IMG/VR virus record: IMGVR_UViG_3300046028_008994
Strand: one strand, 5' to 3'
DNA from: a virus
DNA length: 64,000 nucleotides
Shown here piece by piece: positions 1 through 64,000 of the stretch. The notes under the pieces are model-generated. The model was not told the DNA's origin. It ran no database searches and saw only the letters and a program-made list of their open reading frames with translations. Within the stretch, counting starts at the first letter, position 1. Every line of letters begins with the position of its first letter. Position numbers and translations under genes: made by a program.

Positions 1-32
1 CTACAATACTTATTAATATAGATAGATAAATT

Positions 33-482
33 ATGAATAATTGGTTATACGAAAATAAAGAAATAATATCACTGGATGATTTCCCAACCGACACTTTTGG
101 GTATATATACATGGTAACTCATACTCCGAGCGAAGTATCGTATTTAGGGAAAAAATCGCTATATCACAACGTAAAGCGCAAATTAACCAAAAAAGAATTA
201 GCAGAAATGCCCGTAACAAGAGGACGAAAAGTATTAACAGAAATTGTTAAAAAAGAATCCGATTGGAAAACATATTTTGGGTCCGCAAAACCAATCTTAG
301 CACTGATAAAGGACGGTAAACAAGAGGAATTTACCCGTCAGATACTACAGTTGGTACCCAATAAAAAATTACTAACATACTATGAGTGTAAATATATGTT
401 TACTCATGGTGTGTTAGAAAATCCTGATAAATGGTTTAACGACAATATTTTAGGAAAATTCTACAGTAAAGACTTTTTATAA
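33..482 (+). CDS. GIY-YIG-like nuclease-fold protein of T4-like phages
   Basis: FGYIYMVT...SYLGKK and ESDWKTYFGS motifs, a degenerate GIY-YIG signature. Confidence 0.55.
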   Translation: MNNWLYENKEIISLDDFPTDTFGYIYMVTHTPSEVSYLGKKSLYHNVKRKLTKKELAEMPVTRGRKVLTEIVKKESDWKTYFGSAKPILALIKDGKQEEFTRQILQLVPNKKLLTYYECKYMFTHGVLENPDKWFNDNILGKFYSKDFL

Positions 483-490
483 TATTTATA
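481..490 (+). promoter_or_regulatory. late-gene motif AATATTTATA
   Basis: 4 nt upstream of ATG 495; recurs before more than 20 genes. Confidence 0.7.
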
Positions 491-494
491 ACAA

Positions 495-851
495 ATGAAA
501 CTAACAGATTTAAGAAAACTAATTCTAGAAGAATTAGCAAATATCCAAGAAGAAGCACACATCCCAGTAGATGAAATTGGTAAATTTTTTGTAGTTAAAA
601 AACCTAAAAAAGGTATGACTAAAGAAAATATGGTTCAAGAAGCTACTGTTTTTGATGATATTAAAGCAGAAGAAACATTGGGTGTTTATAAAAATAAATC
701 TGAAGCAAATCGTTTAGCTGGTGAAGCATTAAAATCATTTGAAGATCAACTTAAAGAAGTTGAAACATCAATGGAAGAATATAGAAGTGCTCAAAAAGCT
801 ATTAAAGAAAAAGCTGAGGAAACAAAAGCAAAAATCAAAAAAATAAAATAA
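495..851 (+). CDS. putative internal virion protein with N-terminal tag (MKLTDLRKLILEE)
   Basis: Shared amphipathic N-terminal motif, late motif upstream, coiled-coil C-terminus. Confidence 0.5.
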   Translation: MKLTDLRKLILEELANIQEEAHIPVDEIGKFFVVKKPKKGMTKENMVQEATVFDDIKAEETLGVYKNKSEANRLAGEALKSFEDQLKEVETSMEEYRSAQKAIKEKAEETKAKIKKIK

Positions 852-860
852 TTTTAAATT

Positions 861-885
861 AAGCTTGGAAAACCAAGCTTTTTTT
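861..885 (+). terminator. intrinsic terminator
   Basis: AAGCTTGG-AAAA-CCAAGCTT followed by a T-run. Confidence 0.8.
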
Positions 886-893
886 ATTATATT
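864..893 (+). promoter_or_regulatory. Bacteroidota sigma70-like promoter for primase
   Basis: CTTG(864-867)-N20-TATATT(888-893); same spacing at three other sites. Confidence 0.55.
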
Positions 894-899
894 AAGGTT

Positions 900-1829
900 A
901 TGTTAAATCAACCTTTAATAGCTTTGGTTAATTCTGTATTAGGAACAGGTAAATCTACTTCTAGAGGAAATTATGCATATCATTGTCCTTTTTGTAATCA
1001 CCATAAACCAAAACTAGAAATTAATTTTAACGAAAATGAAAAGGGTGAAAATCCTTGGCATTGTTGGGCATGTGATAAAAAAGGTAAAAAAGCATATCAA
1101 GTTTTAAAACTATCCCCATTATCACCTGAAATAATATCAGAATTAAAATCACTTACTAAAGGAGGATTCTCAGAAAAACAAATAACAGTAGAGGAAAAAG
1201 TAGAACTACCTAAAGAATATAAATCACTATTGAATATTAGTCAATTAAATATTATAGGTAGACATGCATTATCATACTTAAAATCTAGAAATATATTAGA
1301 AGAAGATATAATTAAATATAATATGGGTTATTGCGATTCAGGACCATATGCTAATATGATAATTATTCCTTCATACGATGCAAATGGTAAATTAAATTAT
1401 TTTACAGGACGTTCATTTAAAAAAGATTCATTTATAAAATATAAAAACCCAACAGTATCACGTGATATAATTCCTTTTGAATTATATATAAATTGGGAAT
1501 TACCAATTATATTGTGTGAAGGACCATTTGATGCAACAACAATTAAAAGAAATACTATCCCACTACTAGGTAAAAATATACAATCTAATTTAATGAAGAA
1601 AATTGTAAAATCTAGTGTTGACAAAATATATATCGCCTTAGACAGGGATGCTCAAAAACAAGCCTTGAGTTTTTGTGAAAAGCTAATGTCTGAAGGTAAA
1701 GAAGTTTATCTAGTAGATATGCAAGATAAAGACCCAAGCGAAATGGGTTTTGAAAACTTTACAAAATTAATTCAAGACACTTATCCATTAACCTTTTCTA
1801 GTTTACTAGGAAAAAAACTAACATTATGA
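900..1829 (+). CDS. DNA primase (zinc finger + TOPRIM)
   Basis: CPFC...HCWAC zinc finger; CEGPFDA and IALDRDA TOPRIM motifs. Confidence 0.92.
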   Translation: MLNQPLIALVNSVLGTGKSTSRGNYAYHCPFCNHHKPKLEINFNENEKGENPWHCWACDKKGKKAYQVLKLSPLSPEIISELKSLTKGGFSEKQITVEEKVELPKEYKSLLNISQLNIIGRHALSYLKSRNILEEDIIKYNMGYCDSGPYANMIIIPSYDANGKLNYFTGRSFKKDSFIKYKNPTVSRDIIPFELYINWELPIILCEGPFDATTIKRNTIPLLGKNIQSNLMKKIVKSSVDKIYIALDRDAQKQALSFCEKLMSEGKEVYLVDMQDKDPSEMGFENFTKLIQDTYPLTFSSLLGKKLTL

Positions 1830-2605
1830 TAGACAAAAACTCAAATATTATCCATGATCCTAAAATTAAACGAATTATACAATATAGTTCTGATAATAAA
1901 CAAATTAACGTATTAGATCAACGTTTTTACAGACGAAACGAGGAATATTATCCTTCAGTATCTAGTATATTAAACTATTTTCCTAAAAATAAATTTTTTC
2001 ACGATTGGCTTAAAGATGTAGGTCATAATAGTGAAATTATTGCTCAAAAAGCAGCATGGGAAGGTACACAAGTACACAATGCTATTGAACATTTTCTTAA
2101 TGGAAATGAATTAAGTTGGATTGATGAGGATGGAAATGCTTTATACGGTTTAGAAATTTGGAAAATGATATTAAAATTTGCTGATTTTTGGAATACACAT
2201 AAACCAGAACTAATAGCAACAGAATATCATTTATTTTCAGATGAATATAAATTCGCAGGTACTGCAGATATTATATGTAGAATAGCAGGAGTATTATATT
2301 TATTAGATATTAAAACATCAAATTCAATTCATAATTCATATAATTTACAACTAGCAGCCTATGCTCAAGCATGGAATGAAACACATAGTGAAAAAGTAAC
2401 AGATACAGGTATAGTATGGTTAAAAGCAGCTACACGAGGTCCTGCTAAAGATAAAATTCAAGGTAGTGGATGGCAATTAAAACAAATAGGTAATATAGAA
2501 CATAATTTTAATATGTTTACTAAAATATATGATATTTTTAAAATGGAAAATCCTGACTACAAACCATTAACTCAAACACTCCCAACTACTATTAAAATAT
2601 CATAA
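1826..2605 (+). CDS. PD-(D/E)XK exonuclease (Cas4/RecB-like)
   Basis: PSVSSIL, GTQVH, AGTAD...LLDIKTS, YNLQLAAY motifs; ATGA overlap with primase. Confidence 0.88.
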   Translation: MIDKNSNIIHDPKIKRIIQYSSDNKQINVLDQRFYRRNEEYYPSVSSILNYFPKNKFFHDWLKDVGHNSEIIAQKAAWEGTQVHNAIEHFLNGNELSWIDEDGNALYGLEIWKMILKFADFWNTHKPELIATEYHLFSDEYKFAGTADIICRIAGVLYLLDIKTSNSIHNSYNLQLAAYAQAWNETHSEKVTDTGIVWLKAATRGPAKDKIQGSGWQLKQIGNIEHNFNMFTKIYDIFKMENPDYKPLTQTLPTTIKIS

Positions 2606-2620
2606 TTTATTTTTTTCATT

Positions 2621-2630
2621 AATATTTATA
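2621..2630 (+). promoter_or_regulatory. late-gene motif AATATTTATA
   Basis: 4 nt upstream of ATG 2635. Confidence 0.7.
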
Positions 2631-2634
2631 ATTA

Positions 2635-3723
2635 ATGAATATCCTAGTTTCCTCATTAGTTGAACACCTTACCGAACTTATTACAGCTACTGATATAATA
2701 TGTAATAATTGTAATTGGAAGTGGTCTAAAGAAGATGGTGGGGATGATTTATATCTTTGCCATAAGTGTGGGTATGATAATACTTCTGATACTTTAAATG
2801 AATTAGGAGAAGGAAATGTTAAACCATTTGAGTGGCGTACTTTAGGTAATTATAGCATAGAAACTTATGTTGATAAATTAAAAGAAATGGCACCCGAATA
2901 TGGTGATGGTACATATCAATACGCCTTTAAATCAGATAATGCTGATTATGTTGTAAATGTTTTTATTAAAACTATACCACCTACAACAACTAATGGTAAA
3001 CACCAAATGTATATGGCTTTTGGTTTTGGTTTAAAAAGTGGAGGAGAGGAAATAACTAACTATCAAGAACAATATAGAATAATGGCTACTATGTTAGATA
3101 TTATATCTAATTTTGTAAACACAGTAGATGATAATATAGACGATGTAATTATTAAAGAAATTCAATTTCACCCCAAAGCAGATGATGGTATTGGCAATGA
3201 TGCTAATTCTAAAAGAGGTAAATTATATAAAGAATATATTGTTAAAAATTTAGATCGATTTCATAAAAAATATAAATTTTCATCAACACCTAAAGCATTA
3301 TATTTAATACCAACTAACGTATTTCCTGTAAAAGAAAATCAAACTAAAACTTTGGATCTTAAAGAAGGAATCGTACGTTTATCGAAATACATGCTCGATA
3401 ACGGATTAAATATTAAACCTCTACCTAAAATAAAATTTATAAGCAATGATAATGAAAATGCAAATAATATTTTAGGTAAAACAGCGTATTACAATCCATC
3501 AGAAAAATCAATTACTTTATTTACTTTAAACAGACATCCAAAAGATATTTTACGTTCATTTTCTCATGAAATGATTCACCACATTCAAAATTTAGAAGGT
3601 AGATTAAATAATATTCAAACTACTAATACAAACGAAGATGGTGATTTACCTGAATTAGAAAAAGAAGCATATGAAAAAGGTAATATGATGTTACGTAATT
3701 GGGAAGATAGTATAAAAAATTAA
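2635..3723 (+). CDS. modular protein: zinc ribbon + central domain + C-terminal HExxH metallopeptidase-like domain
   Basis: CNNC...CHKC; RSFSHEMIHHIQ...ELEKEAY zincin motif. Confidence 0.65.
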   Translation: MNILVSSLVEHLTELITATDIICNNCNWKWSKEDGGDDLYLCHKCGYDNTSDTLNELGEGNVKPFEWRTLGNYSIETYVDKLKEMAPEYGDGTYQYAFKSDNADYVVNVFIKTIPPTTTNGKHQMYMAFGFGLKSGGEEITNYQEQYRIMATMLDIISNFVNTVDDNIDDVIIKEIQFHPKADDGIGNDANSKRGKLYKEYIVKNLDRFHKKYKFSSTPKALYLIPTNVFPVKENQTKTLDLKEGIVRLSKYMLDNGLNIKPLPKIKFISNDNENANNILGKTAYYNPSEKSITLFTLNRHPKDILRSFSHEMIHHIQNLEGRLNNIQTTNTNEDGDLPELEKEAYEKGNMMLRNWEDSIKN

Positions 3724-3730
3724 TAACAAT

Positions 3731-4264
3731 ATGAATTACAATATTAGAGAAGACGAAGATAATCAATCATCATCAATACGCTTAGATCAAGATCTTATTT
3801 TAACAACAACAGAAAATATTCAAAAAGTCGTAGATGCCTTAGAAAATATTGATAATTATGGAATATATTTATCAAATATTAGAAAACCAAATACTAATAA
3901 AGCAATAGAAGATTATTTTGGTCCATCAAATCCTTCAAAAAAGAAAACAGCATTAAAAGCAAGAGGAGGAGAACCATTTCCTCTTAGAACAAAACAATCA
4001 GTAGATGATTTTATCAAATCACTAACCAGTAAACCTAATTTATTAGATTATAAAGTAGAAGGTAATACTATTATATTTCCTAAAGAATCAAATGAAACAA
4101 AAGAAAATATAAAAAGAATAATTGATACTGTTATGAAAAGTGCTGGCATTACTAAATATAAATTAATTAAAAAAGAAAGTGGTAGTTCTATAGAAGAAGG
4201 TAGAAAAATAAAACAAATCCGCCAGTTTATTAGAGAAGAAATCAAAAACATTATAAATAAATAA
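3731..4264 (+). CDS. hypothetical protein with tag-like C-terminus (IKQIRQFIREEIKNII)
   Basis: ORF in operon; C-terminal copy of the shared motif. Confidence 0.6.
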   Translation: MNYNIREDEDNQSSSIRLDQDLILTTTENIQKVVDALENIDNYGIYLSNIRKPNTNKAIEDYFGPSNPSKKKTALKARGGEPFPLRTKQSVDDFIKSLTSKPNLLDYKVEGNTIIFPKESNETKENIKRIIDTVMKSAGITKYKLIKKESGSSIEEGRKIKQIRQFIREEIKNIINK

Positions 4265-4270
4265 AATATA

Positions 4271-4837
4271 ATGAAAAATACGGTTTTAAAAAAAGAATTT
4301 AAGCAACGTGATGTAGAACGTCTTCGTAACCTTGTTCAAGGTAAATACGGGGATAGCACCACGATGGGGATAGGTTATGAAAAAGCAAAAGAATTCCATA
4401 GTGAGGGAGATGTGTGGGAAGAAGATAGTCGTACATGGACTATTAAGAATGGAATTAAACAAAATGTTACTAAATTAGATAAAGCAAAAGAAGGTATAAT
4501 TTTACCTTTATTTTGTCCTTGTTGTACTAAAGCATTAAAACCCCATTTAGACAAACAGTGGTATATAATGTATGGACATTGTTTTAATTGTCAGGTAAAT
4601 GCTGAGGCTGAATTACGTAAACAAGGTAAATTAGAAGAAGTCGAAAAACAAATAACAAATGATTATGTTGATGGAATGACTAATGATTTTGAAGTTTGGT
4701 TTGAAGAGTTAATAAATCAAAAAGACCAATTTATAACTGAGGCTGGTGATGTTGAAAAATGGGATGGTTCTGGTAAACAACAATTATTAAAAAATAAAGA
4801 AGAAGCACTTAAATATTTACACAGTTTGAAAAAATGA
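4271..4837 (+). CDS. hypothetical protein with zinc finger
   Basis: CPCC...HCFNC. Confidence 0.65.
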   Translation: MKNTVLKKEFKQRDVERLRNLVQGKYGDSTTMGIGYEKAKEFHSEGDVWEEDSRTWTIKNGIKQNVTKLDKAKEGIILPLFCPCCTKALKPHLDKQWYIMYGHCFNCQVNAEAELRKQGKLEEVEKQITNDYVDGMTNDFEVWFEELINQKDQFITEAGDVEKWDGSGKQQLLKNKEEALKYLHSLKK

Positions 4838-5445
4838 TAACTATGATTACTACTATAACCGTTGCATTAATAACAGCGGTAATTGGCCCTGCAGTACTAG
4901 AATGGATTAAACTTAAATTTAATAAACAATCTAACAAAGAATCCCTAATGAAAGAGGCAATTGATTTAAATGAATTGGTTGATCATCAGTTAGATGGTAT
5001 GATGGAAATTTTAGAATGTGATAGAATATGGATTGCCCAATTTCATAATGGAGGTCATTTTTATCCTACAGGAAAATCAATACAAAAATTTTCATTATTT
5101 TACGAAAAAGTATCTCCAAATACACAATCAATACAACACATATTCCAAAATATTCCAGTAAGTTTATTTCCAAAAGCATTAGCTAAATTATATAAAGATG
5201 GTGAATTAGGTATTTTAAATTATAATGAACATGAAAATTATGATTTACATTCATTTGCTTGTGATTATGGAACAAAATCATTTTATATGTTAGCAATCGA
5301 TGATTTAGACAGTCATTTTATTGGAGTAATAGGAATTGCATTTAATACAGAACATAAATTATCTAAAGAAGAATGGATATTTATACGTCAGAAAGTAGGA
5401 GCAATTGGTTCATTACTTACAGAATATTTAAATAAGAAAAGATAA
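4834..5445 (+). CDS. holin-like protein (one N-terminal TM helix + GAF-like domain, T4 gpT architecture)
   Basis: Hydrophobic N-terminus (TITVALITAVIGPAVL); DRIWIAQFHNG...FIGVIGIAF GAF-like pattern. Confidence 0.55.
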   Translation: MITMITTITVALITAVIGPAVLEWIKLKFNKQSNKESLMKEAIDLNELVDHQLDGMMEILECDRIWIAQFHNGGHFYPTGKSIQKFSLFYEKVSPNTQSIQHIFQNIPVSLFPKALAKLYKDGELGILNYNEHENYDLHSFACDYGTKSFYMLAIDDLDSHFIGVIGIAFNTEHKLSKEEWIFIRQKVGAIGSLLTEYLNKKR

Positions 5446-5448
5446 TAT

Positions 5449-5458
5449 AATATTTATA
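5449..5458 (+). promoter_or_regulatory. late-gene motif AATATTTATA
   Basis: 17 nt upstream of ATG 5476. Confidence 0.7.
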
Positions 5459-5475
5459 ACAAAACACACAAAATA

Positions 5476-6192
5476 ATGGAAAAATTTGATTACAAAAAAT
5501 TCTTAACTGAAAATAAATTAACCAAGGCCTCAATATTAAGAGAAGGTTTTGGTGCTTATGAATATGAAGAAGGTAAAGCTGAAGGTAAAGCCGAAGAAAA
5601 ACAAAAAATGACCAAAGAAGAATTTAAGCAAAAAATCAAAGAAATGATTATTGCTGAGTTAGATGGTGCTGCAATAACAGAAGGACCAGATGATGAAGAT
5701 TATGAAAAAGCAGGTCGTGAAGTAGAATACGGTATTAATCCAAATGATGAAAAACTTGATTTCAAAGACTTCTTTAATGATGATGAAATGATGGATGATG
5801 AAATGATGGATGATGAAGAAGAATTATCATATGATATACCTGGTTTTGAAGGAACTAGAGATGCATTAAGTGCTCTTAAAATTAGAGAAGCTAAAAAAAA
5901 GAAAAAAGAAGATACTCCTGAAGAAGATATAAATCTTGATTTAGGTGAAGAAACACCAGAAGGTGAAGAAAATTTAGATATTAATTTTAGTGGAGATAAT
6001 GCAGAACCTACAGATAATTTCAATATTGATACAAGTGCTGTAGATCCTAATATTAAAGCTGTTCAAGATGCTTTAACACAAGCACAAGCCGCAGCTGAAA
6101 AAATTCAAGATGAAAAATTAACACAACAAATTGGTAATACAATTACAATGTTTACTCGTACTCACATTGCTAATAAAGAACCAATTCGTTAA
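5476..6192 (+). CDS. acidic putative prohead core/internal protein
   Basis: MEKFDYKKFLTE N-terminus resembles the T4 capsid-targeting peptide; D/E-rich; many [ILV]xE sites. Confidence 0.5.
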   Translation: MEKFDYKKFLTENKLTKASILREGFGAYEYEEGKAEGKAEEKQKMTKEEFKQKIKEMIIAELDGAAITEGPDDEDYEKAGREVEYGINPNDEKLDFKDFFNDDEMMDDEMMDDEEELSYDIPGFEGTRDALSALKIREAKKKKKEDTPEEDINLDLGEETPEGEENLDINFSGDNAEPTDNFNIDTSAVDPNIKAVQDALTQAQAAAEKIQDEKLTQQIGNTITMFTRTHIANKEPIR

Positions 6193-6221
6193 TATAAAAT
6201 AAACAATAAAAAACAAACAAT

Positions 6222-6395
6222 ATGAACACAACAGAGTTATTAGAAAAAATCGAGTCATTATTAGTAGAATTAAAAGTGGAAAACGCTAAAACTACTAAAG
6301 CTGCTCATGGTCGCGCACGTAAAATTGCAGGTGAAGTTAAAGCTTTAGCTAACGACTATAGAAAAGCTTCAATTGCTGAAGACAAAGCAAATTAA
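6222..6395 (+). CDS. histone H1-like (Hc1-type) small DNA-binding protein, 57 aa; missing from the ORF track
   Basis: MNTTELLEKIESLLVELKVENAKTTKAAHGRARKIAGEVKALANDYRKASIAEDKAN; KAA.xRARK...(Y/F)RKAS signature; TAATG overlap with the next gene. Confidence 0.75.
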   Translation: MNTTELLEKIESLLVELKVENAKTTKAAHGRARKIAGEVKALANDYRKASIAEDKAN

Positions 6396-7468
6396 TGAAC
6401 AAAACCCAACTTAAAACAGTAATTAGAGAGTTCTTATCTGAAGATAAGGGCTCTCCTGTTATTGATGATAAGTACAAAAACACATTTTTAAATAAACGCC
6501 AAGAATATATCAATGCGTTATTAAAAAATAAAAAGAATTTAGTAAAACGTTATGGTAAAGATGCTGAAAAAGTATTAGTAGGTAGAGCAATTAAAGACGC
6601 TAAAAAATATATAGAAGACATGAAACAACAAGACATAAAAGAATTAGTAAGAAAACAATTAACAGCTGAATCAGAGTCAATAAACTCTAAACAATACATC
6701 TCAGAAAGAGAAGAAAATCCAGAAGATAAAATTACTATGGATGTTCCTTTATTTATTCGTATGTTAGAATATGCTCGTGAAGATGCTAGTACTGATGTTG
6801 ATTTACACGATGTTGCTAAAAAAGCAATCGGTTTAAGTAGTGAAGATAAAACATTAACTATGGATGACTATGAAACTATTATTGGTGAAATGGAATCATT
6901 AAATGAAGATGATTGGAAACAAGCGGATGATGAGTCTGATATGGCTGATTCACAATTAAAATCAATTCAATCAAATGCTTCTAAATTAATGAATATGATT
7001 GATAACAATGAGCAATTAGATGCTTGGGTACAATCTAAATTAACTAAAGCACAAGATTATTTACAATCTGTTAGTGATTATTTAACAGGTGAAGAAGGTG
7101 AAGTTGAAGAACTTTACGAGAAAAAAGCAAAAAAAGATTATGATGGGGATAATAAAATAGAATCACCTGAAGAAGAATACAAAGGAGTAAAAGATAAAGC
7201 TATTAAAAACGCAAAAGGATTAGCAAAAACTATTGCTAAAAAATTAAAAGAATCTAGTTATAAAGCACCTTCAAATTCAAAAGAAGCTCAATATTTAAAA
7301 AAAGGAGACGTTATAGGTAGTGGAGAAACAGTAGTTTCTGTATCATCGGGTGCATATACTCCAGGTGGAAAAGTTGATGTTACATTAGAAAAAGGCGGTA
7401 AAACTAGAACAGCTGTTTGGGGTAAATCTACTAAAATAGGTGTTAAAAAACCAGAAGACATTAAATAA
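6395..7468 (+). CDS. tagged modular (polyprotein-like) putative internal protein
   Basis: MNKTQLKTVIREFLSE tag; modules ITMDVPLFIRMLEYARE, LDAWVQSKLTKA, KDYDGDNKIE separated by ISE/LNE/LYE/LKE. Confidence 0.55.
   Translation: MNKTQLKTVIREFLSEDKGSPVIDDKYKNTFLNKRQEYINALLKNKKNLVKRYGKDAEKVLVGRAIKDAKKYIEDMKQQDIKELVRKQLTAESESINSKQYISEREENPEDKITMDVPLFIRMLEYAREDASTDVDLHDVAKKAIGLSSEDKTLTMDDYETIIGEMESLNEDDWKQADDESDMADSQLKSIQSNASKLMNMIDNNEQLDAWVQSKLTKAQDYLQSVSDYLTGEEGEVEELYEKKAKKDYDGDNKIESPEEEYKGVKDKAIKNAKGLAKTIAKKLKESSYKAPSNSKEAQYLKKGDVIGSGETVVSVSSGAYTPGGKVDVTLEKGGKTRTAVWGKSTKIGVKKPEDIK
6426..6455 (+). other. 13-bp RNA hairpin inside CDS, 30 nt after the Hc1 stop
   Basis: GAGAGTTCTTATC-TGAA-GATAAGGGCTCTC (two G-U pairs). 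Confidence 0.6.
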
Positions 7469-7992
7469 TGACTAAGTCAGAATTAAGAGATAAAATAAAA
7501 ACATTAGCTAAACAAGCTCTAATACCTAAATCAGTTGATTTAGATAAAGGAAACGATGTGTCTCTTGATGCATTAAAATTTCCTGTTTTAGGTAAATTTC
7601 CTGATCTTAAAAAAGTAATTGTAAGTTTACTTACTAAACAGTATGAGGTTTTTATGACTGATATTCAATGGGTAGCACCTCGTCCTACTACTTTTCGTAT
7701 TATATTAGGAAATAAAGAAACATTTTATTTAATTTATACTGAAAGAAGTTGGATAGCTAAAGTTGAAGGTAAAAAATATTATTTATTAAATTTAAGTGAA
7801 GAAGAATCAGCAGCCGAATCAATATCTAGAATATTATCATACGGTGCTCCTAAAGAAGAAGAAGATCCAACTGGAAATTTCAAAGATGAAATCCCAGAAG
7901 TAAATCCAGAAGATTTTTCTATGCCTGATACAGAAACACCTGAAGAGGAAGTACCTGAAGAGGAAGCACCTGAAGAAGCACCAACAGCATAA
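7468..7992 (+). CDS. hypothetical protein, tag-like N-terminus, acidic PEEE-repeat tail
   Basis: MTKSELRDKIKTL; C-terminal PEEEVPEEEAPEEAP. Confidence 0.6.
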   Translation: MTKSELRDKIKTLAKQALIPKSVDLDKGNDVSLDALKFPVLGKFPDLKKVIVSLLTKQYEVFMTDIQWVAPRPTTFRIILGNKETFYLIYTERSWIAKVEGKKYYLLNLSEEESAAESISRILSYGAPKEEEDPTGNFKDEIPEVNPEDFSMPDTETPEEEVPEEEAPEEAPTA

Positions 7993-8033
7993 CCTTTAGA
8001 TTTAAAATTCTTATTTTTAATAAAATAGAATAT

Positions 8034-8939
8034 ATGAAGAATATCTTCAAAAAAATAACAAATTATACTTATAATCTATTTTTTTATAAAAAAATATTTA
8101 ATTATTTGTTAAGAAAAAACATAAATACTAAAGAAAGTATTTACTTTTTACATTTATTAAATTCAATAAATAAAACAAAAGTATTTTATAATTTAATAAA
8201 ACAACCAGTATCTTTCGATATAACTAAAAATAATATATTTACACAAATCCCCGGTTTTATACCAGATGAATTAGAATATATTTTTGTGTCTATGAAAGAT
8301 TCAACTAAAGGTAATGTATCTTTAGGACCAGGTGAACTTTTTCTTATTATTTTCTTTGAAAATGTTACTCAAAATAGTATTAAAGGGGATTTATATATAA
8401 AAGAAATAGGAGAAGTAGAATTAAAATCAAGAACAGGAAATCATGGTTCTTTATTTGTATCCAAATATTATACTCGAGGTAGTTTTTCAACATCTGTAAA
8501 ACCTCACATCTCAACATTAATTAATAATCTTAGATTATCTACGGAACATACTTACCAATTAGAAAAATTTAATGTTAGTGGAGGACACAGTTGGTTAATT
8601 AAAATAAATAATATCTATAAACAATATTTAGAATATAGTGGGGATAAAGATTTATTTATACAAGAATTTAATAATGTTCTTAAAATAATGTATCCTACAT
8701 TTGGTATAAACATTACACCATTTATAACAGATACATTTAATTATGAAGCTTTTAATTTATATTTAACTCAATTATCATCTACTGAATATATCCAAACTTC
8801 TACTTTTAAAGGAATAATATTCGCTAACTATATAGGACATTTTAAATTTTTTAAAAATGAAGATTTTGTAGAAGCAATAAATAAACAAGAAATAAAAATT
8901 TCATATCCTTCTGATTTATTTCCTAGATTAAAAATATAA
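8034..8939 (+). CDS. putative PD-(D/E)XK (restriction-like) nuclease
   Basis: GPGELFL...KGDLYI...EVELKS catalytic pattern; very AT-rich, untagged. Confidence 0.45.
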   Translation: MKNIFKKITNYTYNLFFYKKIFNYLLRKNINTKESIYFLHLLNSINKTKVFYNLIKQPVSFDITKNNIFTQIPGFIPDELEYIFVSMKDSTKGNVSLGPGELFLIIFFENVTQNSIKGDLYIKEIGEVELKSRTGNHGSLFVSKYYTRGSFSTSVKPHISTLINNLRLSTEHTYQLEKFNVSGGHSWLIKINNIYKQYLEYSGDKDLFIQEFNNVLKIMYPTFGINITPFITDTFNYEAFNLYLTQLSSTEYIQTSTFKGIIFANYIGHFKFFKNEDFVEAINKQEIKISYPSDLFPRLKI

Positions 8940-8947
8940 TATTTATA
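8938..8947 (+). promoter_or_regulatory. late-gene motif AATATTTATA
   Basis: Overlaps the upstream stop; 3 nt before ATG 8951. Confidence 0.7.
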
Positions 8948-8950
8948 ATC

Positions 8951-9595
8951 ATGCATAATTTAAAAGAATTAATAAGAAAAGTGCTATCAGAGACCTCTAA
9001 AAAACCAGATTGTGGTTGTGGTTGTAAGGGTACTGCTAAGTGTTTTGATGCACCTATATTAAATGAAAGTTTAAAAGCGCGTATTGTTATGACTGAAAAT
9101 ATGCAATACCATATAGACGCTAAAACACCGCTATTTGAAACAACTTTACCATACGGTTCAAAAGAATATTTAAATTTATGGGCTGAAGCAAGATACTTAT
9201 ATTCTCGTGGTGCTTTAAATGTTGAAGGTATTGATAAAGAAAAAATTACTGAAACTAACTTGGGTGAATATGGAATATATGAAGGTAAAAAAGTACCTTT
9301 AGACTTACCAATGCCTGATAATGATATATTAACCGAGGCAGAATACCAAGGTCGTAAAGTAACTTTAGGTAAACCAATGCAGGGTGATGTTAAGAAATTC
9401 AAAGTATATGTTAAAAATGATAAAGGTAATGTAGTAAAAGTTAACTTTGGATTTGGTGGTAAATCAGCTAAAGGTAAAAGAATGGTAATTAAGGATAAAA
9501 ATCCTAAAAGACGTGCAGCCTTTAGAGCAAGACACAATTGCAAAAACCCAGGTCCAAGATGGAAAGCTCGTTACTGGTCTTGTAAAAAATGGTAA
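8951..9595 (+). CDS. tagged modular protein with basic Cys/His C-terminal module
   Basis: MHNLKELIRKVLSE tag; CGCGC; LTE|AEYQGRKV...AFRARHNC...RYWSCKKW. Confidence 0.6.
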   Translation: MHNLKELIRKVLSETSKKPDCGCGCKGTAKCFDAPILNESLKARIVMTENMQYHIDAKTPLFETTLPYGSKEYLNLWAEARYLYSRGALNVEGIDKEKITETNLGEYGIYEGKKVPLDLPMPDNDILTEAEYQGRKVTLGKPMQGDVKKFKVYVKNDKGNVVKVNFGFGGKSAKGKRMVIKDKNPKRRAAFRARHNCKNPGPRWKARYWSCKKW

Positions 9596-9596
9596 T

Positions 9597-10070
9597 ATGA
9601 ATACATCTGAATTACAACAACTTATTAGAGAAATACTTTCTGAAAAAAAAGTAAAACGAGACAGATGTCTTCGTATTGCTGATCGTAAGTTTGATAAACC
9701 ATCAGCTTACAAATCAGGAGCTGTTGTAAGATGTCGCGCTGGAAAAATTTGGAAAGATATAAAAGAAACAGACGATCCTCAATCAGGTAAAGCAGCACCA
9801 TATGGATCAGGATATGCTAAGGTTGAAGAAGAATTAATTCTTGAAAAAGTAAAAGAAACACTTAGAACTTGGTTTTCTCGTAAAGGTGCTCCTGGTAAAA
9901 CAGGTGGGTGGGTTGATTGTAATGCTCCAATTAGAAAAGATGGTAAAATAACTGGTTACAAACCTTGTGGAAGACAAAAAGGCGAAAAACGAGCATATCC
10001 AGCTTGCAGACCAACTCCAGCAGGATGTAAAGCAAAAGGTAAAGGTACTAAATGGGGTAAAACAAAATGA
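9597..10070 (+). CDS. tagged modular protein of short basic Cys-rich modules (start revised to 9597)
   Basis: MNTSELQQLIREILSE tag; DPQSGKAAPYGSGY module; GGWVDC..PCGR..YPACRP. Confidence 0.6.
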   Translation: MNTSELQQLIREILSEKKVKRDRCLRIADRKFDKPSAYKSGAVVRCRAGKIWKDIKETDDPQSGKAAPYGSGYAKVEEELILEKVKETLRTWFSRKGAPGKTGGWVDCNAPIRKDGKITGYKPCGRQKGEKRAYPACRPTPAGCKAKGKGTKWGKTK

Positions 10071-11089
10071 TAAAACTATTAGATATATTAAATGAGGTTT
10101 TATCTGAAAATGATCCTAAAAAAGGAACAGGTAAAAAACCTAAAGGATCAGGTCGTCGTTTATACACAGATGAAAATCCAAAAGATACTGTATCTATTAA
10201 ATTTAAAACTAAAGAAGATATAGTTGATACATTAAATAAAGATTCATTTAAATCTAAACCACATGCTCGTCAATCACAAATTATTAATTTAATTCATCAA
10301 CGAGTAAGAGCAGCATATGGTAAAGCAAAAGATCCTGAAGTAAAATCTAGATTAAAACGTGCTTTAGATTATATTGAAAAACGTAAAGAATCATCTAAAG
10401 CTAAAACACAACGTTTAAATAAAGTAAAAGAAACAGCAGACCCACAATCAGGTAAAGCAGCACCATATGGTTCTGGTTATGCTCCTGTTAAAAATAAAAA
10501 TATAAATGAGTTAAGACAAGGTCTTTTAGATTATTTAAAACAACAACTTCCAAATTTCCCTGATTATGTTATAAAGGATTGGATTTATAAAATGATTAAA
10601 AAAGATGATAATATCAACACAGCCGAAGGTATTCAGGATTGGATTGATAGTCAACTTAAAGATTTAAAATGGGAGACTAAGACAAACTTTCCTATAACAA
10701 TGGATATTTTTGGTAATAAAACTCAACAAGAATTAAAATCAAGAATTGGAGGGGAAATTAGACAAGATGTAGGTAAGGATATTGAAAGACACAATACACA
10801 ACAAAAATTATTAAAAAGTCAAGGAATATCTAAAGAACCTATTATTATATTTAAAACTAAAGATGGTAAATATGAATTAGGAGAAGGCTGGCATAGAACT
10901 ACACAAGCATTTAAAATGTATCCTGAAGGTTTTATTCAACCTAATGTTTATATTGGTTTAAATGCTAAATGGTTAAATGAAATGTTAGAAGAAGATATAC
11001 TTACTGAAAAATGTTGGAAAGGATATACTCAAAAAGGTATGAAAACAATGTTTGGTAAAAAATATCCAAATTGTGTAAAAATAAAATGA
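10067..11089 (+). CDS. tagged modular protein with ParB/Srx-like domain
   Basis: MIKLLDILNEVLSE tag; EPIII...YELGEGWHR ParB-like motif; terminal KCWKGY...PNCVK module. Confidence 0.6.
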   Translation: MIKLLDILNEVLSENDPKKGTGKKPKGSGRRLYTDENPKDTVSIKFKTKEDIVDTLNKDSFKSKPHARQSQIINLIHQRVRAAYGKAKDPEVKSRLKRALDYIEKRKESSKAKTQRLNKVKETADPQSGKAAPYGSGYAPVKNKNINELRQGLLDYLKQQLPNFPDYVIKDWIYKMIKKDDNINTAEGIQDWIDSQLKDLKWETKTNFPITMDIFGNKTQQELKSRIGGEIRQDVGKDIERHNTQQKLLKSQGISKEPIIIFKTKDGKYELGEGWHRTTQAFKMYPEGFIQPNVYIGLNAKWLNEMLEEDILTEKCWKGYTQKGMKTMFGKKYPNCVKIK

Positions 11090-11412
11090 TAAAATTATTA
11101 GATATATTAAAAGAAGCTAAAAAACTTAAAGAAACTTTTGAGGAATTTGCTAAAAAACGTGGTGAAGGTGCTGCTAAAATAGCTTCAAATGCTGAAGAAA
11201 AAGGTGGTTTAGCATTATTAACTTGGCACCACTTTAAAGTTAAAGCTCCTTATTATAAAAAAGCAACTAACGGTAAATTTGATAAAGAAGTTGCTACAAA
11301 AGAATTTGAACAAACACTTAAAAAAATATCTTTAAACATGACACCAATTGAATTTCAAAGAGAAGTTGGTCGTTTAGAGGTATTAGGTGAATTACTAATA
11401 AGAGAAAAATAA
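11086..11412 (+). CDS. tagged small protein (start revised to 11086)
   Basis: MIKLLDILKE tag; ATGA overlap with the upstream gene. Confidence 0.6.
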   Translation: MIKLLDILKEAKKLKETFEEFAKKRGEGAAKIASNAEEKGGLALLTWHHFKVKAPYYKKATNGKFDKEVATKEFEQTLKKISLNMTPIEFQREVGRLEVLGELLIREK

Positions 11413-12029
11413 TGTTAAATGAAAATATTCCTTATTTTAAATGTTTAATAAGACGCTCTCATTATACTCATAATTCTAAAGATAATAACATTTTTGATAA
11501 TGCCTATGTTTTTGGAATACAATCTATTACAGGTAAAATACTAACCTTTCATATTATGACAGATTTTGGAATGGTAAGAAGTAGAGTCCCCATTTCAGAA
11601 CTTTTTATAAAAGAACCAACTAAAGATATTCCTTTCTATTATAAACAATTATGGGATTGTTTTAGTGAAAATGTATCTGTTACAAAATATTCATTTTTAC
11701 TAGAAAAAAGATGCCAGGTTATTTTAAGAAATAAAACTAAAGTTTGGGCTACTTATTTATTTACTGTAGATTGGTACGATAATCCATATTCTGACGAACC
11801 TACTGATTATAAAGCAGGTCATGTTTTAGTAGCAGATGGTGGTTATCTTTTATGTATGCCTAATAATAGAATTTATTGGAGAGATTCAAATTGGGTTACA
11901 TCTGAATTTCCATTAAATGTTAAAGACATAAAAGTAGATAAATATTTACTCTCAGTAGAATCAGTAGCAGATAAATGGATAACTGAAGACACAGATTCTT
12001 ATTATTACGATATAAATGAAACTGTATAA
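11412..12029 (+). CDS. hypothetical phage protein
   Basis: Intact coupled ORF; QLWDCFS, YLFTVDW, MPNNRI motifs. Confidence 0.65.
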   Translation: MLNENIPYFKCLIRRSHYTHNSKDNNIFDNAYVFGIQSITGKILTFHIMTDFGMVRSRVPISELFIKEPTKDIPFYYKQLWDCFSENVSVTKYSFLLEKRCQVILRNKTKVWATYLFTVDWYDNPYSDEPTDYKAGHVLVADGGYLLCMPNNRIYWRDSNWVTSEFPLNVKDIKVDKYLLSVESVADKWITEDTDSYYYDINETV

Positions 12030-12054
12030 AAAAGATAATAATCAAAATTTTTGT

Positions 12055-12064
12055 AATATTTATA
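12055..12064 (+). promoter_or_regulatory. late-gene motif AATATTTATA
   Basis: 3 nt before ATG 12068. Confidence 0.7.
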
Positions 12065-12067
12065 AGC

Positions 12068-12394
12068 ATGATCAAGTTTATAGACATCATTCGTGAATCA
12101 ACAAATCCTAACATATATTTAGTATATTGTAGAATTGTTGTTAACAGTGATGCAAGACCCATGCAAGAAATATTATCGGATATTAGAGCTATTCCTGGTG
12201 TTACTATTGTAGATATAGTAGATGCTGATGATGAAACACACGGTATAAGACACGTTGTTGATCTTAGCTTAAAAATTGATCCATCTCCATTTGAACCATT
12301 TGATGGAAAATCTTATTCAAAAATATTAGCAGGTATCAAAAGAATACCATCTATATACACAGCCAAATTTACATCAACTCCAACAACAGTATAA
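12068..12394 (+). CDS. tagged small protein, possible ferredoxin-like (ACT/Lrp-type) fold
   Basis: MIKFIDIIRE tag; ILSDIRAIPGVTIV pattern. Confidence 0.55.
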   Translation: MIKFIDIIRESTNPNIYLVYCRIVVNSDARPMQEILSDIRAIPGVTIVDIVDADDETHGIRHVVDLSLKIDPSPFEPFDGKSYSKILAGIKRIPSIYTAKFTSTPTTV

Positions 12395-12399
12395 TAAAA

Positions 12400-15069
12400 A
12401 TGAGTTTAAAACAAACAACATCCCCAATATACAAATTTATAACACACGTTGCAAGTAATTTATATCCATTACTTGAATATGCAGAAAATGTAATATTAAA
12501 ATACATTGAAAAATTTAAAGAAGAAGCAGATGACTTAAATATAACAATATCAGATAATCAACTGAGAAAATACATTGAGCGTTTTGATCAAATAAAAAAT
12601 TCACCTAAAATTACTGATAAAGAATTACGTAATTACACTTTATCTCAATTAATAAAATTAATAACATCTTCTGAAGGTGTTAATAGTGGAGATGATGAGA
12701 TAGAAAACACACCAGATGTTGTTTATAATGAAGGTGGTAAAACTATATATAATGGTTCTAAAGAAGGTAATTGCCTACTGTATGGTAGGGGTGAAAGATG
12801 GTGTATTACTAGAGGATCATATGGTAATTATAGATATAGTAGAGATAGAGGATATCCAACATTTTATTTAGCTAAAAATGAAAATTTACCTAGCTCTAAT
12901 AAATTAAGTTTTGTTGCTATACAAGTTAGAGATACACCTCAGGAAACTAATAGATATGTTTATACTAATAGAGATAATAGTCCAAATGAATCATCACCTA
13001 TGGATTTTAGTAAACTAATGAGTGAAATTCCTTGGTTAGCAGATATTCCAAATATTAAAAATATATTAAAATACATTCCTTTAAAATCATCAGAAAAATT
13101 AAATCAACTATATAAAGACAACCCAATAAATATAAGAGAATGGCTAAAATTAGAATTTTCAGCTAAAAAACAATATCTTGTTGTTAGAAAAGGTAAAGAA
13201 ATGTTTGATGATGTTTCTAATAATGAGTTTATTTCTAAATACTTACCTAAATTTCCACAATTAGCTAATTTTATTGCTATTACTCCTGGTATTTTTGATA
13301 GTGATGAATTATTAAAAAATTTAGATAGCTTTTCAAGTAATGATAGAAGATCAGTTACTGCAAATTTACAAAATTCTATAAGTTTAAATTATTTACCAAA
13401 AGATTTTTTCTCATTTGATGTTAAAAAATTAATAACTACTTTAAAGAAATGGGATATTAATGGTGATCAAAGAATATATATTACTGAAGATGGTAGTACA
13501 ATTGTATTATTAACTTTAGGTGAAAATATTAGAATGGGTTTATATCAAGCAGATGATGATTATCCTAATGTTAAATTAAATAAAAGAACATCCAAATACT
13601 TATTAGAATACCCTGAATTAGATAAAATCCCCTTTCAGAACTTAATAGATTTAGCATCTGAAGGTGTTGTTGATAAAAGTGTATTAGGTGCTGTTTTAGA
13701 ACAAGCAAAAACAAATCCAAATTCGTCAATTGTTGTTAAAGAAATAGATGGTAAACAAATCTTAATAGATGCAAATTCATTTCTTTCTTATAAAATAGAA
13801 GGAGATACAATAACTAGAGTTCCATTTAATGACGAAGATGTACAAACAGCATTTGCACAAGAAGAAAATAATAAAGGATTTCAAGAATCAGCATTAAATA
13901 TATTTAAAAATGAAGAAGATATTCCAGGAACTATAAATAAGGAAGGTTTAGCATCAATTGTTAATGCAACACCATACAATGAAAGAACATTCACAACAGA
14001 AGAGACTAATGGCCCGGCTGTATTATTAACAATACCAGGTGATGAAGCCCCAAATTTCTTTACAATTAATACAAATGGTGGAACTAACTCTTATTTAATA
14101 ATGCCAACTGTGTATATTGGTAGTAATAATAATTGGAGACTTTTTAATAGAAATAGAAAGGCTGTTAGTAACTCTGAGCAAATACAAGCTATTATTAATT
14201 ACTTAAGAGGATCAGGTAAAACACTAAATGATGAATCATTATTAAATACTTTAAGAGCATCACAATATTATGAACCTGAAGTAGATATTGTTAAACAATT
14301 TGTACGATTAAACCCACCACTAGCAGCTGAAAATAGATACAGACCAGTAATATTTAATGATACATTACTTATTATTAATACTGCTAATCCAAGAGAAAGT
14401 TTACAACTTTCAGATAGAAGTGGTAAATTAGTTAAAGCTAATATATCACCTGCTCAAGCATCACGATTAATAGGTACTACGGCACCAGCAGCACAAGGGG
14501 CAGGTGAACGAGTAGCCACTCCAGTAGCAGGTACTGGTAGAAGAGGCAGACCAGCAGGCGTACCTAATGCTCCTGTAGCTCCAGCAGCAAACGTCCCAGC
14601 AGGTCAAGGTGAATCTGTAGCAGGAATTATGGCAAACTATGAATTAGGAAATGGATTTACTCAATTACCGGGTCGTTCATTTACTAGATTAAATACAAAC
14701 ACAGGAGTTGGACAACAAATAACTAATAATAGAGGTGCTACTCGTCGTAATAATTTATTAGGAAATAATGGTCGTGTAGTAAGAAACATTTCAGTAGGCC
14801 CAAGTGATATTTATATAATTAGATTAGCCAATGGTTCAAATGTAGCATCAGTTGTAGTACAACCAGGTAACTTACATTACTTAATTACTTCAACAAATGC
14901 TATCTCTTTAAATTCACCCGCTGAATTATTAAATGCTTTACAACAAAGAAATTTAGCAGAAGCAAGAGGATACATAATGAATGAATATTTAGAACGGAAT
15001 CCACAACATAAAAACGAATTTAAAGAATTAATTAAAAAAACCATAACCGAAAAACAAACCAACAAATAA
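12400..15069 (+). CDS. large multidomain putative internal protein with AT-hook
   Basis: GERWCITRG (PcfJ-like WC motif, tentative); GRRGRP AT-hook in a Pro/Ala linker; tag-like C-terminus EFKELIKKTITE. Confidence 0.55.
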   Translation: MSLKQTTSPIYKFITHVASNLYPLLEYAENVILKYIEKFKEEADDLNITISDNQLRKYIERFDQIKNSPKITDKELRNYTLSQLIKLITSSEGVNSGDDEIENTPDVVYNEGGKTIYNGSKEGNCLLYGRGERWCITRGSYGNYRYSRDRGYPTFYLAKNENLPSSNKLSFVAIQVRDTPQETNRYVYTNRDNSPNESSPMDFSKLMSEIPWLADIPNIKNILKYIPLKSSEKLNQLYKDNPINIREWLKLEFSAKKQYLVVRKGKEMFDDVSNNEFISKYLPKFPQLANFIAITPGIFDSDELLKNLDSFSSNDRRSVTANLQNSISLNYLPKDFFSFDVKKLITTLKKWDINGDQRIYITEDGSTIVLLTLGENIRMGLYQADDDYPNVKLNKRTSKYLLEYPELDKIPFQNLIDLASEGVVDKSVLGAVLEQAKTNPNSSIVVKEIDGKQILIDANSFLSYKIEGDTITRVPFNDEDVQTAFAQEENNKGFQESALNIFKNEEDIPGTINKEGLASIVNATPYNERTFTTEETNGPAVLLTIPGDEAPNFFTINTNGGTNSYLIMPTVYIGSNNNWRLFNRNRKAVSNSEQIQAIINYLRGSGKTLNDESLLNTLRASQYYEPEVDIVKQFVRLNPPLAAENRYRPVIFNDTLLIINTANPRESLQLSDRSGKLVKANISPAQASRLIGTTAPAAQGAGERVATPVAGTGRRGRPAGVPNAPVAPAANVPAGQGESVAGIMANYELGNGFTQLPGRSFTRLNTNTGVGQQITNNRGATRRNNLLGNNGRVVRNISVGPSDIYIIRLANGSNVASVVVQPGNLHYLITSTNAISLNSPAELLNALQQRNLAEARGYIMNEYLERNPQHKNEFKELIKKTITEKQTNK

Positions 15070-15070
15070 T

Positions 15071-15517
15071 ATGAAAATTAAAGATTTAAGACAAATAATT
15101 AGAGAAGAAATCAAAAGTGTGTTGAGTGAAAATCAACCTGCTCCTGCTAAACCACGTGAAACCCCTGGTAGAGAAGTAGCTGAACCGGGAACTAAACCAG
15201 GTAAAGAGGAAAAACGTAGAAAATTAGGTAATCCTAATGTTAAACCAGCTCCTAAAGCTAAAGCTACACTTAAAGAAGCAGATATTATATCTAAAATTAC
15301 AAAAAGATTTAAAAGTAAACAAATGGATGAGCTTTTAACTTTGGGTGATGATAATGATTCCAAAAAATCAGATTCAAAAGCAAAACCTTTATATACTGAT
15401 AAAGAAATAGAGGCAATGACTCCACAACAAGCAAAAGCAGCCATTAATAAAGGAATATGGAATGTCCCAGCTAATTCAAATGTACTTAAAAAATTAAGAG
15501 AAAAATCAAAACAATAA
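15071..15517 (+). CDS. tagged protein with Pro/Lys-rich module
   Basis: MKIKDLRQIIREEIKSVLSE tag. Confidence 0.6.
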   Translation: MKIKDLRQIIREEIKSVLSENQPAPAKPRETPGREVAEPGTKPGKEEKRRKLGNPNVKPAPKAKATLKEADIISKITKRFKSKQMDELLTLGDDNDSKKSDSKAKPLYTDKEIEAMTPQQAKAAINKGIWNVPANSNVLKKLREKSKQ

Positions 15518-17235
15518 TGATTAATTTACTAGAAGCAGAATACGAAGATATTTTTCGTCCTGAAACAATGGCAGCCTTAAAAGGCAAATCAGGTGAATCA
15601 TTAAGACAAATGCTTGGAAACAAGGAATTAATGCAAACCCTTATAAGATCTAAAGAAGTATTAAATGACATAATAGCAGCAGAAAAAGGATATCATGATT
15701 TACTAGAAGGAATAGCAATAGAAATGGTAACTCAAGCTTATCCAATTATTGATTATGCTAATATTAAAATAGATGCTAAAATAGGAGGAGATATAGGTAG
15801 TGGAGAACCATCAGATGATGAACCTTCACTAGAAATTCCAGCAGAAGCCGAAAAAGCAAGACGTCGTATTATTAATGGTATTACTCAAGGTGCATCAATT
15901 AGAGGAGCATTTGCTTTTTATTTATTTAGAGAATATCTTGATATGATGGATGATACTTTAGTAGATAGATATAATGAAATATTAAAATTAGTATTTGGTA
16001 TATATGATGATGAAAATGCTATTGCTATGATGTTAGCTGCTTTAGCACAAGGTCAAAAAATGCAAGGTGGTGAAAGTGAAGTTGAATATGATGAAGAAAA
16101 TGAGCAATTTGTTATTAAAGCACGTGCACTTTGTTTTCCAATGTTAGTACATGAAATTGTAAAAGGATTGTATGAAATAGTAGGAACTGAAGGATTTGGA
16201 ACTGATAAAGAAAAAAATAAAGCTATTGTTGGTGCTGTAGATAAAGTATCAAATGAGCCTAACGATTTTCGATTCGGAAAATTCATATATGACGCGATAA
16301 CAAAGTTATATAATGAGAGTAACTTAGATGACAATAGAATACGTGAATTATTTTTTGCATCGCTATATAAACTAGGAGATGATGAATTTTTTCCATTTGT
16401 AGAAAATGCTGTTAATGATCAATTAACACCTGAACAAAAAAGATGGGCATTGGGTGAAATGAAAGATATTGAAAAAGATCTTAAAAAAGATGATACTGGT
16501 TTAAGTGGATTAGATGAAGGACAAATAGATGAAATAAAAGGAAAAAACATTGCTGTAGGTGATATTTTTACATTATCTGCTGATTTGGGTAAATTTAAAA
16601 ACGGAAATAAAGTTAGAGTATCATCAAAAACCCCATCCGGTGGTGATATTAAATTAATATTATCTAGTATTGATGGTAAAATTAAAGACATATTTTTCTT
16701 AGATAAAAATGATGAATTTGAAGGTCTAGATGAAAATGAAAATAATGAACTTGAAGGATCTAATGAACCGGCTCCAACCCCATCAACCCCACCAGGTGAA
16801 ATTAGTGCTGAAGAAGCTAAACGTTTAATAAAAGATACAAACGGTAAAATTTTCACAGCAACATTTAATAAAAAGGATGGTACTGAAAGAGTAATGAATG
16901 CTCGTTTAGGTGTAAAAAAATATTTAAAAGGAGGAACATTAGCTTATGACGCTGAATCTAAAGGTTTAATTCCTGTTTATGATATGCAATATAAAGAAAA
17001 TCCAGAAAAAGCATATAGAACAATTAATGTTAATACACTTACTAAATTAAAAATAGGAAAAAATATATATACAGTAACATCTTCAGTAACAGAAAATACT
17101 ATCGTTGAAGGTAAAGCAAAAGAACTATTTGATGAAATACTTGAATTAATAAGAAAACGTACTCGTGAGATGAATGATGATGACGCTTTTGAATTTCATG
17201 AAAAATTAAAAACTTGGATTAATAAGTTAATATAA
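15517..17235 (+). CDS. tagged multidomain protein (helical domain + SH3/WYL-like modules)
   Basis: MINLLE; LVHEIVKG; IFTATFNKKDGTERVMNARLG...VYD...YRTIN SH3-fold pattern; modules bounded by LDE/IDE/VTE. Confidence 0.55.
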   Translation: MINLLEAEYEDIFRPETMAALKGKSGESLRQMLGNKELMQTLIRSKEVLNDIIAAEKGYHDLLEGIAIEMVTQAYPIIDYANIKIDAKIGGDIGSGEPSDDEPSLEIPAEAEKARRRIINGITQGASIRGAFAFYLFREYLDMMDDTLVDRYNEILKLVFGIYDDENAIAMMLAALAQGQKMQGGESEVEYDEENEQFVIKARALCFPMLVHEIVKGLYEIVGTEGFGTDKEKNKAIVGAVDKVSNEPNDFRFGKFIYDAITKLYNESNLDDNRIRELFFASLYKLGDDEFFPFVENAVNDQLTPEQKRWALGEMKDIEKDLKKDDTGLSGLDEGQIDEIKGKNIAVGDIFTLSADLGKFKNGNKVRVSSKTPSGGDIKLILSSIDGKIKDIFFLDKNDEFEGLDENENNELEGSNEPAPTPSTPPGEISAEEAKRLIKDTNGKIFTATFNKKDGTERVMNARLGVKKYLKGGTLAYDAESKGLIPVYDMQYKENPEKAYRTINVNTLTKLKIGKNIYTVTSSVTENTIVEGKAKELFDEILELIRKRTREMNDDDAFEFHEKLKTWINKLI

Positions 17236-17239
17236 TAAA

Positions 17240-18049
17240 ATGATTAGTTTAGTTGAAATTTTAAAGGAATTAGGACAGCGTAAGCATTACACTGAAAGAA
17301 AATTTCAACGAACAAATATATCTAGAATAAAAATCCCTGATGAAGCTTATGGTGGTTATGATGTCAAAGAAACTAACATTAAATTAATAAGTATTTTAAA
17401 AAAAGAAATACTTGATAGATTGAATAATCTAGAAAAAATAAATATAGTATCGTCCTTTAAATATTATGTTGGATATAGAGTATTTAAACCAATATTAATT
17501 AGTAATGGTAAAAAATATCCTATTGTTATGTATGTAGATTATCAAGAAAAAAATAAAGAAAGAAAAAAATACGGAGATTTATATTATGCTGTAGTAAATA
17601 AAGATGAACTTATTACCTTAATTTTAAGTAGTGATATTAGTAATACTGAATTAGAACATAGAATAGCACATAATCTTGAAATAGAACAAGAAATTCGTAA
17701 TGCTAATGTTAAAATTATAGAATCATCAAATTATGATTATATTATAGATCTTGATAAATTATATGGAAAAAGTCAACAAGTAAATAAAACACCGTCAAAA
17801 GACTCAGTAGAATACAAAGTTAATATGGCTTATAGAAAAGATACTAGTTTTAATCATAAAATTTATGGAGAAGGAGTAGTAGTAGATACATCAAATGGAA
17901 AAGCGGGAATGGGAGATGCTAGAGGAAAATTAGATTGGGTAGATGTAGATTTTAAAAACTCAAAACCAGTACTTAAAGGAGGAAAATTAACAACAATAAA
18001 AAGAATATCTCCAGTATATACTAAAAAATATTTTGATAATCTCCAATAA
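17240..18049 (+). CDS. tagged protein, possible nuclease/toxin-like domain
   Basis: MISLVEILKE tag followed by HYTERKFQR (H-x-x-E-R-x-x-x-R). Confidence 0.5.
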   Translation: MISLVEILKELGQRKHYTERKFQRTNISRIKIPDEAYGGYDVKETNIKLISILKKEILDRLNNLEKINIVSSFKYYVGYRVFKPILISNGKKYPIVMYVDYQEKNKERKKYGDLYYAVVNKDELITLILSSDISNTELEHRIAHNLEIEQEIRNANVKIIESSNYDYIIDLDKLYGKSQQVNKTPSKDSVEYKVNMAYRKDTSFNHKIYGEGVVVDTSNGKAGMGDARGKLDWVDVDFKNSKPVLKGGKLTTIKRISPVYTKKYFDNLQ

Positions 18050-18055
18050 ACTAAA

Positions 18056-18065
18056 CATATTTATA
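18056..18065 (+). promoter_or_regulatory. late-gene motif CATATTTATA with no downstream ORF before the terminator
   Basis: Matches the motif; next ATG lies beyond a strong terminator. Confidence 0.6.
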
Positions 18066-18159
18066 ATTAAATAAACTACAGAACAGATTTATAGCCTGTT
18101 CGATTAAACAAAAATTTTAAGAGAGCTGTAACCTCAATTTTGGGTTACAGTTTTTTTTT
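18066..18159 (+). ncRNA. candidate ~90 nt small RNA
   Basis: Bounded by the late motif and a terminator; no ATG; hairpin GAACAG(18081-86)/CTGTTC(18096-101). Confidence 0.45.
18125..18159 (+). terminator. intrinsic terminator
   Basis: CTGTAACC/GGTTACAG stem followed by T9. Confidence 0.88.
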
Positions 18160-18167
18160 CGTATATT
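18139..18167 (+). promoter_or_regulatory. Bacteroidota sigma70-like promoter for the oxidoreductase
   Basis: TTTG(18139-42)-N19-TATATT(18162-67). Confidence 0.55.
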
Positions 18168-18177
18168 AATATAAAGT

Positions 18178-19518
18178 ATGGATAAAAAAATAGTAATTAT
18201 AGGAGCCGGTGTAGCAGGTATTAATGCTGCTACTAAATTAGTAGATAATGGTTATCCTGGAGAGTTAATCACAATTATCGATAAAGGTAATGACCCACAT
18301 AACCGCTTACCTGAAGAGGTAATGACAGGTATGTTAGGAGCTGGAGGATGGTCAGATGGTAAATTAACTTACCACACAGAAATCGGAGGTCAATTAGCAA
18401 AATATTGTGGTGAGGAAAAAGCTATGGAATTGATGGATCAAGTTATTAGTAACTTTAGACGTTTCCACCCAAAACCAGAAGAAATATTTATGTCAGATCC
18501 ACAAACAGAACCTGATTTTATTAAACCATATTTTGGTTTAAGAATGTTTCCTGTATGGCATATAGGTTCAAATTATTTACATGAAATTGCTAAAGCATGG
18601 TATCAATATTTAGTTGATAAAGGAGTAGATTTTCATTGGGGGACTGAAATAATTAAGATTGATTTTAATAATGATGATCCTCTATTTACTGGAGGAACAT
18701 GTTATGGTAAATGGATAAACGAAAAAGGAGAACATTTTGATACTCACCATTATGATACTTTAATATTTGCAGTAGGCAAATCAGGTATTGATTTTGCTCA
18801 AAAATTAGCTAATGATTATAAATTACCTAATGAACCTAAATCAGTTCAAATTGGAGTACGTTTTGAAGCACCACAAAAATATTTTCAAAAATTAATTGAT
18901 ATAAGTTATGATTTTAAACTATATCAGAAGTTTGATAATGTATCTTTAAGATCATTCTGTACTAACAATAATGCAGCTTATGTAGCTGTTGAAGAAACAT
19001 ATGGTGATATTAGTTACAATGGTCATGCTAAAAAAGGTGAGGAATTTAGAAACGATATGACCAATTTTGGTATTTTAATGGAAATTAAAGGTATTGAAAA
19101 TCCGTTTGAATGGTCAAGAAAGGTAGTAGAATCATGTCAAGCCAATAAAACAGGATTATATTACTCACCTAATATGACTCGTAAACCAGGATTAACATCA
19201 GAAGGTACAACAGTATCAGCTTGGGAAATATCTGAACATTCACTAGATAATATTAGAAATGCTATGGGTGGTTATTTTGAACATATAGAAAAATTCATTG
19301 AAGATATGAATAAAATATTTGAATTTGGAGATGATTGGGGAATGTATATTCCTGAAGTAAAATACTTATCTCCTGAACCATTAGTAAATTACACAGATTT
19401 ATCATTAAATGAATATCCAAATGTACATTTTGTAGGTGATGCTTTATCAGCGCGCGGGATAACTGTTAGTGGTGCACATGGAATTTATGTAGCAGAAAGT
19501 TTGGTAAATAAAAATTAA
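18178..19518 (+). CDS. FAD-dependent oxidoreductase (uncharacterised dehydrogenase family)
   Basis: IVIIGAGVAG Rossmann motif, GAGGWSDGKL, RSFCTN, HFVGD...RGITVSG. Confidence 0.85.
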   Translation: MDKKIVIIGAGVAGINAATKLVDNGYPGELITIIDKGNDPHNRLPEEVMTGMLGAGGWSDGKLTYHTEIGGQLAKYCGEEKAMELMDQVISNFRRFHPKPEEIFMSDPQTEPDFIKPYFGLRMFPVWHIGSNYLHEIAKAWYQYLVDKGVDFHWGTEIIKIDFNNDDPLFTGGTCYGKWINEKGEHFDTHHYDTLIFAVGKSGIDFAQKLANDYKLPNEPKSVQIGVRFEAPQKYFQKLIDISYDFKLYQKFDNVSLRSFCTNNNAAYVAVEETYGDISYNGHAKKGEEFRNDMTNFGILMEIKGIENPFEWSRKVVESCQANKTGLYYSPNMTRKPGLTSEGTTVSAWEISEHSLDNIRNAMGGYFEHIEKFIEDMNKIFEFGDDWGMYIPEVKYLSPEPLVNYTDLSLNEYPNVHFVGDALSARGITVSGAHGIYVAESLVNKN

Positions 19519-19529
19519 TTTCGTATATT
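19500..19529 (+). promoter_or_regulatory. Bacteroidota sigma70-like promoter
   Basis: TTTG(19500-03)-N20-TATATT(19524-29), 6 nt before ATG 19536. Confidence 0.55.
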
Positions 19530-19535
19530 ATAATT

Positions 19536-19595
19536 ATGAGTAAAAAGTTTGAAGCAAGTAAATTTTACAACTGGGAAGATTTTTATATTTTATAA
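19536..19595 (+). pseudogene. orphaned 5' gene fragment (MSKKFEASKFYNWEDFYIL*)
   Basis: Follows a promoter; KFEASK aligns with KWKPSR at the start of ORF 20259, on the far side of the HNH gene. Confidence 0.4.
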
Positions 19596-19617
19596 TATTT
19601 ATTAATAAATAAAATAT

Positions 19618-20295
19618 ATGAATTATAAAAAACATTATAATAATTTAATAGAAACTAGAAGAAATAGAGTTTTAGATTTAAATCAATATTATGAAAAACA
19701 CCATATAATACCAAAATGTATGGGTGGAACAAATGATAAAGAAAATATAATTAAATTAACAGCAAGAGAACATTTTATAGCTCATTGGTTGTTATATAAA
19801 GAATATAAAAATAAATCATTAGCTGCTGCCTTTTGGAGAATGTGTTTTAATGGTAATAAAAATATGAGAAGATATATACCATCATCTAGGACATATGAAG
19901 AAGCTAGATTAAATTATATAAAAGAATATAAAGGTAAACCTAAGCATACTGAGGAAAGTAAAAGAAATATAGGATTAAAAAATCAAAAACCTAAACCTAA
20001 AGAATATGGCATTAATTTGAGTAAATTAATGAAAGAAGGTTTAGCTGAAAAAATTGGAAAAAGTAACAAAGGTATAAGTAGGGGAAAAAATAGAAAAATA
20101 AGTTGGAATGTGGGTAGAAATAAATCTCTTTTTATACAATATGACATAGAAGGAAATATTATTAAAGAGTGGGATGGATTGGAAGAATTAAAAAAAGAAT
20201 TTAGTATATCATCTATATATAATTCATTTAAAAATAATAAAATATATAAAAAATCAATATGGAAAATAATAAGTGGAAACCTTCGAGAAAATTAA
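19618..20295 (+). CDS. free-standing HNH homing endonuclease with NUMOD-like DNA-binding tail
   Basis: EKHHIIPKCMGGTNDKENIIKLTAREHFIAH; KHTEESKRNI; IQYDIEGNIIKEW. Confidence 0.9.
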   Translation: MNYKKHYNNLIETRRNRVLDLNQYYEKHHIIPKCMGGTNDKENIIKLTAREHFIAHWLLYKEYKNKSLAAAFWRMCFNGNKNMRRYIPSSRTYEEARLNYIKEYKGKPKHTEESKRNIGLKNQKPKPKEYGINLSKLMKEGLAEKIGKSNKGISRGKNRKISWNVGRNKSLFIQYDIEGNIIKEWDGLEELKKEFSISSIYNSFKNNKIYKKSIWKIISGNLREN

Positions 20296-20510
20296 CTAAG
20301 GCTGATGGAACAATAGCATATATTTGGGAAAACTGTTTGCATAGCTGGGAAGGACCAGCTTTAATACCTGAGGGTGATAATCGTAAAAGAGAATATTATA
20401 TTCATGGTATAAAATATAGTGAAGATGCTTGGAAAGAAGCTCGTAAAAATAGACAGGGTCTTCCATGGTATAAACAATCAGCTAATAAAGGAGGAACAAA
20501 TAGGTTTTAA
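20259..20510 (+). CDS. small hypothetical protein
   Basis: LHSWEGPALI...EYYIHG repeat-like motif; overlaps the HNH 3' end. Confidence 0.65.
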   Translation: MENNKWKPSRKLTKADGTIAYIWENCLHSWEGPALIPEGDNRKREYYIHGIKYSEDAWKEARKNRQGLPWYKQSANKGGTNRF

Positions 20511-20511
20511 T

Positions 20512-21036
20512 ATGAAAATAGGATTATGTGGAACAGTAAGTGTAGGAAAAACTACACTTGTAAATGCGCTTAAGGAATTACCTGAATTTGCTGATTATGA
20601 AATAGCAACTGAGCGTTCAAAATATTTAAGAGATCAAGGTATTGCTTTAAATAGTGATTCAACTTTTAAAGGTCAATTAGTATTTGCTGCTGAACGTTCA
20701 TTAGAATTAATGAAAGAAAATATTATAACTGATAGAACAGTTTATGATGTTAGTGCTTTTACATTAAGTGCCAAATCTATTGAGTGGTGGATTAGAGAAA
20801 CATTTGTTCAATTAATAATGCAATTACATAAAGAATATGATGTTATAATTTATGTATCTCCTGAAGGTATTGAAATTGAAGATAATGGAGTTAGAACTAC
20901 TGACTCAGAATACAGAGATAAAATAGATAAAGTTATTAAGGAAATGTTAGTAGAATGGACTCCTGTTAAATTAATTGAGGTAAAAGGTACTACTGAAGAT
21001 AGAATAACAACCATTAAAGAGGCACTATTTTCATAA
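20512..21036 (+). CDS. P-loop nucleoside/nucleotide kinase-like ATPase (NadR/AAA_28 type; start revised to 20512)
   Basis: MKIGLCGTVSVGKTTL Walker A; ITDRTVYD; EDNGVR. Confidence 0.8.
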   Translation: MKIGLCGTVSVGKTTLVNALKELPEFADYEIATERSKYLRDQGIALNSDSTFKGQLVFAAERSLELMKENIITDRTVYDVSAFTLSAKSIEWWIRETFVQLIMQLHKEYDVIIYVSPEGIEIEDNGVRTTDSEYRDKIDKVIKEMLVEWTPVKLIEVKGTTEDRITTIKEALFS

Positions 21037-21047
21037 TATTTATGGTC

Positions 21048-21284
21048 ATGAAAAAATCTGACCTAAAACTAGAAATTAAAAAATATATTTCAGAAATATT
21101 ATCTGAAGACGTAAATGAGGCTATTGGTGCTGAAATTACAGGTAAAACAGGTAAGAAAACAGTAGCGTCTTTTTCAAATACAAAAGATATGACTGATTTT
21201 AAATCTAAAAACCCAAACATTGCTAGTGTAACACCATTAGAAGAAGATAAGTCTAAAATAATCAAAAAATTAAGAGGAGAATAA
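21048..21284 (+). CDS. tagged small protein (start probably 21048)
   Basis: MKKSDLKLEIKKYISEILSE; motif variant AATATTTATG at 21035-44. Confidence 0.55.
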   Translation: MKKSDLKLEIKKYISEILSEDVNEAIGAEITGKTGKKTVASFSNTKDMTDFKSKNPNIASVTPLEEDKSKIIKKLRGE

Positions 21285-21285
21285 T

Positions 21286-21864
21286 ATGAAAATTAAAATC
21301 TCTTATATTATTATAGCCGCGTTAGTGGCTATAATTATTTTCATGACTAAATGTGGAGATGGTAAATTTATTCCAACAGGCAATTCTGATACTCAATATA
21401 TTGAGACATCAAAATGGGATACTCTTAGTATTCATGATACAATTACAAAACCAAAATGGAAGAAAATAACAATCCATACTCATGATACTTTAATAGATTC
21501 TATCCCATACCCAGTTTATGGTTATGTTACATTAACTGAAGACACAATCTCGGTTATAAATGATTCAACAAGATTATTTGTATTATATAAAATATACAGT
21601 CAAGATCCATTATATAAACTAGAAAAAAGTGTTAATTTAAGTGTTAAACGTAAAACAATAACTAGTATTATAACTAAAGAAATGGTTAGAAAAAATGCAT
21701 TATTTGTTGGACCATCAGTTGGTATAGGAAAAAATAGTGGTTTTATATCTTTAAATGGTTTATATGAACATAAAGGTAAAACAATATATGGTTTAGGGGT
21801 TGGAGTAACAAACCAAGTTCAACCAATTATTAAAGCTGGAATTTACTGGCAAATATTGAAGTAA
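21286..21864 (+). CDS. membrane-anchored protein, spanin-like candidate
   Basis: N-terminal hydrophobic helix ending TKCG; C-terminal amphipathic beta strands (YGLGVGV...KAGIYW). Confidence 0.45.
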   Translation: MKIKISYIIIAALVAIIIFMTKCGDGKFIPTGNSDTQYIETSKWDTLSIHDTITKPKWKKITIHTHDTLIDSIPYPVYGYVTLTEDTISVINDSTRLFVLYKIYSQDPLYKLEKSVNLSVKRKTITSIITKEMVRKNALFVGPSVGIGKNSGFISLNGLYEHKGKTIYGLGVGVTNQVQPIIKAGIYWQILK

Positions 21865-21904
21865 AATTTCTTGTATATATTTATATTAGACAATAATATA
21901 ATAT

Positions 21905-23470
21905 ATGAGTCAAGATTTAAAAGCAATTATAAGAGAAGAATATATAAAGTGTTCCCAAGATCCGGCTCACTTTATGAAAAAATATTGTAATATTCAACAC
22001 CCACAAAGAGGTAGAGTAATATTCAATTTATACCCGTTTCAAGATAAAGTATTACATTTATGGAGAGATAATCCATATTCAATAGTACTAAAATCAAGAC
22101 AATTAGGTATATCTACTTTAGCCGCAGGTTATTCCTTGTGGCTAATGTTGTTTCATAAAGACAAAAACGTACTTTGTATTGCAACTAAGCAAGAAACAGC
22201 AAAAAACATGGTAACGAAAGTTAAATTCATGTTTGATAACTTACCTTCTTGGTTAAAAATAACAGCAGAAGAAAATAACAAATTAACACTACGATTAAGT
22301 AATGGATCTCAAATCAAAGCAACTTCAGCATCATCAGATGCAGGTCGTTCAGAAGCAGTATCTTTACTAATAGTCGATGAAGCAGCATTTATTGAACAAA
22401 TTGGAGAAATATGGGCATCAGCACAACAAACATTAGCAACGGGTGGTGGAGCAATTGTTCTATCAACACCTTATGGAACTGGAAACTGGTTTCACAAGAC
22501 ATGGGTATCAGCAGAGAACAAGGAAAACGACTTTTTACCTATCAAACTACCTTGGTTCGTACATCCAGAACGAAATGAGGAATGGAGAAAACGTCAAGAC
22601 GAATTATTAGGAGATCCTAGATTAGCAGCACAAGAGTGTGATTGCGATTTTAGTACATCAGGTGATGTTGTGTTTTTTCCTGAATGGGTTGAATTTATAA
22701 ATCAAACAACAATACAAGAACCATTAGAACGTAGAGGAGCAGATCAAAATTTATGGATATGGGAAGTAGCTGATTATTCAAGAGAATATATGATAATAGC
22801 TGACGTAGCTAGAGGAGACGGTAAAGATTATTCTACATTTCATGTTATGGATATAGCTACAAATACACAAATAGCCGAATATAGAGGACAACTACCACCA
22901 AAAGAATTTGGTTATTTATTAGTAGCAATAGCTACAGAATATAATATGGGATTATTAGTAATTGAAAATGCTTCAATTGGTTGGGCTACAATAGATTCTG
23001 TATTAGAAAGAGGATATTCAAACATTTACTATTCTCCTAAATCAGATACATTAACTGTAGATTCTTATTTTAATCAATTTGAAAACAGTACAAATGTTAC
23101 ACCTGGTTTTACAATGTCCTTAAAAACAAGACCTTTAGTAATTAATAAATTTAGAGAATATATTGGTGATAAATCAGTAACAATTCGTTCAAAACGTTTA
23201 TTAGAGGAAATGAAAGTATTTGTATGGAAAAATGGTAGAGCAGAAGCACAAACAGGATACAATGATGATTTAGTCATGCCGTTTGGTATAGCAATGTATT
23301 TAAGAGATACTTCATTAAAATTCCAACAACAATCTCATGATCTTACTCGAGCTACTCTTGGTAGTATGAAAAAAGTATCGTATAATGGAGGATATAATTC
23401 TAACCAAATTCAAAATCCATATGCTATGCAAACAAAAGATGGAATGGAGAATATTAATTGGTTATTATAA
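21905..23470 (+). CDS. gp17: terminase large subunit
   Basis: LYPFQ Q-motif, KSRQLGIST Walker A, LIVDEAAF Walker B, STPYG, ADVARG..DYS and NDDLVM nuclease motifs. Confidence 0.97.
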   Translation: MSQDLKAIIREEYIKCSQDPAHFMKKYCNIQHPQRGRVIFNLYPFQDKVLHLWRDNPYSIVLKSRQLGISTLAAGYSLWLMLFHKDKNVLCIATKQETAKNMVTKVKFMFDNLPSWLKITAEENNKLTLRLSNGSQIKATSASSDAGRSEAVSLLIVDEAAFIEQIGEIWASAQQTLATGGGAIVLSTPYGTGNWFHKTWVSAENKENDFLPIKLPWFVHPERNEEWRKRQDELLGDPRLAAQECDCDFSTSGDVVFFPEWVEFINQTTIQEPLERRGADQNLWIWEVADYSREYMIIADVARGDGKDYSTFHVMDIATNTQIAEYRGQLPPKEFGYLLVAIATEYNMGLLVIENASIGWATIDSVLERGYSNIYYSPKSDTLTVDSYFNQFENSTNVTPGFTMSLKTRPLVINKFREYIGDKSVTIRSKRLLEEMKVFVWKNGRAEAQTGYNDDLVMPFGIAMYLRDTSLKFQQQSHDLTRATLGSMKKVSYNGGYNSNQIQNPYAMQTKDGMENINWLL

Positions 23471-23478
23471 TATTTATA
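23469..23478 (+). promoter_or_regulatory. late-gene motif AATATTTATA
   Basis: Upstream of portal. Confidence 0.7.
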
Positions 23479-23497
23479 ACATATAACAAAATAAAAA

Positions 23498-25390
23498 ATG
23501 GCTGATAAAAGTTTATTTACCCGATTACAAAGATTATTTTCTACAGATGTAATTATTCGTAATCAAGGAGGCAATCAATTAAAAGTAATGGATGTTGATT
23601 CCATTCAACGTTCCGGAGATATAGCAACAAATTCATTAGTAGATAGATATAATCGTCTATATTCACCATCAACAACATCATTATTAGGTTCTCAATTAAA
23701 CGTAAACTGGCAGTACTTACGTACAATGACTTACTCAGATTACGATAATATGGATTATGATGCTATTGTAGCTTCTGCTCTTGATATTATTGCTGATGAA
23801 TGTACGTTAAAAAATGACATGGGAGAAGTACTCCAAATCAGAAGTAGTAACGAGGATGTTCAACAAATACTTTATAATTTATTTTATGATGTATTAAATA
23901 TCGAATTTAATTTATGGTCTTGGATTCGCCAAATGTGTAAATATGGTGACTTTTTCTTAAAAATGGAAATTGCTGAAAAATATGGTGTATATAATGTAAT
24001 ACCTTACACAGCATTTCATATTGAAAGACAAGAAAACTATGATAAAGAACGTCCAAACTCAGTAAGATTTAAATATGCACCTGAAGGTATTTATGCTGGA
24101 GGATCAGGTTACTATGGTACGCCAAATATTGGAACATTTGATAATCAACCAGGTATATTTTTTGAAAACTATGAAATGGCTCATTTTAGATTATTAACTG
24201 ATGTTAACTATCTTCCTTATGGTCGTTCATATCTAGAACCAGCTCGTCGTATTTTTAAACAATATGTTTTAATGGAAGATGCTATGTTAATTCATAGAAT
24301 TTCTCGTTCACCAGATAGAAGAATATTTTATATCAATGTTGGATCAATTCCACCAAATGAAGTAGAAAACTTCATGCAGAAAACTATCACTACAATGAAA
24401 CGTACTCCATTAATGGATAGCCAAACAGGTGAATATAATTTAAAATATAACATGCAAAACATGTTAGAAGATTTTTATATCCCAATCAGAGGTAATGATC
24501 AAACAACAAAAATAGAAACTACACCAGGTTTAACTTACGATGGTATTCAAGACGTAGAATATTTAAGAGATAAATTATTTGCTGCTTTAAAAGTACCTAA
24601 AGCTTTTATGGGGTATGAAAAAGATTTAACAGGTAAAGCAACATTAGCAGCTGAAGATATTCGTTTTGCACGCACAATTGACCGTATACAACGTATTACC
24701 TTATCTGAATTATATAAAATTGCGCTTGTACATTTATATGCCCAAGGTTACACAGGTGAAGAATTAACTAATTTTGAATTAGATTTAACTACTCCATCTA
24801 TTATCTATGATCAGGAAAAAATTGCATTATTAACTCAAAAGGTAGAATTAGCTAAATCAATAATGGATGCTAAATTATTACCTACAGATTGGATTTACGA
24901 TAATATATTCCACTTCAGTCAAGATCAATTTGATGAATATAGAGATTTAGTAGCTGAAGACCAAAAACGTGCATTTAGATATAATCAATTATTTGAAGAA
25001 GGTAATGATCCTAAAGAAACAGGTAAATCATATGGTACACCACACGATCTAGCTTCACTTTATGGTAGAGGTAGATATGAAGAAACTAGTGTACCTGATG
25101 GATATGATGAAAAAGTACCATTAGGAAGACCAAAAGAAAAAGTAACTGATAGAAATACACAAGATGATTTCTTAGGAAAAGACAGATTAGGTGTTCAAGG
25201 AATGAAAAAAGATGATAACGAATCTGATTCAATTCGTCCTCAATATAAAGGTGGTTCACCGTTAGCATTAGAGGCAAAACAAGTCTACCTTAAAAATAAA
25301 ACATTAATTGAAAGTTTAGGTAAAAAAGTATCTATTGAAAGAGACTCAGCAGGAGAATCATTATTAGATGAATCTAGATTAAAAGAATAA
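23498..25390 (+). CDS. gp20: portal protein (T4 gp20-like)
   Basis: MEDAMLIHRISRSPDRRIFYINVG, MLEDFYIP, YLRDKLFAALKVP. Confidence 0.96.
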   Translation: MADKSLFTRLQRLFSTDVIIRNQGGNQLKVMDVDSIQRSGDIATNSLVDRYNRLYSPSTTSLLGSQLNVNWQYLRTMTYSDYDNMDYDAIVASALDIIADECTLKNDMGEVLQIRSSNEDVQQILYNLFYDVLNIEFNLWSWIRQMCKYGDFFLKMEIAEKYGVYNVIPYTAFHIERQENYDKERPNSVRFKYAPEGIYAGGSGYYGTPNIGTFDNQPGIFFENYEMAHFRLLTDVNYLPYGRSYLEPARRIFKQYVLMEDAMLIHRISRSPDRRIFYINVGSIPPNEVENFMQKTITTMKRTPLMDSQTGEYNLKYNMQNMLEDFYIPIRGNDQTTKIETTPGLTYDGIQDVEYLRDKLFAALKVPKAFMGYEKDLTGKATLAAEDIRFARTIDRIQRITLSELYKIALVHLYAQGYTGEELTNFELDLTTPSIIYDQEKIALLTQKVELAKSIMDAKLLPTDWIYDNIFHFSQDQFDEYRDLVAEDQKRAFRYNQLFEEGNDPKETGKSYGTPHDLASLYGRGRYEETSVPDGYDEKVPLGRPKEKVTDRNTQDDFLGKDRLGVQGMKKDDNESDSIRPQYKGGSPLALEAKQVYLKNKTLIESLGKKVSIERDSAGESLLDESRLKE

Positions 25391-25423
25391 AAATTATTAT
25401 ATATTTATAACAAAATCTCAAGA

Positions 25424-26293
25424 ATGAATATTAAACACTCAAAGTACAAAAATACAGGAATACTGTTTGAACTTTTAGTAAGACAAATTACCGCTGATAC
25501 ATTATCTGGTGTTGATTCTAAAGCTACTAAAATTTTAAAAAAATACTTTGTTAAAACAGAATTAGGAAGAGAATATAAATTATATGAAACACTTTCTAAA
25601 CATAAAAATCTTACTGAGGGTAAAGCTGAGGTAGTAATTAATTCTATAATTGAGTCCTCTAAAAATTTAAATAGAGGAGCATTAAAAAGACAAAAATATA
25701 ATATAATTAAAGAGATAGCTAGTCATTATAATTTAGATGAATTTTTTAAAACAAAATTACCTAGTTATAAATCACAAGCAGCATTATATACATTATTAGA
25801 AATATATAATAGCGAAAACTTATCAAATCCAGACCAAATAATTGATAATAAAATTATAATATTAGAAACATTAACAACAAAATCAATCGATAAACAAAAA
25901 GTAGAAGATGATTTGATGACTGAATTTCAAACATATGATAAAGATTTACGTATTTTAACGTATCGTGTAATGTTAGAAAAATTTAATGGTAAATACGAAT
26001 CATTAAATACATCACAAAAAATGGTATTAAAAGAATTTATCAATTCAATAGATTCAACACCGAAATTAAAAGAATTTTATAATACTAAAATAACTGAGAT
26101 TAAGTCTGAATTAAGCAATTTGTGTAAAAAAGTTTCGGATAAAGCAATTCAAATTAAATTAACAGAAGTTAACAACATGTTAACCCCATTAGGTAAATTA
26201 TCTAAGATAGATAATGATGATCTAGTTAATTTATTACAATACTATGCACTTTTAGAAGAACTAACTAAAGCGAATGTTCAAGTACAAATATAA
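25424..26293 (+). CDS. hypothetical head-module protein
   Basis: Between portal and protease; motif TATATTTATA at 25400-09. Confidence 0.65.
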   Translation: MNIKHSKYKNTGILFELLVRQITADTLSGVDSKATKILKKYFVKTELGREYKLYETLSKHKNLTEGKAEVVINSIIESSKNLNRGALKRQKYNIIKEIASHYNLDEFFKTKLPSYKSQAALYTLLEIYNSENLSNPDQIIDNKIIILETLTTKSIDKQKVEDDLMTEFQTYDKDLRILTYRVMLEKFNGKYESLNTSQKMVLKEFINSIDSTPKLKEFYNTKITEIKSELSNLCKKVSDKAIQIKLTEVNNMLTPLGKLSKIDNDDLVNLLQYYALLEELTKANVQVQI

Positions 26294-26834
26294 AATAAAA
26301 GAAGAATCAACTATTTCATCTGATTCTGGATTTACATCTGGAGGCACTGGAGAAAATCATAGTGGGCCTTCTAAAAAAAAATCAACTTACGGAGCATATA
26401 CACAAGTAGGATTTAAAAAAGTAACAGAAGGTCCTGGAGCTACAGTAGGTCCTGGTCCAAAAGCAGGTCCTGAAGGTGTTAAAGATAATGTATATGTTAA
26501 AAAATTTAAATATAAATTAGTTAATCGTCCTGCTCTAAATAAAGCAGCTAAAGGTATTGAAATAAAAGCATTGTGGGAAGCAAATACTAATGTTGAAGAA
26601 TTTATTACAGGATTAAATATAACAAATCCAGATAATAAAAAATTTATTACATCTCGTATTTTAGGATTTGATGAATTAGAAACAAAACTAAATGAATTAA
26701 TTCCTTTATTACAACAAGCAAAACACAAAACTATGGATTTTTACAGACAAGATCCAAATTCATTTACCGTTCTATATGGAACAGATATTGCAAACGAATA
26801 TCTAAATGATTTACTAGAACTATTTAAAAATTAA
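26274..26834 (+). CDS. hypothetical head-module protein
   Basis: ORF in head operon; Gly/Pro/Lys modules bounded by IKE/VTE/LWE. Confidence 0.6.
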   Translation: MFKYKYKIKEESTISSDSGFTSGGTGENHSGPSKKKSTYGAYTQVGFKKVTEGPGATVGPGPKAGPEGVKDNVYVKKFKYKLVNRPALNKAAKGIEIKALWEANTNVEEFITGLNITNPDNKKFITSRILGFDELETKLNELIPLLQQAKHKTMDFYRQDPNSFTVLYGTDIANEYLNDLLELFKN

Positions 26835-26837
26835 AAC

Positions 26838-27170
26838 ATGGCTAATTATAATGTTTCAGTTACACAAAGTATAGTAATACAACCAGCAAATATTTTAGCT
26901 AGTCAGGTAACAACTTATACTATATCAAATCCTTTAATTGGTTCTTCTTATTTTACATTAGAAACAGTAAGAAACAATGACGGATTTTATAATTCAACTT
27001 CTCCTAAAAACACCTCAGGTTCATTTTCATTAGGAACAGGATTAGCAGAATTAATACAATCAGATTATATAGCTTCAGTTATTGTAGCACCAGGAGGAGG
27101 TACATTAACGTTTACACCTGCTAATAATATAACAGGTTCTACTTTATATTTAAGAGGAACAGGAGCATAA
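26838..27170 (+). CDS. small beta-rich virion (decoration-like) protein
   Basis: T/S/G-rich beta pattern, MAN start, head operon. Confidence 0.5.
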   Translation: MANYNVSVTQSIVIQPANILASQVTTYTISNPLIGSSYFTLETVRNNDGFYNSTSPKNTSGSFSLGTGLAELIQSDYIASVIVAPGGGTLTFTPANNITGSTLYLRGTGA

Positions 27171-27192
27171 AAATTAACATATTTATAATAAA

Positions 27193-28416
27193 ATGGAAAA
27201 AACATTACAACAACAATATACTCTTATTAGAGAAGGTAAAGGAAATAAAGATCACTTTCTTAAACAAGCAAGAAATTTATTCCCAGAATTCATTACACCA
27301 GTTAATGATTATAATACTACAGTTCATATTTTAAAATCAAAAAGTATTTTAAGTGAAACCGCTATAGGAGGAGTAATCACTTCAAATCCAAATAAACCAG
27401 ATTGGTTTAAAATATTTGATACTAATTTAAAAGAAGCAGTAGGTGTTAAAAACACTAAAGAATATGGTGATCAAAACGAATTTGAAAAAATTGATAAACA
27501 AGTTCAAGATGCTTTAGATCATCAATTTGATAATAAAGATGATAAAAACATAGACAATGTTTATGGACAATCATTTTTAATGGGATACTATACTGAAATG
27601 AAAGATCCTAAAAACGCTGATAAAACAGTTGATGAATTAAAAGCTATTGTATTAAAAAACATGGTTAAAGACATCAATTATTATCATACTGAAGCATCAT
27701 TTGGTGTTAAAGAAATTGGATATACAAAAGATGTAGTTGGTGGTGGAGATGCAATAGCACCCAAAGGCAAATATAAATCATCAGGATATGGTGATATGCC
27801 TAAAGCTAAAGTTGTTAAAGAATCTTTAAATGAAGCTAAAAAATCAAACGTTCAAACTCGTATTAAAGATTTAGAAAAACAAAACGAAGTATTAGCTTTA
27901 GAATCTAAAATAGCATCATTGGATGAAGCAATTAATGAATTAACTCAAAAAGTATCATTATCTGAATCTGATGAGTTAACTGATATGATGGATCCTAAAA
28001 AAATTAATGAACTTAAAAAAGACATTAAAGTACTTGAAAAATACAAAATGACTTGTGAGAAAAAATTATCAAAATTAGGTGGTAAAAAAACCATAGTTGA
28101 TGAAAATAAAGATGAAGACTATGGTGGTTTAAATCCTGAAGATTATGATTTAATGGATGATGGTAGTATGGTTGATCCTGAAACAGGAAAAGTAGTTTGG
28201 AGCCCAACCAATGAAAAAATAACTGAAAACGAAAACGAAAATCCCCCTAACAAATATACATTTGTTGATAAAAAAGTAGTTAGAAGAATTAGTCCACAAA
28301 ATGGAGATAAATCATATGATATTCAATTTGATGATCGCACAGAAAAAACAATTTATGCAAGTCATGATGATTGGGATAAAATCAATTCTATATATCAAAA
28401 AGCTAAAAACGGATAA
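27193..28416 (+). CDS. putative prohead core/internal protein
   Basis: Motif CATATTTATA at 27178-87; many [ILV]xE sites; coiled coil; precedes the protease. Confidence 0.5.
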   Translation: MEKTLQQQYTLIREGKGNKDHFLKQARNLFPEFITPVNDYNTTVHILKSKSILSETAIGGVITSNPNKPDWFKIFDTNLKEAVGVKNTKEYGDQNEFEKIDKQVQDALDHQFDNKDDKNIDNVYGQSFLMGYYTEMKDPKNADKTVDELKAIVLKNMVKDINYYHTEASFGVKEIGYTKDVVGGGDAIAPKGKYKSSGYGDMPKAKVVKESLNEAKKSNVQTRIKDLEKQNEVLALESKIASLDEAINELTQKVSLSESDELTDMMDPKKINELKKDIKVLEKYKMTCEKKLSKLGGKKTIVDENKDEDYGGLNPEDYDLMDDGSMVDPETGKVVWSPTNEKITENENENPPNKYTFVDKKVVRRISPQNGDKSYDIQFDDRTEKTIYASHDDWDKINSIYQKAKNG

Positions 28417-28419
28417 TTA

Positions 28420-29028
28420 ATGAAACAAGTATTAATTGAAACTATACCGTTTAATGTATCTCCGATACAATTAACTGAAGGAATGAAAGCCCGTTCTGGT
28501 AATCCTTTAGTTGAAGGTATTTTAGCTACTGCCGAAGTAAAAAATGGTAATGGTAGATACTATTCTAAAGATTTATGGGAAAGAGAAATTAATAAATACA
28601 TGGATGTTGTTAAAGAAAATAGAGCAACAGGCGAGTTAGACCACCCAGAATCTACAATTATTAATCTAAAAAACGTATCTCATATTATTAGAGAAATTAG
28701 ATGGGACAACGATAAAGTAATAGGTAAAATAGAAATATTACCAACAACATCAGGTAACATATTAAAAGCTCTTATTGAAAACGGAGTTATGGTGGGTGTA
28801 TCATCTCGTGGAATGGGTAGTTTAAAAGAAATGAATGAAGGTACTTTAGAAGTACAAGATGATTTCGAACTATTATGTTGGGATTTCGTATCAACACCTT
28901 CAAACCCGGGCTCATATATGAATTTAGTAAGAGAAGGTAAGGAAAATAATATTATAAACCCATATAATAAGGTGAATTTATTATTAACCGAAATCTTATG
29001 TGCTAATGGTTCTTGTCCAATATTTTAA
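28420..29028 (+). CDS. gp21: prohead protease (T4 gp21-like)
   Basis: NGNGRYY, GELDHPE, VSH, GVSSRGMGS, DFVSTPS. Confidence 0.96.
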   Translation: MKQVLIETIPFNVSPIQLTEGMKARSGNPLVEGILATAEVKNGNGRYYSKDLWEREINKYMDVVKENRATGELDHPESTIINLKNVSHIIREIRWDNDKVIGKIEILPTTSGNILKALIENGVMVGVSSRGMGSLKEMNEGTLEVQDDFELLCWDFVSTPSNPGSYMNLVREGKENNIINPYNKVNLLLTEILCANGSCPIF

Positions 29029-29039
29029 ACAATAAAACT

Positions 29040-29195
29040 ATGAAAATAATAAACTCTTGGAAATCAAAAGCAAAACAATTCGATAAAATAGATATAACTG
29101 CAAGAATATCTTATTTGTCTATATTTGAATTAAATATAGATTTTTCTAAAAAATCTTACAGATTAGTAATATTAAATTTCGGTATTAACTCTTAA
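29040..29195 (+). CDS. small hypothetical protein (start revised to 29040)
   Basis: MKIINSWKSKAKQFDK..., A-rich leader, followed by a terminator. Confidence 0.5.
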   Translation: MKIINSWKSKAKQFDKIDITARISYLSIFELNIDFSKKSYRLVILNFGINS

Positions 29196-29222
29196 CCCCT
29201 CTCTGGATAGAATCCATTGATA

Positions 29223-29255
29223 GACCCTTCCCTAAAAAGAAGGGTTTCTTTTTTC
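29223..29255 (+). terminator. intrinsic terminator
   Basis: ACCCTTC/GAAGGGT stem followed by TTCTTTTTT. Confidence 0.75.
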
Positions 29256-29273
29256 GATTTTAGAAAAGGTGCA

Positions 29274-29393
29274 TATATGTATCGAGGAATATACGGTTCA
29301 TTTTATATCGTATCTATTTTAAATATTCTATTACGCTTCGATTTTATCTACAATAAGCGTATTTCCAACAAAACAATTTGAGGACAAAAAACA
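29274..29393 (+). promoter_or_regulatory. motif variant (TATATGTAT) and structured 5' leader of the scaffold-capsid operon
   Basis: Stems ATACGGT/ATCGTAT and TACGCTT/AAGCGTA, with outer GGAA/TTCC. Confidence 0.5.
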
Positions 29394-30455
29394 ATGACAA
29401 ACAGAGATTTGCTAAAAGAAGCAATCGCAGATGCCAAAGCAGTTAAAGAAACAGCTATCGCAAATGCAAAATTAGCTCTTGAAGAAACTTTCAACCCGTA
29501 TCTAAGAGAAAGATTAGCTGCAAAGTTAAACGAATTAGATGAAGCAGAAGAAGAAACAGAGTTAAAAGAAACAGAAGAAGTAATGGACGAAAATTATTCT
29601 GAAGATGATGACATGATGGAAGAAACCATGGAAGTGGAAAATGCAGAAATGGCAGCTGAAGCAGATACATTAGATCTAGAAGCTCTTCTAAGAGAATTAG
29701 ACGGTATTGAAGAAGACAAAACAGTCAACGCCGCAGGTTACGCTGAAGATGAAGATAACGATGATCACGGTAATCTAAACGAAGCTGAAGATGATGAAGT
29801 TGCTAAAGGTGAAGATGATGATGAAGATGAAAACATCAACATTGAAGACATGAGCACAGAAGATTTAGAATCATTTATCAAAGACGTAATCTCAGACATG
29901 GTATCAGCAGGTGAATTAGAAGCTGGTGAAGAAGGCGAAGAAGGCGGCGAAGAAGAAGATGTTATGAAAATGGATGATGAGGGTGATGATGAAGAAGAAA
30001 TTAACTTAGATGCTATAGTAGCTGAACTTAAAAAGAAACCAGTAACTAAAAAATCAAGTAAAGAAGATGATAAAGAAGACAAAGTTAAAAAGATGGAAAA
30101 AGAACTTAAAGAAGCTTATGACGCTTTAAGACTTGTTAAATCTGAATTAAACGAAGTTAACTTATTCAACGCTAAATTACTTTACACAAACAAAATCTTC
30201 AGAAACAAAAACTTATCTGAATCACAAAAAGTAAAAGTATTAGCAGCATTTGATAAAGCTGTTAACGTAAAAGAAGCTAAATTAGTATATGAAACATTAA
30301 GTGAAGGTTTAAAACAAACAAAAACTCCAGTTAACGAATCATTATTAAGAGGTGCGGCATCTAAAGTATCTGGTATTGCTCCAAAGAAACCAATTCTTGA
30401 AGTAAATGACCAATTAAACAGATGGCAAATATTAGCCGGTATCAAAAAAATATAA
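29394..30455 (+). CDS. gp22: prohead scaffold/core protein (T4 gp22-like)
   Basis: Highly acidic coiled coil directly upstream of the capsid gene; LNEVNLFNAKLLY; C-terminal RWQILAGI. Confidence 0.85.
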   Translation: MTNRDLLKEAIADAKAVKETAIANAKLALEETFNPYLRERLAAKLNELDEAEEETELKETEEVMDENYSEDDDMMEETMEVENAEMAAEADTLDLEALLRELDGIEEDKTVNAAGYAEDEDNDDHGNLNEAEDDEVAKGEDDDEDENINIEDMSTEDLESFIKDVISDMVSAGELEAGEEGEEGGEEEDVMKMDDEGDDEEEINLDAIVAELKKKPVTKKSSKEDDKEDKVKKMEKELKEAYDALRLVKSELNEVNLFNAKLLYTNKIFRNKNLSESQKVKVLAAFDKAVNVKEAKLVYETLSEGLKQTKTPVNESLLRGAASKVSGIAPKKPILEVNDQLNRWQILAGIKKI

Positions 30456-30482
30456 CAATAAAAAAACAAAACAATTAAAACA

Positions 30483-32216
30483 ATGTCAAACGTACATCAA
30501 TTATTAGAAAGCGCAGCAGGAAACTGGAAATCACTACAAAGTGATGCTGCTAAATTAGCTTCTAAATGGACTAAAACAGGTCTATTAGAAGGCTTAACTA
30601 CTGTGGACAGTAACAATATGTCCCTTTTATTAGAAAACCAAGCAAAACAATTAGTAACAGAAACTAACACTGTTGCTTCAAACTCTGGATTCACTTCTGG
30701 TACACAAGGTGAAAACTGGGCTGGTATTGCATTACCATTAGTAAGAAAAGTATTCGGAACTATCGTAGCTAAAGAATTCGTTTCTGTTCAACCAATGAAC
30801 ATGCCTTCTGGTTTAGTATTCTTCTTAGATTTCCAATACGGAAACAACAAAAATCCATTTACTGCAGGTTCTTCTTTATATGGTAACAGAAATGCTTCTG
30901 GTCAATATCCATTTGCTACTCCAGCAGCTGAAGGCGGTTTATACAACCCAGCAAACAAATTTACTTACTCTACTAACCAATTCTCAGCTTCTGTTCCATT
31001 AACTGGATCTACTGCTGGTGGTGTTTTACCTACTATTGGTGCTGGTACTGGTTCAGTAGTTACAGCATCATGGGCTGAATTAAATTTTGATTCTGAATAT
31101 TCAGCATCAGTAATTGCAAACAGAATATACAAAGTAACTGTTGCTACAGCTTCTGTATTAACTAACTTTGATCCAGATGCAGTAAGAGGTTTCACTTTAG
31201 TATCTGGTTCTACATTTACTGCTTCTAATATTTTACCTCAGTTTACAACTTATAACTATACAGCAGGAACTATTAGTTTCTTCTATACAGCTTCAGCTAC
31301 TTTAGGTGCTAATAATACTGCCGGTGCTTCTGCTACTATTTTCTATAACAAAGGTAATAACAGTAGTACATTATCTGGTAATGATGCTAGAGCTGATTTC
31401 GAAGCAGATAGAACAGACGTATCTGTACCTAACTCTTTAAGTAGTTCAAACATCGTAATCCCAGAAATTAATGTTAAAATGCAATCACAAGCCATCACTG
31501 CTAAAACTAAAAAGTTAAAAGCTGTATGGACTCCTGAGTTCGCTCAAGATTTAAGTGCTTACCAAAACATTGATGCTGAAGCTGAATTAACTAACATCAT
31601 GAGTGAGTATATTTCAATGGAAATTGACTTAGAAATCTTAGAAATGTTAATCGAAGATGCTGCAGCTGGTACTGAATACTGGTCAGCAATTAACAACCAA
31701 ACTATTTCAACCCAAGGTACTATAACTAACTTAGGAACTTCAGGTTATTATAACACTCAAGGTCAATGGTTCCAAACTTTAGGTACTAAAATCCAAAAAT
31801 TAAGCAACAAAATCCACCAATTAACTTTACGTGGAGGTGCTAATTTTATCGTAACTTCTCCAACAGTAGCTACTATCTTAGAATCAATCCCAGGATTTGC
31901 TTCTACAAGCAATGGTGAAGCTGATCAAATGGAATATGCTTTCGGTGTACAAAAAATTGGTACTGTAAACGGTCGTTACAAGGTTTACAAAAATCCTTAC
32001 ATGACTGAGAATTTGATGTTAATGGGTTACAGAGGTAGTCAGTTCCTAGAAACAGGTGCTGTATTTGCTCCGTACATTCCGTTAATCATGACTCCGTTAG
32101 TGTACGATCCAGAAACTTTCACTCCAAGAAAAGGTCTATTAACTCGTTACGCTAAGAAAATGTTAAGACCTGAATTCTACGCGAAAATCTATGTTAGTGG
32201 TTTAAACACTATCTAA
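30483..32216 (+). CDS. gp23: major capsid protein (T4 gp23-like)
   Basis: LLENQ, LPLVRKV, VSVQPMNMPSGLVF, AKTKKLKAVWTPEFAQDL, FAPYIPL, TFTPRKGLLTRY. Confidence 0.97.
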   Translation: MSNVHQLLESAAGNWKSLQSDAAKLASKWTKTGLLEGLTTVDSNNMSLLLENQAKQLVTETNTVASNSGFTSGTQGENWAGIALPLVRKVFGTIVAKEFVSVQPMNMPSGLVFFLDFQYGNNKNPFTAGSSLYGNRNASGQYPFATPAAEGGLYNPANKFTYSTNQFSASVPLTGSTAGGVLPTIGAGTGSVVTASWAELNFDSEYSASVIANRIYKVTVATASVLTNFDPDAVRGFTLVSGSTFTASNILPQFTTYNYTAGTISFFYTASATLGANNTAGASATIFYNKGNNSSTLSGNDARADFEADRTDVSVPNSLSSSNIVIPEINVKMQSQAITAKTKKLKAVWTPEFAQDLSAYQNIDAEAELTNIMSEYISMEIDLEILEMLIEDAAAGTEYWSAINNQTISTQGTITNLGTSGYYNTQGQWFQTLGTKIQKLSNKIHQLTLRGGANFIVTSPTVATILESIPGFASTSNGEADQMEYAFGVQKIGTVNGRYKVYKNPYMTENLMLMGYRGSQFLETGAVFAPYIPLIMTPLVYDPETFTPRKGLLTRYAKKMLRPEFYAKIYVSGLNTI

Positions 32217-32248
32217 TATTAGATAACACTTTATAACTAAAATTAAAG

Positions 32249-32279
32249 AACCCCACCAAAAGTGGGGTTTTTTCTTTTT
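32249..32279 (+). terminator. intrinsic terminator after the capsid gene
   Basis: AACCCCAC-CAAAA-GTGGGGTT followed by a T-run. Confidence 0.9.
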
Positions 32280-32280
32280 A

Positions 32281-32335
32281 TTTGGCTAACTTAGATATCT
32301 TTATTACATTTATATAGGCCTATATAATATGTATA
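32281..32335 (+). promoter_or_regulatory. tandem promoters: sigma70-like plus late-motif variant
   Basis: TTTG(32281-84)-N20-TACATTT(32305-11); AATATGTATA at 32326-35. Confidence 0.5.
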
Positions 32336-32357
32336 GATAAATAAAAATAGTTTTAAA

Positions 32358-33272
32358 ATGATAGAAACCCCTTCACAATTAAAGGTTCCAAGTTATGTAT
32401 TAAACTTCCCCTTTTCTCTAAGCACTGAAAATCCAAACAATATTTGGATGGAAGAATTATCACCCGAAGATTTAAAAATTAATAAACCTAAAGCTTATAA
32501 ACAGTTTATGGATTTATATAATTTTATAGCTGGTGGTTCTTTAGTTTATTTATTACCATCGTATGGTGATTATCAAGACCAAGTTTACGTGGCTAATGTG
32601 GGAATGCAATTACCCCACATTAAAGACGATAATATTGTGTTATTATCCAATTTTACTTCCGAACCTAGACAAGGTGAAGAATTAGTAGCAAAACCGTTCT
32701 TTAATTTAATGGGTTATAATACTCATCTATGTCCATTTAAATGGGAAGGTGAAGCAGATTTAAAATACATTGGTGGTAACACTTACATAGGTGGATACGG
32801 TCAACGTTCAACTAAAGAAGCTTATGAGTGGATGGAACAAAACTTTGATATGAATATTATTAAAATAGAAATGGTTGAACCTTATTTATATCATTTAGAT
32901 TGTTCAGTATTTCCATTAACTGATAAAAAAACATTAGTTTGTACTGAATTATTTACACCTGAAGAATTAGAAGAAATAGGAAAATATACAGAAATTATTG
33001 ATATTAGTGTTGATGATGCTTTTGGTGGATTAACAAATTCAGTAAGAATGGGAAATATGATTTTATGTGCATCTAACATTTCAGAATTAAAACGTACTGA
33101 TCCTTTATATGAGTTAGAAAAACATAAAATAGATACATTAGAAAGAATATGCGCTAATGAAGGTTTAGAACCAGTTATATTCAATTTATCAGAATATATG
33201 AAATCAGGTGCTATGTTATCATGCTGTGTAATGCACTTAAATTATGTTGATTATACTAAATCATTAATATAA
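32358..33272 (+). CDS. pentein-superfamily guanidino-modifying enzyme (amidinotransferase/deiminase/dihydrolase)
   Basis: DQVYVAN, EPRQGE, WEGEAD, GYGQRS, YHLDC, SGAMLSCC catalytic motifs. Confidence 0.85.
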   Translation: MIETPSQLKVPSYVLNFPFSLSTENPNNIWMEELSPEDLKINKPKAYKQFMDLYNFIAGGSLVYLLPSYGDYQDQVYVANVGMQLPHIKDDNIVLLSNFTSEPRQGEELVAKPFFNLMGYNTHLCPFKWEGEADLKYIGGNTYIGGYGQRSTKEAYEWMEQNFDMNIIKIEMVEPYLYHLDCSVFPLTDKKTLVCTELFTPEELEEIGKYTEIIDISVDDAFGGLTNSVRMGNMILCASNISELKRTDPLYELEKHKIDTLERICANEGLEPVIFNLSEYMKSGAMLSCCVMHLNYVDYTKSLI

Positions 33273-33988
33273 TGGCTAAAACATTAAAAGACTGGATTAA
33301 TACAGATGTAAAAAAGGCTGAAAAAATGTCTATTGAACAATTATCAAATCAATTTTTCTTTAGAGATCCTTTAAGAACAATGTATATTGATAATGAACAT
33401 TTTTATTCACCAGCTGATGGAACTATCTTATATCAAAAAGTAATTAATGATCCTACTGAACCTATTGTGGAAATTAAAGGTATAAATTATACTTTACAAG
33501 ATGCAATGGGTGATAAAGATTATAACAAACCATCTTTAGTTGTTGGTATATTTATGTCATTTTATGATCCTCACATTATAAGAATTCCATATGGTGGTGT
33601 TATTGATTATGAATATTTAGAGGCAATAGAATCAACAAATAAGCCTATGTTAGCAACCGAAAAAGATATCTTTAACGGTAAAATTAACCCAGCAAATCTA
33701 GAATATCTTAAAAATAATGAAAGAATGAAAATAAAAATAAATTCACTTTCTTTAGAATATCAATATAATATGTGTTTAATAGCTGATGAAGATGTAAATG
33801 TTATATCTTCATTTAAAAAACAACAAGATATATGTTCACAAAACGATAGATTTGGGTTAGTGCGTTGGGGTAGTCAAACAGAATTAATATTACCTTTAGA
33901 TAAGCGCTTTGATTTTGAACTATGTCAAGAGGATCACACCCATGTTGAGGCTGGTTTGGATAAGTTAATAAAAATAAAATGGAAATAA
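33272..33988 (+). CDS. psd: phosphatidylserine decarboxylase-fold pyruvoyl enzyme
   Basis: FFFRD, SPADG, IFMSFYDPHIIRIP, RWGSQT self-cleavage site; TAATG coupling. Confidence 0.8.
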   Translation: MAKTLKDWINTDVKKAEKMSIEQLSNQFFFRDPLRTMYIDNEHFYSPADGTILYQKVINDPTEPIVEIKGINYTLQDAMGDKDYNKPSLVVGIFMSFYDPHIIRIPYGGVIDYEYLEAIESTNKPMLATEKDIFNGKINPANLEYLKNNERMKIKINSLSLEYQYNMCLIADEDVNVISSFKKQQDICSQNDRFGLVRWGSQTELILPLDKRFDFELCQEDHTHVEAGLDKLIKIKWK

Positions 33989-34557
33989 AAACGGTAAATA
34001 TTTATTTTTTACATAATGATGACAATATACCTTTTTATATTGGAAAAACAAACAATATTAAGGATAGAATAAATAATCATAAAAGAACATTTGGTAAAAA
34101 AACTATTTTAGAAATAATAGATGTTGTAGATATAAAAGAATGGAAATTTTGGGAAAAATATTGGATATCTCAATTTAAAATGTGGGGGTTTATTCTTTTA
34201 AATAAAAATAAAGGAGGAGGAGGACCGGATTTTCATGATGATGAAATTAAAAAATTAATAAGTAAAAATAAAAAAGTTACCGGATATAAAGATAATGAAT
34301 TAAGAAAACAAAATATTAGCAAATCAAATAAAGGAAAACCAAATTCTATGAAAGGAAAAAAACAACCACAAGAATATGTTATAAAACGAGCTGAATCTAA
34401 TAGAAAACCATGTTTGCAATTAAAAGATGGAATATTAATTAAAGAATGGTTAAGTAGTAGTGAAGCAAATGATGTTTATAACGGTGTTAATAACGTATTA
34501 AACGGTAGAGCTAAAACAGCTCATGGTTATGTATGGTTATGGAAAAATGATAAATAA
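33979..34557 (+). CDS. free-standing GIY-YIG homing endonuclease with NUMOD repeats
   Basis: NIYFL...FYIGKT..R...H, EKYWI, LLN...GGGG; KTAHGYVW. Confidence 0.88.
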   Translation: MEIKTVNIYFLHNDDNIPFYIGKTNNIKDRINNHKRTFGKKTILEIIDVVDIKEWKFWEKYWISQFKMWGFILLNKNKGGGGPDFHDDEIKKLISKNKKVTGYKDNELRKQNISKSNKGKPNSMKGKKQPQEYVIKRAESNRKPCLQLKDGILIKEWLSSSEANDVYNGVNNVLNGRAKTAHGYVWLWKNDK

Positions 34558-34581
34558 CAAACTTATTAAAATTATAACAAA

Positions 34582-35268
34582 ATGAACCCACCAAAACATG
34601 ACGACGAGGTTTTTAAAAATAAAACCAAACCAAAAGGTCCAATCAAATTCAAAATCGAATTAAATTCAGAACAGAAAGAAGCCAAGCAGATAATTTTAGA
34701 TAATCCTGTAACACTTATAAAAGGTATGGCTGGTTCAGGTAAAACACTATTAGCTTGTCAAATAGCTTTAGATATGGTTTTTAAAAAAGAAATGGAAAAA
34801 ATCATTATTACAAGACCAACTGTATCTAAAGAAGAAATTGGTTTCTTACCAGGTGATTTAAAAGAAAAAATGGATCCTTGGTTAGCACCTATTTATTCTA
34901 ACTTATATCTTCTATATGATAAAATAAAAATAGATAAATTAGTAGCAGATGGTCAAATAGAAATTGTACCTTTTGCATTTATGAGAGGTAGAACGTTTCC
35001 TAAATCATTTGTTATTGTAGACGAATGTCAAAACATAACACACTCACAAACCGAAATGATGTTAGGTCGTTTAGGTAAAGGGGGTAAAATTGTATTTTGT
35101 GGTGATATTTCGCAAGTAGATCTAAAAAGTAAAAGAGATTCTGGTATTGGATTTTTTGATATTTTAGATGCAAGAGTAAAAGGTGTTAGAACAATCTCAT
35201 TAAAGAAAAATCATCGTCATGAAATAGTAGAAGAAATTCTTAGAATTTACGAAGAAGTTAGAGATTAA
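34582..35268 (+). CDS. phoH: PhoH-family ATPase
   Basis: GMAGSGKT, ITRP, GFLPGDLKEKMDPW, FMRGRTF, VDECQN, GDISQVD. Confidence 0.96.
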   Translation: MNPPKHDDEVFKNKTKPKGPIKFKIELNSEQKEAKQIILDNPVTLIKGMAGSGKTLLACQIALDMVFKKEMEKIIITRPTVSKEEIGFLPGDLKEKMDPWLAPIYSNLYLLYDKIKIDKLVADGQIEIVPFAFMRGRTFPKSFVIVDECQNITHSQTEMMLGRLGKGGKIVFCGDISQVDLKSKRDSGIGFFDILDARVKGVRTISLKKNHRHEIVEEILRIYEEVRD

Positions 35269-35290
35269 ATATTTAGAATAATATGTGTGG

Positions 35291-35320
35291 AAGCCAATCG
35301 TTAGATTGGCTTTTTCCTTT
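35291..35320 (+). terminator. intrinsic terminator
   Basis: AAGCCAATC-GTTA-GATTGGCTT followed by TTTCCTTT. Confidence 0.85.
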
Positions 35321-35327
35321 CTATTTT

Positions 35328-35337
35328 AATATTTATA
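35328..35337 (+). promoter_or_regulatory. late-gene motif AATATTTATA
   Basis: Directly after the terminator, before the neck operon. Confidence 0.72.
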
Positions 35338-35348
35338 ACTAAAAACAA

Positions 35349-35771
35349 ATGGCAATTTTTACCTTAAAAATAATAGAACAATTAACACTTAATGGAGATG
35401 ATGTCGGATCTTCTGTTACTCAAACAATTAATAATATTAATTTTATGGATAATAGAATACTAAATATCCCTTCAGGATCTGTAACAACTATATTTTCATT
35501 AGATAATTTACCTGGAGCTGGTACTTTTGTAAGCAGTAGTTTTCAATATGGTAGAGTTACAAATAATTCAACTACAGTACCTGTTAAATTAATTGTATCT
35601 TCTTCAACAGAAGCTATGAGTTTTTTAATAGCAACAGGAAGTTCATTTATACTTTCTACAAGTAAAATAACAGGTAGTACTTCAGGTTTAAACTTTAGTG
35701 ATATAAAATCAATAAAAGTTGAACCATCAGGTAGTGTTGCTTCAATAGAATATTACGTAATAACAAACTAA
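35349..35771 (+). CDS. small beta-rich virion protein
   Basis: S/T-rich; heads the neck operon. Confidence 0.55.
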   Translation: MAIFTLKIIEQLTLNGDDVGSSVTQTINNINFMDNRILNIPSGSVTTIFSLDNLPGAGTFVSSSFQYGRVTNNSTTVPVKLIVSSSTEAMSFLIATGSSFILSTSKITGSTSGLNFSDIKSIKVEPSGSVASIEYYVITN

Positions 35772-35781
35772 TTAAACAATT

Positions 35782-37005
35782 ATGGCAAACATCCCTATTT
35801 GGCCCGGTTCAAGCTCATTTGCTTCAGTATATAATTCATTTTATATCAGTGGAACATTACCATCACCCACACCATTTGGTTTTTATGATACTGATCCTCA
35901 ATTTCAGACAGATGCTGATAAAGTATCTAATTTTTGTGCATTACGTTTAGGATATCCTATTGAAAATATTGAATTACAAGATATTAATTTTTGGGCTGGA
36001 TTTGAAGAAGCTACAACAATTTATGGTAATGAATTATATGCATTTCAAACAAGAGATAATTATTTAAGTTTTGAAGGTGCTTCAACTAATACAAATGTAA
36101 ACAATTCATTAATAACACCTTCATTTGAAACTATTGTTAGATTATCTCAACAATATGGTGAAGAAGCTGGTGTTGGAGGTAATGTAACTTATTATAAAGG
36201 ATTATTACCATTAGTAGCAGGTCAACAAAGATATGATTTAAAACAATGGGCTACAAATGAAGGTATTACTGGAGGTATTGAGATTAAAAGAGTATTTTTC
36301 CAACCACCACCAGCAATTAATCAATTATATTCACCAATGTTAGGTACTGGTCCTGGTGGTTTAGGAGGTGTTCCTGCTGCTGGTATTTACGGTATAGGAT
36401 ATGGTTATACAAACTATATGATGATGCCTACTAGTTTTACTATGGCTAATATTAACGCAATTGAAATGCAAAATACAGTAACATTATCTAATTATACTTT
36501 TGAATTAGTAAATAATATAATAAGTGTATTTCCTATTCCTGGAACAGGTTTACAAGATGGTTTTGGTGGAGAGCTTGAAGGGTTTAATAACTATTATTTA
36601 TCATTTGAATATATTAAATTAGAAGATAGAATTAATTCTGCTTATTCTAATGGTAATAATTTAATTACAAATACTTCAAATGTACCTTATATTAATCCTG
36701 TTTATACTCAAATAAATTCAATAGGTAGAAGTTGGATTTTTGAATATACTTTAGCATTAGCTAAAGAAATGTTAGGATATGTTAGAGGAAAATATTCAAC
36801 AATCCCAATTCCAGGTGATTCTGTAACATTAAACCAACAAGATTTATTATCATCAGCTACTGCAACTAAAGAAGCATTAATAACAAGATTAAGAGATTAT
36901 TTTGATCAAACTTCACGTCAAGCATTATTAGAGAGAAGAGCAGCAGAATCATTAGCTCGTGTAAATGAAATTAATCAAGTACCAATGACAATTTTTATAG
37001 GATAA
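35782..37005 (+). CDS. gp13: neck/adaptor protein (T4 gp13-like)
   Basis: LRLGYPIENIEL, WIFEYTLALAKEMLG..RGKY..IPIPG..VTLN. Confidence 0.85.
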   Translation: MANIPIWPGSSSFASVYNSFYISGTLPSPTPFGFYDTDPQFQTDADKVSNFCALRLGYPIENIELQDINFWAGFEEATTIYGNELYAFQTRDNYLSFEGASTNTNVNNSLITPSFETIVRLSQQYGEEAGVGGNVTYYKGLLPLVAGQQRYDLKQWATNEGITGGIEIKRVFFQPPPAINQLYSPMLGTGPGGLGGVPAAGIYGIGYGYTNYMMMPTSFTMANINAIEMQNTVTLSNYTFELVNNIISVFPIPGTGLQDGFGGELEGFNNYYLSFEYIKLEDRINSAYSNGNNLITNTSNVPYINPVYTQINSIGRSWIFEYTLALAKEMLGYVRGKYSTIPIPGDSVTLNQQDLLSSATATKEALITRLRDYFDQTSRQALLERRAAESLARVNEINQVPMTIFIG

Positions 37006-37006
37006 T

Positions 37007-37564
37007 ATGGCATTATACGGTGAAGCAAGAGACATAAGTCTATTCAGACGAATCAATCGTGAATTGATGGGTAATATTATTTCTCAACAAGTAATATTTT
37101 ACAAATATAATGTAACTACTACAAAATCAAACATGTATGGAGAATCAGTAGAAGGAAGAAATTTTGCTGAACCTGTTATATTATTTGCTTTAATAGAATT
37201 AGGAACTCCTGAATCACCAGTAAATGAATTAGGTGTAGACTTTACATGGCCTATTACTTTTAGATTTTTACGTGATGATTTAATAGGTAAGAATCCTGAT
37301 TTTAATTCTGGTAGTTTATATGGTGCTGATTTACAACCAGTAGTAGGAGATGTAATAGCTTATCAAAACGGATATTGGGAAATAGATAATACATACAATA
37401 CACAATATGTTATGGGTAAAAATCCAGAATATCCTTATTATGATGCTAATGGAGATAATCCATTAAATGCAGGCCTAGAAAATTTCGGATACAGTGTTGA
37501 AGTAAGATGTGATTGTCATTACGTTCCTTCAGACAGATTAAATATTATTAAATCAAGAATGTAA
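37007..37564 (+). CDS. gp14: head completion/neck protein (T4 gp14-like)
   Basis: NMYGES, PVVGDVI...YWEI; synteny after gp13. Confidence 0.7.
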   Translation: MALYGEARDISLFRRINRELMGNIISQQVIFYKYNVTTTKSNMYGESVEGRNFAEPVILFALIELGTPESPVNELGVDFTWPITFRFLRDDLIGKNPDFNSGSLYGADLQPVVGDVIAYQNGYWEIDNTYNTQYVMGKNPEYPYYDANGDNPLNAGLENFGYSVEVRCDCHYVPSDRLNIIKSRM

Positions 37565-38748
37565 TGGCTAAAGTAAGAAAACCAATACCACCTACCCAAA
37601 GAGAACTTAGTTTAAAGCAACATACTGCTTTTGATCAAGAACAAGGTAATCCTAATTCATTTGTTGAGGATGGAAAAACAAATAGATCTTTAAATTTATC
37701 ATTTAAAGACGATAATACAAAACCATTTTCTGTTGGTATTAAAGATATTGACGAGGCCATATTTTATTACTTTCAAAATATAATTAAACCTACCGTAATA
37801 CAAAACGGTCAAATATTGCCTGTTCCTGTAGTATATGCTTCTCCTGAAAAAATGAAATCATATCAAAAGGATGGTTATTATAGAGATCAAAACGGTAAAA
37901 TACAAGCACCATTAATTGCATTTAAGCGTGAATCTATTGATAAAAATAGAACAATAGCAAATAAATTAGATGCTAATAATCCTAATAATTTTGGTGTATT
38001 TACTAAAAAATATAATCCAAAAAATGCATACGATAATTTTCATGTATTAAATAACAGAGTACCAGTTAAAACACATTACGCTGTAGTAATGCCTGATTAT
38101 TTAACAATTACTTATTCATTTACAGTTTTTACTTATTATGTAGAACAATTAAATAAAATAATAGAAGCAATTGAATATGCATCTGATGCTTATTGGGGTG
38201 ATCCTCAATTATTCCAATTCAGAGCAATGATTGATTCTTTTAATTTTCAAACAGAATTAAATACAAGTGATGAAAGATTGGTTCGTAGTACATTTACTGT
38301 AAAATTAAATGGATATATAGTTCCTGAAGTAATACAAAGAGATTTAAATGCTGTTAAAAAATTTAATGATAAAGCAAAAATATTATTAGCAATAGAAACC
38401 GATGTTTCATTTAAAGACCCAGCAAGTTTATCAAATGTAACAAAATCACCTAAAAAAGTAACTTTTGCTCCTAGTGCTGCTCCATCAATACCTTCAATAT
38501 TAATATCAACATCTGATTTTTCGTCAGATAAATTAACAGCTAATACTGGAGAATTAATTACATTTACTGATTTAACAACCAATGCACCAACTGCTTGGAT
38601 GTGGATGTTTGGAGACGGAACATCATCATCGTTACAAAACCCAACTAAAATTTATTCTACCTCAGGTACTTATTCAGTTACATTAATATCTGGAAGAAAT
38701 AATTCAAGTGGTATTGTAACAAAAACAAATTATATAACGATATTATAA
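37564..38748 (+). CDS. gp15: tail terminator/sheath stabiliser (T4 gp15-like) with C-terminal PKD domain
   Basis: VPVVYASPEK, QLNKIIEAI; TFTDLT...WMWMFGDG...QNPTKIY...GTYSVTL PKD motif. Confidence 0.75.
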   Translation: MAKVRKPIPPTQRELSLKQHTAFDQEQGNPNSFVEDGKTNRSLNLSFKDDNTKPFSVGIKDIDEAIFYYFQNIIKPTVIQNGQILPVPVVYASPEKMKSYQKDGYYRDQNGKIQAPLIAFKRESIDKNRTIANKLDANNPNNFGVFTKKYNPKNAYDNFHVLNNRVPVKTHYAVVMPDYLTITYSFTVFTYYVEQLNKIIEAIEYASDAYWGDPQLFQFRAMIDSFNFQTELNTSDERLVRSTFTVKLNGYIVPEVIQRDLNAVKKFNDKAKILLAIETDVSFKDPASLSNVTKSPKKVTFAPSAAPSIPSILISTSDFSSDKLTANTGELITFTDLTTNAPTAWMWMFGDGTSSSLQNPTKIYSTSGTYSVTLISGRNNSSGIVTKTNYITIL

Positions 38749-38753
38749 ATTTT

Positions 38754-38763
38754 AATATTTATA
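38754..38763 (+). promoter_or_regulatory. late-gene motif AATATTTATA
   Basis: Before the fibre gene at 38777. Confidence 0.7.
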
Positions 38764-38776
38764 ACAAACAACATTA

Positions 38777-40387
38777 ATGGCAAAGATTAGATTTTTAGAT
38801 AATGTACCTATTGGAGTATTTGCAACAAATCCAAATGGCGGTGGTATATCAAATAGTGGTTCCTTTACCGGTTCATTTAGTGGATCATTTACCGGTTCAT
38901 TACAAGGGACAGCTAGTTGGGCCGAAAACTCAGTATCAGCATCATATTTTTCAGGAAGTATATCAAATGCAGTAAGCTCATCTTATGCTTTAAGTTCATC
39001 ATTTGCATTAACTGCATCATTTGCCTTAAATGCAGGAACAACTATAAACACAGGTTCATTTGTAACTACAAGTAGTTTTAATAATTTTACTTCATCTTAT
39101 AATACTGGATCATTCACAGGTTCATTTACAGGTAGTTTATCAGGAACAGCAAGTTTTTCTGTAAGTTCATCTCAATCAATAAGCTCATCTTACACTTTAA
39201 GTTCAAGTTTTGCTCTTAGTTCTTCATTTGCTATAAGTTCATCAAGAGCTGTAAGTTCATCTTTTAGTATTAGTAGTTCATATGCTGTAAGTTCATCATA
39301 CGCTTTAAGCGCTTCATTTGCTCCTACAAACACTACAGGTTCATTCACAGGTAGTTTTACAGGCTCATTACTTGGGACAGCATCATACGCTTCTAACGCT
39401 TTAAGTTCTTCATTTGCATTAACAGCTTCTTTTGCTCTTAATGCAGGAACAACTATAAATACTAGCTCATTTGTAACAACTTCTAGTTTTAATGCTTTTA
39501 CAAGCTCTTATAACACAGGATCATTTACAGGTTCATTTAATGGAATAGCAACAACAGCATCAAATACAATATTACAAAATCTAATTTTAACTAATCAAAC
39601 AGTTGGTGCTTTAACATCAGGAACAACATTACCTACAGGAACAGGATTAGAGAGTATATTAAGAACAATGCTTGTTACATATATTCCTCCTACTTTATCA
39701 TCTTTAGTAATGAGAAATGGAGGATCTAATATATCAACTGCTGCTAGAGATGTAGGAGATTCATTTACAGTAAATACAGCTTCATTTTCAGCAGCAGCTG
39801 ATAACCCAACAAGTATATTTCCTATAAGCTCATCATGGACAGGATCAGGAGCTGATATAGGAACACAAACATTTTATTTTGGAGATAATGTATTATCATC
39901 ATCTAATGTAAGAAGTATTGGAGGTAGTTATACAATTAATAGAGCTACTACAAACGGTACAGTTACTTTTACTGTAAATGGTAGACGGTCAGATACAGGA
40001 GCAGCTATTACAGGTACTACTACTTCAATATCATTTCAATGGAGAAATTATCTATCAGCATCACCAACCACCCCAACAGATAATGCTACAGCACAAACAG
40101 TAGTAAATGCTTCAGTTACTTCTACTTTAGATACAGATAGAGCATGGACTGCAACTTGTACAGCAGCTAATAATATATTAGGAAATTTTACTTATGTAAT
40201 ATATCCTGCTTCTTATGGAAACTTATCAAATATAATTCAAAATGGAGCATTATCTGTTTTAACAGCATTTACCAATTTAGGAGATTTTACTGTAACAAAT
40301 GCATTCGGTGCTTCCATTTTAGTAAGAATATATAAATCAAATTCAGACAAAGCTTTCGCAAGCGGAACAACACTAGCAATATCATAA
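38777..40387 (+). CDS. Ser/Thr-rich repeat fibre protein 1
   Basis: TGSFTGSFTGSL.GTASYA..ALSSSFA repeats plus globular C-terminal domain. Confidence 0.7.
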   Translation: MAKIRFLDNVPIGVFATNPNGGGISNSGSFTGSFSGSFTGSLQGTASWAENSVSASYFSGSISNAVSSSYALSSSFALTASFALNAGTTINTGSFVTTSSFNNFTSSYNTGSFTGSFTGSLSGTASFSVSSSQSISSSYTLSSSFALSSSFAISSSRAVSSSFSISSSYAVSSSYALSASFAPTNTTGSFTGSFTGSLLGTASYASNALSSSFALTASFALNAGTTINTSSFVTTSSFNAFTSSYNTGSFTGSFNGIATTASNTILQNLILTNQTVGALTSGTTLPTGTGLESILRTMLVTYIPPTLSSLVMRNGGSNISTAARDVGDSFTVNTASFSAAADNPTSIFPISSSWTGSGADIGTQTFYFGDNVLSSSNVRSIGGSYTINRATTNGTVTFTVNGRRSDTGAAITGTTTSISFQWRNYLSASPTTPTDNATAQTVVNASVTSTLDTDRAWTATCTAANNILGNFTYVIYPASYGNLSNIIQNGALSVLTAFTNLGDFTVTNAFGASILVRIYKSNSDKAFASGTTLAIS

Positions 40388-40391
40388 CAAA

Positions 40392-43300
40392 ATGCCAATT
40401 TTTTACCCTGACATATTAGAACATAATAATCCCGATAGGGCTTTAGTTGATATAACTCAATTAAGAGGAAATAGTTACCCTTTAGGATCACTATCAGAAA
40501 CAGGTTCAATTCCTGATAATAAAAGAAAACTAGGAGCTATTATATTTGTATCTTCTTCACAAGAATTTTATGGTTTTTATGGTCAAACAACAGGATCATT
40601 AGATTGGGATAGTACATCAAATTGGAGAACCCTATCAACATTTTCCGGTTCTTACACAGGATCATTTTCCGGTTCTTTTATAGGAAATTTAACAGGTACA
40701 TCTTCTTATTCTACAAACGCTTTAAGTTCATCATTTGCATTAACAGCATCATTTGCCTTAAATGCAGGAACAACTATAAGCACAGGTTCATTCGTAACAA
40801 CTTCAAGCTTTAATTCATTTACTTCAAGTTATAACACAGGATCATTCACTGGTAGTTTTACCGGCTCATTACTTGGTACTTCAAGTTTTTCTATAAGTTC
40901 ATCTCAATCAATAAGTTCATCATTTGCATCAACCTCTTCATTACCATTACGTGGAATAATAACAGCTTCAGCAAATAATACAACCCTAACATTTACACGA
41001 GGAGATAACACTACATTTGATGTAACCGTTTCACAGTCTGGATCTGTATCAACAGCATCTTATGCTTTATTTGCAGAACAAGCTTTAAGTTCTTCATTTG
41101 CTTCAACTGCTTCATTTGCTCCAAGTTATACTCTATTAACAACATTTAATAATTTTACTAGTTCTTTTAGAACTGGATCTTATACAGGATCATTTACAGG
41201 TAGTTTATTAGGTACAGCAAGTTACGCAAATCAAGCCTTAAGTTCTTCATTTGCATCAACCTCTTTAATAGCAACTAGTTCATCATTTGCTTCAACAGCA
41301 TCTTATTTAAATACATTAAATCAAGATTTAACATTTAACGGTAATTTAACACTAAACGGAACAGCAAGTATAACTTATTTAAATATAAGTTATGAATCTG
41401 CTTCAGTAATATATTCATCAGGATCAAACCAATTTGGTGATGCAACTGATGATACACAAACCTTAATAGGAAGAACTATTGTAAGTGGTAGTTTTGAAGT
41501 AACAGGTAGTACTAATATTCCTTCAATAACAGGCTCATTATTAGGAACAGCATCATATGCTAATAATGCTTTAAGTTCATCTTATGCAACAACATCATCT
41601 TATGTGCTAAATGCTATAAGTGCAAGTTATGCATCTAGTTCAACAAGTGCGTCTTATGCGGCGACTGCTTCTTTCGTAACAACAGCTCAAACTGCATCTT
41701 ATGTATTACAAGCAGTAAGTAGTTCATTTGCTTCTACAGCCTCAAGAGCAACTAGTGCTTCATATGCTGCTACTGCTTCAATAGCAACAAGTTCATCTTA
41801 TACTTTAAGTTCATCATATGCCTTAAGTGCATCATTTGCTCCAATAAATACTACAGGTTCATTTACTGGATCGTTTACAGGAAGTTTATTAGGAACAGCT
41901 TCCTATTCTACAAATGCTTTAAGTTCTTCATTTGCATTAACTGCATCTTTTGCTCTTAATGCAGGAACAACTATTAACACAAGTTCATTTGTAACAACTT
42001 CAAGTTTTAATGCTTTTACAAGCTCATACAATACAGGTTCATTCACAGGATCCTTTACAGGTTCATTTTTAGGAACGTCATCATTTGCATTAAGTTCCTC
42101 AAGAGCTATAAGTTCATCATTTGCTACTACTTCATCATTTGCTGTTAGTAGTTCATATGCTCTTAGTGCATCATTTGCTCCAACTAACACTACAGGTTCA
42201 TTCACAGGCAGTTTTACAGGTTCATTGTTAGGAACAGCCTCTTATGCTAATAATGCTTTAAGTTCTTCTTTTGCAACAACTGCATCATTACCACTACGTG
42301 GTGTGATAACAGCTTCAGCTGCTAATACAACCATAACATTTACACGAGGAGATAACACTACATTTGATGTTACTGTATCTCAATCCGGATCTGTAGCAAC
42401 AGCATCTTATGCTTTATTTGCAGAACAAGCAAGATCATCTTCATATGCAGCAACAGCATCAGTATTATTAGGAAGTGTTGTTAGTTCAAGTTACGCTGCA
42501 ACAGCATCTATTGCTACAAGTGCTTCTTATGCTTTAAGTGCATCATTTGCTCCAACAAATACAACAGGCTCATTTACAGGCTCATTTACAGGTTCGTTTT
42601 TAGGAACTGCCTCTTATGCTACAAATGCTTTAAGTGCATCTTATGCTTTAAATGGTGGTGTAACTCAATTATTAGCAGGTCCTAATATTGTTTTATCACC
42701 AATAAGTGGTTTAGGACAGGTTACAATAACAGCTAATTTAAGTGGAAGTACTTCATTTAATACATCTACCGGTTCTTATGGTAGTTTTTACTCTACACAA
42801 ACACAGACAAATGTAGCAGGAACAGCTAGATCAATGTCTTTGAATGTGACTGACATTACTAATGGAGTGTCTATTTCAGGATCAACAAACCCCTTCAATA
42901 CCTATATTAAAGTACAAAACCCAGGAGTTTATGACATACAATTCTCAGCACAAGTAGATAAAACAGACAGTGGAACAGATGAGATATGGATATGGATTAG
43001 AAAAAATGGAACTGACATAAGTGATTCTGCTACATCTGTAGAATTACAAGGTAATGGTGCTCACTATGTCGCAGCATGGAATTTCTTTGTTAATGCTGCT
43101 GCAAATGACTACTTTCAATTAATGTGGTATTCACCTGATGCTAACGTACGATTACATGCAGAATCAGCATTTGGAGTAGTACCAGGCATACCTTCACTTA
43201 TTGTAACAGCAAATAGAGTAGATCAATTTTTATCAAACACAGGTTCATTTAGTGGTTCATTTAACGGTAATTTTACAGGTTCATTATTAGGTACAGCTTC

Positions 43301-44459
43301 TAATGCAATAAGTTCTTCTTATACATTAACTGCATCTATTGCTACTAGTGCGTCTTATGCTGCGACTGCTTCGTATGTAGTTAATGCTTTAACAGCATCA
43401 TATGTAGTAACTGCTCAAACAGCATCTTACGTACTAAACGCTGTTAGTTCATCATTTGCTTCAACAGCCTCTATAGCGACAAGTTCATCATTTGCTTTAA
43501 CAGCATCATTTGCTCCAACAAATACAACTGGATCATTTACAGGTTCATTTACTGGAAGTTTATTAGGTACTGCTTCTTATGCTACAAATGCTTTAAGTTC
43601 TTCATTTGCAACCACCTCATCTTTTAGTATAAGTTCTTCATTTGCAACATCTGCTTCATTTGCTCCAACAAACACTACAGGATCATTTACAGGTAGTTTT
43701 ACAGGTAGTTTATTAGGAACAGCTAGTTGGGCATCAAATGCTTTACAAGCAATTAGTTCATCATTTGCATCAACTGCTTCAATATCAACTAGTTCATCAT
43801 ATGCCTTAAGTAGTTCATATGCATTAAGTTCATCATTTGCTATTAGTAGTTCATATGCCTTAAGTGCATCATTTTCTCCAACAAACACAACAGGGTCTTT
43901 TACAGGCTCATTTACAGGCAGTTTATTAGGAACAGCCTCTTATGCTAATAATGCTTTAAGTTCTTCATTTGCTTTAACTGCTTCCTTTGCACCTGCTTAT
44001 ACAACTTTAACAGCGTTTAACAGTTTCACTGGATCATTTAGAACAGGATCATTTACAGGATCGTTTACAGGAAGTGTTTTAGGAACTTCATCGTTTGCTA
44101 CTCAAGCATTAAGTTCTTCATTTGCTTTAACATCCTCTATAGCAACAAGTTCTTCATTTGCTTTAAGTTCTTCATTTGCTTTAACAGCATCTTATGCTTT
44201 AAATGCAGGATCAGGAGGATTAACAACAAAATCAGGTAACGTAGCAAATACATCATTTACAGGAAATCCTAAAAGAGCAACTGTTACTTTTTCAACACCA
44301 TTTACAAACAATAATTATGCTATAACAATAACAGGAGAGGATTCAAGAACTTGGACTATAGATAGTAAAGTATCAGGAAGTTTTATAATAGATACAAACA
44401 GTAGTACTAATTTAGCTGGGACTACTTATTGGATTTCTGTAGCTTATGGTGAAAGTTAA
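40392..44459 (+). CDS. Ser/Thr-rich repeat fibre protein 2 (1355 aa) with internal C1q/TNF-like beta domain
   Basis: Same repeats in many copies; YGSFYS...GVYDIQFSAQ...WIRKNG domain. Confidence 0.7.
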   Translation: MPIFYPDILEHNNPDRALVDITQLRGNSYPLGSLSETGSIPDNKRKLGAIIFVSSSQEFYGFYGQTTGSLDWDSTSNWRTLSTFSGSYTGSFSGSFIGNLTGTSSYSTNALSSSFALTASFALNAGTTISTGSFVTTSSFNSFTSSYNTGSFTGSFTGSLLGTSSFSISSSQSISSSFASTSSLPLRGIITASANNTTLTFTRGDNTTFDVTVSQSGSVSTASYALFAEQALSSSFASTASFAPSYTLLTTFNNFTSSFRTGSYTGSFTGSLLGTASYANQALSSSFASTSLIATSSSFASTASYLNTLNQDLTFNGNLTLNGTASITYLNISYESASVIYSSGSNQFGDATDDTQTLIGRTIVSGSFEVTGSTNIPSITGSLLGTASYANNALSSSYATTSSYVLNAISASYASSSTSASYAATASFVTTAQTASYVLQAVSSSFASTASRATSASYAATASIATSSSYTLSSSYALSASFAPINTTGSFTGSFTGSLLGTASYSTNALSSSFALTASFALNAGTTINTSSFVTTSSFNAFTSSYNTGSFTGSFTGSFLGTSSFALSSSRAISSSFATTSSFAVSSSYALSASFAPTNTTGSFTGSFTGSLLGTASYANNALSSSFATTASLPLRGVITASAANTTITFTRGDNTTFDVTVSQSGSVATASYALFAEQARSSSYAATASVLLGSVVSSSYAATASIATSASYALSASFAPTNTTGSFTGSFTGSFLGTASYATNALSASYALNGGVTQLLAGPNIVLSPISGLGQVTITANLSGSTSFNTSTGSYGSFYSTQTQTNVAGTARSMSLNVTDITNGVSISGSTNPFNTYIKVQNPGVYDIQFSAQVDKTDSGTDEIWIWIRKNGTDISDSATSVELQGNGAHYVAAWNFFVNAAANDYFQLMWYSPDANVRLHAESAFGVVPGIPSLIVTANRVDQFLSNTGSFSGSFNGNFTGSLLGTASNAISSSYTLTASIATSASYAATASYVVNALTASYVVTAQTASYVLNAVSSSFASTASIATSSSFALTASFAPTNTTGSFTGSFTGSLLGTASYATNALSSSFATTSSFSISSSFATSASFAPTNTTGSFTGSFTGSLLGTASWASNALQAISSSFASTASISTSSSYALSSSYALSSSFAISSSYALSASFSPTNTTGSFTGSFTGSLLGTASYANNALSSSFALTASFAPAYTTLTAFNSFTGSFRTGSFTGSFTGSVLGTSSFATQALSSSFALTSSIATSSSFALSSSFALTASYALNAGSGGLTTKSGNVANTSFTGNPKRATVTFSTPFTNNNYAITITGEDSRTWTIDSKVSGSFIIDTNSSTNLAGTTYWISVAYGES

Positions 44460-44481
44460 TAAATAAAGTTATAAATAAAGT

Positions 44482-45645
44482 ATGATAAAAATAAACTCAA
44501 ATTCTCTTAATTTAAAAGGAGGAAAAACATTAGTTGGTGATTTTGAATATGAATTTGGTAATACATCATTTACATTTAATGGTCAGGTTCGAACAATAAT
44601 CCAACAATCAGACGGAAAATTAGTAGTTGGAGGAGATTTCACAACATACTCTGGTTCTGCTAATGATTACATTGTTAGAATAAATCCTGATGGAACTAAG
44701 GATACAACTTTTAATATAGGAAATGGTTTTAATAACTTTGTTTTATCAATAATTCAACAATCTGATGGCAAGTTATTAGTTGGAGGAGATTTCACAACAT
44801 ATTCTGGTTCTGCTAATAACAGAATAGTTCGAATAAATACTGATGGAACTAAGGATGCAACTTTTAATATGGGAACAGGTTTTAATGGTATTGTTCGAAC
44901 AATAATCCAACAATCTGTTGACAAGTTAGTAGTTGTAGGAAATTTCACAACATACTCTGGTTTTACTAATAACAGAATAGTTAGACTAAATACTGATGGA
45001 ACTAAGGATGCAACTTTTAATATGGGAACAGGTTTTGATGTTTTAGTTTTATCAATAATCCAACAATCAGACGGAAAATTAGTAGTTGGAGGAGATTTCA
45101 TAACATACTCTGGTTTTGCTAATAACTACATTGTTAGAATAAATTCTGATGGAACTAAGGATACAACTTTTAATATAGGAACAGGTTTTAATGGTTTTGT
45201 TCGAACAGTAATTCAACAATCTGATGGCAAGTTATTAGTTGGAGGAGATTTCACAACATATTCTGGTTCTGCTAATAACAGAATAGTTCGAATAAATACT
45301 GATGGAACTAAGGATACAACTTTTAATATGGGAACAGGTTTTGATGCTTCTATTATTCCAATAATCCAACAACCAGACGGAAAATTATTAGTTGGAGGAA
45401 ATTTCACAACATACTCTGGTTCAGCTAATAACAGAATAGTTAGACTAAATTCTGATGGAACTAAGGATGCAACTTTTAATATAGGAACAGGTTTTAATGA
45501 CATTGTTATTCCAATAATCCAACAATCTAATGGCAAGTTTTTAATTGGAGGAAATTTCACAACATACTCTGGTTCTGTTGCTGAGCGTATGGTTCTTATT
45601 AATCCTGATGGAACTACGGGTGGTCAAACTAGAAGAATTAATTAA
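44482..45645 (+). CDS. seven-repeat beta-propeller (delta-60 repeat type), putative adhesin
   Basis: 7 x 51-aa repeats IIQQSDGKL.VGGDFTTYSG...IVRINxDGTKDxTFN. Confidence 0.85.
   Translation: MIKINSNSLNLKGGKTLVGDFEYEFGNTSFTFNGQVRTIIQQSDGKLVVGGDFTTYSGSANDYIVRINPDGTKDTTFNIGNGFNNFVLSIIQQSDGKLLVGGDFTTYSGSANNRIVRINTDGTKDATFNMGTGFNGIVRTIIQQSVDKLVVVGNFTTYSGFTNNRIVRLNTDGTKDATFNMGTGFDVLVLSIIQQSDGKLVVGGDFITYSGFANNYIVRINSDGTKDTTFNIGTGFNGFVRTVIQQSDGKLLVGGDFTTYSGSANNRIVRINTDGTKDTTFNMGTGFDASIIPIIQQPDGKLLVGGNFTTYSGSANNRIVRLNSDGTKDATFNIGTGFNDIVIPIIQQSNGKFLIGGNFTTYSGSVAERMVLINPDGTTGGQTRRIN
44575..45615 (+). repeat. 153-bp tandem coding repeat x7
   Basis: Near-identical units; 44751-44856 is identical to 45210-45315. 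Confidence 0.85.
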
Positions 45646-45647
45646 CT

Positions 45648-45657
45648 AATATTTATA
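45648..45657 (+). promoter_or_regulatory. late-gene motif AATATTTATA
   Basis: Before ATG 45665. Confidence 0.7.
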
Positions 45658-45664
45658 ATAAACA

Positions 45665-47284
45665 ATGCCAATATTTTTTACAGACTCAGCGAGTATAGAT
45701 AATTTAAGTGTAACAGGAAGTATAAGAATTTCAGGTTCACTTGTAGTTAACGGAACTATCTCTGGTTCGTTAAGTGGTACTTCATCATACGCTACAAATG
45801 CTTTAAGTTCATCATTTGCTTTAACATCGTCTATAGCGACAAGTTCATCATTTGCATCTACTGCTTCATTTGCTCCAGCATATACAACCCTAACTTCTTT
45901 TAATAGTTTCACTGGATCATTTAGAACAGGTTCGTTTACAGGATCGTTTACAGGAAGTGTTTTAGGAACATCAAGTTATGCTACTCAAGCCTTAAGTTCA
46001 TCATTTGCAGCAACCGCTTCATTATTATTAGGAAGTGTAGTAAGTGCTTCATATGCATCTACTGCTTCTATTGCAACAAGCTCTTCATATGCGGCGACAG
46101 CATCATTATTATTAGGAAGTATTCAAAGTGCATCGTATGCCTTAAGTTCTTCTTACTCATTAACAGCATCATTTGCTTTAAATGGTGGTGGAGGTGGGCC
46201 TGCGTTTCCGTTTGTAGGAGCTGCTGTAATAACAGGAAGTTTAATAGTATCAGGTTCAAGTAATACTGTAGGAATAATAGGAAGTGGATCGAATATATTT
46301 AACATTTCAGGTTCACAAGGAAGTATATTTCAAGTATCAGAAAACGCAACATCAGAATTATTAACAGTTACTTCAGCTTCAGTTGATGTATTATCTGTTA
46401 CAACTACCGGTGCTAGTATAACTGGTAGTTTAAGAGTAACTAGTGGAATAACAGGATCTTTATTAGGTACTGCATCTTATGCAACTCAAGCCTTATCATC
46501 TTCGTTTGCAATAAGCTCATCAAGAGCTGTTAGTTCATCATTTGCTTCTACAGCCTCTATAGCGACAAGTTCATCATTTGCATCTACAGCATCATTTGCT
46601 CCTGCTTATACAACTTTAACCACATTTAATAGTTTTACTAGTTCTTATAGAAGTGGATCATTCACAGGTTCATTTACTGGAAGTTTGTTAGGAACATCAT
46701 CTTTTGCTACAAATGCTCTAAGTTCTTCATTTGCATCTACAGCATCTTTTTTATTAGGAAGTGTAGTTAGTGCCTCATATGCATTAACAGCATCATTCTT
46801 ATCAGGAAATGCAATAAGTTCATCATTCGCTTCAACTTCTTCTTTACCTTTACAAGGCATAATAACTGCATCAGCATTAAATACAACAATAACATTTACA
46901 AAAGGAGACGGAACAACATTCCCTGTAACAGTATCTCAATCAGGATCTATAGCAACAGCATCTTATGCTTTATTTGCAGAACAAGCTTTAAGTTCTTCAT
47001 TTGCATCAACAGCATCTTATGTTTTAGGTGGTGGTTCTGGAACAGTAACTTCTGTTGCTGCTTTGACAATTAGTACAACAGGTACTGATGTAAGTAGTTC
47101 AGTAGTGAATCCAACTACAACACCTGTTATTACTCTTAACATACCTACTGCAGATGCTACAAATAGGGGAGCATTAAGTCCATCAGATTGGACTACATTT
47201 AATGACAAACAAAAAGCAATCACAAGCGGAACAGCAGCACCTTCAGGCGGTTCTGATGGAGATATTTATTTACAATATGTTTAA
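45665..47284 (+). CDS. Ser/Thr-rich repeat fibre protein 3
   Basis: Same repeats; C-terminal GALSPSDWTTFNDKQ and GTAAPSGGSDGDIYLQY fibre motifs. Confidence 0.7.
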   Translation: MPIFFTDSASIDNLSVTGSIRISGSLVVNGTISGSLSGTSSYATNALSSSFALTSSIATSSSFASTASFAPAYTTLTSFNSFTGSFRTGSFTGSFTGSVLGTSSYATQALSSSFAATASLLLGSVVSASYASTASIATSSSYAATASLLLGSIQSASYALSSSYSLTASFALNGGGGGPAFPFVGAAVITGSLIVSGSSNTVGIIGSGSNIFNISGSQGSIFQVSENATSELLTVTSASVDVLSVTTTGASITGSLRVTSGITGSLLGTASYATQALSSSFAISSSRAVSSSFASTASIATSSSFASTASFAPAYTTLTTFNSFTSSYRSGSFTGSFTGSLLGTSSFATNALSSSFASTASFLLGSVVSASYALTASFLSGNAISSSFASTSSLPLQGIITASALNTTITFTKGDGTTFPVTVSQSGSIATASYALFAEQALSSSFASTASYVLGGGSGTVTSVAALTISTTGTDVSSSVVNPTTTPVITLNIPTADATNRGALSPSDWTTFNDKQKAITSGTAAPSGGSDGDIYLQYV

Positions 47285-47338
47285 CATATTTATATATGCA
47301 TAATCTATAATCTAAAAAACAATACAATTAAATAAAAT

Positions 47339-47545
47339 ATGAAAGTAATTAGTAAGACGGAGTCATTTCTATATCTATCAGATGGTGGAGATTGGGCATT
47401 ACAAGTTGGTAACGAAAGTTTTGAGATACTACCACAAGCAGGTGGTTTGGTATATCAATCGGGAGTTAATCTTGACAATTTAGCTAACCTAATCATAGAG
47501 GCAAAAGAACACGCAATACAAAATGAAATAATATGGCAGCAATAA
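47339..47545 (+). CDS. small hypothetical protein
   Basis: First ORF of the GC-richer module; motif CATATTTATA at 47285-94. Confidence 0.5.
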   Translation: MKVISKTESFLYLSDGGDWALQVGNESFEILPQAGGLVYQSGVNLDNLANLIIEAKEHAIQNEIIWQQ

Positions 47546-48381
47546 CAGACTTATCTGATTTAATTAACAGACAATCAGGCGGCAATAGTGGTACTCCTGA
47601 AAATATCTTTTTTCACAAAGTACCTCGTGTTGCAGGTGTTACTGCAACTTCACCAATATCAGGTAGGGGATGTTCTCTTTGGGAGTATGATGGTATGCCT
47701 GCAAAAGGTGCAGTCCCAACAATAGGTTCAATACCTGACCGTACAACTCAGGGTGCAATACCTTTTACTGCCGCAGGTGGTGGTAGAGATAAACACTTAA
47801 TTGGGGCATCTATTACACCATTAACCGCAGGCGTGTATTTATTGTACGATAGGTTATTTCACGAGGGTGGGTTAAATGCAACTTTAACATCTGCACAAAC
47901 AATTCAAGGGTCAACTCCAACTCCTGCATTAACAAGGAATACGGGAGGTGCAGGGAACATAGCGTTTTATGAAATTTACACTATTATAGGAACAACATCT
48001 ACAACTCTCACAATGACCTACACAAACCAAGCAGGTACGGGAAGTAGAACATCAACTATTAACATAGGTGCAACGGGTTTCCGTGAGGTTACAAGAATGC
48101 AAAGAATACCTTTAGCAGCGGGTGATAGTGGAATACAAGCAATAGAGCAAATACAATTAACTGCTACTACGGGAACTGCAGGTAACTTCGGTATAACCAT
48201 TGCTCAACCTTTGGCTTGGATACCTGTTGGGGCAGGTGGTACAATGGGGTGGAGAGATTACACAACAGGATTGCCCGGCATACCCGTTATTGACCCTAAT
48301 GCTTGTTTAGCACTAATGTTTATTCCAAGTGCTGCAACTGCACCTGAATTATTTGGTTCATTAGCAACAATTGAAAAATAA
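47533..48381 (+). CDS. putative virion protein, paralogue A
   Basis: Shares GGLNATLT.AQT, IPL.AGD.G, TATTGTAGNFG and DP.ACLA with the next ORF. Confidence 0.6.
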   Translation: MAAITDLSDLINRQSGGNSGTPENIFFHKVPRVAGVTATSPISGRGCSLWEYDGMPAKGAVPTIGSIPDRTTQGAIPFTAAGGGRDKHLIGASITPLTAGVYLLYDRLFHEGGLNATLTSAQTIQGSTPTPALTRNTGGAGNIAFYEIYTIIGTTSTTLTMTYTNQAGTGSRTSTINIGATGFREVTRMQRIPLAAGDSGIQAIEQIQLTATTGTAGNFGITIAQPLAWIPVGAGGTMGWRDYTTGLPGIPVIDPNACLALMFIPSAATAPELFGSLATIEK

Positions 48382-49190
48382 TGGCACTAACAGACTTTGA
48401 TGAATATGTAGAAAAGCTAAAAGAAAATCGTGTTGCAGATTTTCAGCTATCCACATCAATCGCTAGAACTTTGCGATTGAACGCAAGTTGGCAATCTTTT
48501 AATCCTGCACCTGCCGTACCTACTACAAGCGTTGCTCTTAATAAGGATTCTGCACAATCAATGGGACCTATCCCTGACATATCAACAGGGCGACTTACAT
48601 TTTTGGGCGGTAGATTTAATACTTCAACATTTGGCGCAGGCGGTATGCTTTTAGTTGATTTGTTAAATGTTAGCGGAGGACTGAATGCTACTTTAACAAC
48701 AGCTCAAACAACCAACTTACCAACCGCACCATTAACAAGATATACATCGGGTGAGGGAGTTATGGCAGGGATAGTAGTTTATACACAAGTAGGAAACACA
48801 GTTACAACGGTAACAATAAGCTACACAAATTCAGCGGGTGTGAGTGGTAGAACATCTACTGCCACAACAATTGGTGCAGGTTTTTATAGAGAAGTAGGAT
48901 TGTTAATTCCAATACCATTACAAGCAGGTGATACAGGTGTGGAAAGTATTGAATCAGTAACCGTTACTGCCACCACAGGAACGGCAGGCAATTTTGGGGT
49001 GTGTATGTTCAAGCCTTTAGCAATGATTTCATTGGAAAGTGCAACAGGTGCAATGCCATTAGATTCAGTTAGTACAGGTTGCATTATCGGTTCTTTGGCA
49101 GAAATAGACCCTGATGCTTGCCTTGCAATTAGTGTATTTTCTGCAGTATCAACATCACTAACAGGTGCTATAATTTTAACAGAAGCATAA
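48381..49190 (+). CDS. putative virion protein, paralogue B
   Basis: Paralogue of 47533; TAATG coupling. Confidence 0.6.
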   Translation: MALTDFDEYVEKLKENRVADFQLSTSIARTLRLNASWQSFNPAPAVPTTSVALNKDSAQSMGPIPDISTGRLTFLGGRFNTSTFGAGGMLLVDLLNVSGGLNATLTTAQTTNLPTAPLTRYTSGEGVMAGIVVYTQVGNTVTTVTISYTNSAGVSGRTSTATTIGAGFYREVGLLIPIPLQAGDTGVESIESVTVTATTGTAGNFGVCMFKPLAMISLESATGAMPLDSVSTGCIIGSLAEIDPDACLAISVFSAVSTSLTGAIILTEA

Positions 49191-49191
49191 A

Positions 49192-49383
49192 ATGGCAACA
49201 AGAAGATTATTTGATGGGGCGCAGATTGAAATAGGACAAGTACCTATTGAGCTACCAGTATCTGGAAACATAATGTGGATTAAAATAGCAGGTGTGTGGA
49301 AAGATGCTATAACATGGATAAAAGTAGCTGGGGTATGGAAAACTGCAAATCCAAAAATTAAAATATCAGGAGTTTGGAGGTAA
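49192..49383 (+). CDS. small fibre-associated protein with WIK.AGVWK repeats
   Basis: Three x(I/V)K(I/V)xGVW(K/R) repeats. Confidence 0.55.
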   Translation: MATRRLFDGAQIEIGQVPIELPVSGNIMWIKIAGVWKDAITWIKVAGVWKTANPKIKISGVWR

Positions 49384-49463
49384 AAACTGAAAATGATATA
49401 TCAGAAATAGAATAAACACTTATAATACGTTACTTAACAGTTAAATTATTAATTAAATAAAAA

Positions 49464-49706
49464 ATGAAAGCTAAAGAATTTTTAAATGGAAAAACATTAA
49501 CAGCAGTAGAAACTGTAAATAATTTAATCATAAACCTAGTAATAGAGGAAACACTTTATGGATTAAAAATAGATACATCATCTATCCTATCAGGAACAAA
49601 ATTAATTAGAACTAACCAGTTTGAAATTCAAGATGATATTTTAACTGTAGGTATTATATCAATGGATTTAACAACAACTGATATGTTGGCTAAAGACATT
49701 GAATAA
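49464..49706 (+). CDS. small hypothetical protein
   Basis: A-rich leader, intact ORF. Confidence 0.5.
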   Translation: MKAKEFLNGKTLTAVETVNNLIINLVIEETLYGLKIDTSSILSGTKLIRTNQFEIQDDILTVGIISMDLTTTDMLAKDIE

Positions 49707-49762
49707 TAAAAAATAATACATTAAGTTTTAAAAAATCAATATTTTTTATATATTTATAATAA

Positions 49763-50560
49763 ATGGCTTTAAATCTTTCAACAACAGGTATAGTAGACGG
49801 GCAGATAATAAATGCAGCTCAAATAACTCAAAGTATAGACGCTTTAACAGGAACGGAAGCATATGATATCACCATCTCAGGTTCTTTTACTTTAGTAGGA
49901 ACAACAGGTAGTGGAACTTTTAACCGTTCAATTCAAACATTACAAGTAGAACCAAACACAACGATTCCATTAACTGATAGAGAATATAATATAGCTTTTT
50001 TTAACTCAACATCTTCAACTCCTACACCGTTAAAATGGAGTGGAACAGGTCCTTCTTTTAATCCGGTTACAGAAACATTAACAGTAACAAATTTTCAAGG
50101 TACTGCTTCATTTTGTGCTACTTCATCTTTAGCACAAACAGCATCTTTTTTAAGTGGTTTTCCATTCCAATTTGCTCCTTCATATGTTGATATTAGTAGT
50201 GGTACAAATCCACCAATTAATCCTTATAATGTGGTTGGAGGAAATAAATCATTTATATTTTTAAATCAAATAGGAACTGGATCTGTAGGATTGTTATTTT
50301 TACCATCATCACAAGATGGACAAATAATTAATTTTGCTGTAAGTAATGTACAATCAACTTCATTAGATTATTCACAAATTAGTATTACTGCTTCAGGTGT
50401 AGCTATTTTTGGATATAACAATTTAAATATTCCTTTAGGAGGAAGTGATACATTAGATGATTTAACGTTAAATCCAGCAACAGATAATCGCAATGGGTTT
50501 CAATTTATGTACAAAACAACACCAGTCCCAGGATGGTATTATATATCTTACGGACAATAA
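49763..50560 (+). CDS. putative tail/fibre virion protein
   Basis: Motif TATATTTATA at 49749-58; AYDITISGS; S/T-rich. Confidence 0.55.
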   Translation: MALNLSTTGIVDGQIINAAQITQSIDALTGTEAYDITISGSFTLVGTTGSGTFNRSIQTLQVEPNTTIPLTDREYNIAFFNSTSSTPTPLKWSGTGPSFNPVTETLTVTNFQGTASFCATSSLAQTASFLSGFPFQFAPSYVDISSGTNPPINPYNVVGGNKSFIFLNQIGTGSVGLLFLPSSQDGQIINFAVSNVQSTSLDYSQISITASGVAIFGYNNLNIPLGGSDTLDDLTLNPATDNRNGFQFMYKTTPVPGWYYISYGQ

Positions 50561-50576
50561 TAATATTTATAAACAT

Positions 50577-50828
50577 ATGGAAAAAACAGTTTTAACAACA
50601 GAAGAGTTACAATCATTAAAAGGTTTTCAAACAACAAGAAGTCAAATCATTAATGATTTTGGTGTAATTGAATTTCAAATTCAAGAATTAAAATCACAAA
50701 AAGAAATGATAATAAAAGTACTTTCAGATTTAAAAATCGAAGAAAATAAAGTTAGCCAACAATTGCAAGAAAAATATGGAGAAGGAAATATTGATTTAAA
50801 CAGTGGAGAATTCATTAGTTTAAATTAA
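50577..50828 (+). CDS. small coiled-coil protein (start revised to 50577)
   Basis: AATATTTATA at 50562-71; MEKTVLTTEEL...LQEKYGEGNIDLNSGEF. Confidence 0.65.
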   Translation: MEKTVLTTEELQSLKGFQTTRSQIINDFGVIEFQIQELKSQKEMIIKVLSDLKIEENKVSQQLQEKYGEGNIDLNSGEFISLN

Positions 50829-50888
50829 TTTTTAAAAACATCTACCATATTTATTACAGAACAATAAATAAAATAATAAATAAATAAC

Positions 50889-52613
50889 ATGGTAGAAACA
50901 TTAATATCTCCTGGTGTTTTAGCGATTGAAAACGATCAATCATTCATAACCCAACAACCAGTAACCGTAGGTGCGGCTATTATTGGTCCAACAGTTAAAG
51001 GTCCTGTAGAAGTTCCAACAATTGTTACTTCTTACAGTGATTATCAAAACAAATTTGGTACTACTTTTATTAGTGGTAGTCAAGTTTATAGCTATTTTAC
51101 ATCAATAGCTGCTTACAACTATTTTAACAACGGTGGTCAAACATTGTTAGTTTCTCGTGTTGTAAGTGGTACTTTCAGTGAAGCAACTACTGAAGTAGGC
51201 GCAACTGGTTTAAATGGTATCACAAATGCTAACACATCAGCTTCTTTAGTATTAGCTACTTTATCTGAAGGTACTATTATGAATAGTACAGGTAGTGAAG
51301 ATGCTAGTGGTGCTTTAGCTAGTGGATCAGCAGATAATATCAGATGGCAAATTACAAACAACGATACTGCTTCAGGTACTTTCTCATTATTAATTAGACA
51401 AGGTGATGATACTGTAAACGATCCTAGTATATTAGAAACTTGGACTAACTTATCAATGGACCCTACCGCTCCAAATTTTGTAACTAAAGTAATAGGTGAT
51501 TCTAAATCAAACTACAATTCTACTACAAATCAAATAGAAGTTTCAGGTTCAACTCCTAATTTCTCAAGATACGTAAGAGTAAAATCAGTATTAACTCCAA
51601 CTCCATTCTATTTTGATAACAACGGTGTTGCAAAATCACAATTTACAGGTTCTATTCCAGTAAATAAAAGTGGTTCATTCGGTAATGCTACTGGTAATTT
51701 ATTTGGTGCTGGCGCTGCTTATTATGAAACTATAACAAGTGGTAACAATTCACAAGGTCTTCCAAGTGCAAGTTACAACAACATGATTAGTTTGTTATCT
51801 AATCAAGATGATTATAGATTTAACGTATTAATAGCTCCTGGTTTATTCAATTCATTACAAACTTCTCAAGTTACAAGTGTAATTAATAACACTCAAAACA
51901 GAGGTGATAATATTTTTGTACTTGATTTAGTTCCTTATAATGTAAATACAATAGCATCAGTAACAGCACAATCAACTTCAAGAAATACTTCATATGCTGC
52001 TTCATATTGGCCTTGGCTTCAAACAATTGACCCAGATTCAGGACAACGTGTTTGGGTACCAGCTTCAACAATGGTAGCAGGTGTGTATGCATTTAATGAT
52101 AGCGTAAGTGAGCCTTGGTTTGCACCTGCAGGTATTAATAGAGGTGGATTATCTACTGTTATTAGAGCAGCTCAAAAATTATCACAAACTCAAAGAGATA
52201 CTTTATATAATAATAAAGTAAATCCAATTGCAACATTCCCAGGTACTGGAGTTGTAGTATATGGACAAAAAACATTACAAACAAAAGCATCTTCATTAGA
52301 TAGAGTAAATGTTCGTAGATTATTAATTTCATTAAAATCATATATTTCTCAAGTTGCTAATAACTTAGTATTTGAACAAAATAGTATAGCTACTCGTAAT
52401 GCTTTCTTAGCACAAGTAAATCCATACTTAACATCAGTTCAACAAAGACAAGGATTATTTGCATTTAAAGTAGTAATGGATGATTCAAACAATACGCCAG
52501 ATGTAATTGATAGAAATCAATTAGTAGGTCAAATCTATTTACAACCAACTAAAACTGCTGAATTTATTTACTTAAACTTCAACATTTTACCTACAGGAGT
52601 AAGTTTCGAATAA
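50889..52613 (+). CDS. gp18: contractile tail sheath protein
   Basis: SPGVLAIEND, GPTVKGP, YWPW, WFAPAGINRG, VYGQKT, RVNVRRL, LQPTKTAEFI. Confidence 0.97.
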   Translation: MVETLISPGVLAIENDQSFITQQPVTVGAAIIGPTVKGPVEVPTIVTSYSDYQNKFGTTFISGSQVYSYFTSIAAYNYFNNGGQTLLVSRVVSGTFSEATTEVGATGLNGITNANTSASLVLATLSEGTIMNSTGSEDASGALASGSADNIRWQITNNDTASGTFSLLIRQGDDTVNDPSILETWTNLSMDPTAPNFVTKVIGDSKSNYNSTTNQIEVSGSTPNFSRYVRVKSVLTPTPFYFDNNGVAKSQFTGSIPVNKSGSFGNATGNLFGAGAAYYETITSGNNSQGLPSASYNNMISLLSNQDDYRFNVLIAPGLFNSLQTSQVTSVINNTQNRGDNIFVLDLVPYNVNTIASVTAQSTSRNTSYAASYWPWLQTIDPDSGQRVWVPASTMVAGVYAFNDSVSEPWFAPAGINRGGLSTVIRAAQKLSQTQRDTLYNNKVNPIATFPGTGVVVYGQKTLQTKASSLDRVNVRRLLISLKSYISQVANNLVFEQNSIATRNAFLAQVNPYLTSVQQRQGLFAFKVVMDDSNNTPDVIDRNQLVGQIYLQPTKTAEFIYLNFNILPTGVSFE

Positions 52614-52627
52614 TTTTTTAAAAACAT

Positions 52628-52637
52628 AATATTTATA
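52628..52637 (+). promoter_or_regulatory. late-gene motif AATATTTATA
   Basis: Before the tail tube gene. Confidence 0.72.
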
Positions 52638-52660
52638 ACAAAATTAAATAAAATAAAAAC

Positions 52661-53149
52661 ATGGCAGTATTAGATCCAAACGAAATATTTTTCACAGCAT
52701 TTGAACCAAAACAACAAAATAGATTTATTATGTATGTTGACGGTATACCTTCGTATATAATTAAGGGAGTAAACGCTGTGACGCTAACCCAAGATAGTAT
52801 TCCTCTTAACCATATAAACGTACAACGTTTCGTTAAAGGTAAATCTAAATGGGGTGAAATCCAATTAACATTATTTGATCCAATTACACCTTCGGGTGCT
52901 CAGGCAGTAATGGAATGGGTACGTTTACATCACGAATCTGTAACAGGTAGAGATGGTTATTCTGACTTCTATAAGAAAGATTTAACAATAGATGTTTTAG
53001 GTCCAGTAGGTGATATTGTATCAGAATGGATTATTAAAGGTGCATTAATTACAAATGCTAACTTTGGTGATTATAGCTGGGATAATGAATCAACAGCACA
53101 AAATATCCAAATTACAGTACAACCAGATTATTGTGTATTAAACTTCTAA
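52661..53149 (+). CDS. gp19: tail tube protein
   Basis: EPKQQNRF, KGKSKW..I.LTL.D, YKKDL..DVLGP.G; synteny after sheath. Confidence 0.9.
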   Translation: MAVLDPNEIFFTAFEPKQQNRFIMYVDGIPSYIIKGVNAVTLTQDSIPLNHINVQRFVKGKSKWGEIQLTLFDPITPSGAQAVMEWVRLHHESVTGRDGYSDFYKKDLTIDVLGPVGDIVSEWIIKGALITNANFGDYSWDNESTAQNIQITVQPDYCVLNF

Positions 53150-53172
53150 TTAATAAAAATAATTTTAAAGAT

Positions 53173-53203
53173 AGCTCGCAATTTTTGCGAGCTTCTTTTT
53201 TTC
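53173..53203 (+). terminator. intrinsic terminator
   Basis: AGCTCGCA-ATTTT-TGCGAGCT followed by a T-run. Confidence 0.88.
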
Positions 53204-53246
53204 TTATATATTTATATAGGACAAAAAGTTATAATAAATAAAAATT

Positions 53247-53984
53247 ATGGAAGAAAACAAATTTAGTTTCCCAACAGAAATTGTAGATTTACCTTCAAAA
53301 GGTTTAATTTACCCTGAAACATCTCCTTTATCATCTGGAACAGTTGAAATGAAATACATGACAGCTAGAGAAGAAGATATATTAACAAATCAATCCTATA
53401 TTCAAAAAGGGACAGTACTTGATAAATTACTTGAATCCTTAATTGTAACAAAAGGAGTAAATGTTAAAGATTTAATTGTTGGAGATAAAAATGCATTATT
53501 CGTTGCAGCTCGTGTTTTAGGATACGGTAAAGATTATTCATTTAATTATGCTGGAGGAGAAATAACAGTTGATTTATCAAAAGTAGAAAATAAATCTTTT
53601 GATGAATCTCAATTCACTAAAGGAATAAATGAATTTTCTTATACTTTACCTCATTCTAATAATAAAATTACCTATAAAATATTAACAGGAAATGATGAAA
53701 CAAATATTGATAAGGAAATTGAAGGATTAAAGAAAATTAACAAAGATTTCTCGCCAGAATTATCTACTCGTTTAAAATATATGATAACTTCAGTTGAAGG
53801 TGATAGAGATAATAAATCTATAAGAGAATTTGTTGATAATTTTTTATTAGCTAAAGATTCACGTGCTTTAAGAGAATACATTAAAAAAACACAACCTGAT
53901 GTTAATTTAACTTTCATAACTGATAGCGGAGTGGAGGTCGCTATCCCAATAGGGATTAACTTTTTTTGGCCTGACGCTGGATAA
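53247..53984 (+). CDS. tail assembly chaperone / baseplate hub assembly protein (T4 gp26-like)
   Basis: VDLPSKGLIYP, MKYMTAREEDIL, ends NFFWPDAG; between tube and tape measure. Confidence 0.75.
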   Translation: MEENKFSFPTEIVDLPSKGLIYPETSPLSSGTVEMKYMTAREEDILTNQSYIQKGTVLDKLLESLIVTKGVNVKDLIVGDKNALFVAARVLGYGKDYSFNYAGGEITVDLSKVENKSFDESQFTKGINEFSYTLPHSNNKITYKILTGNDETNIDKEIEGLKKINKDFSPELSTRLKYMITSVEGDRDNKSIREFVDNFLLAKDSRALREYIKKTQPDVNLTFITDSGVEVAIPIGINFFWPDAG

Positions 53985-54276
53985 TGCTCCTTTATTTCGT
54001 ATGAGTTTGTTTAAACAAATTCACGAAATAGTATTTCATGGTAATGGTGGTTTTGATTGGAATACAATTTACAATATGCCAATATGGTTACGTAAATATA
54101 CATTTTTACAAATTCAAAAACATTATGAAGATGAAGCATCAGAATATGAAAAAGCACAAAACGGAAGTAAAACAGTATTAATGGATTCATCAGGTAAAGT
54201 TAATAAATCCGAATTTAATAAAACTGCTAAACCTATTACACCACCAACATACATTACGAAGGCCTCTAAAAAATAG
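53962..54276 (+). CDS. second chaperone ORF, probably reached by frameshift (first ATG at 54001)
   Basis: Frame open from 53953 across the T7 run; YNMPIWLRKY motif typical of chaperone second halves. Confidence 0.6.
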   Translation, partial: FFGLTLDNAPLFRMSLFKQIHEIVFHGNGGFDWNTIYNMPIWLRKYTFLQIQKHYEDEASEYEKAQNGSKTVLMDSSGKVNKSEFNKTAKPITPPTYITKASKK

Positions 54277-54284
54277 AGGCTTTC
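54261..54284 (+). terminator. hairpin/terminator
   Basis: GCCTCTA-AAAAA-TAGAGGC followed by TTT. Confidence 0.55.
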
Positions 54285-54294
54285 AATATTTATA
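54285..54294 (+). promoter_or_regulatory. late-gene motif AATATTTATA
   Basis: Before the tape measure gene. Confidence 0.7.
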
Positions 54295-54313
54295 ATAAAT
54301 AATAAATAGACAG

Positions 54314-57055
54314 ATGCCTACTCCTGAAGAAATAAAAAAACAAAAAGAATTAAATGATCTTTTAGTTAAAGAAAACGAAATTCTTAGAGATAGATTAAAG
54401 CTTCAATCTGAAAGTTATGATTTATCTTCAACACTAGTAGAAGACTTAAAAGATATTTTAGGTATTGAATCTAGAAGAAGTGTTTTTGAATCTGGCATAT
54501 TAGATATTAATAAAAAAATAAATAGAGCTATACGTGATCAAAGATTAGAATTTGAAGAAATAGAAGATATTCAAAAACAAATTTCTAGAAATATTATCAC
54601 AATTAATAAAGCTAAATTATTTGAAACCAGTTTAGAAAGTCAATTAAATGCTCTTGGTAAACAAAAAGCAGAAAAAGATGCTAACAGAATAAACAATATT
54701 GAAAATTTTAATAAAGCTGTTGTTAAACAATATAAAGAATTAAGTAATATATTATCTTTATCTAAAGATGAAAGAGATCTTCGTAAAGATGAAATAAAAG
54801 AACTTAGAAATAAAATATATACCAATGAAAAACTAATAGAAAGTAATTTTAAAAATATGAGTCTTTCTTCTAAACAGTTTTATATTACTAAAAAACAACG
54901 AGAAGAATTAGAAAAAATAAATGTTGAATTAAAAAAAGAAGAAGAAAAAAGAAAAGAAATACAAAAACAATTAGGTATTTTTGGAGGTGCGTTAAAAGGA
55001 TTAGAAAGAATCCCAGTATTAAAAAATTTAGGTATTGATTTTAAAGAAATTCGTGAAGAAGCTGAAAATACTACTAAAGCAACAAAAAGTGGCGTTCAAG
55101 GATTAGGAGCAGGATTAAAATCATTAGGTAATCAACTTAAATCATCACTTACAAATCCAGCAAACATAACTTTATTTGTTATACAACAAATAATTGATGC
55201 TCTTATAAAATCAGATAAGGCAACAGGAGAATTAGCAAAAGCATTTGGTACTTCATATAATGAAGCAAATAATTTAAGAAATGAACTTAATAATATAGCT
55301 AATTCAAGTGGAGATATTAATATTACAACTTTAGCATTACAAAAATCATTAATAGCTGTTAATAAAGAATTTGGAACAGCAACAATGCTTAGTGGAGAAT
55401 TATTAAAAGATTTTACTCAATTAACAGAAGTAGCTGGTTACACAAATGAAACTGCAGCTCGTCTTTCTAAAATATCAGTAGCAACAGGAACAGATTTATC
55501 AGATAATACAGCTAAAATATTAGGTCAAGCTAAAGCATTTAATATAACTAATAAATTAGCTTTAAATGAAAAAGAAATTGTTGAAGATGTAGCTAAAGCA
55601 TCTAAAGCAACAACTTTATCTTTAGGAATGCATTCAGGTAAATTAGCTCAAGCCGTGGCTCAAGCAAAAGCATTAGGAGCAAATTTAGAAAAAGTAGAAG
55701 CAATATCTCAATCTTTACTTAATTTTGAATCATCTATATCCTCAGAATTAGAAGCTGAGTTAATAACAGGTAAAGATTTAAATCTAGAGCGTGCTCGTAT
55801 GTATGCTTTAAATAATGATATAGCTGGAGTAGCAAGAGAAATAGCAGGACAAATAGGTACAGCTGCTGATTTTACTAATACAAATGTTATAGCACAAGAA
55901 GCATTAGCTAAATCTGTTGGTATGACTAGAGAAGATTTAGCAGCTTCATTAATTGAAAGAGAAGCTTTAGCTAAAATTGGATTAAAAGATGCTGCAGCCG
56001 CTAAAGAAAAATTTGATGATTTAGTTAAACAATATGGTTATGAAAAAGCTATTCAAAAATTAGGTGATGAAAAATATGGTCAACAGTTAGCTTCTCAATC
56101 TATTCAAGAACGTTTTAATGCTTCGATTGAAAAATTAAAAGAAATATTTGTTAGTTTAGCAGGCCCTATATTAAAAGTGATATCTCCTATAGTAGATATA
56201 TTAGCCCCAATATTATCAGTTATTGGTGGTATAGTAGGAAATATTGCAGGTGCTTTTGGAAAAATATTAGGCCCCCTTGCTGCTGGTTATGCTATATTAA
56301 AAAGTACACAACTTGTCTTAACATCAATTTCAGCAATACAAGCATTTATAACCAAATCCCAAACAACTCAACTAGGATTAGGAGGTAGTATTTTAGCTAA
56401 CTTAGGTTTTCAAAGAGCAGTATTAGCATATAATTTAATTATGAAAAGAGAAGATAATAAATTATCAGCAATTTCAGCCTTTTTATCTCAAACAATATTA
56501 GGTAGTATAATAGCTCAAGGAGCTGCTATATTAAAAAATATAGGAAGAGCTACTTTAGAATTAATTATAAAAAATCAAATAGCATTAGCTACTTTAACTT
56601 CAAGTGCTGCTTTAACTTTTGGGGTAGGGGCAGCAGTAGCAGTAGCAGCAGCATTAGCTGGATATGCTGTTATGAAAGCTGTAGCAGCAGATGATTTAAT
56701 ATCATCACCTGAAGGATATGGTAAACGCACATTATTAGCACCAGAAGGTGCAATAGCGTTAAACGATAAAGATACAATAATAGCTGGTACTGATTTAGGA
56801 GGCAATAAATCATCTTCTCCATTATCACAACCAATTAATAATAATAAAATAAACAAACCAATAAATCCACCACCACTAACTATTGATTATAATAAAATGG
56901 CAGCAGCCGTAGCAATATCAATAGCTAAAGAAATAAATAACAGACCAGTTCAAGTTTCAGTAGAAATGGATGGTGAAAAAGTAGCTAAAGGTGTAGGTAA
57001 TAACTCAACTAAATTTAGTAATTCTATGAGCACAAATACTTTTCAAGTTCAATAA
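54314..57055 (+). CDS. tape measure protein
   Basis: Long helical Ala/Leu/Lys-rich protein with hydrophobic C-terminal region; follows the chaperones. Confidence 0.85.
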   Translation: MPTPEEIKKQKELNDLLVKENEILRDRLKLQSESYDLSSTLVEDLKDILGIESRRSVFESGILDINKKINRAIRDQRLEFEEIEDIQKQISRNIITINKAKLFETSLESQLNALGKQKAEKDANRINNIENFNKAVVKQYKELSNILSLSKDERDLRKDEIKELRNKIYTNEKLIESNFKNMSLSSKQFYITKKQREELEKINVELKKEEEKRKEIQKQLGIFGGALKGLERIPVLKNLGIDFKEIREEAENTTKATKSGVQGLGAGLKSLGNQLKSSLTNPANITLFVIQQIIDALIKSDKATGELAKAFGTSYNEANNLRNELNNIANSSGDINITTLALQKSLIAVNKEFGTATMLSGELLKDFTQLTEVAGYTNETAARLSKISVATGTDLSDNTAKILGQAKAFNITNKLALNEKEIVEDVAKASKATTLSLGMHSGKLAQAVAQAKALGANLEKVEAISQSLLNFESSISSELEAELITGKDLNLERARMYALNNDIAGVAREIAGQIGTAADFTNTNVIAQEALAKSVGMTREDLAASLIEREALAKIGLKDAAAAKEKFDDLVKQYGYEKAIQKLGDEKYGQQLASQSIQERFNASIEKLKEIFVSLAGPILKVISPIVDILAPILSVIGGIVGNIAGAFGKILGPLAAGYAILKSTQLVLTSISAIQAFITKSQTTQLGLGGSILANLGFQRAVLAYNLIMKREDNKLSAISAFLSQTILGSIIAQGAAILKNIGRATLELIIKNQIALATLTSSAALTFGVGAAVAVAAALAGYAVMKAVAADDLISSPEGYGKRTLLAPEGAIALNDKDTIIAGTDLGGNKSSSPLSQPINNNKINKPINPPPLTIDYNKMAAAVAISIAKEINNRPVQVSVEMDGEKVAKGVGNNSTKFSNSMSTNTFQVQ

Positions 57056-57060
57056 TTTAT

Positions 57061-57070
57061 AATATTTATA
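57061..57070 (+). promoter_or_regulatory. late-gene motif AATATTTATA
   Basis: Before the baseplate operon. Confidence 0.7.
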
Positions 57071-57086
57071 ATCAAAAACAAATATC

Positions 57087-57374
57087 ATGGGACTATTAGA
57101 TAAATTAAAAACTCAAGGAACACCATTCAGTGTAGACAATGGAGCAACACCACCTATTAATCCAGGTGCAACAAAACAATCAAAATTACATGCTAATGGA
57201 GGACAACCTTCATATTCATTAAATGGGAGTAATTTTATAGATGTAAATGCAGCATATAATGAATATAGAGATGGTGTACCAAATATACTACCACAACCAT
57301 CACAGTTAGATCTAAATGGAACAATACCAAAAGTAGCTGGTAAATTACCTTATTTAGATAACTTACCTAAATAA
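57087..57374 (+). CDS. small virion protein
   Basis: MGLLDKL...PSQLDLNG...YLDNLPK; heads the baseplate operon. Confidence 0.55.
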   Translation: MGLLDKLKTQGTPFSVDNGATPPINPGATKQSKLHANGGQPSYSLNGSNFIDVNAAYNEYRDGVPNILPQPSQLDLNGTIPKVAGKLPYLDNLPK

Positions 57375-57378
57375 TTAA

Positions 57379-60111
57379 ATGGGGTTAATAAACCTACTTA
57401 CAGATCCAAAAAACTTTAAGTTTTATAATGGCGGACAAGGTTATACCGGCAACGGAAATCAGCCTGGTTTGACTAATATCCCTTATGGTAAAGATAGAAT
57501 TGATGGAGGAAGTAGTGGCCAACCCTATATTCAAATTCCAATTCCTGATGACATAAGTAATTTAGGAGCTGTTAATAAAGATTTTATTTTAAGAGGAGGA
57601 ACTTTAGCAGTTTCAAATTCTGCTACTGATGCTTTAAGATTAACAAAAATGTTTGGTGATCTAAAATCACCTAGTGGTTTACTATTTGCTTCTAAACAAC
57701 AGATATTATCACGCACAGCTGTTCGTACTCAAGCAAGTGGTAAAGGATTAAATGAAGGTATTTATAATCCATTAACTACTATAGCACAAGCTGGTGTAGT
57801 AGCATTTGGAATTCATTTAAATAAACAATCATTAATAATACCATATTCAGAAACAGTAACTAATAATCAACAGCCTGAAGATAATAGGTTATATAGTTTA
57901 TACGATGAAAAAATAATAAATAAAAGAGGCTCTCTTCCAGGAATTAAAGGATTCGCAACTGACCCAATTAGTTTAAATCCATTATTACTTTCATACTCAG
58001 GAGGACCAGGATCTACTTTAGGAGTAGGAAAAACTAATATAAGATTTGCAGATCAAAGAACAGGTGTAAATAATTCATTAGCCAAAACTAATCCAATATA
58101 TTTTTACAAGGGATCTTCAAGATCTATTGATACATTAAATAATAATCAAATATCACAAGGTGGTATACTTATTGATCCTAGCCAATCATGGACAACTACA
58201 GGTAAATATAAAATTTATGATGTTTCAAAATCAAAATATATAAATTATACATCATCTGTTTTACCTTTATTTGATGTAAACACACCACAAGAAGCAGGAA
58301 CAATTCTTCAAAATAATACTGATATACCTCAATACACTAAAGGTTCTGATTTTATATGGGGTAAAAAGAAAAAATTTTCTAGTAATTATTTAAATTATGT
58401 TACAATTCAAAATTCACGTAATATTGAAAATAATAAATCTTTAGAGATTGAACGTGAACAATCCCCTTATATAAAAAATAATAAATTAGTTGACGAAATA
58501 GTTCCTGAAAATCAAAGAATAATAGGAGTTGGTGGAAGTTTTATACAAAAAAACATAAAAACAGAACCTAATACTTTAAATATAGACGCTATACAAGAAA
58601 GTGGTTTAATATTTAATGTTAGTCAATCATGGACTTATGATTCTTATCAAATAAAATCAGGTAGTTTTGGAAAACAAGATTTACCTAAATTTAATGTAAA
58701 AGTTTCTCAAAATCAAGGAACTATTTTACAAATAACTGGTGAAAAATCATGGAATCCACAATATGATATTGCAACTAAAAATACTTCTAGTTTAACAAAT
58801 AGAGTTAGTAACACATATCAAACACTAGCTTCTGGGTCTAAAATTAACAACAGTGGAAGTTATAATAATGTATATAATTCTGGTTCTTTAAAAAATAATC
58901 AATTAATTAGGAATAATAATACTTATACTTATTCTCAAACAGATTTAATAGATGAAAAAAATAATCCTGGTAAATTATCTTTTTCACCTGCAATTCGAGA
59001 TTTTAGAGCAGTTCTAAGAGATAAATTAGAAAAAGTGTCAGCAGGTTCTAAACAAAAAGCTATAGATGCTGGTCAATTAACAGAAGCTCCAAATTATATA
59101 GATAAAAGTATAGAAAAAAGAGTTAAAATAGGTGGTTTAAATGGTGATGGCCCTGGAGCACGAGCAGGTAAAAGCTATGCTAATTATACTAATGGTGTAG
59201 TATACTCAGGAGGAAGAACAGGCCCACTAGATGATATAAATGCACTACTTAGCTATAAAGATACAGAAGCAGACGATACAATATCAGATTTATGTAATTT
59301 TAGAATAGCAATTATAGACAATAATACTCCTACTTTAAAAACATTTTTACATTTTAGAGCATTTTTAAATTCAATATCAGATGCATATACTGCAGAATGG
59401 AATCCAACAAAATATCTAGGAAGAGGTGAAAGTTTTTATAATTATAATGGGTTTACTCGACAAATGTCATTATCTTGGACAGTAGCAGCTCAATCTAAAC
59501 AAGAGTTAATTCCAATGTATAAAAGATTAAATTATTTAGCATCATCTTTAACTCCTGAGTATAGTCCTAATGGTTATATGAGAGGTAATATGGTTCAATT
59601 TACTATTGGAGGTTATATATATGAACAACCAGGTATAATTACTAGTTTAACGTATGATATTAGTGAAGATACAACATGGGAAATAGGAATAGATGTTGAT
59701 GGAGAAAGAGACACAAAAATTAAACAATTACCCCATATTCTTAAAGTAACATGTAATTTTACACCTATACAAAAATTCAGACCTGAAGTACAATATTTTG
59801 ATAATGATTATAAACATTATATATCATTAGAAGATCCTACAGGAAATGAATATGGTAGTACTGCTCCTGATGTTACACCGACAGATGTAACACCTGAAGC
59901 AAACGAAACGAATACAGATGAAAAAAGATTAATAAATCCTAAAATTGAAAATCCAAAATATATTCCTCCTCCACCTCAAACATCAGTACCCCCACGTTAT
60001 AGTATTCCTGATGACAAATATTCAAATCCTGAATTATTTATCCCACAAAAACCAAGGAACGGATTTGGCGGCGGAGGCTTCGGCGGAGGCGGTGCAGGAG
60101 GAAGTTGGTAA
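57379..60111 (+). CDS. baseplate protein with C-terminal tube-initiator-like domain
   Basis: FRAFL..ISD.Y.AEW...YLGRGE.FY.Y.GF.R tube-fold motif; synteny. Confidence 0.65.
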   Translation: MGLINLLTDPKNFKFYNGGQGYTGNGNQPGLTNIPYGKDRIDGGSSGQPYIQIPIPDDISNLGAVNKDFILRGGTLAVSNSATDALRLTKMFGDLKSPSGLLFASKQQILSRTAVRTQASGKGLNEGIYNPLTTIAQAGVVAFGIHLNKQSLIIPYSETVTNNQQPEDNRLYSLYDEKIINKRGSLPGIKGFATDPISLNPLLLSYSGGPGSTLGVGKTNIRFADQRTGVNNSLAKTNPIYFYKGSSRSIDTLNNNQISQGGILIDPSQSWTTTGKYKIYDVSKSKYINYTSSVLPLFDVNTPQEAGTILQNNTDIPQYTKGSDFIWGKKKKFSSNYLNYVTIQNSRNIENNKSLEIEREQSPYIKNNKLVDEIVPENQRIIGVGGSFIQKNIKTEPNTLNIDAIQESGLIFNVSQSWTYDSYQIKSGSFGKQDLPKFNVKVSQNQGTILQITGEKSWNPQYDIATKNTSSLTNRVSNTYQTLASGSKINNSGSYNNVYNSGSLKNNQLIRNNNTYTYSQTDLIDEKNNPGKLSFSPAIRDFRAVLRDKLEKVSAGSKQKAIDAGQLTEAPNYIDKSIEKRVKIGGLNGDGPGARAGKSYANYTNGVVYSGGRTGPLDDINALLSYKDTEADDTISDLCNFRIAIIDNNTPTLKTFLHFRAFLNSISDAYTAEWNPTKYLGRGESFYNYNGFTRQMSLSWTVAAQSKQELIPMYKRLNYLASSLTPEYSPNGYMRGNMVQFTIGGYIYEQPGIITSLTYDISEDTTWEIGIDVDGERDTKIKQLPHILKVTCNFTPIQKFRPEVQYFDNDYKHYISLEDPTGNEYGSTAPDVTPTDVTPEANETNTDEKRLINPKIENPKYIPPPPQTSVPPRYSIPDDKYSNPELFIPQKPRNGFGGGGFGGGGAGGSW

Positions 60112-60121
60112 TTAAAATATA

Positions 60122-60445
60122 ATGAATAGATATCAAAACATACCAAAAACAAAAATAGATGGAAATGTAGTTTATGTAACTTCACGTTATCCTGAGGTTC
60201 CTTTATCCTCTAATGATATTTATGTATATACAACACAAGGAGATAGATTTGATACTTTAGCTCAACAGTTTTACAATGATAGTTCTTTATGGTGGGTAAT
60301 TTCTATAGCAAATACAGCAGTAGCAGGAACCGATTTACCATCAGATTTACCACAAAACTCATTAGTAGCGCCAGAAGGAATACAAATTAGAATTCCTGCA
60401 AACTATCAAAATGTGATAAATGATTTTAATTCAATAAATGGTTAA
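60122..60445 (+). CDS. LysM-like baseplate wedge protein (gp53/gpX-like)
   Basis: TTQGDRFDTLAQQFYNDSSLWWVISIAN...GIQIRIP. Confidence 0.85.
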   Translation: MNRYQNIPKTKIDGNVVYVTSRYPEVPLSSNDIYVYTTQGDRFDTLAQQFYNDSSLWWVISIANTAVAGTDLPSDLPQNSLVAPEGIQIRIPANYQNVINDFNSING

Positions 60446-60448
60446 TGT

Positions 60449-63400
60449 ATGAATATAGTAGGTGAAGGTATTAATGAAAAAATAGCAAATCAAATTGCAC
60501 AGCGTCAAAAAGTATATGGTTCTATAAATAGAAACAATACAGAATTAACATATTTAAATACTAGAAGTGGATGGTGTAAATTAATGTCTAGTGTAAGTAT
60601 TGACCAAACAACACCTATTAGAAATTTAAATATTCCTGCTGGAACCCAACTTGCAAAAAATAATGTATTATTTAATGGTATTGTATCTTATAATCCTGAT
60701 AATAACTCATTTAAAAATAATCAAGGAATAGCATTTGATGGCAGTATTTTTAATACAGGAGCTTATGGTTTAGGAGGTACAGAATTCGGTTTAAGACCAA
60801 TGCCTGGTATACTTTCAGCTGAAATTAGAACGGAAACAAGAGGCTCAATAAAAACAGCAACAGTAAAAATCCAAGCAAATAATAGACAACAATTTGATAT
60901 AATTGATTTATTATATATGCGTTTAGGATATAGTGTTTTATTAGAGTGGGGGCAAAGCTCTTATTTTGACGATAAAGGTAATTATATAAAAGATAATCCA
61001 TATTCTTTAATGGGTTATTGGTTTAAAGGAAATTGTCCTGATCCTAATGATAGTAGTAAACAAATTCCATTAACATATAATTCAATATTACCATTAATAG
61101 ATAGATATAGATTAGCATCGTTTGGAAATTATGATGCTATATTTGCTAAAGTAGTTAATTTTACTTGGACTGTTACTAATGATGGAAAATATGATATCAC
61201 AATAAAATTAATAAGTTTAGGAGATGTTATTGAATCTTTAAAAGCAAATACTTTACTAGGTGGAACTCAAACTCAAACTACAGAAATTCAAGAAAAGAGA
61301 AACTCTAATTTACTAGAACGAGGAATATCAGCTATTGGTGAATTTTTTAACCCAACAAGTCCAATAGAATCATTTGAACAAGCCCATGAAATTGGAAAAG
61401 AATTTAAATTAATATATGATCTTTTAAATGAAAACTCCCCAGATGTATATGGTTTAACACCATACAAAGTAAGTTATACTGATCCAGATAAAAATGAATT
61501 ATATTCACATATAGAATATTTTTCACAAACATTTGAAGGTGGATCGCAAGGATATTACATAAGATTTGGTGCTTTTTTATCCTTTTTAAAAGCAAAAGTA
61601 ATTCCTAATATAAATAATGATCCAAATATTAAGTTAATAGACGTAGATTTTAATAGAATAGGTAATATTATTTACACCCAACCATATACAATTAGTGCAG
61701 ATCCTAAAGTATGTTATGTAAAAAAATCAATTTATGTTACATCTAAAGGTCAAAAATATGATTTTATACCGGGTGCTGATGATTTTATAATAGATTTTAA
61801 TGGTGATACTAATATTAAAGGTAAATATGGAAATATAATGAATATTTATTTTAATATGGAATGGATTCTTAATAAAATAGATGAAATTAAAGATAATAAA
61901 GGTAAAATATCTTTGTATGGTTTATTGGATGCTTTATGTAAAGGATACAATGAATCAACAGGAAATTTCAACAAATTAGAACCAATAATTGACACAGAAA
62001 CAAATACTATTAGAATTGTAGATGATGTAGCACTTCCAGATAAAGATGCTATATTAAAATCAAAATACATTACAGATGTTTATAAGGATATATCAACAGA
62101 AGAAGTAATATTTGATACATATGGGTATTATGCTGGAACATTAGAAAGTATTTATGGTAATAAAGTACCACATGCTGGTTTTATTAAAGATTTAAGTTTT
62201 ACTACAACTGTATCACCAGAATTAGCTACAATGATTACTATTGGATCAACAAAACAGGGATATATAAAAGGAGCAGATGCTACTTCTTTATCTAGAATGA
62301 ATAATGGTTTAACAGATAGATTTAAAGAAAAAATAACAAATGCTGATGAAACAGAAGAAACAATAGAAACGCCAAAACCATTAGAGGTTCAATATAAAGC
62401 AGCTCTTACTTCTTTTGATAATTTTATTATAGATTTAGGAACTAATGTTAATAAAAAACTCCCAAACTATGTTTTAGATTCAATACAAGATTATAAAAAT
62501 CTTCAAACGCAACTATTAGAATATTATCAATACGCTGAAATAGAAAAAAATGTAAAATTCGATCCAACTATATCATCAGCAAATAGTGGATTTTTACCAT
62601 TTGATTTATCTTTAAAAATGGATGGACTATCAGGAATGAAAGTATACCAAAAATTTACTATTGATACTAATTTCTTACCAACAAATTATCCTGGTACTTT
62701 AGAATTTTTAATTAAAGGTATAAATCATGTTATTGATAACAATGAATGGACTACTAGTATTGAATCAATGGCTATTCCTAAAAATCCATTTGCTATTACT
62801 GGATCTAGTGAAGCAGAAAGAAGTGCAAATAGAGGAGAACCACAAGAATATAGTACAACATCTCCAACATTTTATTACCAATCTAATTTACCACCGGAAC
62901 AAGCTAAAAATAGAGCTACATTAACACGTATTTTAGATGATGGCACACAAACTTTAGGAATTTTAGAAATATATGATGTGAATCATGTTAATATTATATA
63001 TAGATTGGCTACAGTAGAATTACCTTGGAAAAATAATCAAAACGGAAGTAGTTGTATTCCAACAGGTAATTATTTAGTAAACAGTAGACAAACATCTAAA
63101 TATGGTAAACATTTTTGGTTAGTAGGAAGTGAATCAGGACAATGGAAACGAATTCCAGGATCAAATCCAACAGATAGAACTTGGGTATTAATACATACTG
63201 CTCCTAAAGCACCAGGGTGGTTAGCAGGATGTATAGGTCCTGGCCCTCAATTTAATTTTAAAAATAAAAATGCTCAAGGTAATCCTGATGGAATAGGTAC
63301 AAATTATTTAAACCCTGCAAAAAATGAATCTACTGAGGCTTTAAATAAATTAGTAAGCACACTATATGAGGATAAAGGATTCAAAATAGAAATCAGAAAT

Positions 63401-63505
63401 GGATTTAATGTAAGTTCAACAGCTTTACCTAAAAGTATTAATGATGCTAAAATAAAAGCCTTAGCTACTGATGTAAGATACCAAGATTTATTTAAAGGAA
63501 TGTAA
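60449..63505 (+). CDS. baseplate hub protein with C-terminal DUF5675-like (L,D-transpeptidase-like) domain
   Basis: PMPGI, LYMRLGYSVLLEWG hub motifs; TVELPW..N....SCIPTGNY...VLIH...LAGCIG. Confidence 0.7.
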   Translation: MNIVGEGINEKIANQIAQRQKVYGSINRNNTELTYLNTRSGWCKLMSSVSIDQTTPIRNLNIPAGTQLAKNNVLFNGIVSYNPDNNSFKNNQGIAFDGSIFNTGAYGLGGTEFGLRPMPGILSAEIRTETRGSIKTATVKIQANNRQQFDIIDLLYMRLGYSVLLEWGQSSYFDDKGNYIKDNPYSLMGYWFKGNCPDPNDSSKQIPLTYNSILPLIDRYRLASFGNYDAIFAKVVNFTWTVTNDGKYDITIKLISLGDVIESLKANTLLGGTQTQTTEIQEKRNSNLLERGISAIGEFFNPTSPIESFEQAHEIGKEFKLIYDLLNENSPDVYGLTPYKVSYTDPDKNELYSHIEYFSQTFEGGSQGYYIRFGAFLSFLKAKVIPNINNDPNIKLIDVDFNRIGNIIYTQPYTISADPKVCYVKKSIYVTSKGQKYDFIPGADDFIIDFNGDTNIKGKYGNIMNIYFNMEWILNKIDEIKDNKGKISLYGLLDALCKGYNESTGNFNKLEPIIDTETNTIRIVDDVALPDKDAILKSKYITDVYKDISTEEVIFDTYGYYAGTLESIYGNKVPHAGFIKDLSFTTTVSPELATMITIGSTKQGYIKGADATSLSRMNNGLTDRFKEKITNADETEETIETPKPLEVQYKAALTSFDNFIIDLGTNVNKKLPNYVLDSIQDYKNLQTQLLEYYQYAEIEKNVKFDPTISSANSGFLPFDLSLKMDGLSGMKVYQKFTIDTNFLPTNYPGTLEFLIKGINHVIDNNEWTTSIESMAIPKNPFAITGSSEAERSANRGEPQEYSTTSPTFYYQSNLPPEQAKNRATLTRILDDGTQTLGILEIYDVNHVNIIYRLATVELPWKNNQNGSSCIPTGNYLVNSRQTSKYGKHFWLVGSESGQWKRIPGSNPTDRTWVLIHTAPKAPGWLAGCIGPGPQFNFKNKNAQGNPDGIGTNYLNPAKNESTEALNKLVSTLYEDKGFKIEIRNGFNVSSTALPKSINDAKIKALATDVRYQDLFKGM

Positions 63506-63507
63506 TT

Positions 63508-64000
63508 ATGTATTATCCATTATCACAAATCACCCCTAATTTATATACAAATGGAAATGAATTTTTCATTAATGGAGAAAGTTATACTGGATATTATTTT
63601 AAAACAAGTAAAGGAAAATACTTTACAGGTAAAACCCCTAATGATCTTCCTAATTTAGAACTTTTTCCAATTACCCAAGATTTTTGGGAAGCTACAGCTG
63701 AAACAGAATTAACAGGAAAATCATTTATTCAATTAGCTGACAACTATGATGGATTAGTTTACAATAATGAAAACCAAGACCCTAAAAGTAATTCTATTTA
63801 TAATAATCTAAAACCACAACAACAAATAACTTACACTCCTTATTATAATCCACAACAACCAACACAACAAGATTATCAAAACGGAGAGTTTAGAAGATTT
63901 TTTTGTAAAAAAACAAACGAAATATTATATATTGAAATAAATAAAGATCAATACGATAAATTAATAGCAAAAGATCCTCAAATATTGTGGCAATTATATT
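63508..64000 (+). CDS. baseplate-region hypothetical protein, truncated by the window end
   Basis: MYYPLSQITPNLYTNGNEF... open to position 64000. Confidence 0.7.
   Translation, partial: MYYPLSQITPNLYTNGNEFFINGESYTGYYFKTSKGKYFTGKTPNDLPNLELFPITQDFWEATAETELTGKSFIQLADNYDGLVYNNENQDPKSNSIYNNLKPQQQITYTPYYNPQQPTQQDYQNGEFRRFFCKKTNEILYIEINKDQYDKLIAKDPQILWQLY

Follow-up and report, generated by a model that had tools for sequence, protein, structure and literature searches.

Within the window analysed here, a 64,000-nt stretch of DNA from an uncultured T4-like lake phage, positions 495–21284 hold an array of genes whose products begin with a short leader. Three types of leader were recognized, all terminating in hydrophobic-[L/I]-x-Glu. 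The leader resembles the head-loading tag of T4 both in its look and in its end, and the phage therefore probably packages many swappable proteins in its head. Judging from the sequence, we consider it reasonably likely that the leaders are lineage-specific capsid-targeting propeptides of the T4 kind; the tagging principle itself is already known from T4.

Leader types and gene context

The array adjoins the head genes (features given below as ranges are all on the + strand). An earlier note on this DNA had described about 14 tagged proteins here, and every N-terminus it quoted was present at its start in the sequence. The observation holds for 11 ORFs with a strong N-terminal leader and one with the third leader type, but another three to four leaders are only weak. 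Weak candidates absent from that note are 2635, 7468 and a 57-aa basic ORF starting with MNTTELLEKIESLLVE (6222–6269).

Type A leaders read M-I-[KS]-[LF]-x-[DE]-I-[LI]-x-E. They are MIKLLDILNE, followed by VLSE, in a 340-aa basic ORF (10067–10108); MIKLLDILKE/A in a 108-aa basic ORF (11086–11115; a slash marks a predicted cut); MIKFIDIIRE/S in another 108-aa ORF (12068–12097); and MISLVEILKE in a 269-aa basic ORFan (17240–17269). The short leader MINLLE/A of a 572-aa ORF (15517–15534) fits this type weakly. Type B leaders follow the form M..[ST][DE]L..[LIV]I[RK]E..[IVF]LSE. This group comprises MKLTDLRKLILEE in a 118-aa ORF (495–533), which is kept in the orthologue from the cultured relative Flavobacterium phage immuto; MNKTQLKTVIREFLSE in a 357-aa ORF (6395–6442); MHNLKELIRKVLSE in a 214-aa ORF with a C-terminal HVA1-like basic domain (8951–8992); MNTSELQQLIREILSE, ahead of a DUF5872-like basic Cys-rich body (9597–9644); MKIKDLRQIIREEIKSVLSE in a 148-aa basic Pro/Lys-rich ORF, with the top PSSM score (15071–15130); and MKKSDLKLEIKKYISEILSE in a 78–80-aa ORF directly before the TerL operon genes (21048–21107), where relatives read ...EILSE. 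The single type C leader, MEKFDYKKFLTE, heads an acidic scaffold-like 238-aa ORF (5476–5511) with weak similarity to the scaffold protein at 29394; immuto has four copies of this leader type. Leaders among the array ORFs end in ILSE, VLSE, ILKE or IIRE.

The C-terminal copies reported previously for 3731 (residues 162–177) and 12400 (residues 873–889) are real, but weaker (PSSM 12–14 bits). In the former, SIEE/G is followed by the helix KIKQIRQFIREEIKNIINK (4187–4261); in the latter, NLAE/A precedes 34 C-terminal residues that include EFKELIKK (14950–15066). Both are possible C-terminal propeptides. A propeptide at the C-terminus is known from Alt of T4 (PMC5694885); in both phages, propeptides are possible at either terminus.

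As the earlier note had stated, the tagged ORFs are otherwise unrelated: all-against-all BLAST gave almost no similarity between the bodies. Eight of the tagged proteins have a pI of 9.1–10. Their start codons are well defined. Some, 10067 and 11086 among them, overlap the upstream stop as ATGA, and other tagged ORFs start 2–16 nt past the late motif ATATTTATAA, which stands before array operons and before structural genes. This motif lies directly before 495 (ending 3 nt upstream), 5476, 8951 and 12068 (ending 2 nt upstream). The claim that most tagged ORFs lie downstream of it holds in part; the remaining tagged genes follow inside the same tight operons.

Distribution, register and the predicted cleavage-site rule

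The distribution of the motif was compared across the genome. Among 112 proteins there are 14 instances of the string [ILVFYM][LI]SE; seven of these lie within the first 25 residues, where 1.3 were expected. A simple form of the motif, [ILVFMY][LIV]xE with the Glu at residue 6–24, was found in 12 of 27 array genes (44%), five of nine head-module genes (56%) and five of 67 genes elsewhere (7%). The earlier note had raised the possibility that the motif is equally common on non-virion genes; this was checked and is not the case (17/36 for array and head module versus 5/67 elsewhere, Fisher p = 6e-6). The corresponding frequencies in immuto were 57% in the array, 50% in the head module and 11% in other genes (17/31 versus 21/183, p = 3e-7).

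A motif scan of the window found no leader in primase, nuclease, homing endonuclease, tail or baseplate genes; the untagged genes of the array include the primase, nucleases, homing endonucleases and an oxidoreductase. TerL begins with a high-scoring leader-like helix, which is part of the TerL fold and thus a false positive. Therefore, the specificity of the motif on its own is incomplete. Leader-like sequences also occur in a protein adjoining the baseplate genes (-16376), in regions of immuto that hold early or metabolic genes and, as type D leaders, in the early region of the contig analysed here. Across 80 related loci the leader is found at the start of 16 or more body clusters that are unrelated to one another, and the array region is hyperplastic among relatives, like the T-even IP loci.

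The T4 tag (CTS) is carried by IPI, IPII, IPIII, Alt and gp24 and is removed by the gp21 protease (PMC3012670, PMC9026906, PMC5694885). In 10067, 11086, 12068 and 17240, a pattern built from residues 4–10 of T4 IPII and IPIII alone begins precisely at residue 4, with 0.1 matches expected. The same pattern, in the same register, was found in two proteins of immuto and 12 of relatives, and it also picks out T4 IPII, IPIII and gp24. Among 51 distinct leaders of the 11086 family, residues 4, 7, 8 and 10 are constrained and residues 5, 6 and 9 are free. In T4, mutagenesis assigned positions 4 and 7 to targeting and positions 8 and 10 to processing (PMC9026906). In type B leaders the T4-like hydrophobic/Glu pattern is shifted a few residues later. 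The leaders have only the class pattern in common with MKTYQEFIAE of T4, and 10 residues are too few for proof of descent; marine T4-like phages have forms closer to the T4 tag, such as MKTFKQFMSE and MKKFKQYIDE.

The gp21 homologue proposed at 28420 was recovered as a prohead protease of the T4 gp21 family (28420–29028; PF03420, Peptidase_S77, E = 1.3e-28). Its match to S80 is far poorer (E = 0.0012). In the alignment with T4 gp21, the His and Ser correspond, and the xWDxV motif retains its Asp. Its N-terminal VLIE-7/T resembles LIE-9 of T4 (PMC9026906). The (L/I)-x-E rule of the leaders also fits the capsid, scaffold and protease termini of this phage. The predicted maturation site of the major capsid protein (30483–32216), LVTE-60/T (nt 30651–30662), aligns with LTE/A of T4 gp23 and LRE/S of gp24 and reads LV[TVM]E in 17 relatives. 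The acidic scaffold-like protein (29394–30455) starts with MTNRDLLKE/A, resembling ...LIAE/A of T4 gp22, and has five [LIVM]xEA sites. The head-module protein directly upstream of the protease (27193–28416) has three such sites; a conserved [ILV][ILV]xE (ILSE, nt 27346–27357) follows its conserved 50-residue N-domain and is kept in 27 relatives.

Cargo bodies in other phages

Two of the cargo bodies stand alone in phages without S77, starting exactly at the predicted cut. In the ORF at 8951, a predicted protease site ILTE/A (9326–9340) lies directly before the HVA1-like domain, where the stand-alone homologues start. Four phages that lack PF03420, namely Kolga, CRP-901, CRP-3 and HTVC106P, have the HVA1-like body by itself. 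In four T4-like phages it is preceded by a leader plus L-x-E/[AG] at the boundary. In CRP-901 the DUF5872-like body likewise begins with the predicted P1' residue; an AF2 model of the protein from 9597 was poor (pLDDT 54). Shared cargo domains carry this lineage's leader here, MKKFKQYIDE in a marine T4-like phage and none where the protease is missing, in a small sample of five S77 searches. Some relatives of the 8951 protein are without a leader.

The HVA1 junction was aligned in 147 diverse relatives. P3 is aliphatic in 146/147, P1 is Glu in 147/147 and P1' is Ala in 145/147, with any of 18 residues at P2; the junction reads [LIVM]-x-E/A in 146–147/147. The Glu-Ala may in part reflect the structure of the domain itself. 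The shared cargo domains work in phages without such a protease and therefore need not act inside the capsid.

Of the payloads suggested previously, only the WYL_2/SH3-like domain at the C-terminus of 15517 was recovered (Pfam 1.3e-4, below the family cut-off; PHROG 6.5e-19); a leaderless 93-aa copy of it sits in the early region. The ParB-like, peptidase, nuclease-like and AT-hook labels had no Pfam or PHROG match at E <= 0.01. An HExxH string occurs in 2635 only, and RGRP in 12400 only.

Predicted head loading, related systems and alternatives

The earlier note had taken the leader for a modular tag like the T4 CTS. This agrees with the common register, the (L/I)-x-E end, the confinement to array and head module and the lack of leaders where the protease is missing. 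The array would supply late-expressed proteins, mostly ORFans and often small and basic, each starting with an amphipathic helical propeptide of 10–22 residues that acts like the T4 CTS. During prohead assembly, the protein would be docked on the scaffolding core by the hydrophobic side of its leader helix, which in short leaders comprises residues 4, 7 and 8. The S77 (gp21-type) protease would then cut after hydrophobic-[L/I]-x-Glu, by the same rule that is predicted to govern trimming of the capsid protein, scaffold and protease, and the mature protein would remain in the head with the DNA. Some proteins would have further internal or C-terminal sites; cutting at ILTE/A of the 8951 protein would release a basic domain of ∼80 residues. 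The tag would be both lineage-specific and portable between cargo domains. Docking, cleavage, head retention, ejection into the host and whatever the proteins might do in it, including the anti-defence role suggested in the earlier note, are steps that we infer; for this phage and immuto, a literature search turned up neither a proteome of the virion nor N-terminal sequencing nor a packaging assay.

A wider generalization is more doubtful. Abundant aquatic T4-like phages might load a large, fast-changing set of proteins by lineage-specific portable peptides and the (L/I)-x-E/A rule and deliver them with the DNA, including a very widespread ∼80-residue basic domain freed from hundreds of N-terminal carriers at an invariant junction. 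If so, the capsid would be a general protein-injection device, and the pan-virome effector repertoire would reach far beyond the three internal proteins of T4.

[quoted passage not shown] Like it, the leaders would be N-terminal propeptides 10–20 residues long on proteins that have nothing else in common; they are hydrophobic at 4, 7 and 8, have Glu at 10 and end in (L/I)-x-E. In both phages the S77 protease lies in the head module, and the cargo is often small and basic and encoded at hypervariable loci. Unlike T4, with its MKTYQEFIAE, this lineage has at least four leader types, such as MIKLLDILKE, ...LIREILSE and MEKFDYKKFLTE, and ∼12–16 tagged genes rather than ∼5, grouped in a single, putatively late array next to TerL. 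The host here is probably a member of the Bacteroidota.

In phiKZ, 201phi2-1 and SPN3US (S80), many head proteins, including ejection proteins, are likewise loaded, and a gp21-related protease cuts them behind a Glu, but their sites are S/A/G-x-E or A-x-E rather than aliphatic-x-E and their propeptides often exceed 100 residues. Processing of this type was rejected on the S80 and S77 scores and on the aliphatic P3 of the HVA1 junction. P1 DarB has an N-terminal packaging signal (PMC9024508) that suffices to load this anti-restriction protein into a myovirus head, whereas the Dar proteins have no common consensus, no described cleavage rule and no tagged-gene array. Encapsulin cargo-loading peptides are also short and portable and send diverse cargo inside an HK97-fold shell. 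However, they are usually C-terminal and not removed, and there is no protease, portal or DNA; a peptide of this type was rejected, as the leaders are N-terminal and the shell is a portal-bearing T4-type capsid.

Two alternatives to cargo loading appear equally unlikely. The tagged proteins might be accessories of the prohead core or scaffold, like T4 gp22, gp67 and gp68, that are targeted and cut and then degraded and expelled rather than kept as cargo or injected. The acidic, weakly scaffold-like products of 5476 and 6395 fit this, as do the multiple [LIVM]xEA sites of the scaffold and its 27193 neighbour and the leader that the head-module gene 26274 carries in relatives. However, the tagged proteins are for the most part basic, contain few internal sites and vary between phages, where an essential scaffold part would be conserved, and they include folded domains known in other phages. 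Alternatively, the leader might be a general amphipathic helix unrelated to the capsid, serving oligomerisation, membrane or DNA binding, or as a site for another phage factor. The motif is short, and similar helices on TerL, beside the baseplate genes, at C-termini and in immuto early regions suit such a role. This would leave unexplained the invariant Glu with a free P2, the T4 register match, the identity with the site rule of capsid and scaffold, the restriction to array and head module and the loss of leaders without S77; no candidate modifying enzyme tracks the array.

It is very improbable that the shared N-termini are remnants of duplication, or homologous DNA through which cassettes are shuffled, and that the peptide has no role. 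The region is hyperplastic and the 10067 and 11086 leaders are identical at 27 of 30 bases, but most leaders encode the same residues by different codons, residue class is conserved at 4, 7, 8 and 10, and the bodies are unrelated. The conserved entity is therefore the peptide. A by-product of AT-rich composition or of codon bias at translation starts, conceivable in a 28% GC genome where Lys, Ile, Leu, Asn and Glu have AT-rich codons, has almost no likelihood and is already contradicted by the 7% rate in other genes of the same genome, by about 10% in the control window (residues 31–49) and by 3/57 genes (5%) in Kolga, which has 30.5% GC and no S77.

Leaders of the putative late gene array

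The phage contig has a GC content of 28%, with all genes on the + strand; the genome record is 94.7 kb long, and a form of ~172 kb appears in database rows. The head module follows the order TerL (21905, +), portal (23498, +), four small genes, a gp21-family prohead protease (28420, +; Pfam Peptidase_S77, E = 1.3e-28), an acidic scaffold-like protein (29394, +) and the major capsid protein (30483, +). IMG/VR holds at least 599 relatives of TerL. The nearest cultured phage is the Flavobacterium phage immuto, whose capsid protein is 53% identical; its whole genome, assembled from four fetched pieces, served as an independent test set. The test of replication genes used immuto, and the counts for our own contig cover the 94.7-kb record.

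The earlier note had proposed that otherwise unrelated proteins carry a common capsid-targeting tag, and the N-termini that it quoted are all present in the sequence. We distinguished several types of leader, naming each ORF by its start position. Type A, found in 10067, 11086, 12068 and 17240 and weakly in 15517 (all +), is exactly ten residues long and reads M-I-[KS]-[LF]-x-[DE]-I-[LI]-x-E. Type B (495, 6395, 8951, 9597, 15071 and 21048, all +) has 13-22 residues of the form ...[ST][DE]L..[LIV]I[RK]E, usually with a second site, [IVF]LSE, and type C is the leader of 5476 (+), MEKFDYKKFLTE. A fourth type, ...EF.R.Q.LAGIKE, lies in the early region, outside the window; 6222, 2635 and 7468 are weak extra candidates. 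The C-terminal copies noted in 3731 and 12400 do exist, but score lower. In immuto these leaders recur on the syntenic genes gp095, gp094, gp093, gp092, gp084, gp083, gp082, gp080, gp077 and gp076.

The bodies behind the leaders are unrelated in all-against-all BLAST, and identical leader residues are written with different codons, the pair 10067/11086 being the exception. It is therefore the peptide that is conserved. For each of two cargo families, homologues number in the thousands. In the g11086 family (51 distinct leaders), residues 4, 7, 8 and 10 are restricted to L/F, I/L, L/I/V and E, with residues 5, 6 and 9 free; the g9597 family (2947 homologues) reads ...[LI]-I-x-E-[VI]-L-x-E, where x is free and the Glu residues are near-invariant. 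A comparison of 80 related IMG/VR loci showed the leader in front of at least 16 clusters of bodies, several of which are missing here. Eight tagged proteins have a pI of 9.1-10.

As to the payloads that had been ascribed to these bodies, only the WYL_2/SH3-like domain was recovered by Pfam and PHROGs, which returned almost nothing for the cargo among 30 proteins; all other labels are unsupported. For 10067 and 17240, ESM Atlas yielded nothing usable, and a 'virion protein' label from a distant S-SCSM1 match was rejected as too weak (35% identity over 63 residues). In g15517 (15517-17235) the WYL_2/SH3-like domain occupies residues 433-519, and a free-standing 93-residue copy of it, 52% identical and without a leader, lies among the early genes of the genome record, ~29.8 kb ahead of the window.

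A late-type motif, ATATTTATAA, is found 2-24 nt ahead of the starts of portal, head, tail and fibre genes. As (A/T)ATATTTATAA it occurs at 484, 2624, 5452, 8941, 12058, 23472, 27181, 35331, 38757, 45651 and 49752, among others, 2-24 nt before structural-gene starts, and no Shine-Dalgarno sequence was found at the starts behind it; late mRNAs may be nearly leaderless. The motif also precedes 495, 2635, 5476, 8951 and 12068, with another copy 111 nt upstream of 18178, and these genes head six tightly packed operons spanning the array.

In 11 relatives, 65 gene clusters, including 44 singletons, occupy the 10 kb upstream of TerL, compared with 23 clusters on the head side. Two mobile elements, a SegE-like GIY-YIG endonuclease (33-482) and an HNH endonuclease (19618-20295), flank or interrupt the array, as would fit a hyperplastic region. 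An internal stretch of 29 residues is 72% identical between g9597 and g10067 (9597-11089), and both end in basic Cys-containing motifs, which are found in cyanophage proteins too. These similarities suggest module shuffling among cargo genes.

Comparison with the T4 capsid targeting sequence

In the fetched T4 sequences, IPII and IPIII begin MKTYQEFIAE↓A (arrow, known or predicted cut), gp24 begins MAKINELLRE↓S and gp22 MLKEQLIAE↓A, and the gp23 site is ...FLTE↓A. Residues 4 and 7 of the T4 capsid targeting sequence (CTS) serve targeting, and residues 8 and 10 processing (PMC9026906). When only T4 residues 4-10 were used to build a pattern (hydrophobic, x, [DENQ], hydrophobic, [LIV], x, E), it began exactly at residue 4 in 10067, 11086, 12068 and 17240, where 0.1 would be expected. 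Two immuto proteins and 12 from related contigs show this register too, and the pattern retrieves T4 IPII, IPIII and gp24. In three records of marine T4-like phages (Kyanoviridae), many ORFs begin very near the T4 CTS (MKTFKQFMSE, MQGFKTFLSE, MKKFSELTSE, MKNFKNHIAE, MKKFKQYIDE).

The head proteins of this lineage carry comparable predicted sites. The capsid LVTE-60↓T aligns with LTE-65↓A of T4 gp23 and LRE-10↓S of gp24, and is LV[TVM]E across 17 relatives. The scaffold-like protein has the N-terminus ...LLKE↓A and five [LIVM]xEA sites, the protease has VLIE↓T at its N-terminus (compare LIE-9 in T4), and 27193, just upstream of the protease, has [ILV][ILV]xE near residue 55, conserved in 27 relatives. 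Leaders end in ILSE, VLSE, FLSE, ILKE or IIRE, in agreement with the likely protease rule of the lineage. Compared with expectation, [LIVM]xEA sites are clearly more frequent in the head module (10 against 3.9) and modestly so in the array (11 against 6.9), which argues weakly for the tag reading.

A 186-residue head-module protein (26274-26834) matches, over its residues 5-31, residues 55-81 of the capsid protein at 52% identity; this stretch is the predicted mature N-terminus of the capsid, just past LVTE-60. The homologue of 26274 in relatives begins with a type B leader.

Junctions in HVA1-like and DUF5872-like proteins

The C-terminal ~80 residues of g8951 (9332-9592) form a basic domain, phrog_7595, called 'HVA1 family' in the annotation of one record. 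In Kolga, CRP-901, CRP-3 and HTVC106P the domain is free-standing (79-85 residues, starting M-A-x-Y-x-G), and PF03420, the gp21-family protease profile, is absent from all four records. In four T4-like phages the domain has an N-terminal extension, and L-x-E↓[AG] stands exactly where the free-standing form begins: ILTE↓A in this phage, ELTE↓A in C48C1, ELDE↓G in immuto and PLEE↓A in HTVC008M. As the free-standing forms start M-A at the junction, removal of Met would yield the identical N-terminus. In C48C1, PF03420 is present (1.2e-40) and the extension opens with the T4-like leader MKKFKQYIDE; co-occurrence of leader and protease was followed in a small sample, five records.

An exhaustive profile search returned 3500 representative proteins with the HVA1-like domain, and junction statistics were taken from the best 150, of which 147 have extensions of 44-730 residues. 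Among these 147, P3 is L in 86, I in 36, V in 14, M in 10 and T in 1; P2 is any of 18 different residues; P1 is E in every case and P1' is A in 145. A pattern of this kind, with P3 aliphatic, P2 free and Glu fixed, is characteristic of the T4 cleavage rule. The N-terminal motif was present in 65 of 144 extended proteins (45%), compared with 11% in a control window. The domain is always C-terminal, behind hundreds of different N-terminal parts, and among the best 150 of 3500 its [LIVM]-x-E↓A junction is invariant.

The body of g9597 is DUF5872-like, with the predicted cut ILSE↓KKVKRDRC. In CRP-901 this body is a 54-residue ORF whose start, MPAKKPKRDAC, corresponds to the predicted mature end of the g9597 body. 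A caveat is that phages lacking an S77 protease have functional cargo domains of these kinds as well. An AlphaFold2 model of g9597 from 36 homologues was poor (pLDDT 54).

Distribution and meaning of the leader motif

A home-made ZOOPS EM motif finder applied to the first 30 residues was dropped, since it over-fitted and absorbed most proteins, and was replaced by a PSSM of 8 columns and simple regular expressions, with controls for position. The sequence [ILVFYM][LI]SE occurs 14 times in 112 proteins, 7 times within the first 25 residues where 1.3 would be expected. The plain motif [ILVFMY][LIV]xE, with Glu at residue 6-24, was found in 12/27 array genes, 5/9 head module genes and 5/67 other genes of this contig, and in 12/21, 5/10 and 21/183, respectively, in immuto (Fisher p for array plus head versus the rest, 6e-6 and 3e-7). 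At residues 31-49, the positional control, ~10-15% of proteins have it. The Pelagibacter phage Kolga (30.5% GC, no S77 protease) has it in 3/57 proteins, the same as its own internal control, so the excess is not a matter of composition. Tail, baseplate and fibre genes are without the leader, as are, within the array, the GIY-YIG and HNH homing endonucleases, a DnaG-like primase, a PD-(D/E)XK nuclease and an FAD oxidoreductase; the expectation that replication and outer structural proteins would lack the tag is thus borne out.

Motif-only calls are open to look-alike helices. The N-terminus of TerL (21905-21950), MSQDLKAIIREEY, scores high on the PSSM and is kept in 79 of 79 TerL relatives; we treated it as a false positive because the helix, which lies inside T4 gp17, is probably part of the ATPase fold of TerL. 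There is another look-alike helix in a gene next to the baseplate genes, the leader is missing from some orthologues, and leader genes, few in number, lie in early regions of immuto. In the genome record, a gene at -16376 to -16032, ~16.4 kb before the window start, encodes a 114-residue protein with a long type-B-like leader and the late motif 3 nt upstream; it directly precedes the baseplate genes and is conserved in immuto.

The most economical explanation, which we moderately favour, is that this lineage has its own version of the T4 CTS system. Each protein would be docked onto the prohead core by a helical propeptide, the S77 protease would remove this propeptide and the mature protein would be retained in the head; roles in injection and anti-defence are extrapolated from T4. 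Points of difference from T4 are the leader sequences, which are of several types, the number of tagged genes (~12-16), their layout as one putatively late array beside TerL, the host group and the junction rule in the HVA1-like family. The principle is already known: T-even internal proteins are diverse with only the CTS in common, and the CTS is perhaps a general protein-loading route of T4-like phages (PMC3012670, PMC9026906). The leader sequences and types, the number of tagged genes, the array layout, the host group and the HVA1-like junction rule were not found in the literature searched, nor was a virion proteome of immuto.

Should the tags function as they do in T4, this lineage, common in lakes and seas, packages at least a dozen swappable proteins per genome, against three in T4. 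In T4, counter-defence proteins such as IPI* are active as soon as infection begins, and here a large unexplored protein set would be delivered at that stage. Leaders ending (L/I)-x-E and [LIVM]-x-E↓A junctions would allow proteins inside the virions of uncultured phages, with their mature ends, to be predicted by a simple rule, and the leaders would supply new address tags for putting foreign proteins into Bacteroidota phages. The tag reading is directly testable in immuto, cultured on Flavobacterium sp. LMO8.

The NT5C-type deoxyribonucleotidases of immuto (24857-25456 in its record), HTVC008M and Melnitz (4995-5585 and 8948-9460 in theirs) have an N-terminal extension of ~20 residues before the catalytic DMDGVL, in an array of like kind.

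Follow-up and report, generated by a model that had tools for sequence, protein, structure and literature searches.

Why should a short serine-containing tripeptide, [ST][GAS]S, recur throughout the proteins that face outward in an uncultured T4-like lake phage? The question is raised by a 64,000-nucleotide stretch of its genome (the window, numbered from its first letter), for which the original prediction held that the triplet had accumulated convergently on exposed virion surfaces as a candidate glycosylation sequon. The motif was counted in each protein and compared with 1000–2000 shuffles, performed over the whole protein and locally in blocks of 20 and 40 residues. It is about threefold over-represented in the outward-facing proteins against both kinds of shuffle, and the pooled count for 21 external virion proteins is 403 versus 131 expected. 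The genes concerned are listed below (sites observed versus expected where given).

21905–30455, + strand: terminase, portal, prohead protease, scaffold-like protein and neighbours, excluding 26838–27170 (Pfam Portal_T4, Terminase_6N and Peptidase_S77); no excess
26838–27170, + strand: 110-residue protein; 2 versus 1.0, p = 0.27, no significant excess
30483–32216, + strand: major capsid protein of the T4 gp23 type, 577 residues (Pfam Gp23, PF07068, E = 3e-77)
35349–35771, + strand: putative protein of 140 residues, ahead of the neck genes; 6 versus 1.8, p = 0.008–0.02
38777–40387, + strand: fibre protein 1, 536 residues; 43 versus 16
40392–44459, + strand: fibre protein 2, 1355 residues; 149 versus 49
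44482–45645, + strand: seven-bladed DUF5122 β-propeller (Pfam DUF5122, E = 2e-95, seven stretches)
45665–47284, + strand: fibre protein 3, 539 residues; 57 versus 23
47533–49190, + strand: GC-richer two-gene module, rich in T, G and A; 1 versus 0.96 and 0 versus 1.8
49763–50560, + strand: putative protein of 265 residues, upstream of the sheath gene; 8 versus 2.0, p = 0.0005
50889–52613, + strand: tail sheath, 574 residues (Pfam Phage_sheath_1, PF04984, and Phage_sheath_1C, PF17482, residues 298–566)
52661–57055, + strand: tube, tube-like protein and tape measure; 0 versus 0.15, 0 versus 0.5 and 2 versus 2.3, no excess
57379–60111, + strand: 910-residue protein; 6 versus 2.9, p = 0.07, weak and not significant

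All of the enriched window proteins (capsid, sheath, the proteins encoded at 35349 and 49763, propeller and fibres) keep their excess under 20- and 40-residue-block shuffling, and eight tail or baseplate proteins encoded just outside the window, upstream of it, are likewise over-represented. At least eight of the motif-rich proteins have no detectable similarity to one another, which argues for glycosylation, as does the lack of an excess in internal and packaged proteins (3 versus 5.9 and 4 versus 7.5 expected); the former figure is that for the proteins of 21905–30455 pooled with the tube and tape measure. The shuffle test gives no enrichment for portal, tube, tape measure, cargo or non-virion proteins. 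The module at 47533–49190, with its T/G/A-rich composition and no motif enrichment, serves as an internal negative control. The enrichment originally proposed was thus reproduced for capsid, sheath, fibres, propeller and the 35349 and 49763 proteins and was not significant for those at 26838 and 57379. The scarcity noted at the same time for terminase, portal, scaffold, tube, tape measure, cargo and the 47.5–49.2 kb module agrees with the shuffles, none of these being enriched, and every peptide string that had been quoted was found in the sequence.

The capsid protein contains ten motif sites (2.8 expected, p = 0.0005): FSASV 168, LTGST 174, GTGSV 189, VTASW 194, YSASV 207, ATASV 222, VSGST 241, FTASN 246, YTASA 269 and LSSSN 320, the last being additional to those first listed. 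All ten are located within residues 168–322 (nucleotides 30984–31448), a variable middle region that corresponds by alignment to the T4 I domain and its linkers; the capsid profile aligns with T4 gp23 on both sides of this region, and an insertion occupies the place of the I domain. In T4, the I domain protrudes from the outside of the capsid (PMC9546572). Among 80 relatives the sites are confined to residues 135–325 and number 5–13 per protein (mean 9.2 versus 2.8 expected), in favour of glycosylation; Ser and Thr interchange at these sites, as do Gly, Ala and Ser, and there is some gain and loss of sites. Conservation of I-domain Ser/Thr residues is only modestly higher in motifs than elsewhere (0.61 versus 0.49, p = 0.11), which counts against it. 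The sheath has nine sites (3.4 expected, p = 0.009), all within residues 62–295 (nucleotides 51072–51773) and outside the conserved C-terminal core, of which residues 357–574 align with residues 435–652 of T4 gp18 (E = 4e-43). By homology, the motif is restricted to the predicted outward-facing parts of these proteins, namely the I-domain zone of the capsid protein and the sheath outside its core.

In the fibres, the motif is embedded in regular repeats. The N-terminal half of fibre protein 1 consists of TGSF tetrads and SSS[FY]A[LIV] hexads, the same repeats are present in fibre proteins 2 and 3, and the repeat modules are common to six fibre-like proteins. Since the motif here belongs to structural repeats of four and six residues, structure alone could account for a large share of the raw count. 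The propeller has five sites (1.1 expected, p = 0.005), with YSGS at the equivalent position in five of its seven blades, as predicted, and YSGF in the other two. The 35349 protein matches no Pfam or PHROG family. A late-type promoter motif, ATATTTATA, which is found 3–36 nt upstream of most virion genes, precedes both smaller enriched genes, at 35329 (35349 gene) and at 49750 (49763 gene).

An unbiased tripeptide scan ranks SGS first (49 versus 10 expected), TGS third (36 versus 10) and TAS fourth (27 versus 8.4), with TSS at 31 versus 12.8, whereas SGT, TGT, TAT and NGS are flat. Only a weak excess is seen for SAS and SSS once the fibres are set aside (10 versus 7.9 and 22 versus 13.8), so that SGS, TGS and TAS are retained from the triplet set first proposed, SAS and SSS are not, and TSS joins the core. 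The signal does not extend to threonine in the last position, [ST][GAS]T being depleted in the 21 external proteins (56 versus 98 expected). Thr is usually a better β-strand residue than Ser, yet the third position is Ser, so that generic strand propensity fails to account for the preference. In its extended form the motif reads hydrophobic-[S/T]-[G/A/S]-S-hydrophobic, and positions −3 and +5 likewise show a preference for hydrophobic residues. Ser codons at the motif are a background-like mixture of TCN and AGY, and no dominant 9-mer underlies it outside the fibres; the mixed codons place the signal at the protein level. Known sequons are not enriched: N-x-S/T occurs 145 times versus 170 expected and the Bacteroidota sequon D-[ST]-hydrophobic 25 times versus 31 (21 external virion proteins), in keeping with the earlier remark that the Bacteroidota sequon is a different one. 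It is hardly credible that the triplet is a by-product of S/T/G-rich composition or of a repeated DNA word. The regions are indeed rich in S, T, G and A and the fibres do hold DNA-level repeats, but the excess survives shuffling in 20-residue blocks, the codons are mixed with no dominant 9-mer outside the fibres and the T/G/A-rich module lacks the motif; local shuffles, the unbiased scan and the codon mixture refute such an artefact. As a surface feature the motif has been selected for and is no by-product of composition, and the convergent accumulation originally described is real, protein-level and Ser-specific.

If the motif is an acceptor site, a transferase would be expected. None had been visible in the window, and a Pfam search agrees, finding no glycosyltransferase in 94.7 kb of this phage's genome, window included, which weighs against glycosylation. 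The closest large relatives (G001–G006, six of six) carry a GT4–GT4–GT2 operon with methyltransferases, and the glycosyltransferase core is also present in Flavobacterium phage immuto, Microcystis phage Mel-JY01 and Rhodothermus phage RM378. In G001–G006 and immuto the operon lies directly behind ATATTTATA, in favour of glycosylation. The G001 island includes three methyltransferases, one of the TylF type. Both GT4 paralogues of G001 have the Glycos_transf_1 C-terminal domain (PF00534, E = 2e-6 and 3e-6), and EX7E is present in both as well as in the homologues of immuto, Mel-JY01, RM378 and LR756508. The best solved-structure match of the 477-residue glycosyltransferase is the GT4 enzyme B736L of chlorovirus NY-2A (E = 2e-7). 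On the other side, the core is located among replication genes, ∼60 kb from the capsid gene, and matches generic GT4 and GT2 models only, so that it may act on DNA or on a polymer of the host. T4-type DNA glucosylation was considered and rejected, as G001 has no BLAST matches to gp42, α-gt or β-gt, a result that bears on T4-type hmC only; the G001 ThyA homologue has the uracil-type Asn and no T4-type hmC pathway was seen in G001, which favours glycosylation.

Co-occurrence across relatives, suggested at the outset as a check, was compared in eight genomes. SGS plus TGS counts, observed/expected, are 117/39 in G001, 117/48 in immuto, 99/36 in Mel-JY01 and 53/19 in RM378, which have the core, and 123/85 in LR756508, 78/64 in S-SKS1, 57/51 in Syn9 and 18/27 in T4, which lack a complete one; T4, Syn9 and S-SKS1 have no excess. 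The core thus co-varies with the motif excess, as expected for glycosylation. However, the genomes with the core form approximately one clade, which leaves roughly a single independent contrast behind the co-occurrence, and the immuto capsid protein has no excess (3 versus 1.75) although immuto has the core. The fibres of S-SKS1 and Syn9 show an analogous [ST]-G-T excess (SGT/TGT), which also counts against glycosylation and suggests a generic fibre element of which the Ser motif here is a variant.

We tentatively favour the view, at somewhat less than an even chance, that the motif marks the acceptor sites of a phage-encoded cytoplasmic O-glycosylation system that acts late in infection and coats the particle. 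The motif would be a β-strand pattern with an inner face of hydrophobic, small and hydrophobic residues and an outer face presenting a pair of hydroxyls spaced by two residues, of which the second invariably belongs to Ser. The lineage would place this element on the capsid I domain, outer sheath, fibres, propeller and baseplate periphery, and a late-made system, consisting of a conserved core of two GT4-type enzymes and one GT2 followed by lineage-variable sugar-tailoring genes, would add a glycan coat over the assembled particle. We infer that the glycosyltransferases act on protein, that they recognize [ST][GAS]S and that this phage carries its own copies. The motif excess in outer proteins, together with sugar-transfer enzymes behind a late-type promoter in relatives, suggests that the particle may be sugar-coated. 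That the whole T4-like aquatic lineage (the lake clade, immuto, Mel-JY01 and perhaps RM378) has its own general O-glycosylation is a more doubtful proposition; the Ser motif on exposed strands would then mark every outward-facing virion protein, the late GT4–GT4–GT2 core would prime and swappable tailoring cassettes would diversify. If so, a variable layer of glycan would shield head, tail and fibres alike.

A purely structural role is a serious possibility, only slightly less likely than glycosylation: a strand or turn element with its small residue packed tightly inward, Ser outward and nothing attached, the operon modifying, for example, DNA or the host envelope. The tetrads and hexads of the fibres, where the motif itself forms the repeat unit, and the modules shared by the six fibre-like proteins fit this reading, as do the hydrophobic flanks at −3, −1, +3 and +5, which resemble an amphipathic strand, the cyanophage SGT/TGT excess and the fact that several capsid sites hold their position as far as Mel-JY01 and RM378; a low-confidence capsid model (pLDDT 43) also places several sites inside strands or at strand ends. 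Generic strand patterning nevertheless falls short because other polar–small–polar triplets are flat or depleted (SGT, TGT, TAT and SAT; likewise TVS and SVS), and structure alone sits poorly with an excess that spans at least eight apparently unrelated folds, is absent from T4 and tracks the core across lineages, and with capsid sites that turn over while their number is kept. There is a small chance that unmodified hydroxyl arrays on flat outer β-surfaces let the particle attach weakly and reversibly to polysaccharides such as host capsule or slime, or render it uncharged and non-sticky in fresh water, in which case the arrays might be likened to the Thr ladders of ice-binding proteins or to mucus-binding Ig-like decoration domains. 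The outward-facing location, the two hydroxyls on one strand face deduced from the flanks and the lake and brackish-water habitats of the lineage are compatible with such arrays, which leave the exclusion of Thr from the third position and the tie to the core unexplained. Another modification of Ser, phosphorylation or a phospho-form such as phosphocholine or phosphoglycerol, would share the Ser specificity only and is very unlikely, no kinase or phospho-form transferase having been found by Pfam in the 94.7 kb or the G001 island.

The proposed virion O-glycosylation can be compared with several known systems. General O-glycosylation in Bacteroidota, likely the host phylum, similarly targets many proteins through a three-residue sequon. 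It works outside the cytoplasm, where phage particles are not assembled, and its sequon, D-[ST]-[ALIVMT], at 25 versus 30.8 expected in the 21 external proteins, led us to reject it here. The autotransporter heptosyltransferases Aah and TibC recognize a strand–loop–strand structural motif in AIDA-I and TibA; they too are cytoplasmic, and the Ser/Thr residues that they modify belong to a short structural element recurring along a β-helix, not to a linear sequon. In contrast, the island in the relatives contains no heptosyltransferase-type family by Pfam. In Gram-positive bacteria, the cytoplasmic GT4 system GtfA/GtfB glycosylates Ser in S-x-S-type repeats of serine-rich-repeat adhesins, and the relatives also have a tandem pair of GT-B proteins. 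Membership was rejected: no NCBIfam GtfA or GtfB model matches and the similarity to GtfA (4pqg) is weak (E = 0.0095). The presence of EX7E in both paralogues indicates that they are not a catalytic and non-catalytic pair as in GtfA/GtfB, and the acceptors here resemble folded β-domains, not disordered repeats.

Chloroviruses and giant viruses have their own cytoplasmic glycosylation machinery, with non-canonical sites and methylated sugars (PMC5408694, PMC9614988). The match of the 477-residue enzyme to B736L, a GT4 enzyme whose function is not known (PMC5408694), and the three methyltransferases of the G001 island recall these viruses. In sequence, however, the resemblance extends over the C-terminal GT4 domain only, and chlorovirus glycans are mainly N-linked to Asn of a single capsid protein, in eukaryotic hosts. 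A parallel in phages is the virion O-glycosylation of mycobacteriophages, in which the capsid and tail-tube subunits are reported to carry their glycans at the C-terminus (Freeman et al., 2023, as cited in PMC12619734). Judged from sequence, here too glycosyltransferases encoded by the phage would modify capsid and tail proteins while these are still in the cytoplasm, either ahead of assembly or in the course of it. C-terminal acceptor sites on capsid and tube were not found, the tube having no motif sites, and the genes in the relatives lie ∼60 kb from the capsid gene. Unlike those of mycobacteriophages, the candidate sites are internal (capsid residues 168–322), dispersed, defined by a short motif and present on nearly all of the outer proteins.

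The virus record has a GC content of 29% and all genes of the window lie on the plus strand. The window corresponds to G000:C1:776-64775 (minus strand) in the 94.7 kb of this genome that was read, and its products include a capsid protein of the T4 gp23 type, a portal also of T4 type, a terminase and a prohead protease, as well as a contractile sheath, a DUF5122 propeller and three Ser/Thr-rich fibres of great length. The nearest cultured relative is Flavobacterium phage immuto (53% capsid identity); further relatives are Microcystis phage Mel-JY01 (46.5%), the uncultured 484-kb phage LR756508 (44.9%) and Rhodothermus phage RM378 (33.9%). At least 318 stretches in IMG/VR encode relatives, with the best 80 capsids being 71-83% identical, and the closest large relative (G001; 149 kb, 83% capsid identity) is syntenic with this genome. 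The window also contains a second GIY-YIG domain and an I-HmuI-like domain in addition to the following features.

33-482 (+), SegE-like GIY-YIG homing endonuclease at the window start (Pfam E = 4e-25)
32358-33988 (+), two metabolic-looking genes after the capsid gene, one a phosphatidylserine decarboxylase family match (Pfam E = 5e-21)
44482-45645 (+), seven-bladed DUF5122 beta-propeller between two fibre genes, with nearly identical blades of ~51 residues
59800-60111 (+), C-terminus of a 910-aa protein, where a Pro-rich stretch gives way to a Gly-rich tail (GFGGGGFGGGGAGGSW)

The original prediction held that the triplet [ST][GAS]S saturates the outer virion proteins, and the peptides that it quoted were all found in the sequence. 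Counts were compared with 1000-2000 shuffles per protein and with shuffles inside 20- and 40-residue blocks.

Table. Occurrences of [ST][GAS]S, observed vs expected from shuffles
Capsid protein: 10 vs 2.8
Sheath: 9 vs 3.4
ORF starting at 35349: 6 vs 1.8
ORF starting at 49763: 8 vs 2.0
Propeller: 5 vs 1.1
Three fibres: 43, 149 and 57 vs 16, 49 and 23

All of these proteins are enriched, as had been claimed (when pooled, the window's five external proteins other than fibres give 38 vs 10.9). Since the excess remains when residues are shuffled only within blocks of 20 or 40, local composition is not the explanation. The claim is not supported for the ORFs starting at 26838 and 57379, in which the excess is not significant. 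Upstream of the window a further eight tail or baseplate proteins are enriched, one of them 1710 aa long with 39 vs 8.7. The reported scarcity in the terminase, portal, scaffold, tube and tape measure was borne out (3 vs 5.9, pooled with the protease), and the cargo proteins and early region show no excess (4 vs 7.5). A composition artefact is ruled out by the local shuffles and by the T/G/A-rich module at 47.5-49.2 kb, which is motif-free; chance or composition is excluded as the cause of the excess.

In a scan of all tripeptides in the non-fibre virion proteins, made without prior assumption, SGS ranked first (49 vs 10.1), TGS third (36 vs 10.1) and TAS fourth (27 vs 8.4); TSS was also clearly enriched (31 vs 12.8), SAS and SSS were weak, and SGT, TGT, TAT, SAT, NGS, TVS and SVS were flat. 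Over 21 external proteins (8,904 aa), [ST][GAS]S occurs 403 times vs 131 expected and [ST][GAS]T is depleted (56 vs 98), which indicates that the third position demands Ser and avoids Thr. The flanking positions -3, -1, +3 and +5 favor I, F, Y, V and L, and the motif with its flanks would fit an amphipathic beta-strand in which the small residue points inward and both hydroxyls point outward. The Ser codons of the motif are a mixture of TCN and AGY, as in the background, and outside the fibres no single 9-mer of the DNA predominates; the constraint therefore acts at the protein level, and a DNA-level motif or repeat is ruled out by the mixed codons. Neither the O-glycosylation sequon of Bacteroidota nor N-x-S/T is enriched in the external virion proteins.

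BLAST detected no similarity among the capsid protein, sheath, 35349, 49763, propeller and large baseplate proteins, nor between any of them and the fibres. The motif has therefore accumulated convergently, and this part of the original prediction is upheld over at least eight folds without detectable similarity. A common inserted domain is ruled out at the BLAST level, with segments common only to the fibre-like proteins and to one baseplate pair. In the fibres the motif is itself the repeat unit, as TGSF tetrads and SSS[FY]A[LIV] hexads, and six fibre-like proteins have these modules in common. Blocks that are 60-70% identical recur in different orders (window 38777-47284 and the upstream ORFs at L001:3675-7138, minus strand), which suggests that the fibre genes exchanged modules among themselves. 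A tblastn search with one fibre protein against cultured phages gave no match, probably because the BLAST low-complexity filter masks the repeats, and comparison of a fibre with solved structures gave no meaningful match.

When 68 distinct capsid sequences are aligned, all sites lie within residues 135-325, the variable middle of the protein, where column conservation is 52-76% vs 90-99% elsewhere. Since the capsid profile aligns to T4 gp23 residues 95-212 and 249-478, one segment on each side of the variable middle, the motif zone can be equated with the I-domain plus linkers. The T4 I-domain protrudes from the outer face of the capsid (PMC9546572). An AlphaFold2 model of the capsid protein from 63 close homologues has a mean pLDDT of 43, with a beta-rich I-domain zone as its best part and an unusable core, so the exposure of the sites rests on T4 homology and not on coordinates. 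The nine sheath sites all fall in residues 62-295, with none in the conserved core (Pfam 298-566; T4 gp18 435-652). Extra sheath domains would be expected to point outward. Among the best 80 of the at least 318 relatives, capsids carry 5-13 sites (mean 9.2 vs 2.8 expected). Certain sites are kept in 80-90% of sequences, with S/T swaps at position 1 and G/A/S swaps at position 2, and others turn over, with new ones arising at other alignment columns. Conservation of the motif Ser/Thr is only modestly above that of other Ser/Thr in the I-domain zone (0.61 vs 0.49, p = 0.11), and a few sites are in common with Mel-JY01 and RM378.

Table. Whole-proteome SGS+TGS, observed/expected
G001 (closest large relative): 117/39
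immuto: 117/48
Mel-JY01: 99/36
RM378: 53/19
LR756508: 123/85
S-SKS1: 78/64
Syn9: 57/51
T4: 18/27

The closest large relative repeats the pattern, with 73 vs 21 and 189 vs 70 in its virion modules and 20 vs 32 in the rest. In immuto and Mel-JY01 the excess is located in tail and fibre proteins and not clearly in the capsid. T4 has no excess of [ST][GAS]S over its whole proteome (95 vs 90) and no site in gp23; T4, Syn9 and S-SKS1 together show that the excess is not common to T4-like virions at large. A tendency of non-virion proteins to avoid the motif was also rejected: the shortfall in G001 (20 vs 32.5, p = 0.012) is not counted as evidence because T4 has a similar [ST]GS deficit (18 vs 28). 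The two cyanophages show a mild SGT/TGT excess (52/32 and 59/32 in S-SKS1, 32/24 and 44/29 in Syn9; whole proteomes, L167-L186), which resembles this fibre element in a Thr form. Fibres thus probably have a generic [ST]-G-[ST] element, of which this lineage uses a Ser-specific version far beyond the fibres.

No glycosyltransferase (GT) had been seen in the window, and Pfam likewise found none in the ~92 proteins of the 94.7 kb. G001 carries a tight operon at 99.1-108.3 kb. It comprises a small ORF, two GT4-type enzymes of 477 and 441 aa that both contain EX7E, a 151-aa protein, one GT2, a pair of Methyltransf_24 proteins, a TylF-type methyltransferase and a second GT2. The 477-aa GT is present in all six large relatives tested (71-79% identity). 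The core of this operon (GT4, GT4, 151-aa protein, GT2) is syntenic in immuto (47-57%); both GT4s and the GT2 persist in Mel-JY01 (37-51%), in which the 151-aa protein has no match, RM378 retains a single GT4 with a single GT2 (27-28%), LR756508 has just one GT4, and no core member was found in T4, Syn9 or S-SKS1. No cultured phage other than immuto and Mel-JY01 has the 441-aa GT. The depositors of immuto annotated five GTs, two WecE-type aminotransferases, a 'pilin glycosylation protein', an epimerase and a methyltransferase; a conserved GT core is therefore accompanied by a lineage-variable sugar-tailoring part. The best solved-structure match of the 477-aa GT is chlorovirus B736L, a GT4 without assigned function (E = 2e-7), with GtfA reaching only E = 0.0095. 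A GtfA/GtfB-like pair is not supported, as NCBIfam gave only generic matches to the core and none to GtfA/GtfB, and EX7E is present in both paralogues. G001 lacks homologues of the T4 proteins gp42, alpha-gt and beta-gt, and its ThyA homologue has the uracil-type Asn; other DNA hypermodifications are possible. A few kb upstream of the operon G001 encodes its own GroEL-type chaperonin (94088-95731, L164:2088-3731; Pfam Cpn60_TCP1, E = 2e-66), the immuto copy of which is 61% identical.

The word ATATTTATA occurs 22 times in window 482-57070, always on the plus strand, vs 7.5 expected. It lies directly upstream of the terminase, portal, tube and tape measure genes and of two of the three fibre genes, among others; the exact word is absent from the capsid and sheath genes. 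Example sites are as follows.

21877 (+), copy of ATATTTATA
23470 (+), copy of ATATTTATA
35329 (+), copy of ATATTTATA
38755 (+), copy of ATATTTATA
45649 (+), copy of ATATTTATA
52629 (+), copy of ATATTTATA
54286 (+), copy of ATATTTATA

In G001 it is found 3-36 nt upstream of most virion genes, and by analogy with T4 TATAAATA it behaves as a late promoter. Two copies directly precede the GT operon in G001 and one copy is at the equivalent place in the other five large relatives (G002-G006) and immuto, suggesting that the GT core would be produced together with the virion proteins. The DNA-modifying enzymes of T4, in contrast, are early genes. A second upstream word, CGTACATTCA, has nine sites in G001 (114346-148309), eight of which stand 5-21 nt ahead of the start of a gene, always a non-virion gene; it could serve as a promoter for early or middle genes, or mark a cassette joint.

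We tentatively read the motif as a sequon-type acceptor for O-glycosylation, a reading that we consider plausible but short of probable. Its enrichment is Ser-specific, outward-only and spread across folds, is upheld despite turnover of sites and is missing in unrelated T4-like phages. It also tracks the GT core behind a late-type promoter. Against glycosylation, this co-occurrence amounts to essentially one clade and one informative loss (LR756508), the GT core is generic and sited among replication genes, and it is distributed more widely than the capsid excess, which is confined to a narrow lake clade. The role of the motif as the repeat unit of the fibres likewise counts against an acceptor and makes a purely structural motif a serious contender, although one that we somewhat doubt. 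The same outward hydroxyls could function as unmodified arrays, which seems unlikely, or the Ser could bear some other modification, which we regard as very improbable.

If the glycosylation reading is true, a motif-directed coat on head, sheath, fibre and baseplate would be new for phages and would represent the first 'general glycosylation system' of a phage whose sequon can be read. Glycosylated virions would become predictable from sequence alone, and thinking on adsorption, host defence, grazing and particle stability in abundant freshwater phages would be altered. Because immuto and Mel-JY01 are in culture and share the GT core, the idea is directly testable. Even with no glycan attached, a Ser-specific surface motif across unrelated folds of one virion is an unexplained surface-design rule in phages.

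The general O-glycosylation of Bacteroidota, which operates outside the cytoplasm, differs in its sequon, given that this is not enriched here. To our knowledge, glycosylation of virion proteins has so far been shown only at the C-terminal tails of two mycobacteriophage proteins. PMC12619734 places it at the C-termini of capsid and tube subunits, whereas the candidate sites described here are internal, motif-defined and distributed over the whole virion. Chloroviruses encode cytoplasmic GTs of their own, use sites that are atypical and have methylated sugars (PMC5408694); they are, by analogy, the nearest conceptual counterpart, but their glycosylation is N-linked and on one protein, unlike that proposed here. 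If real, the virion glycosylation of these phages would be of a kind that differs from both the mycobacteriophage and the chlorovirus ones.
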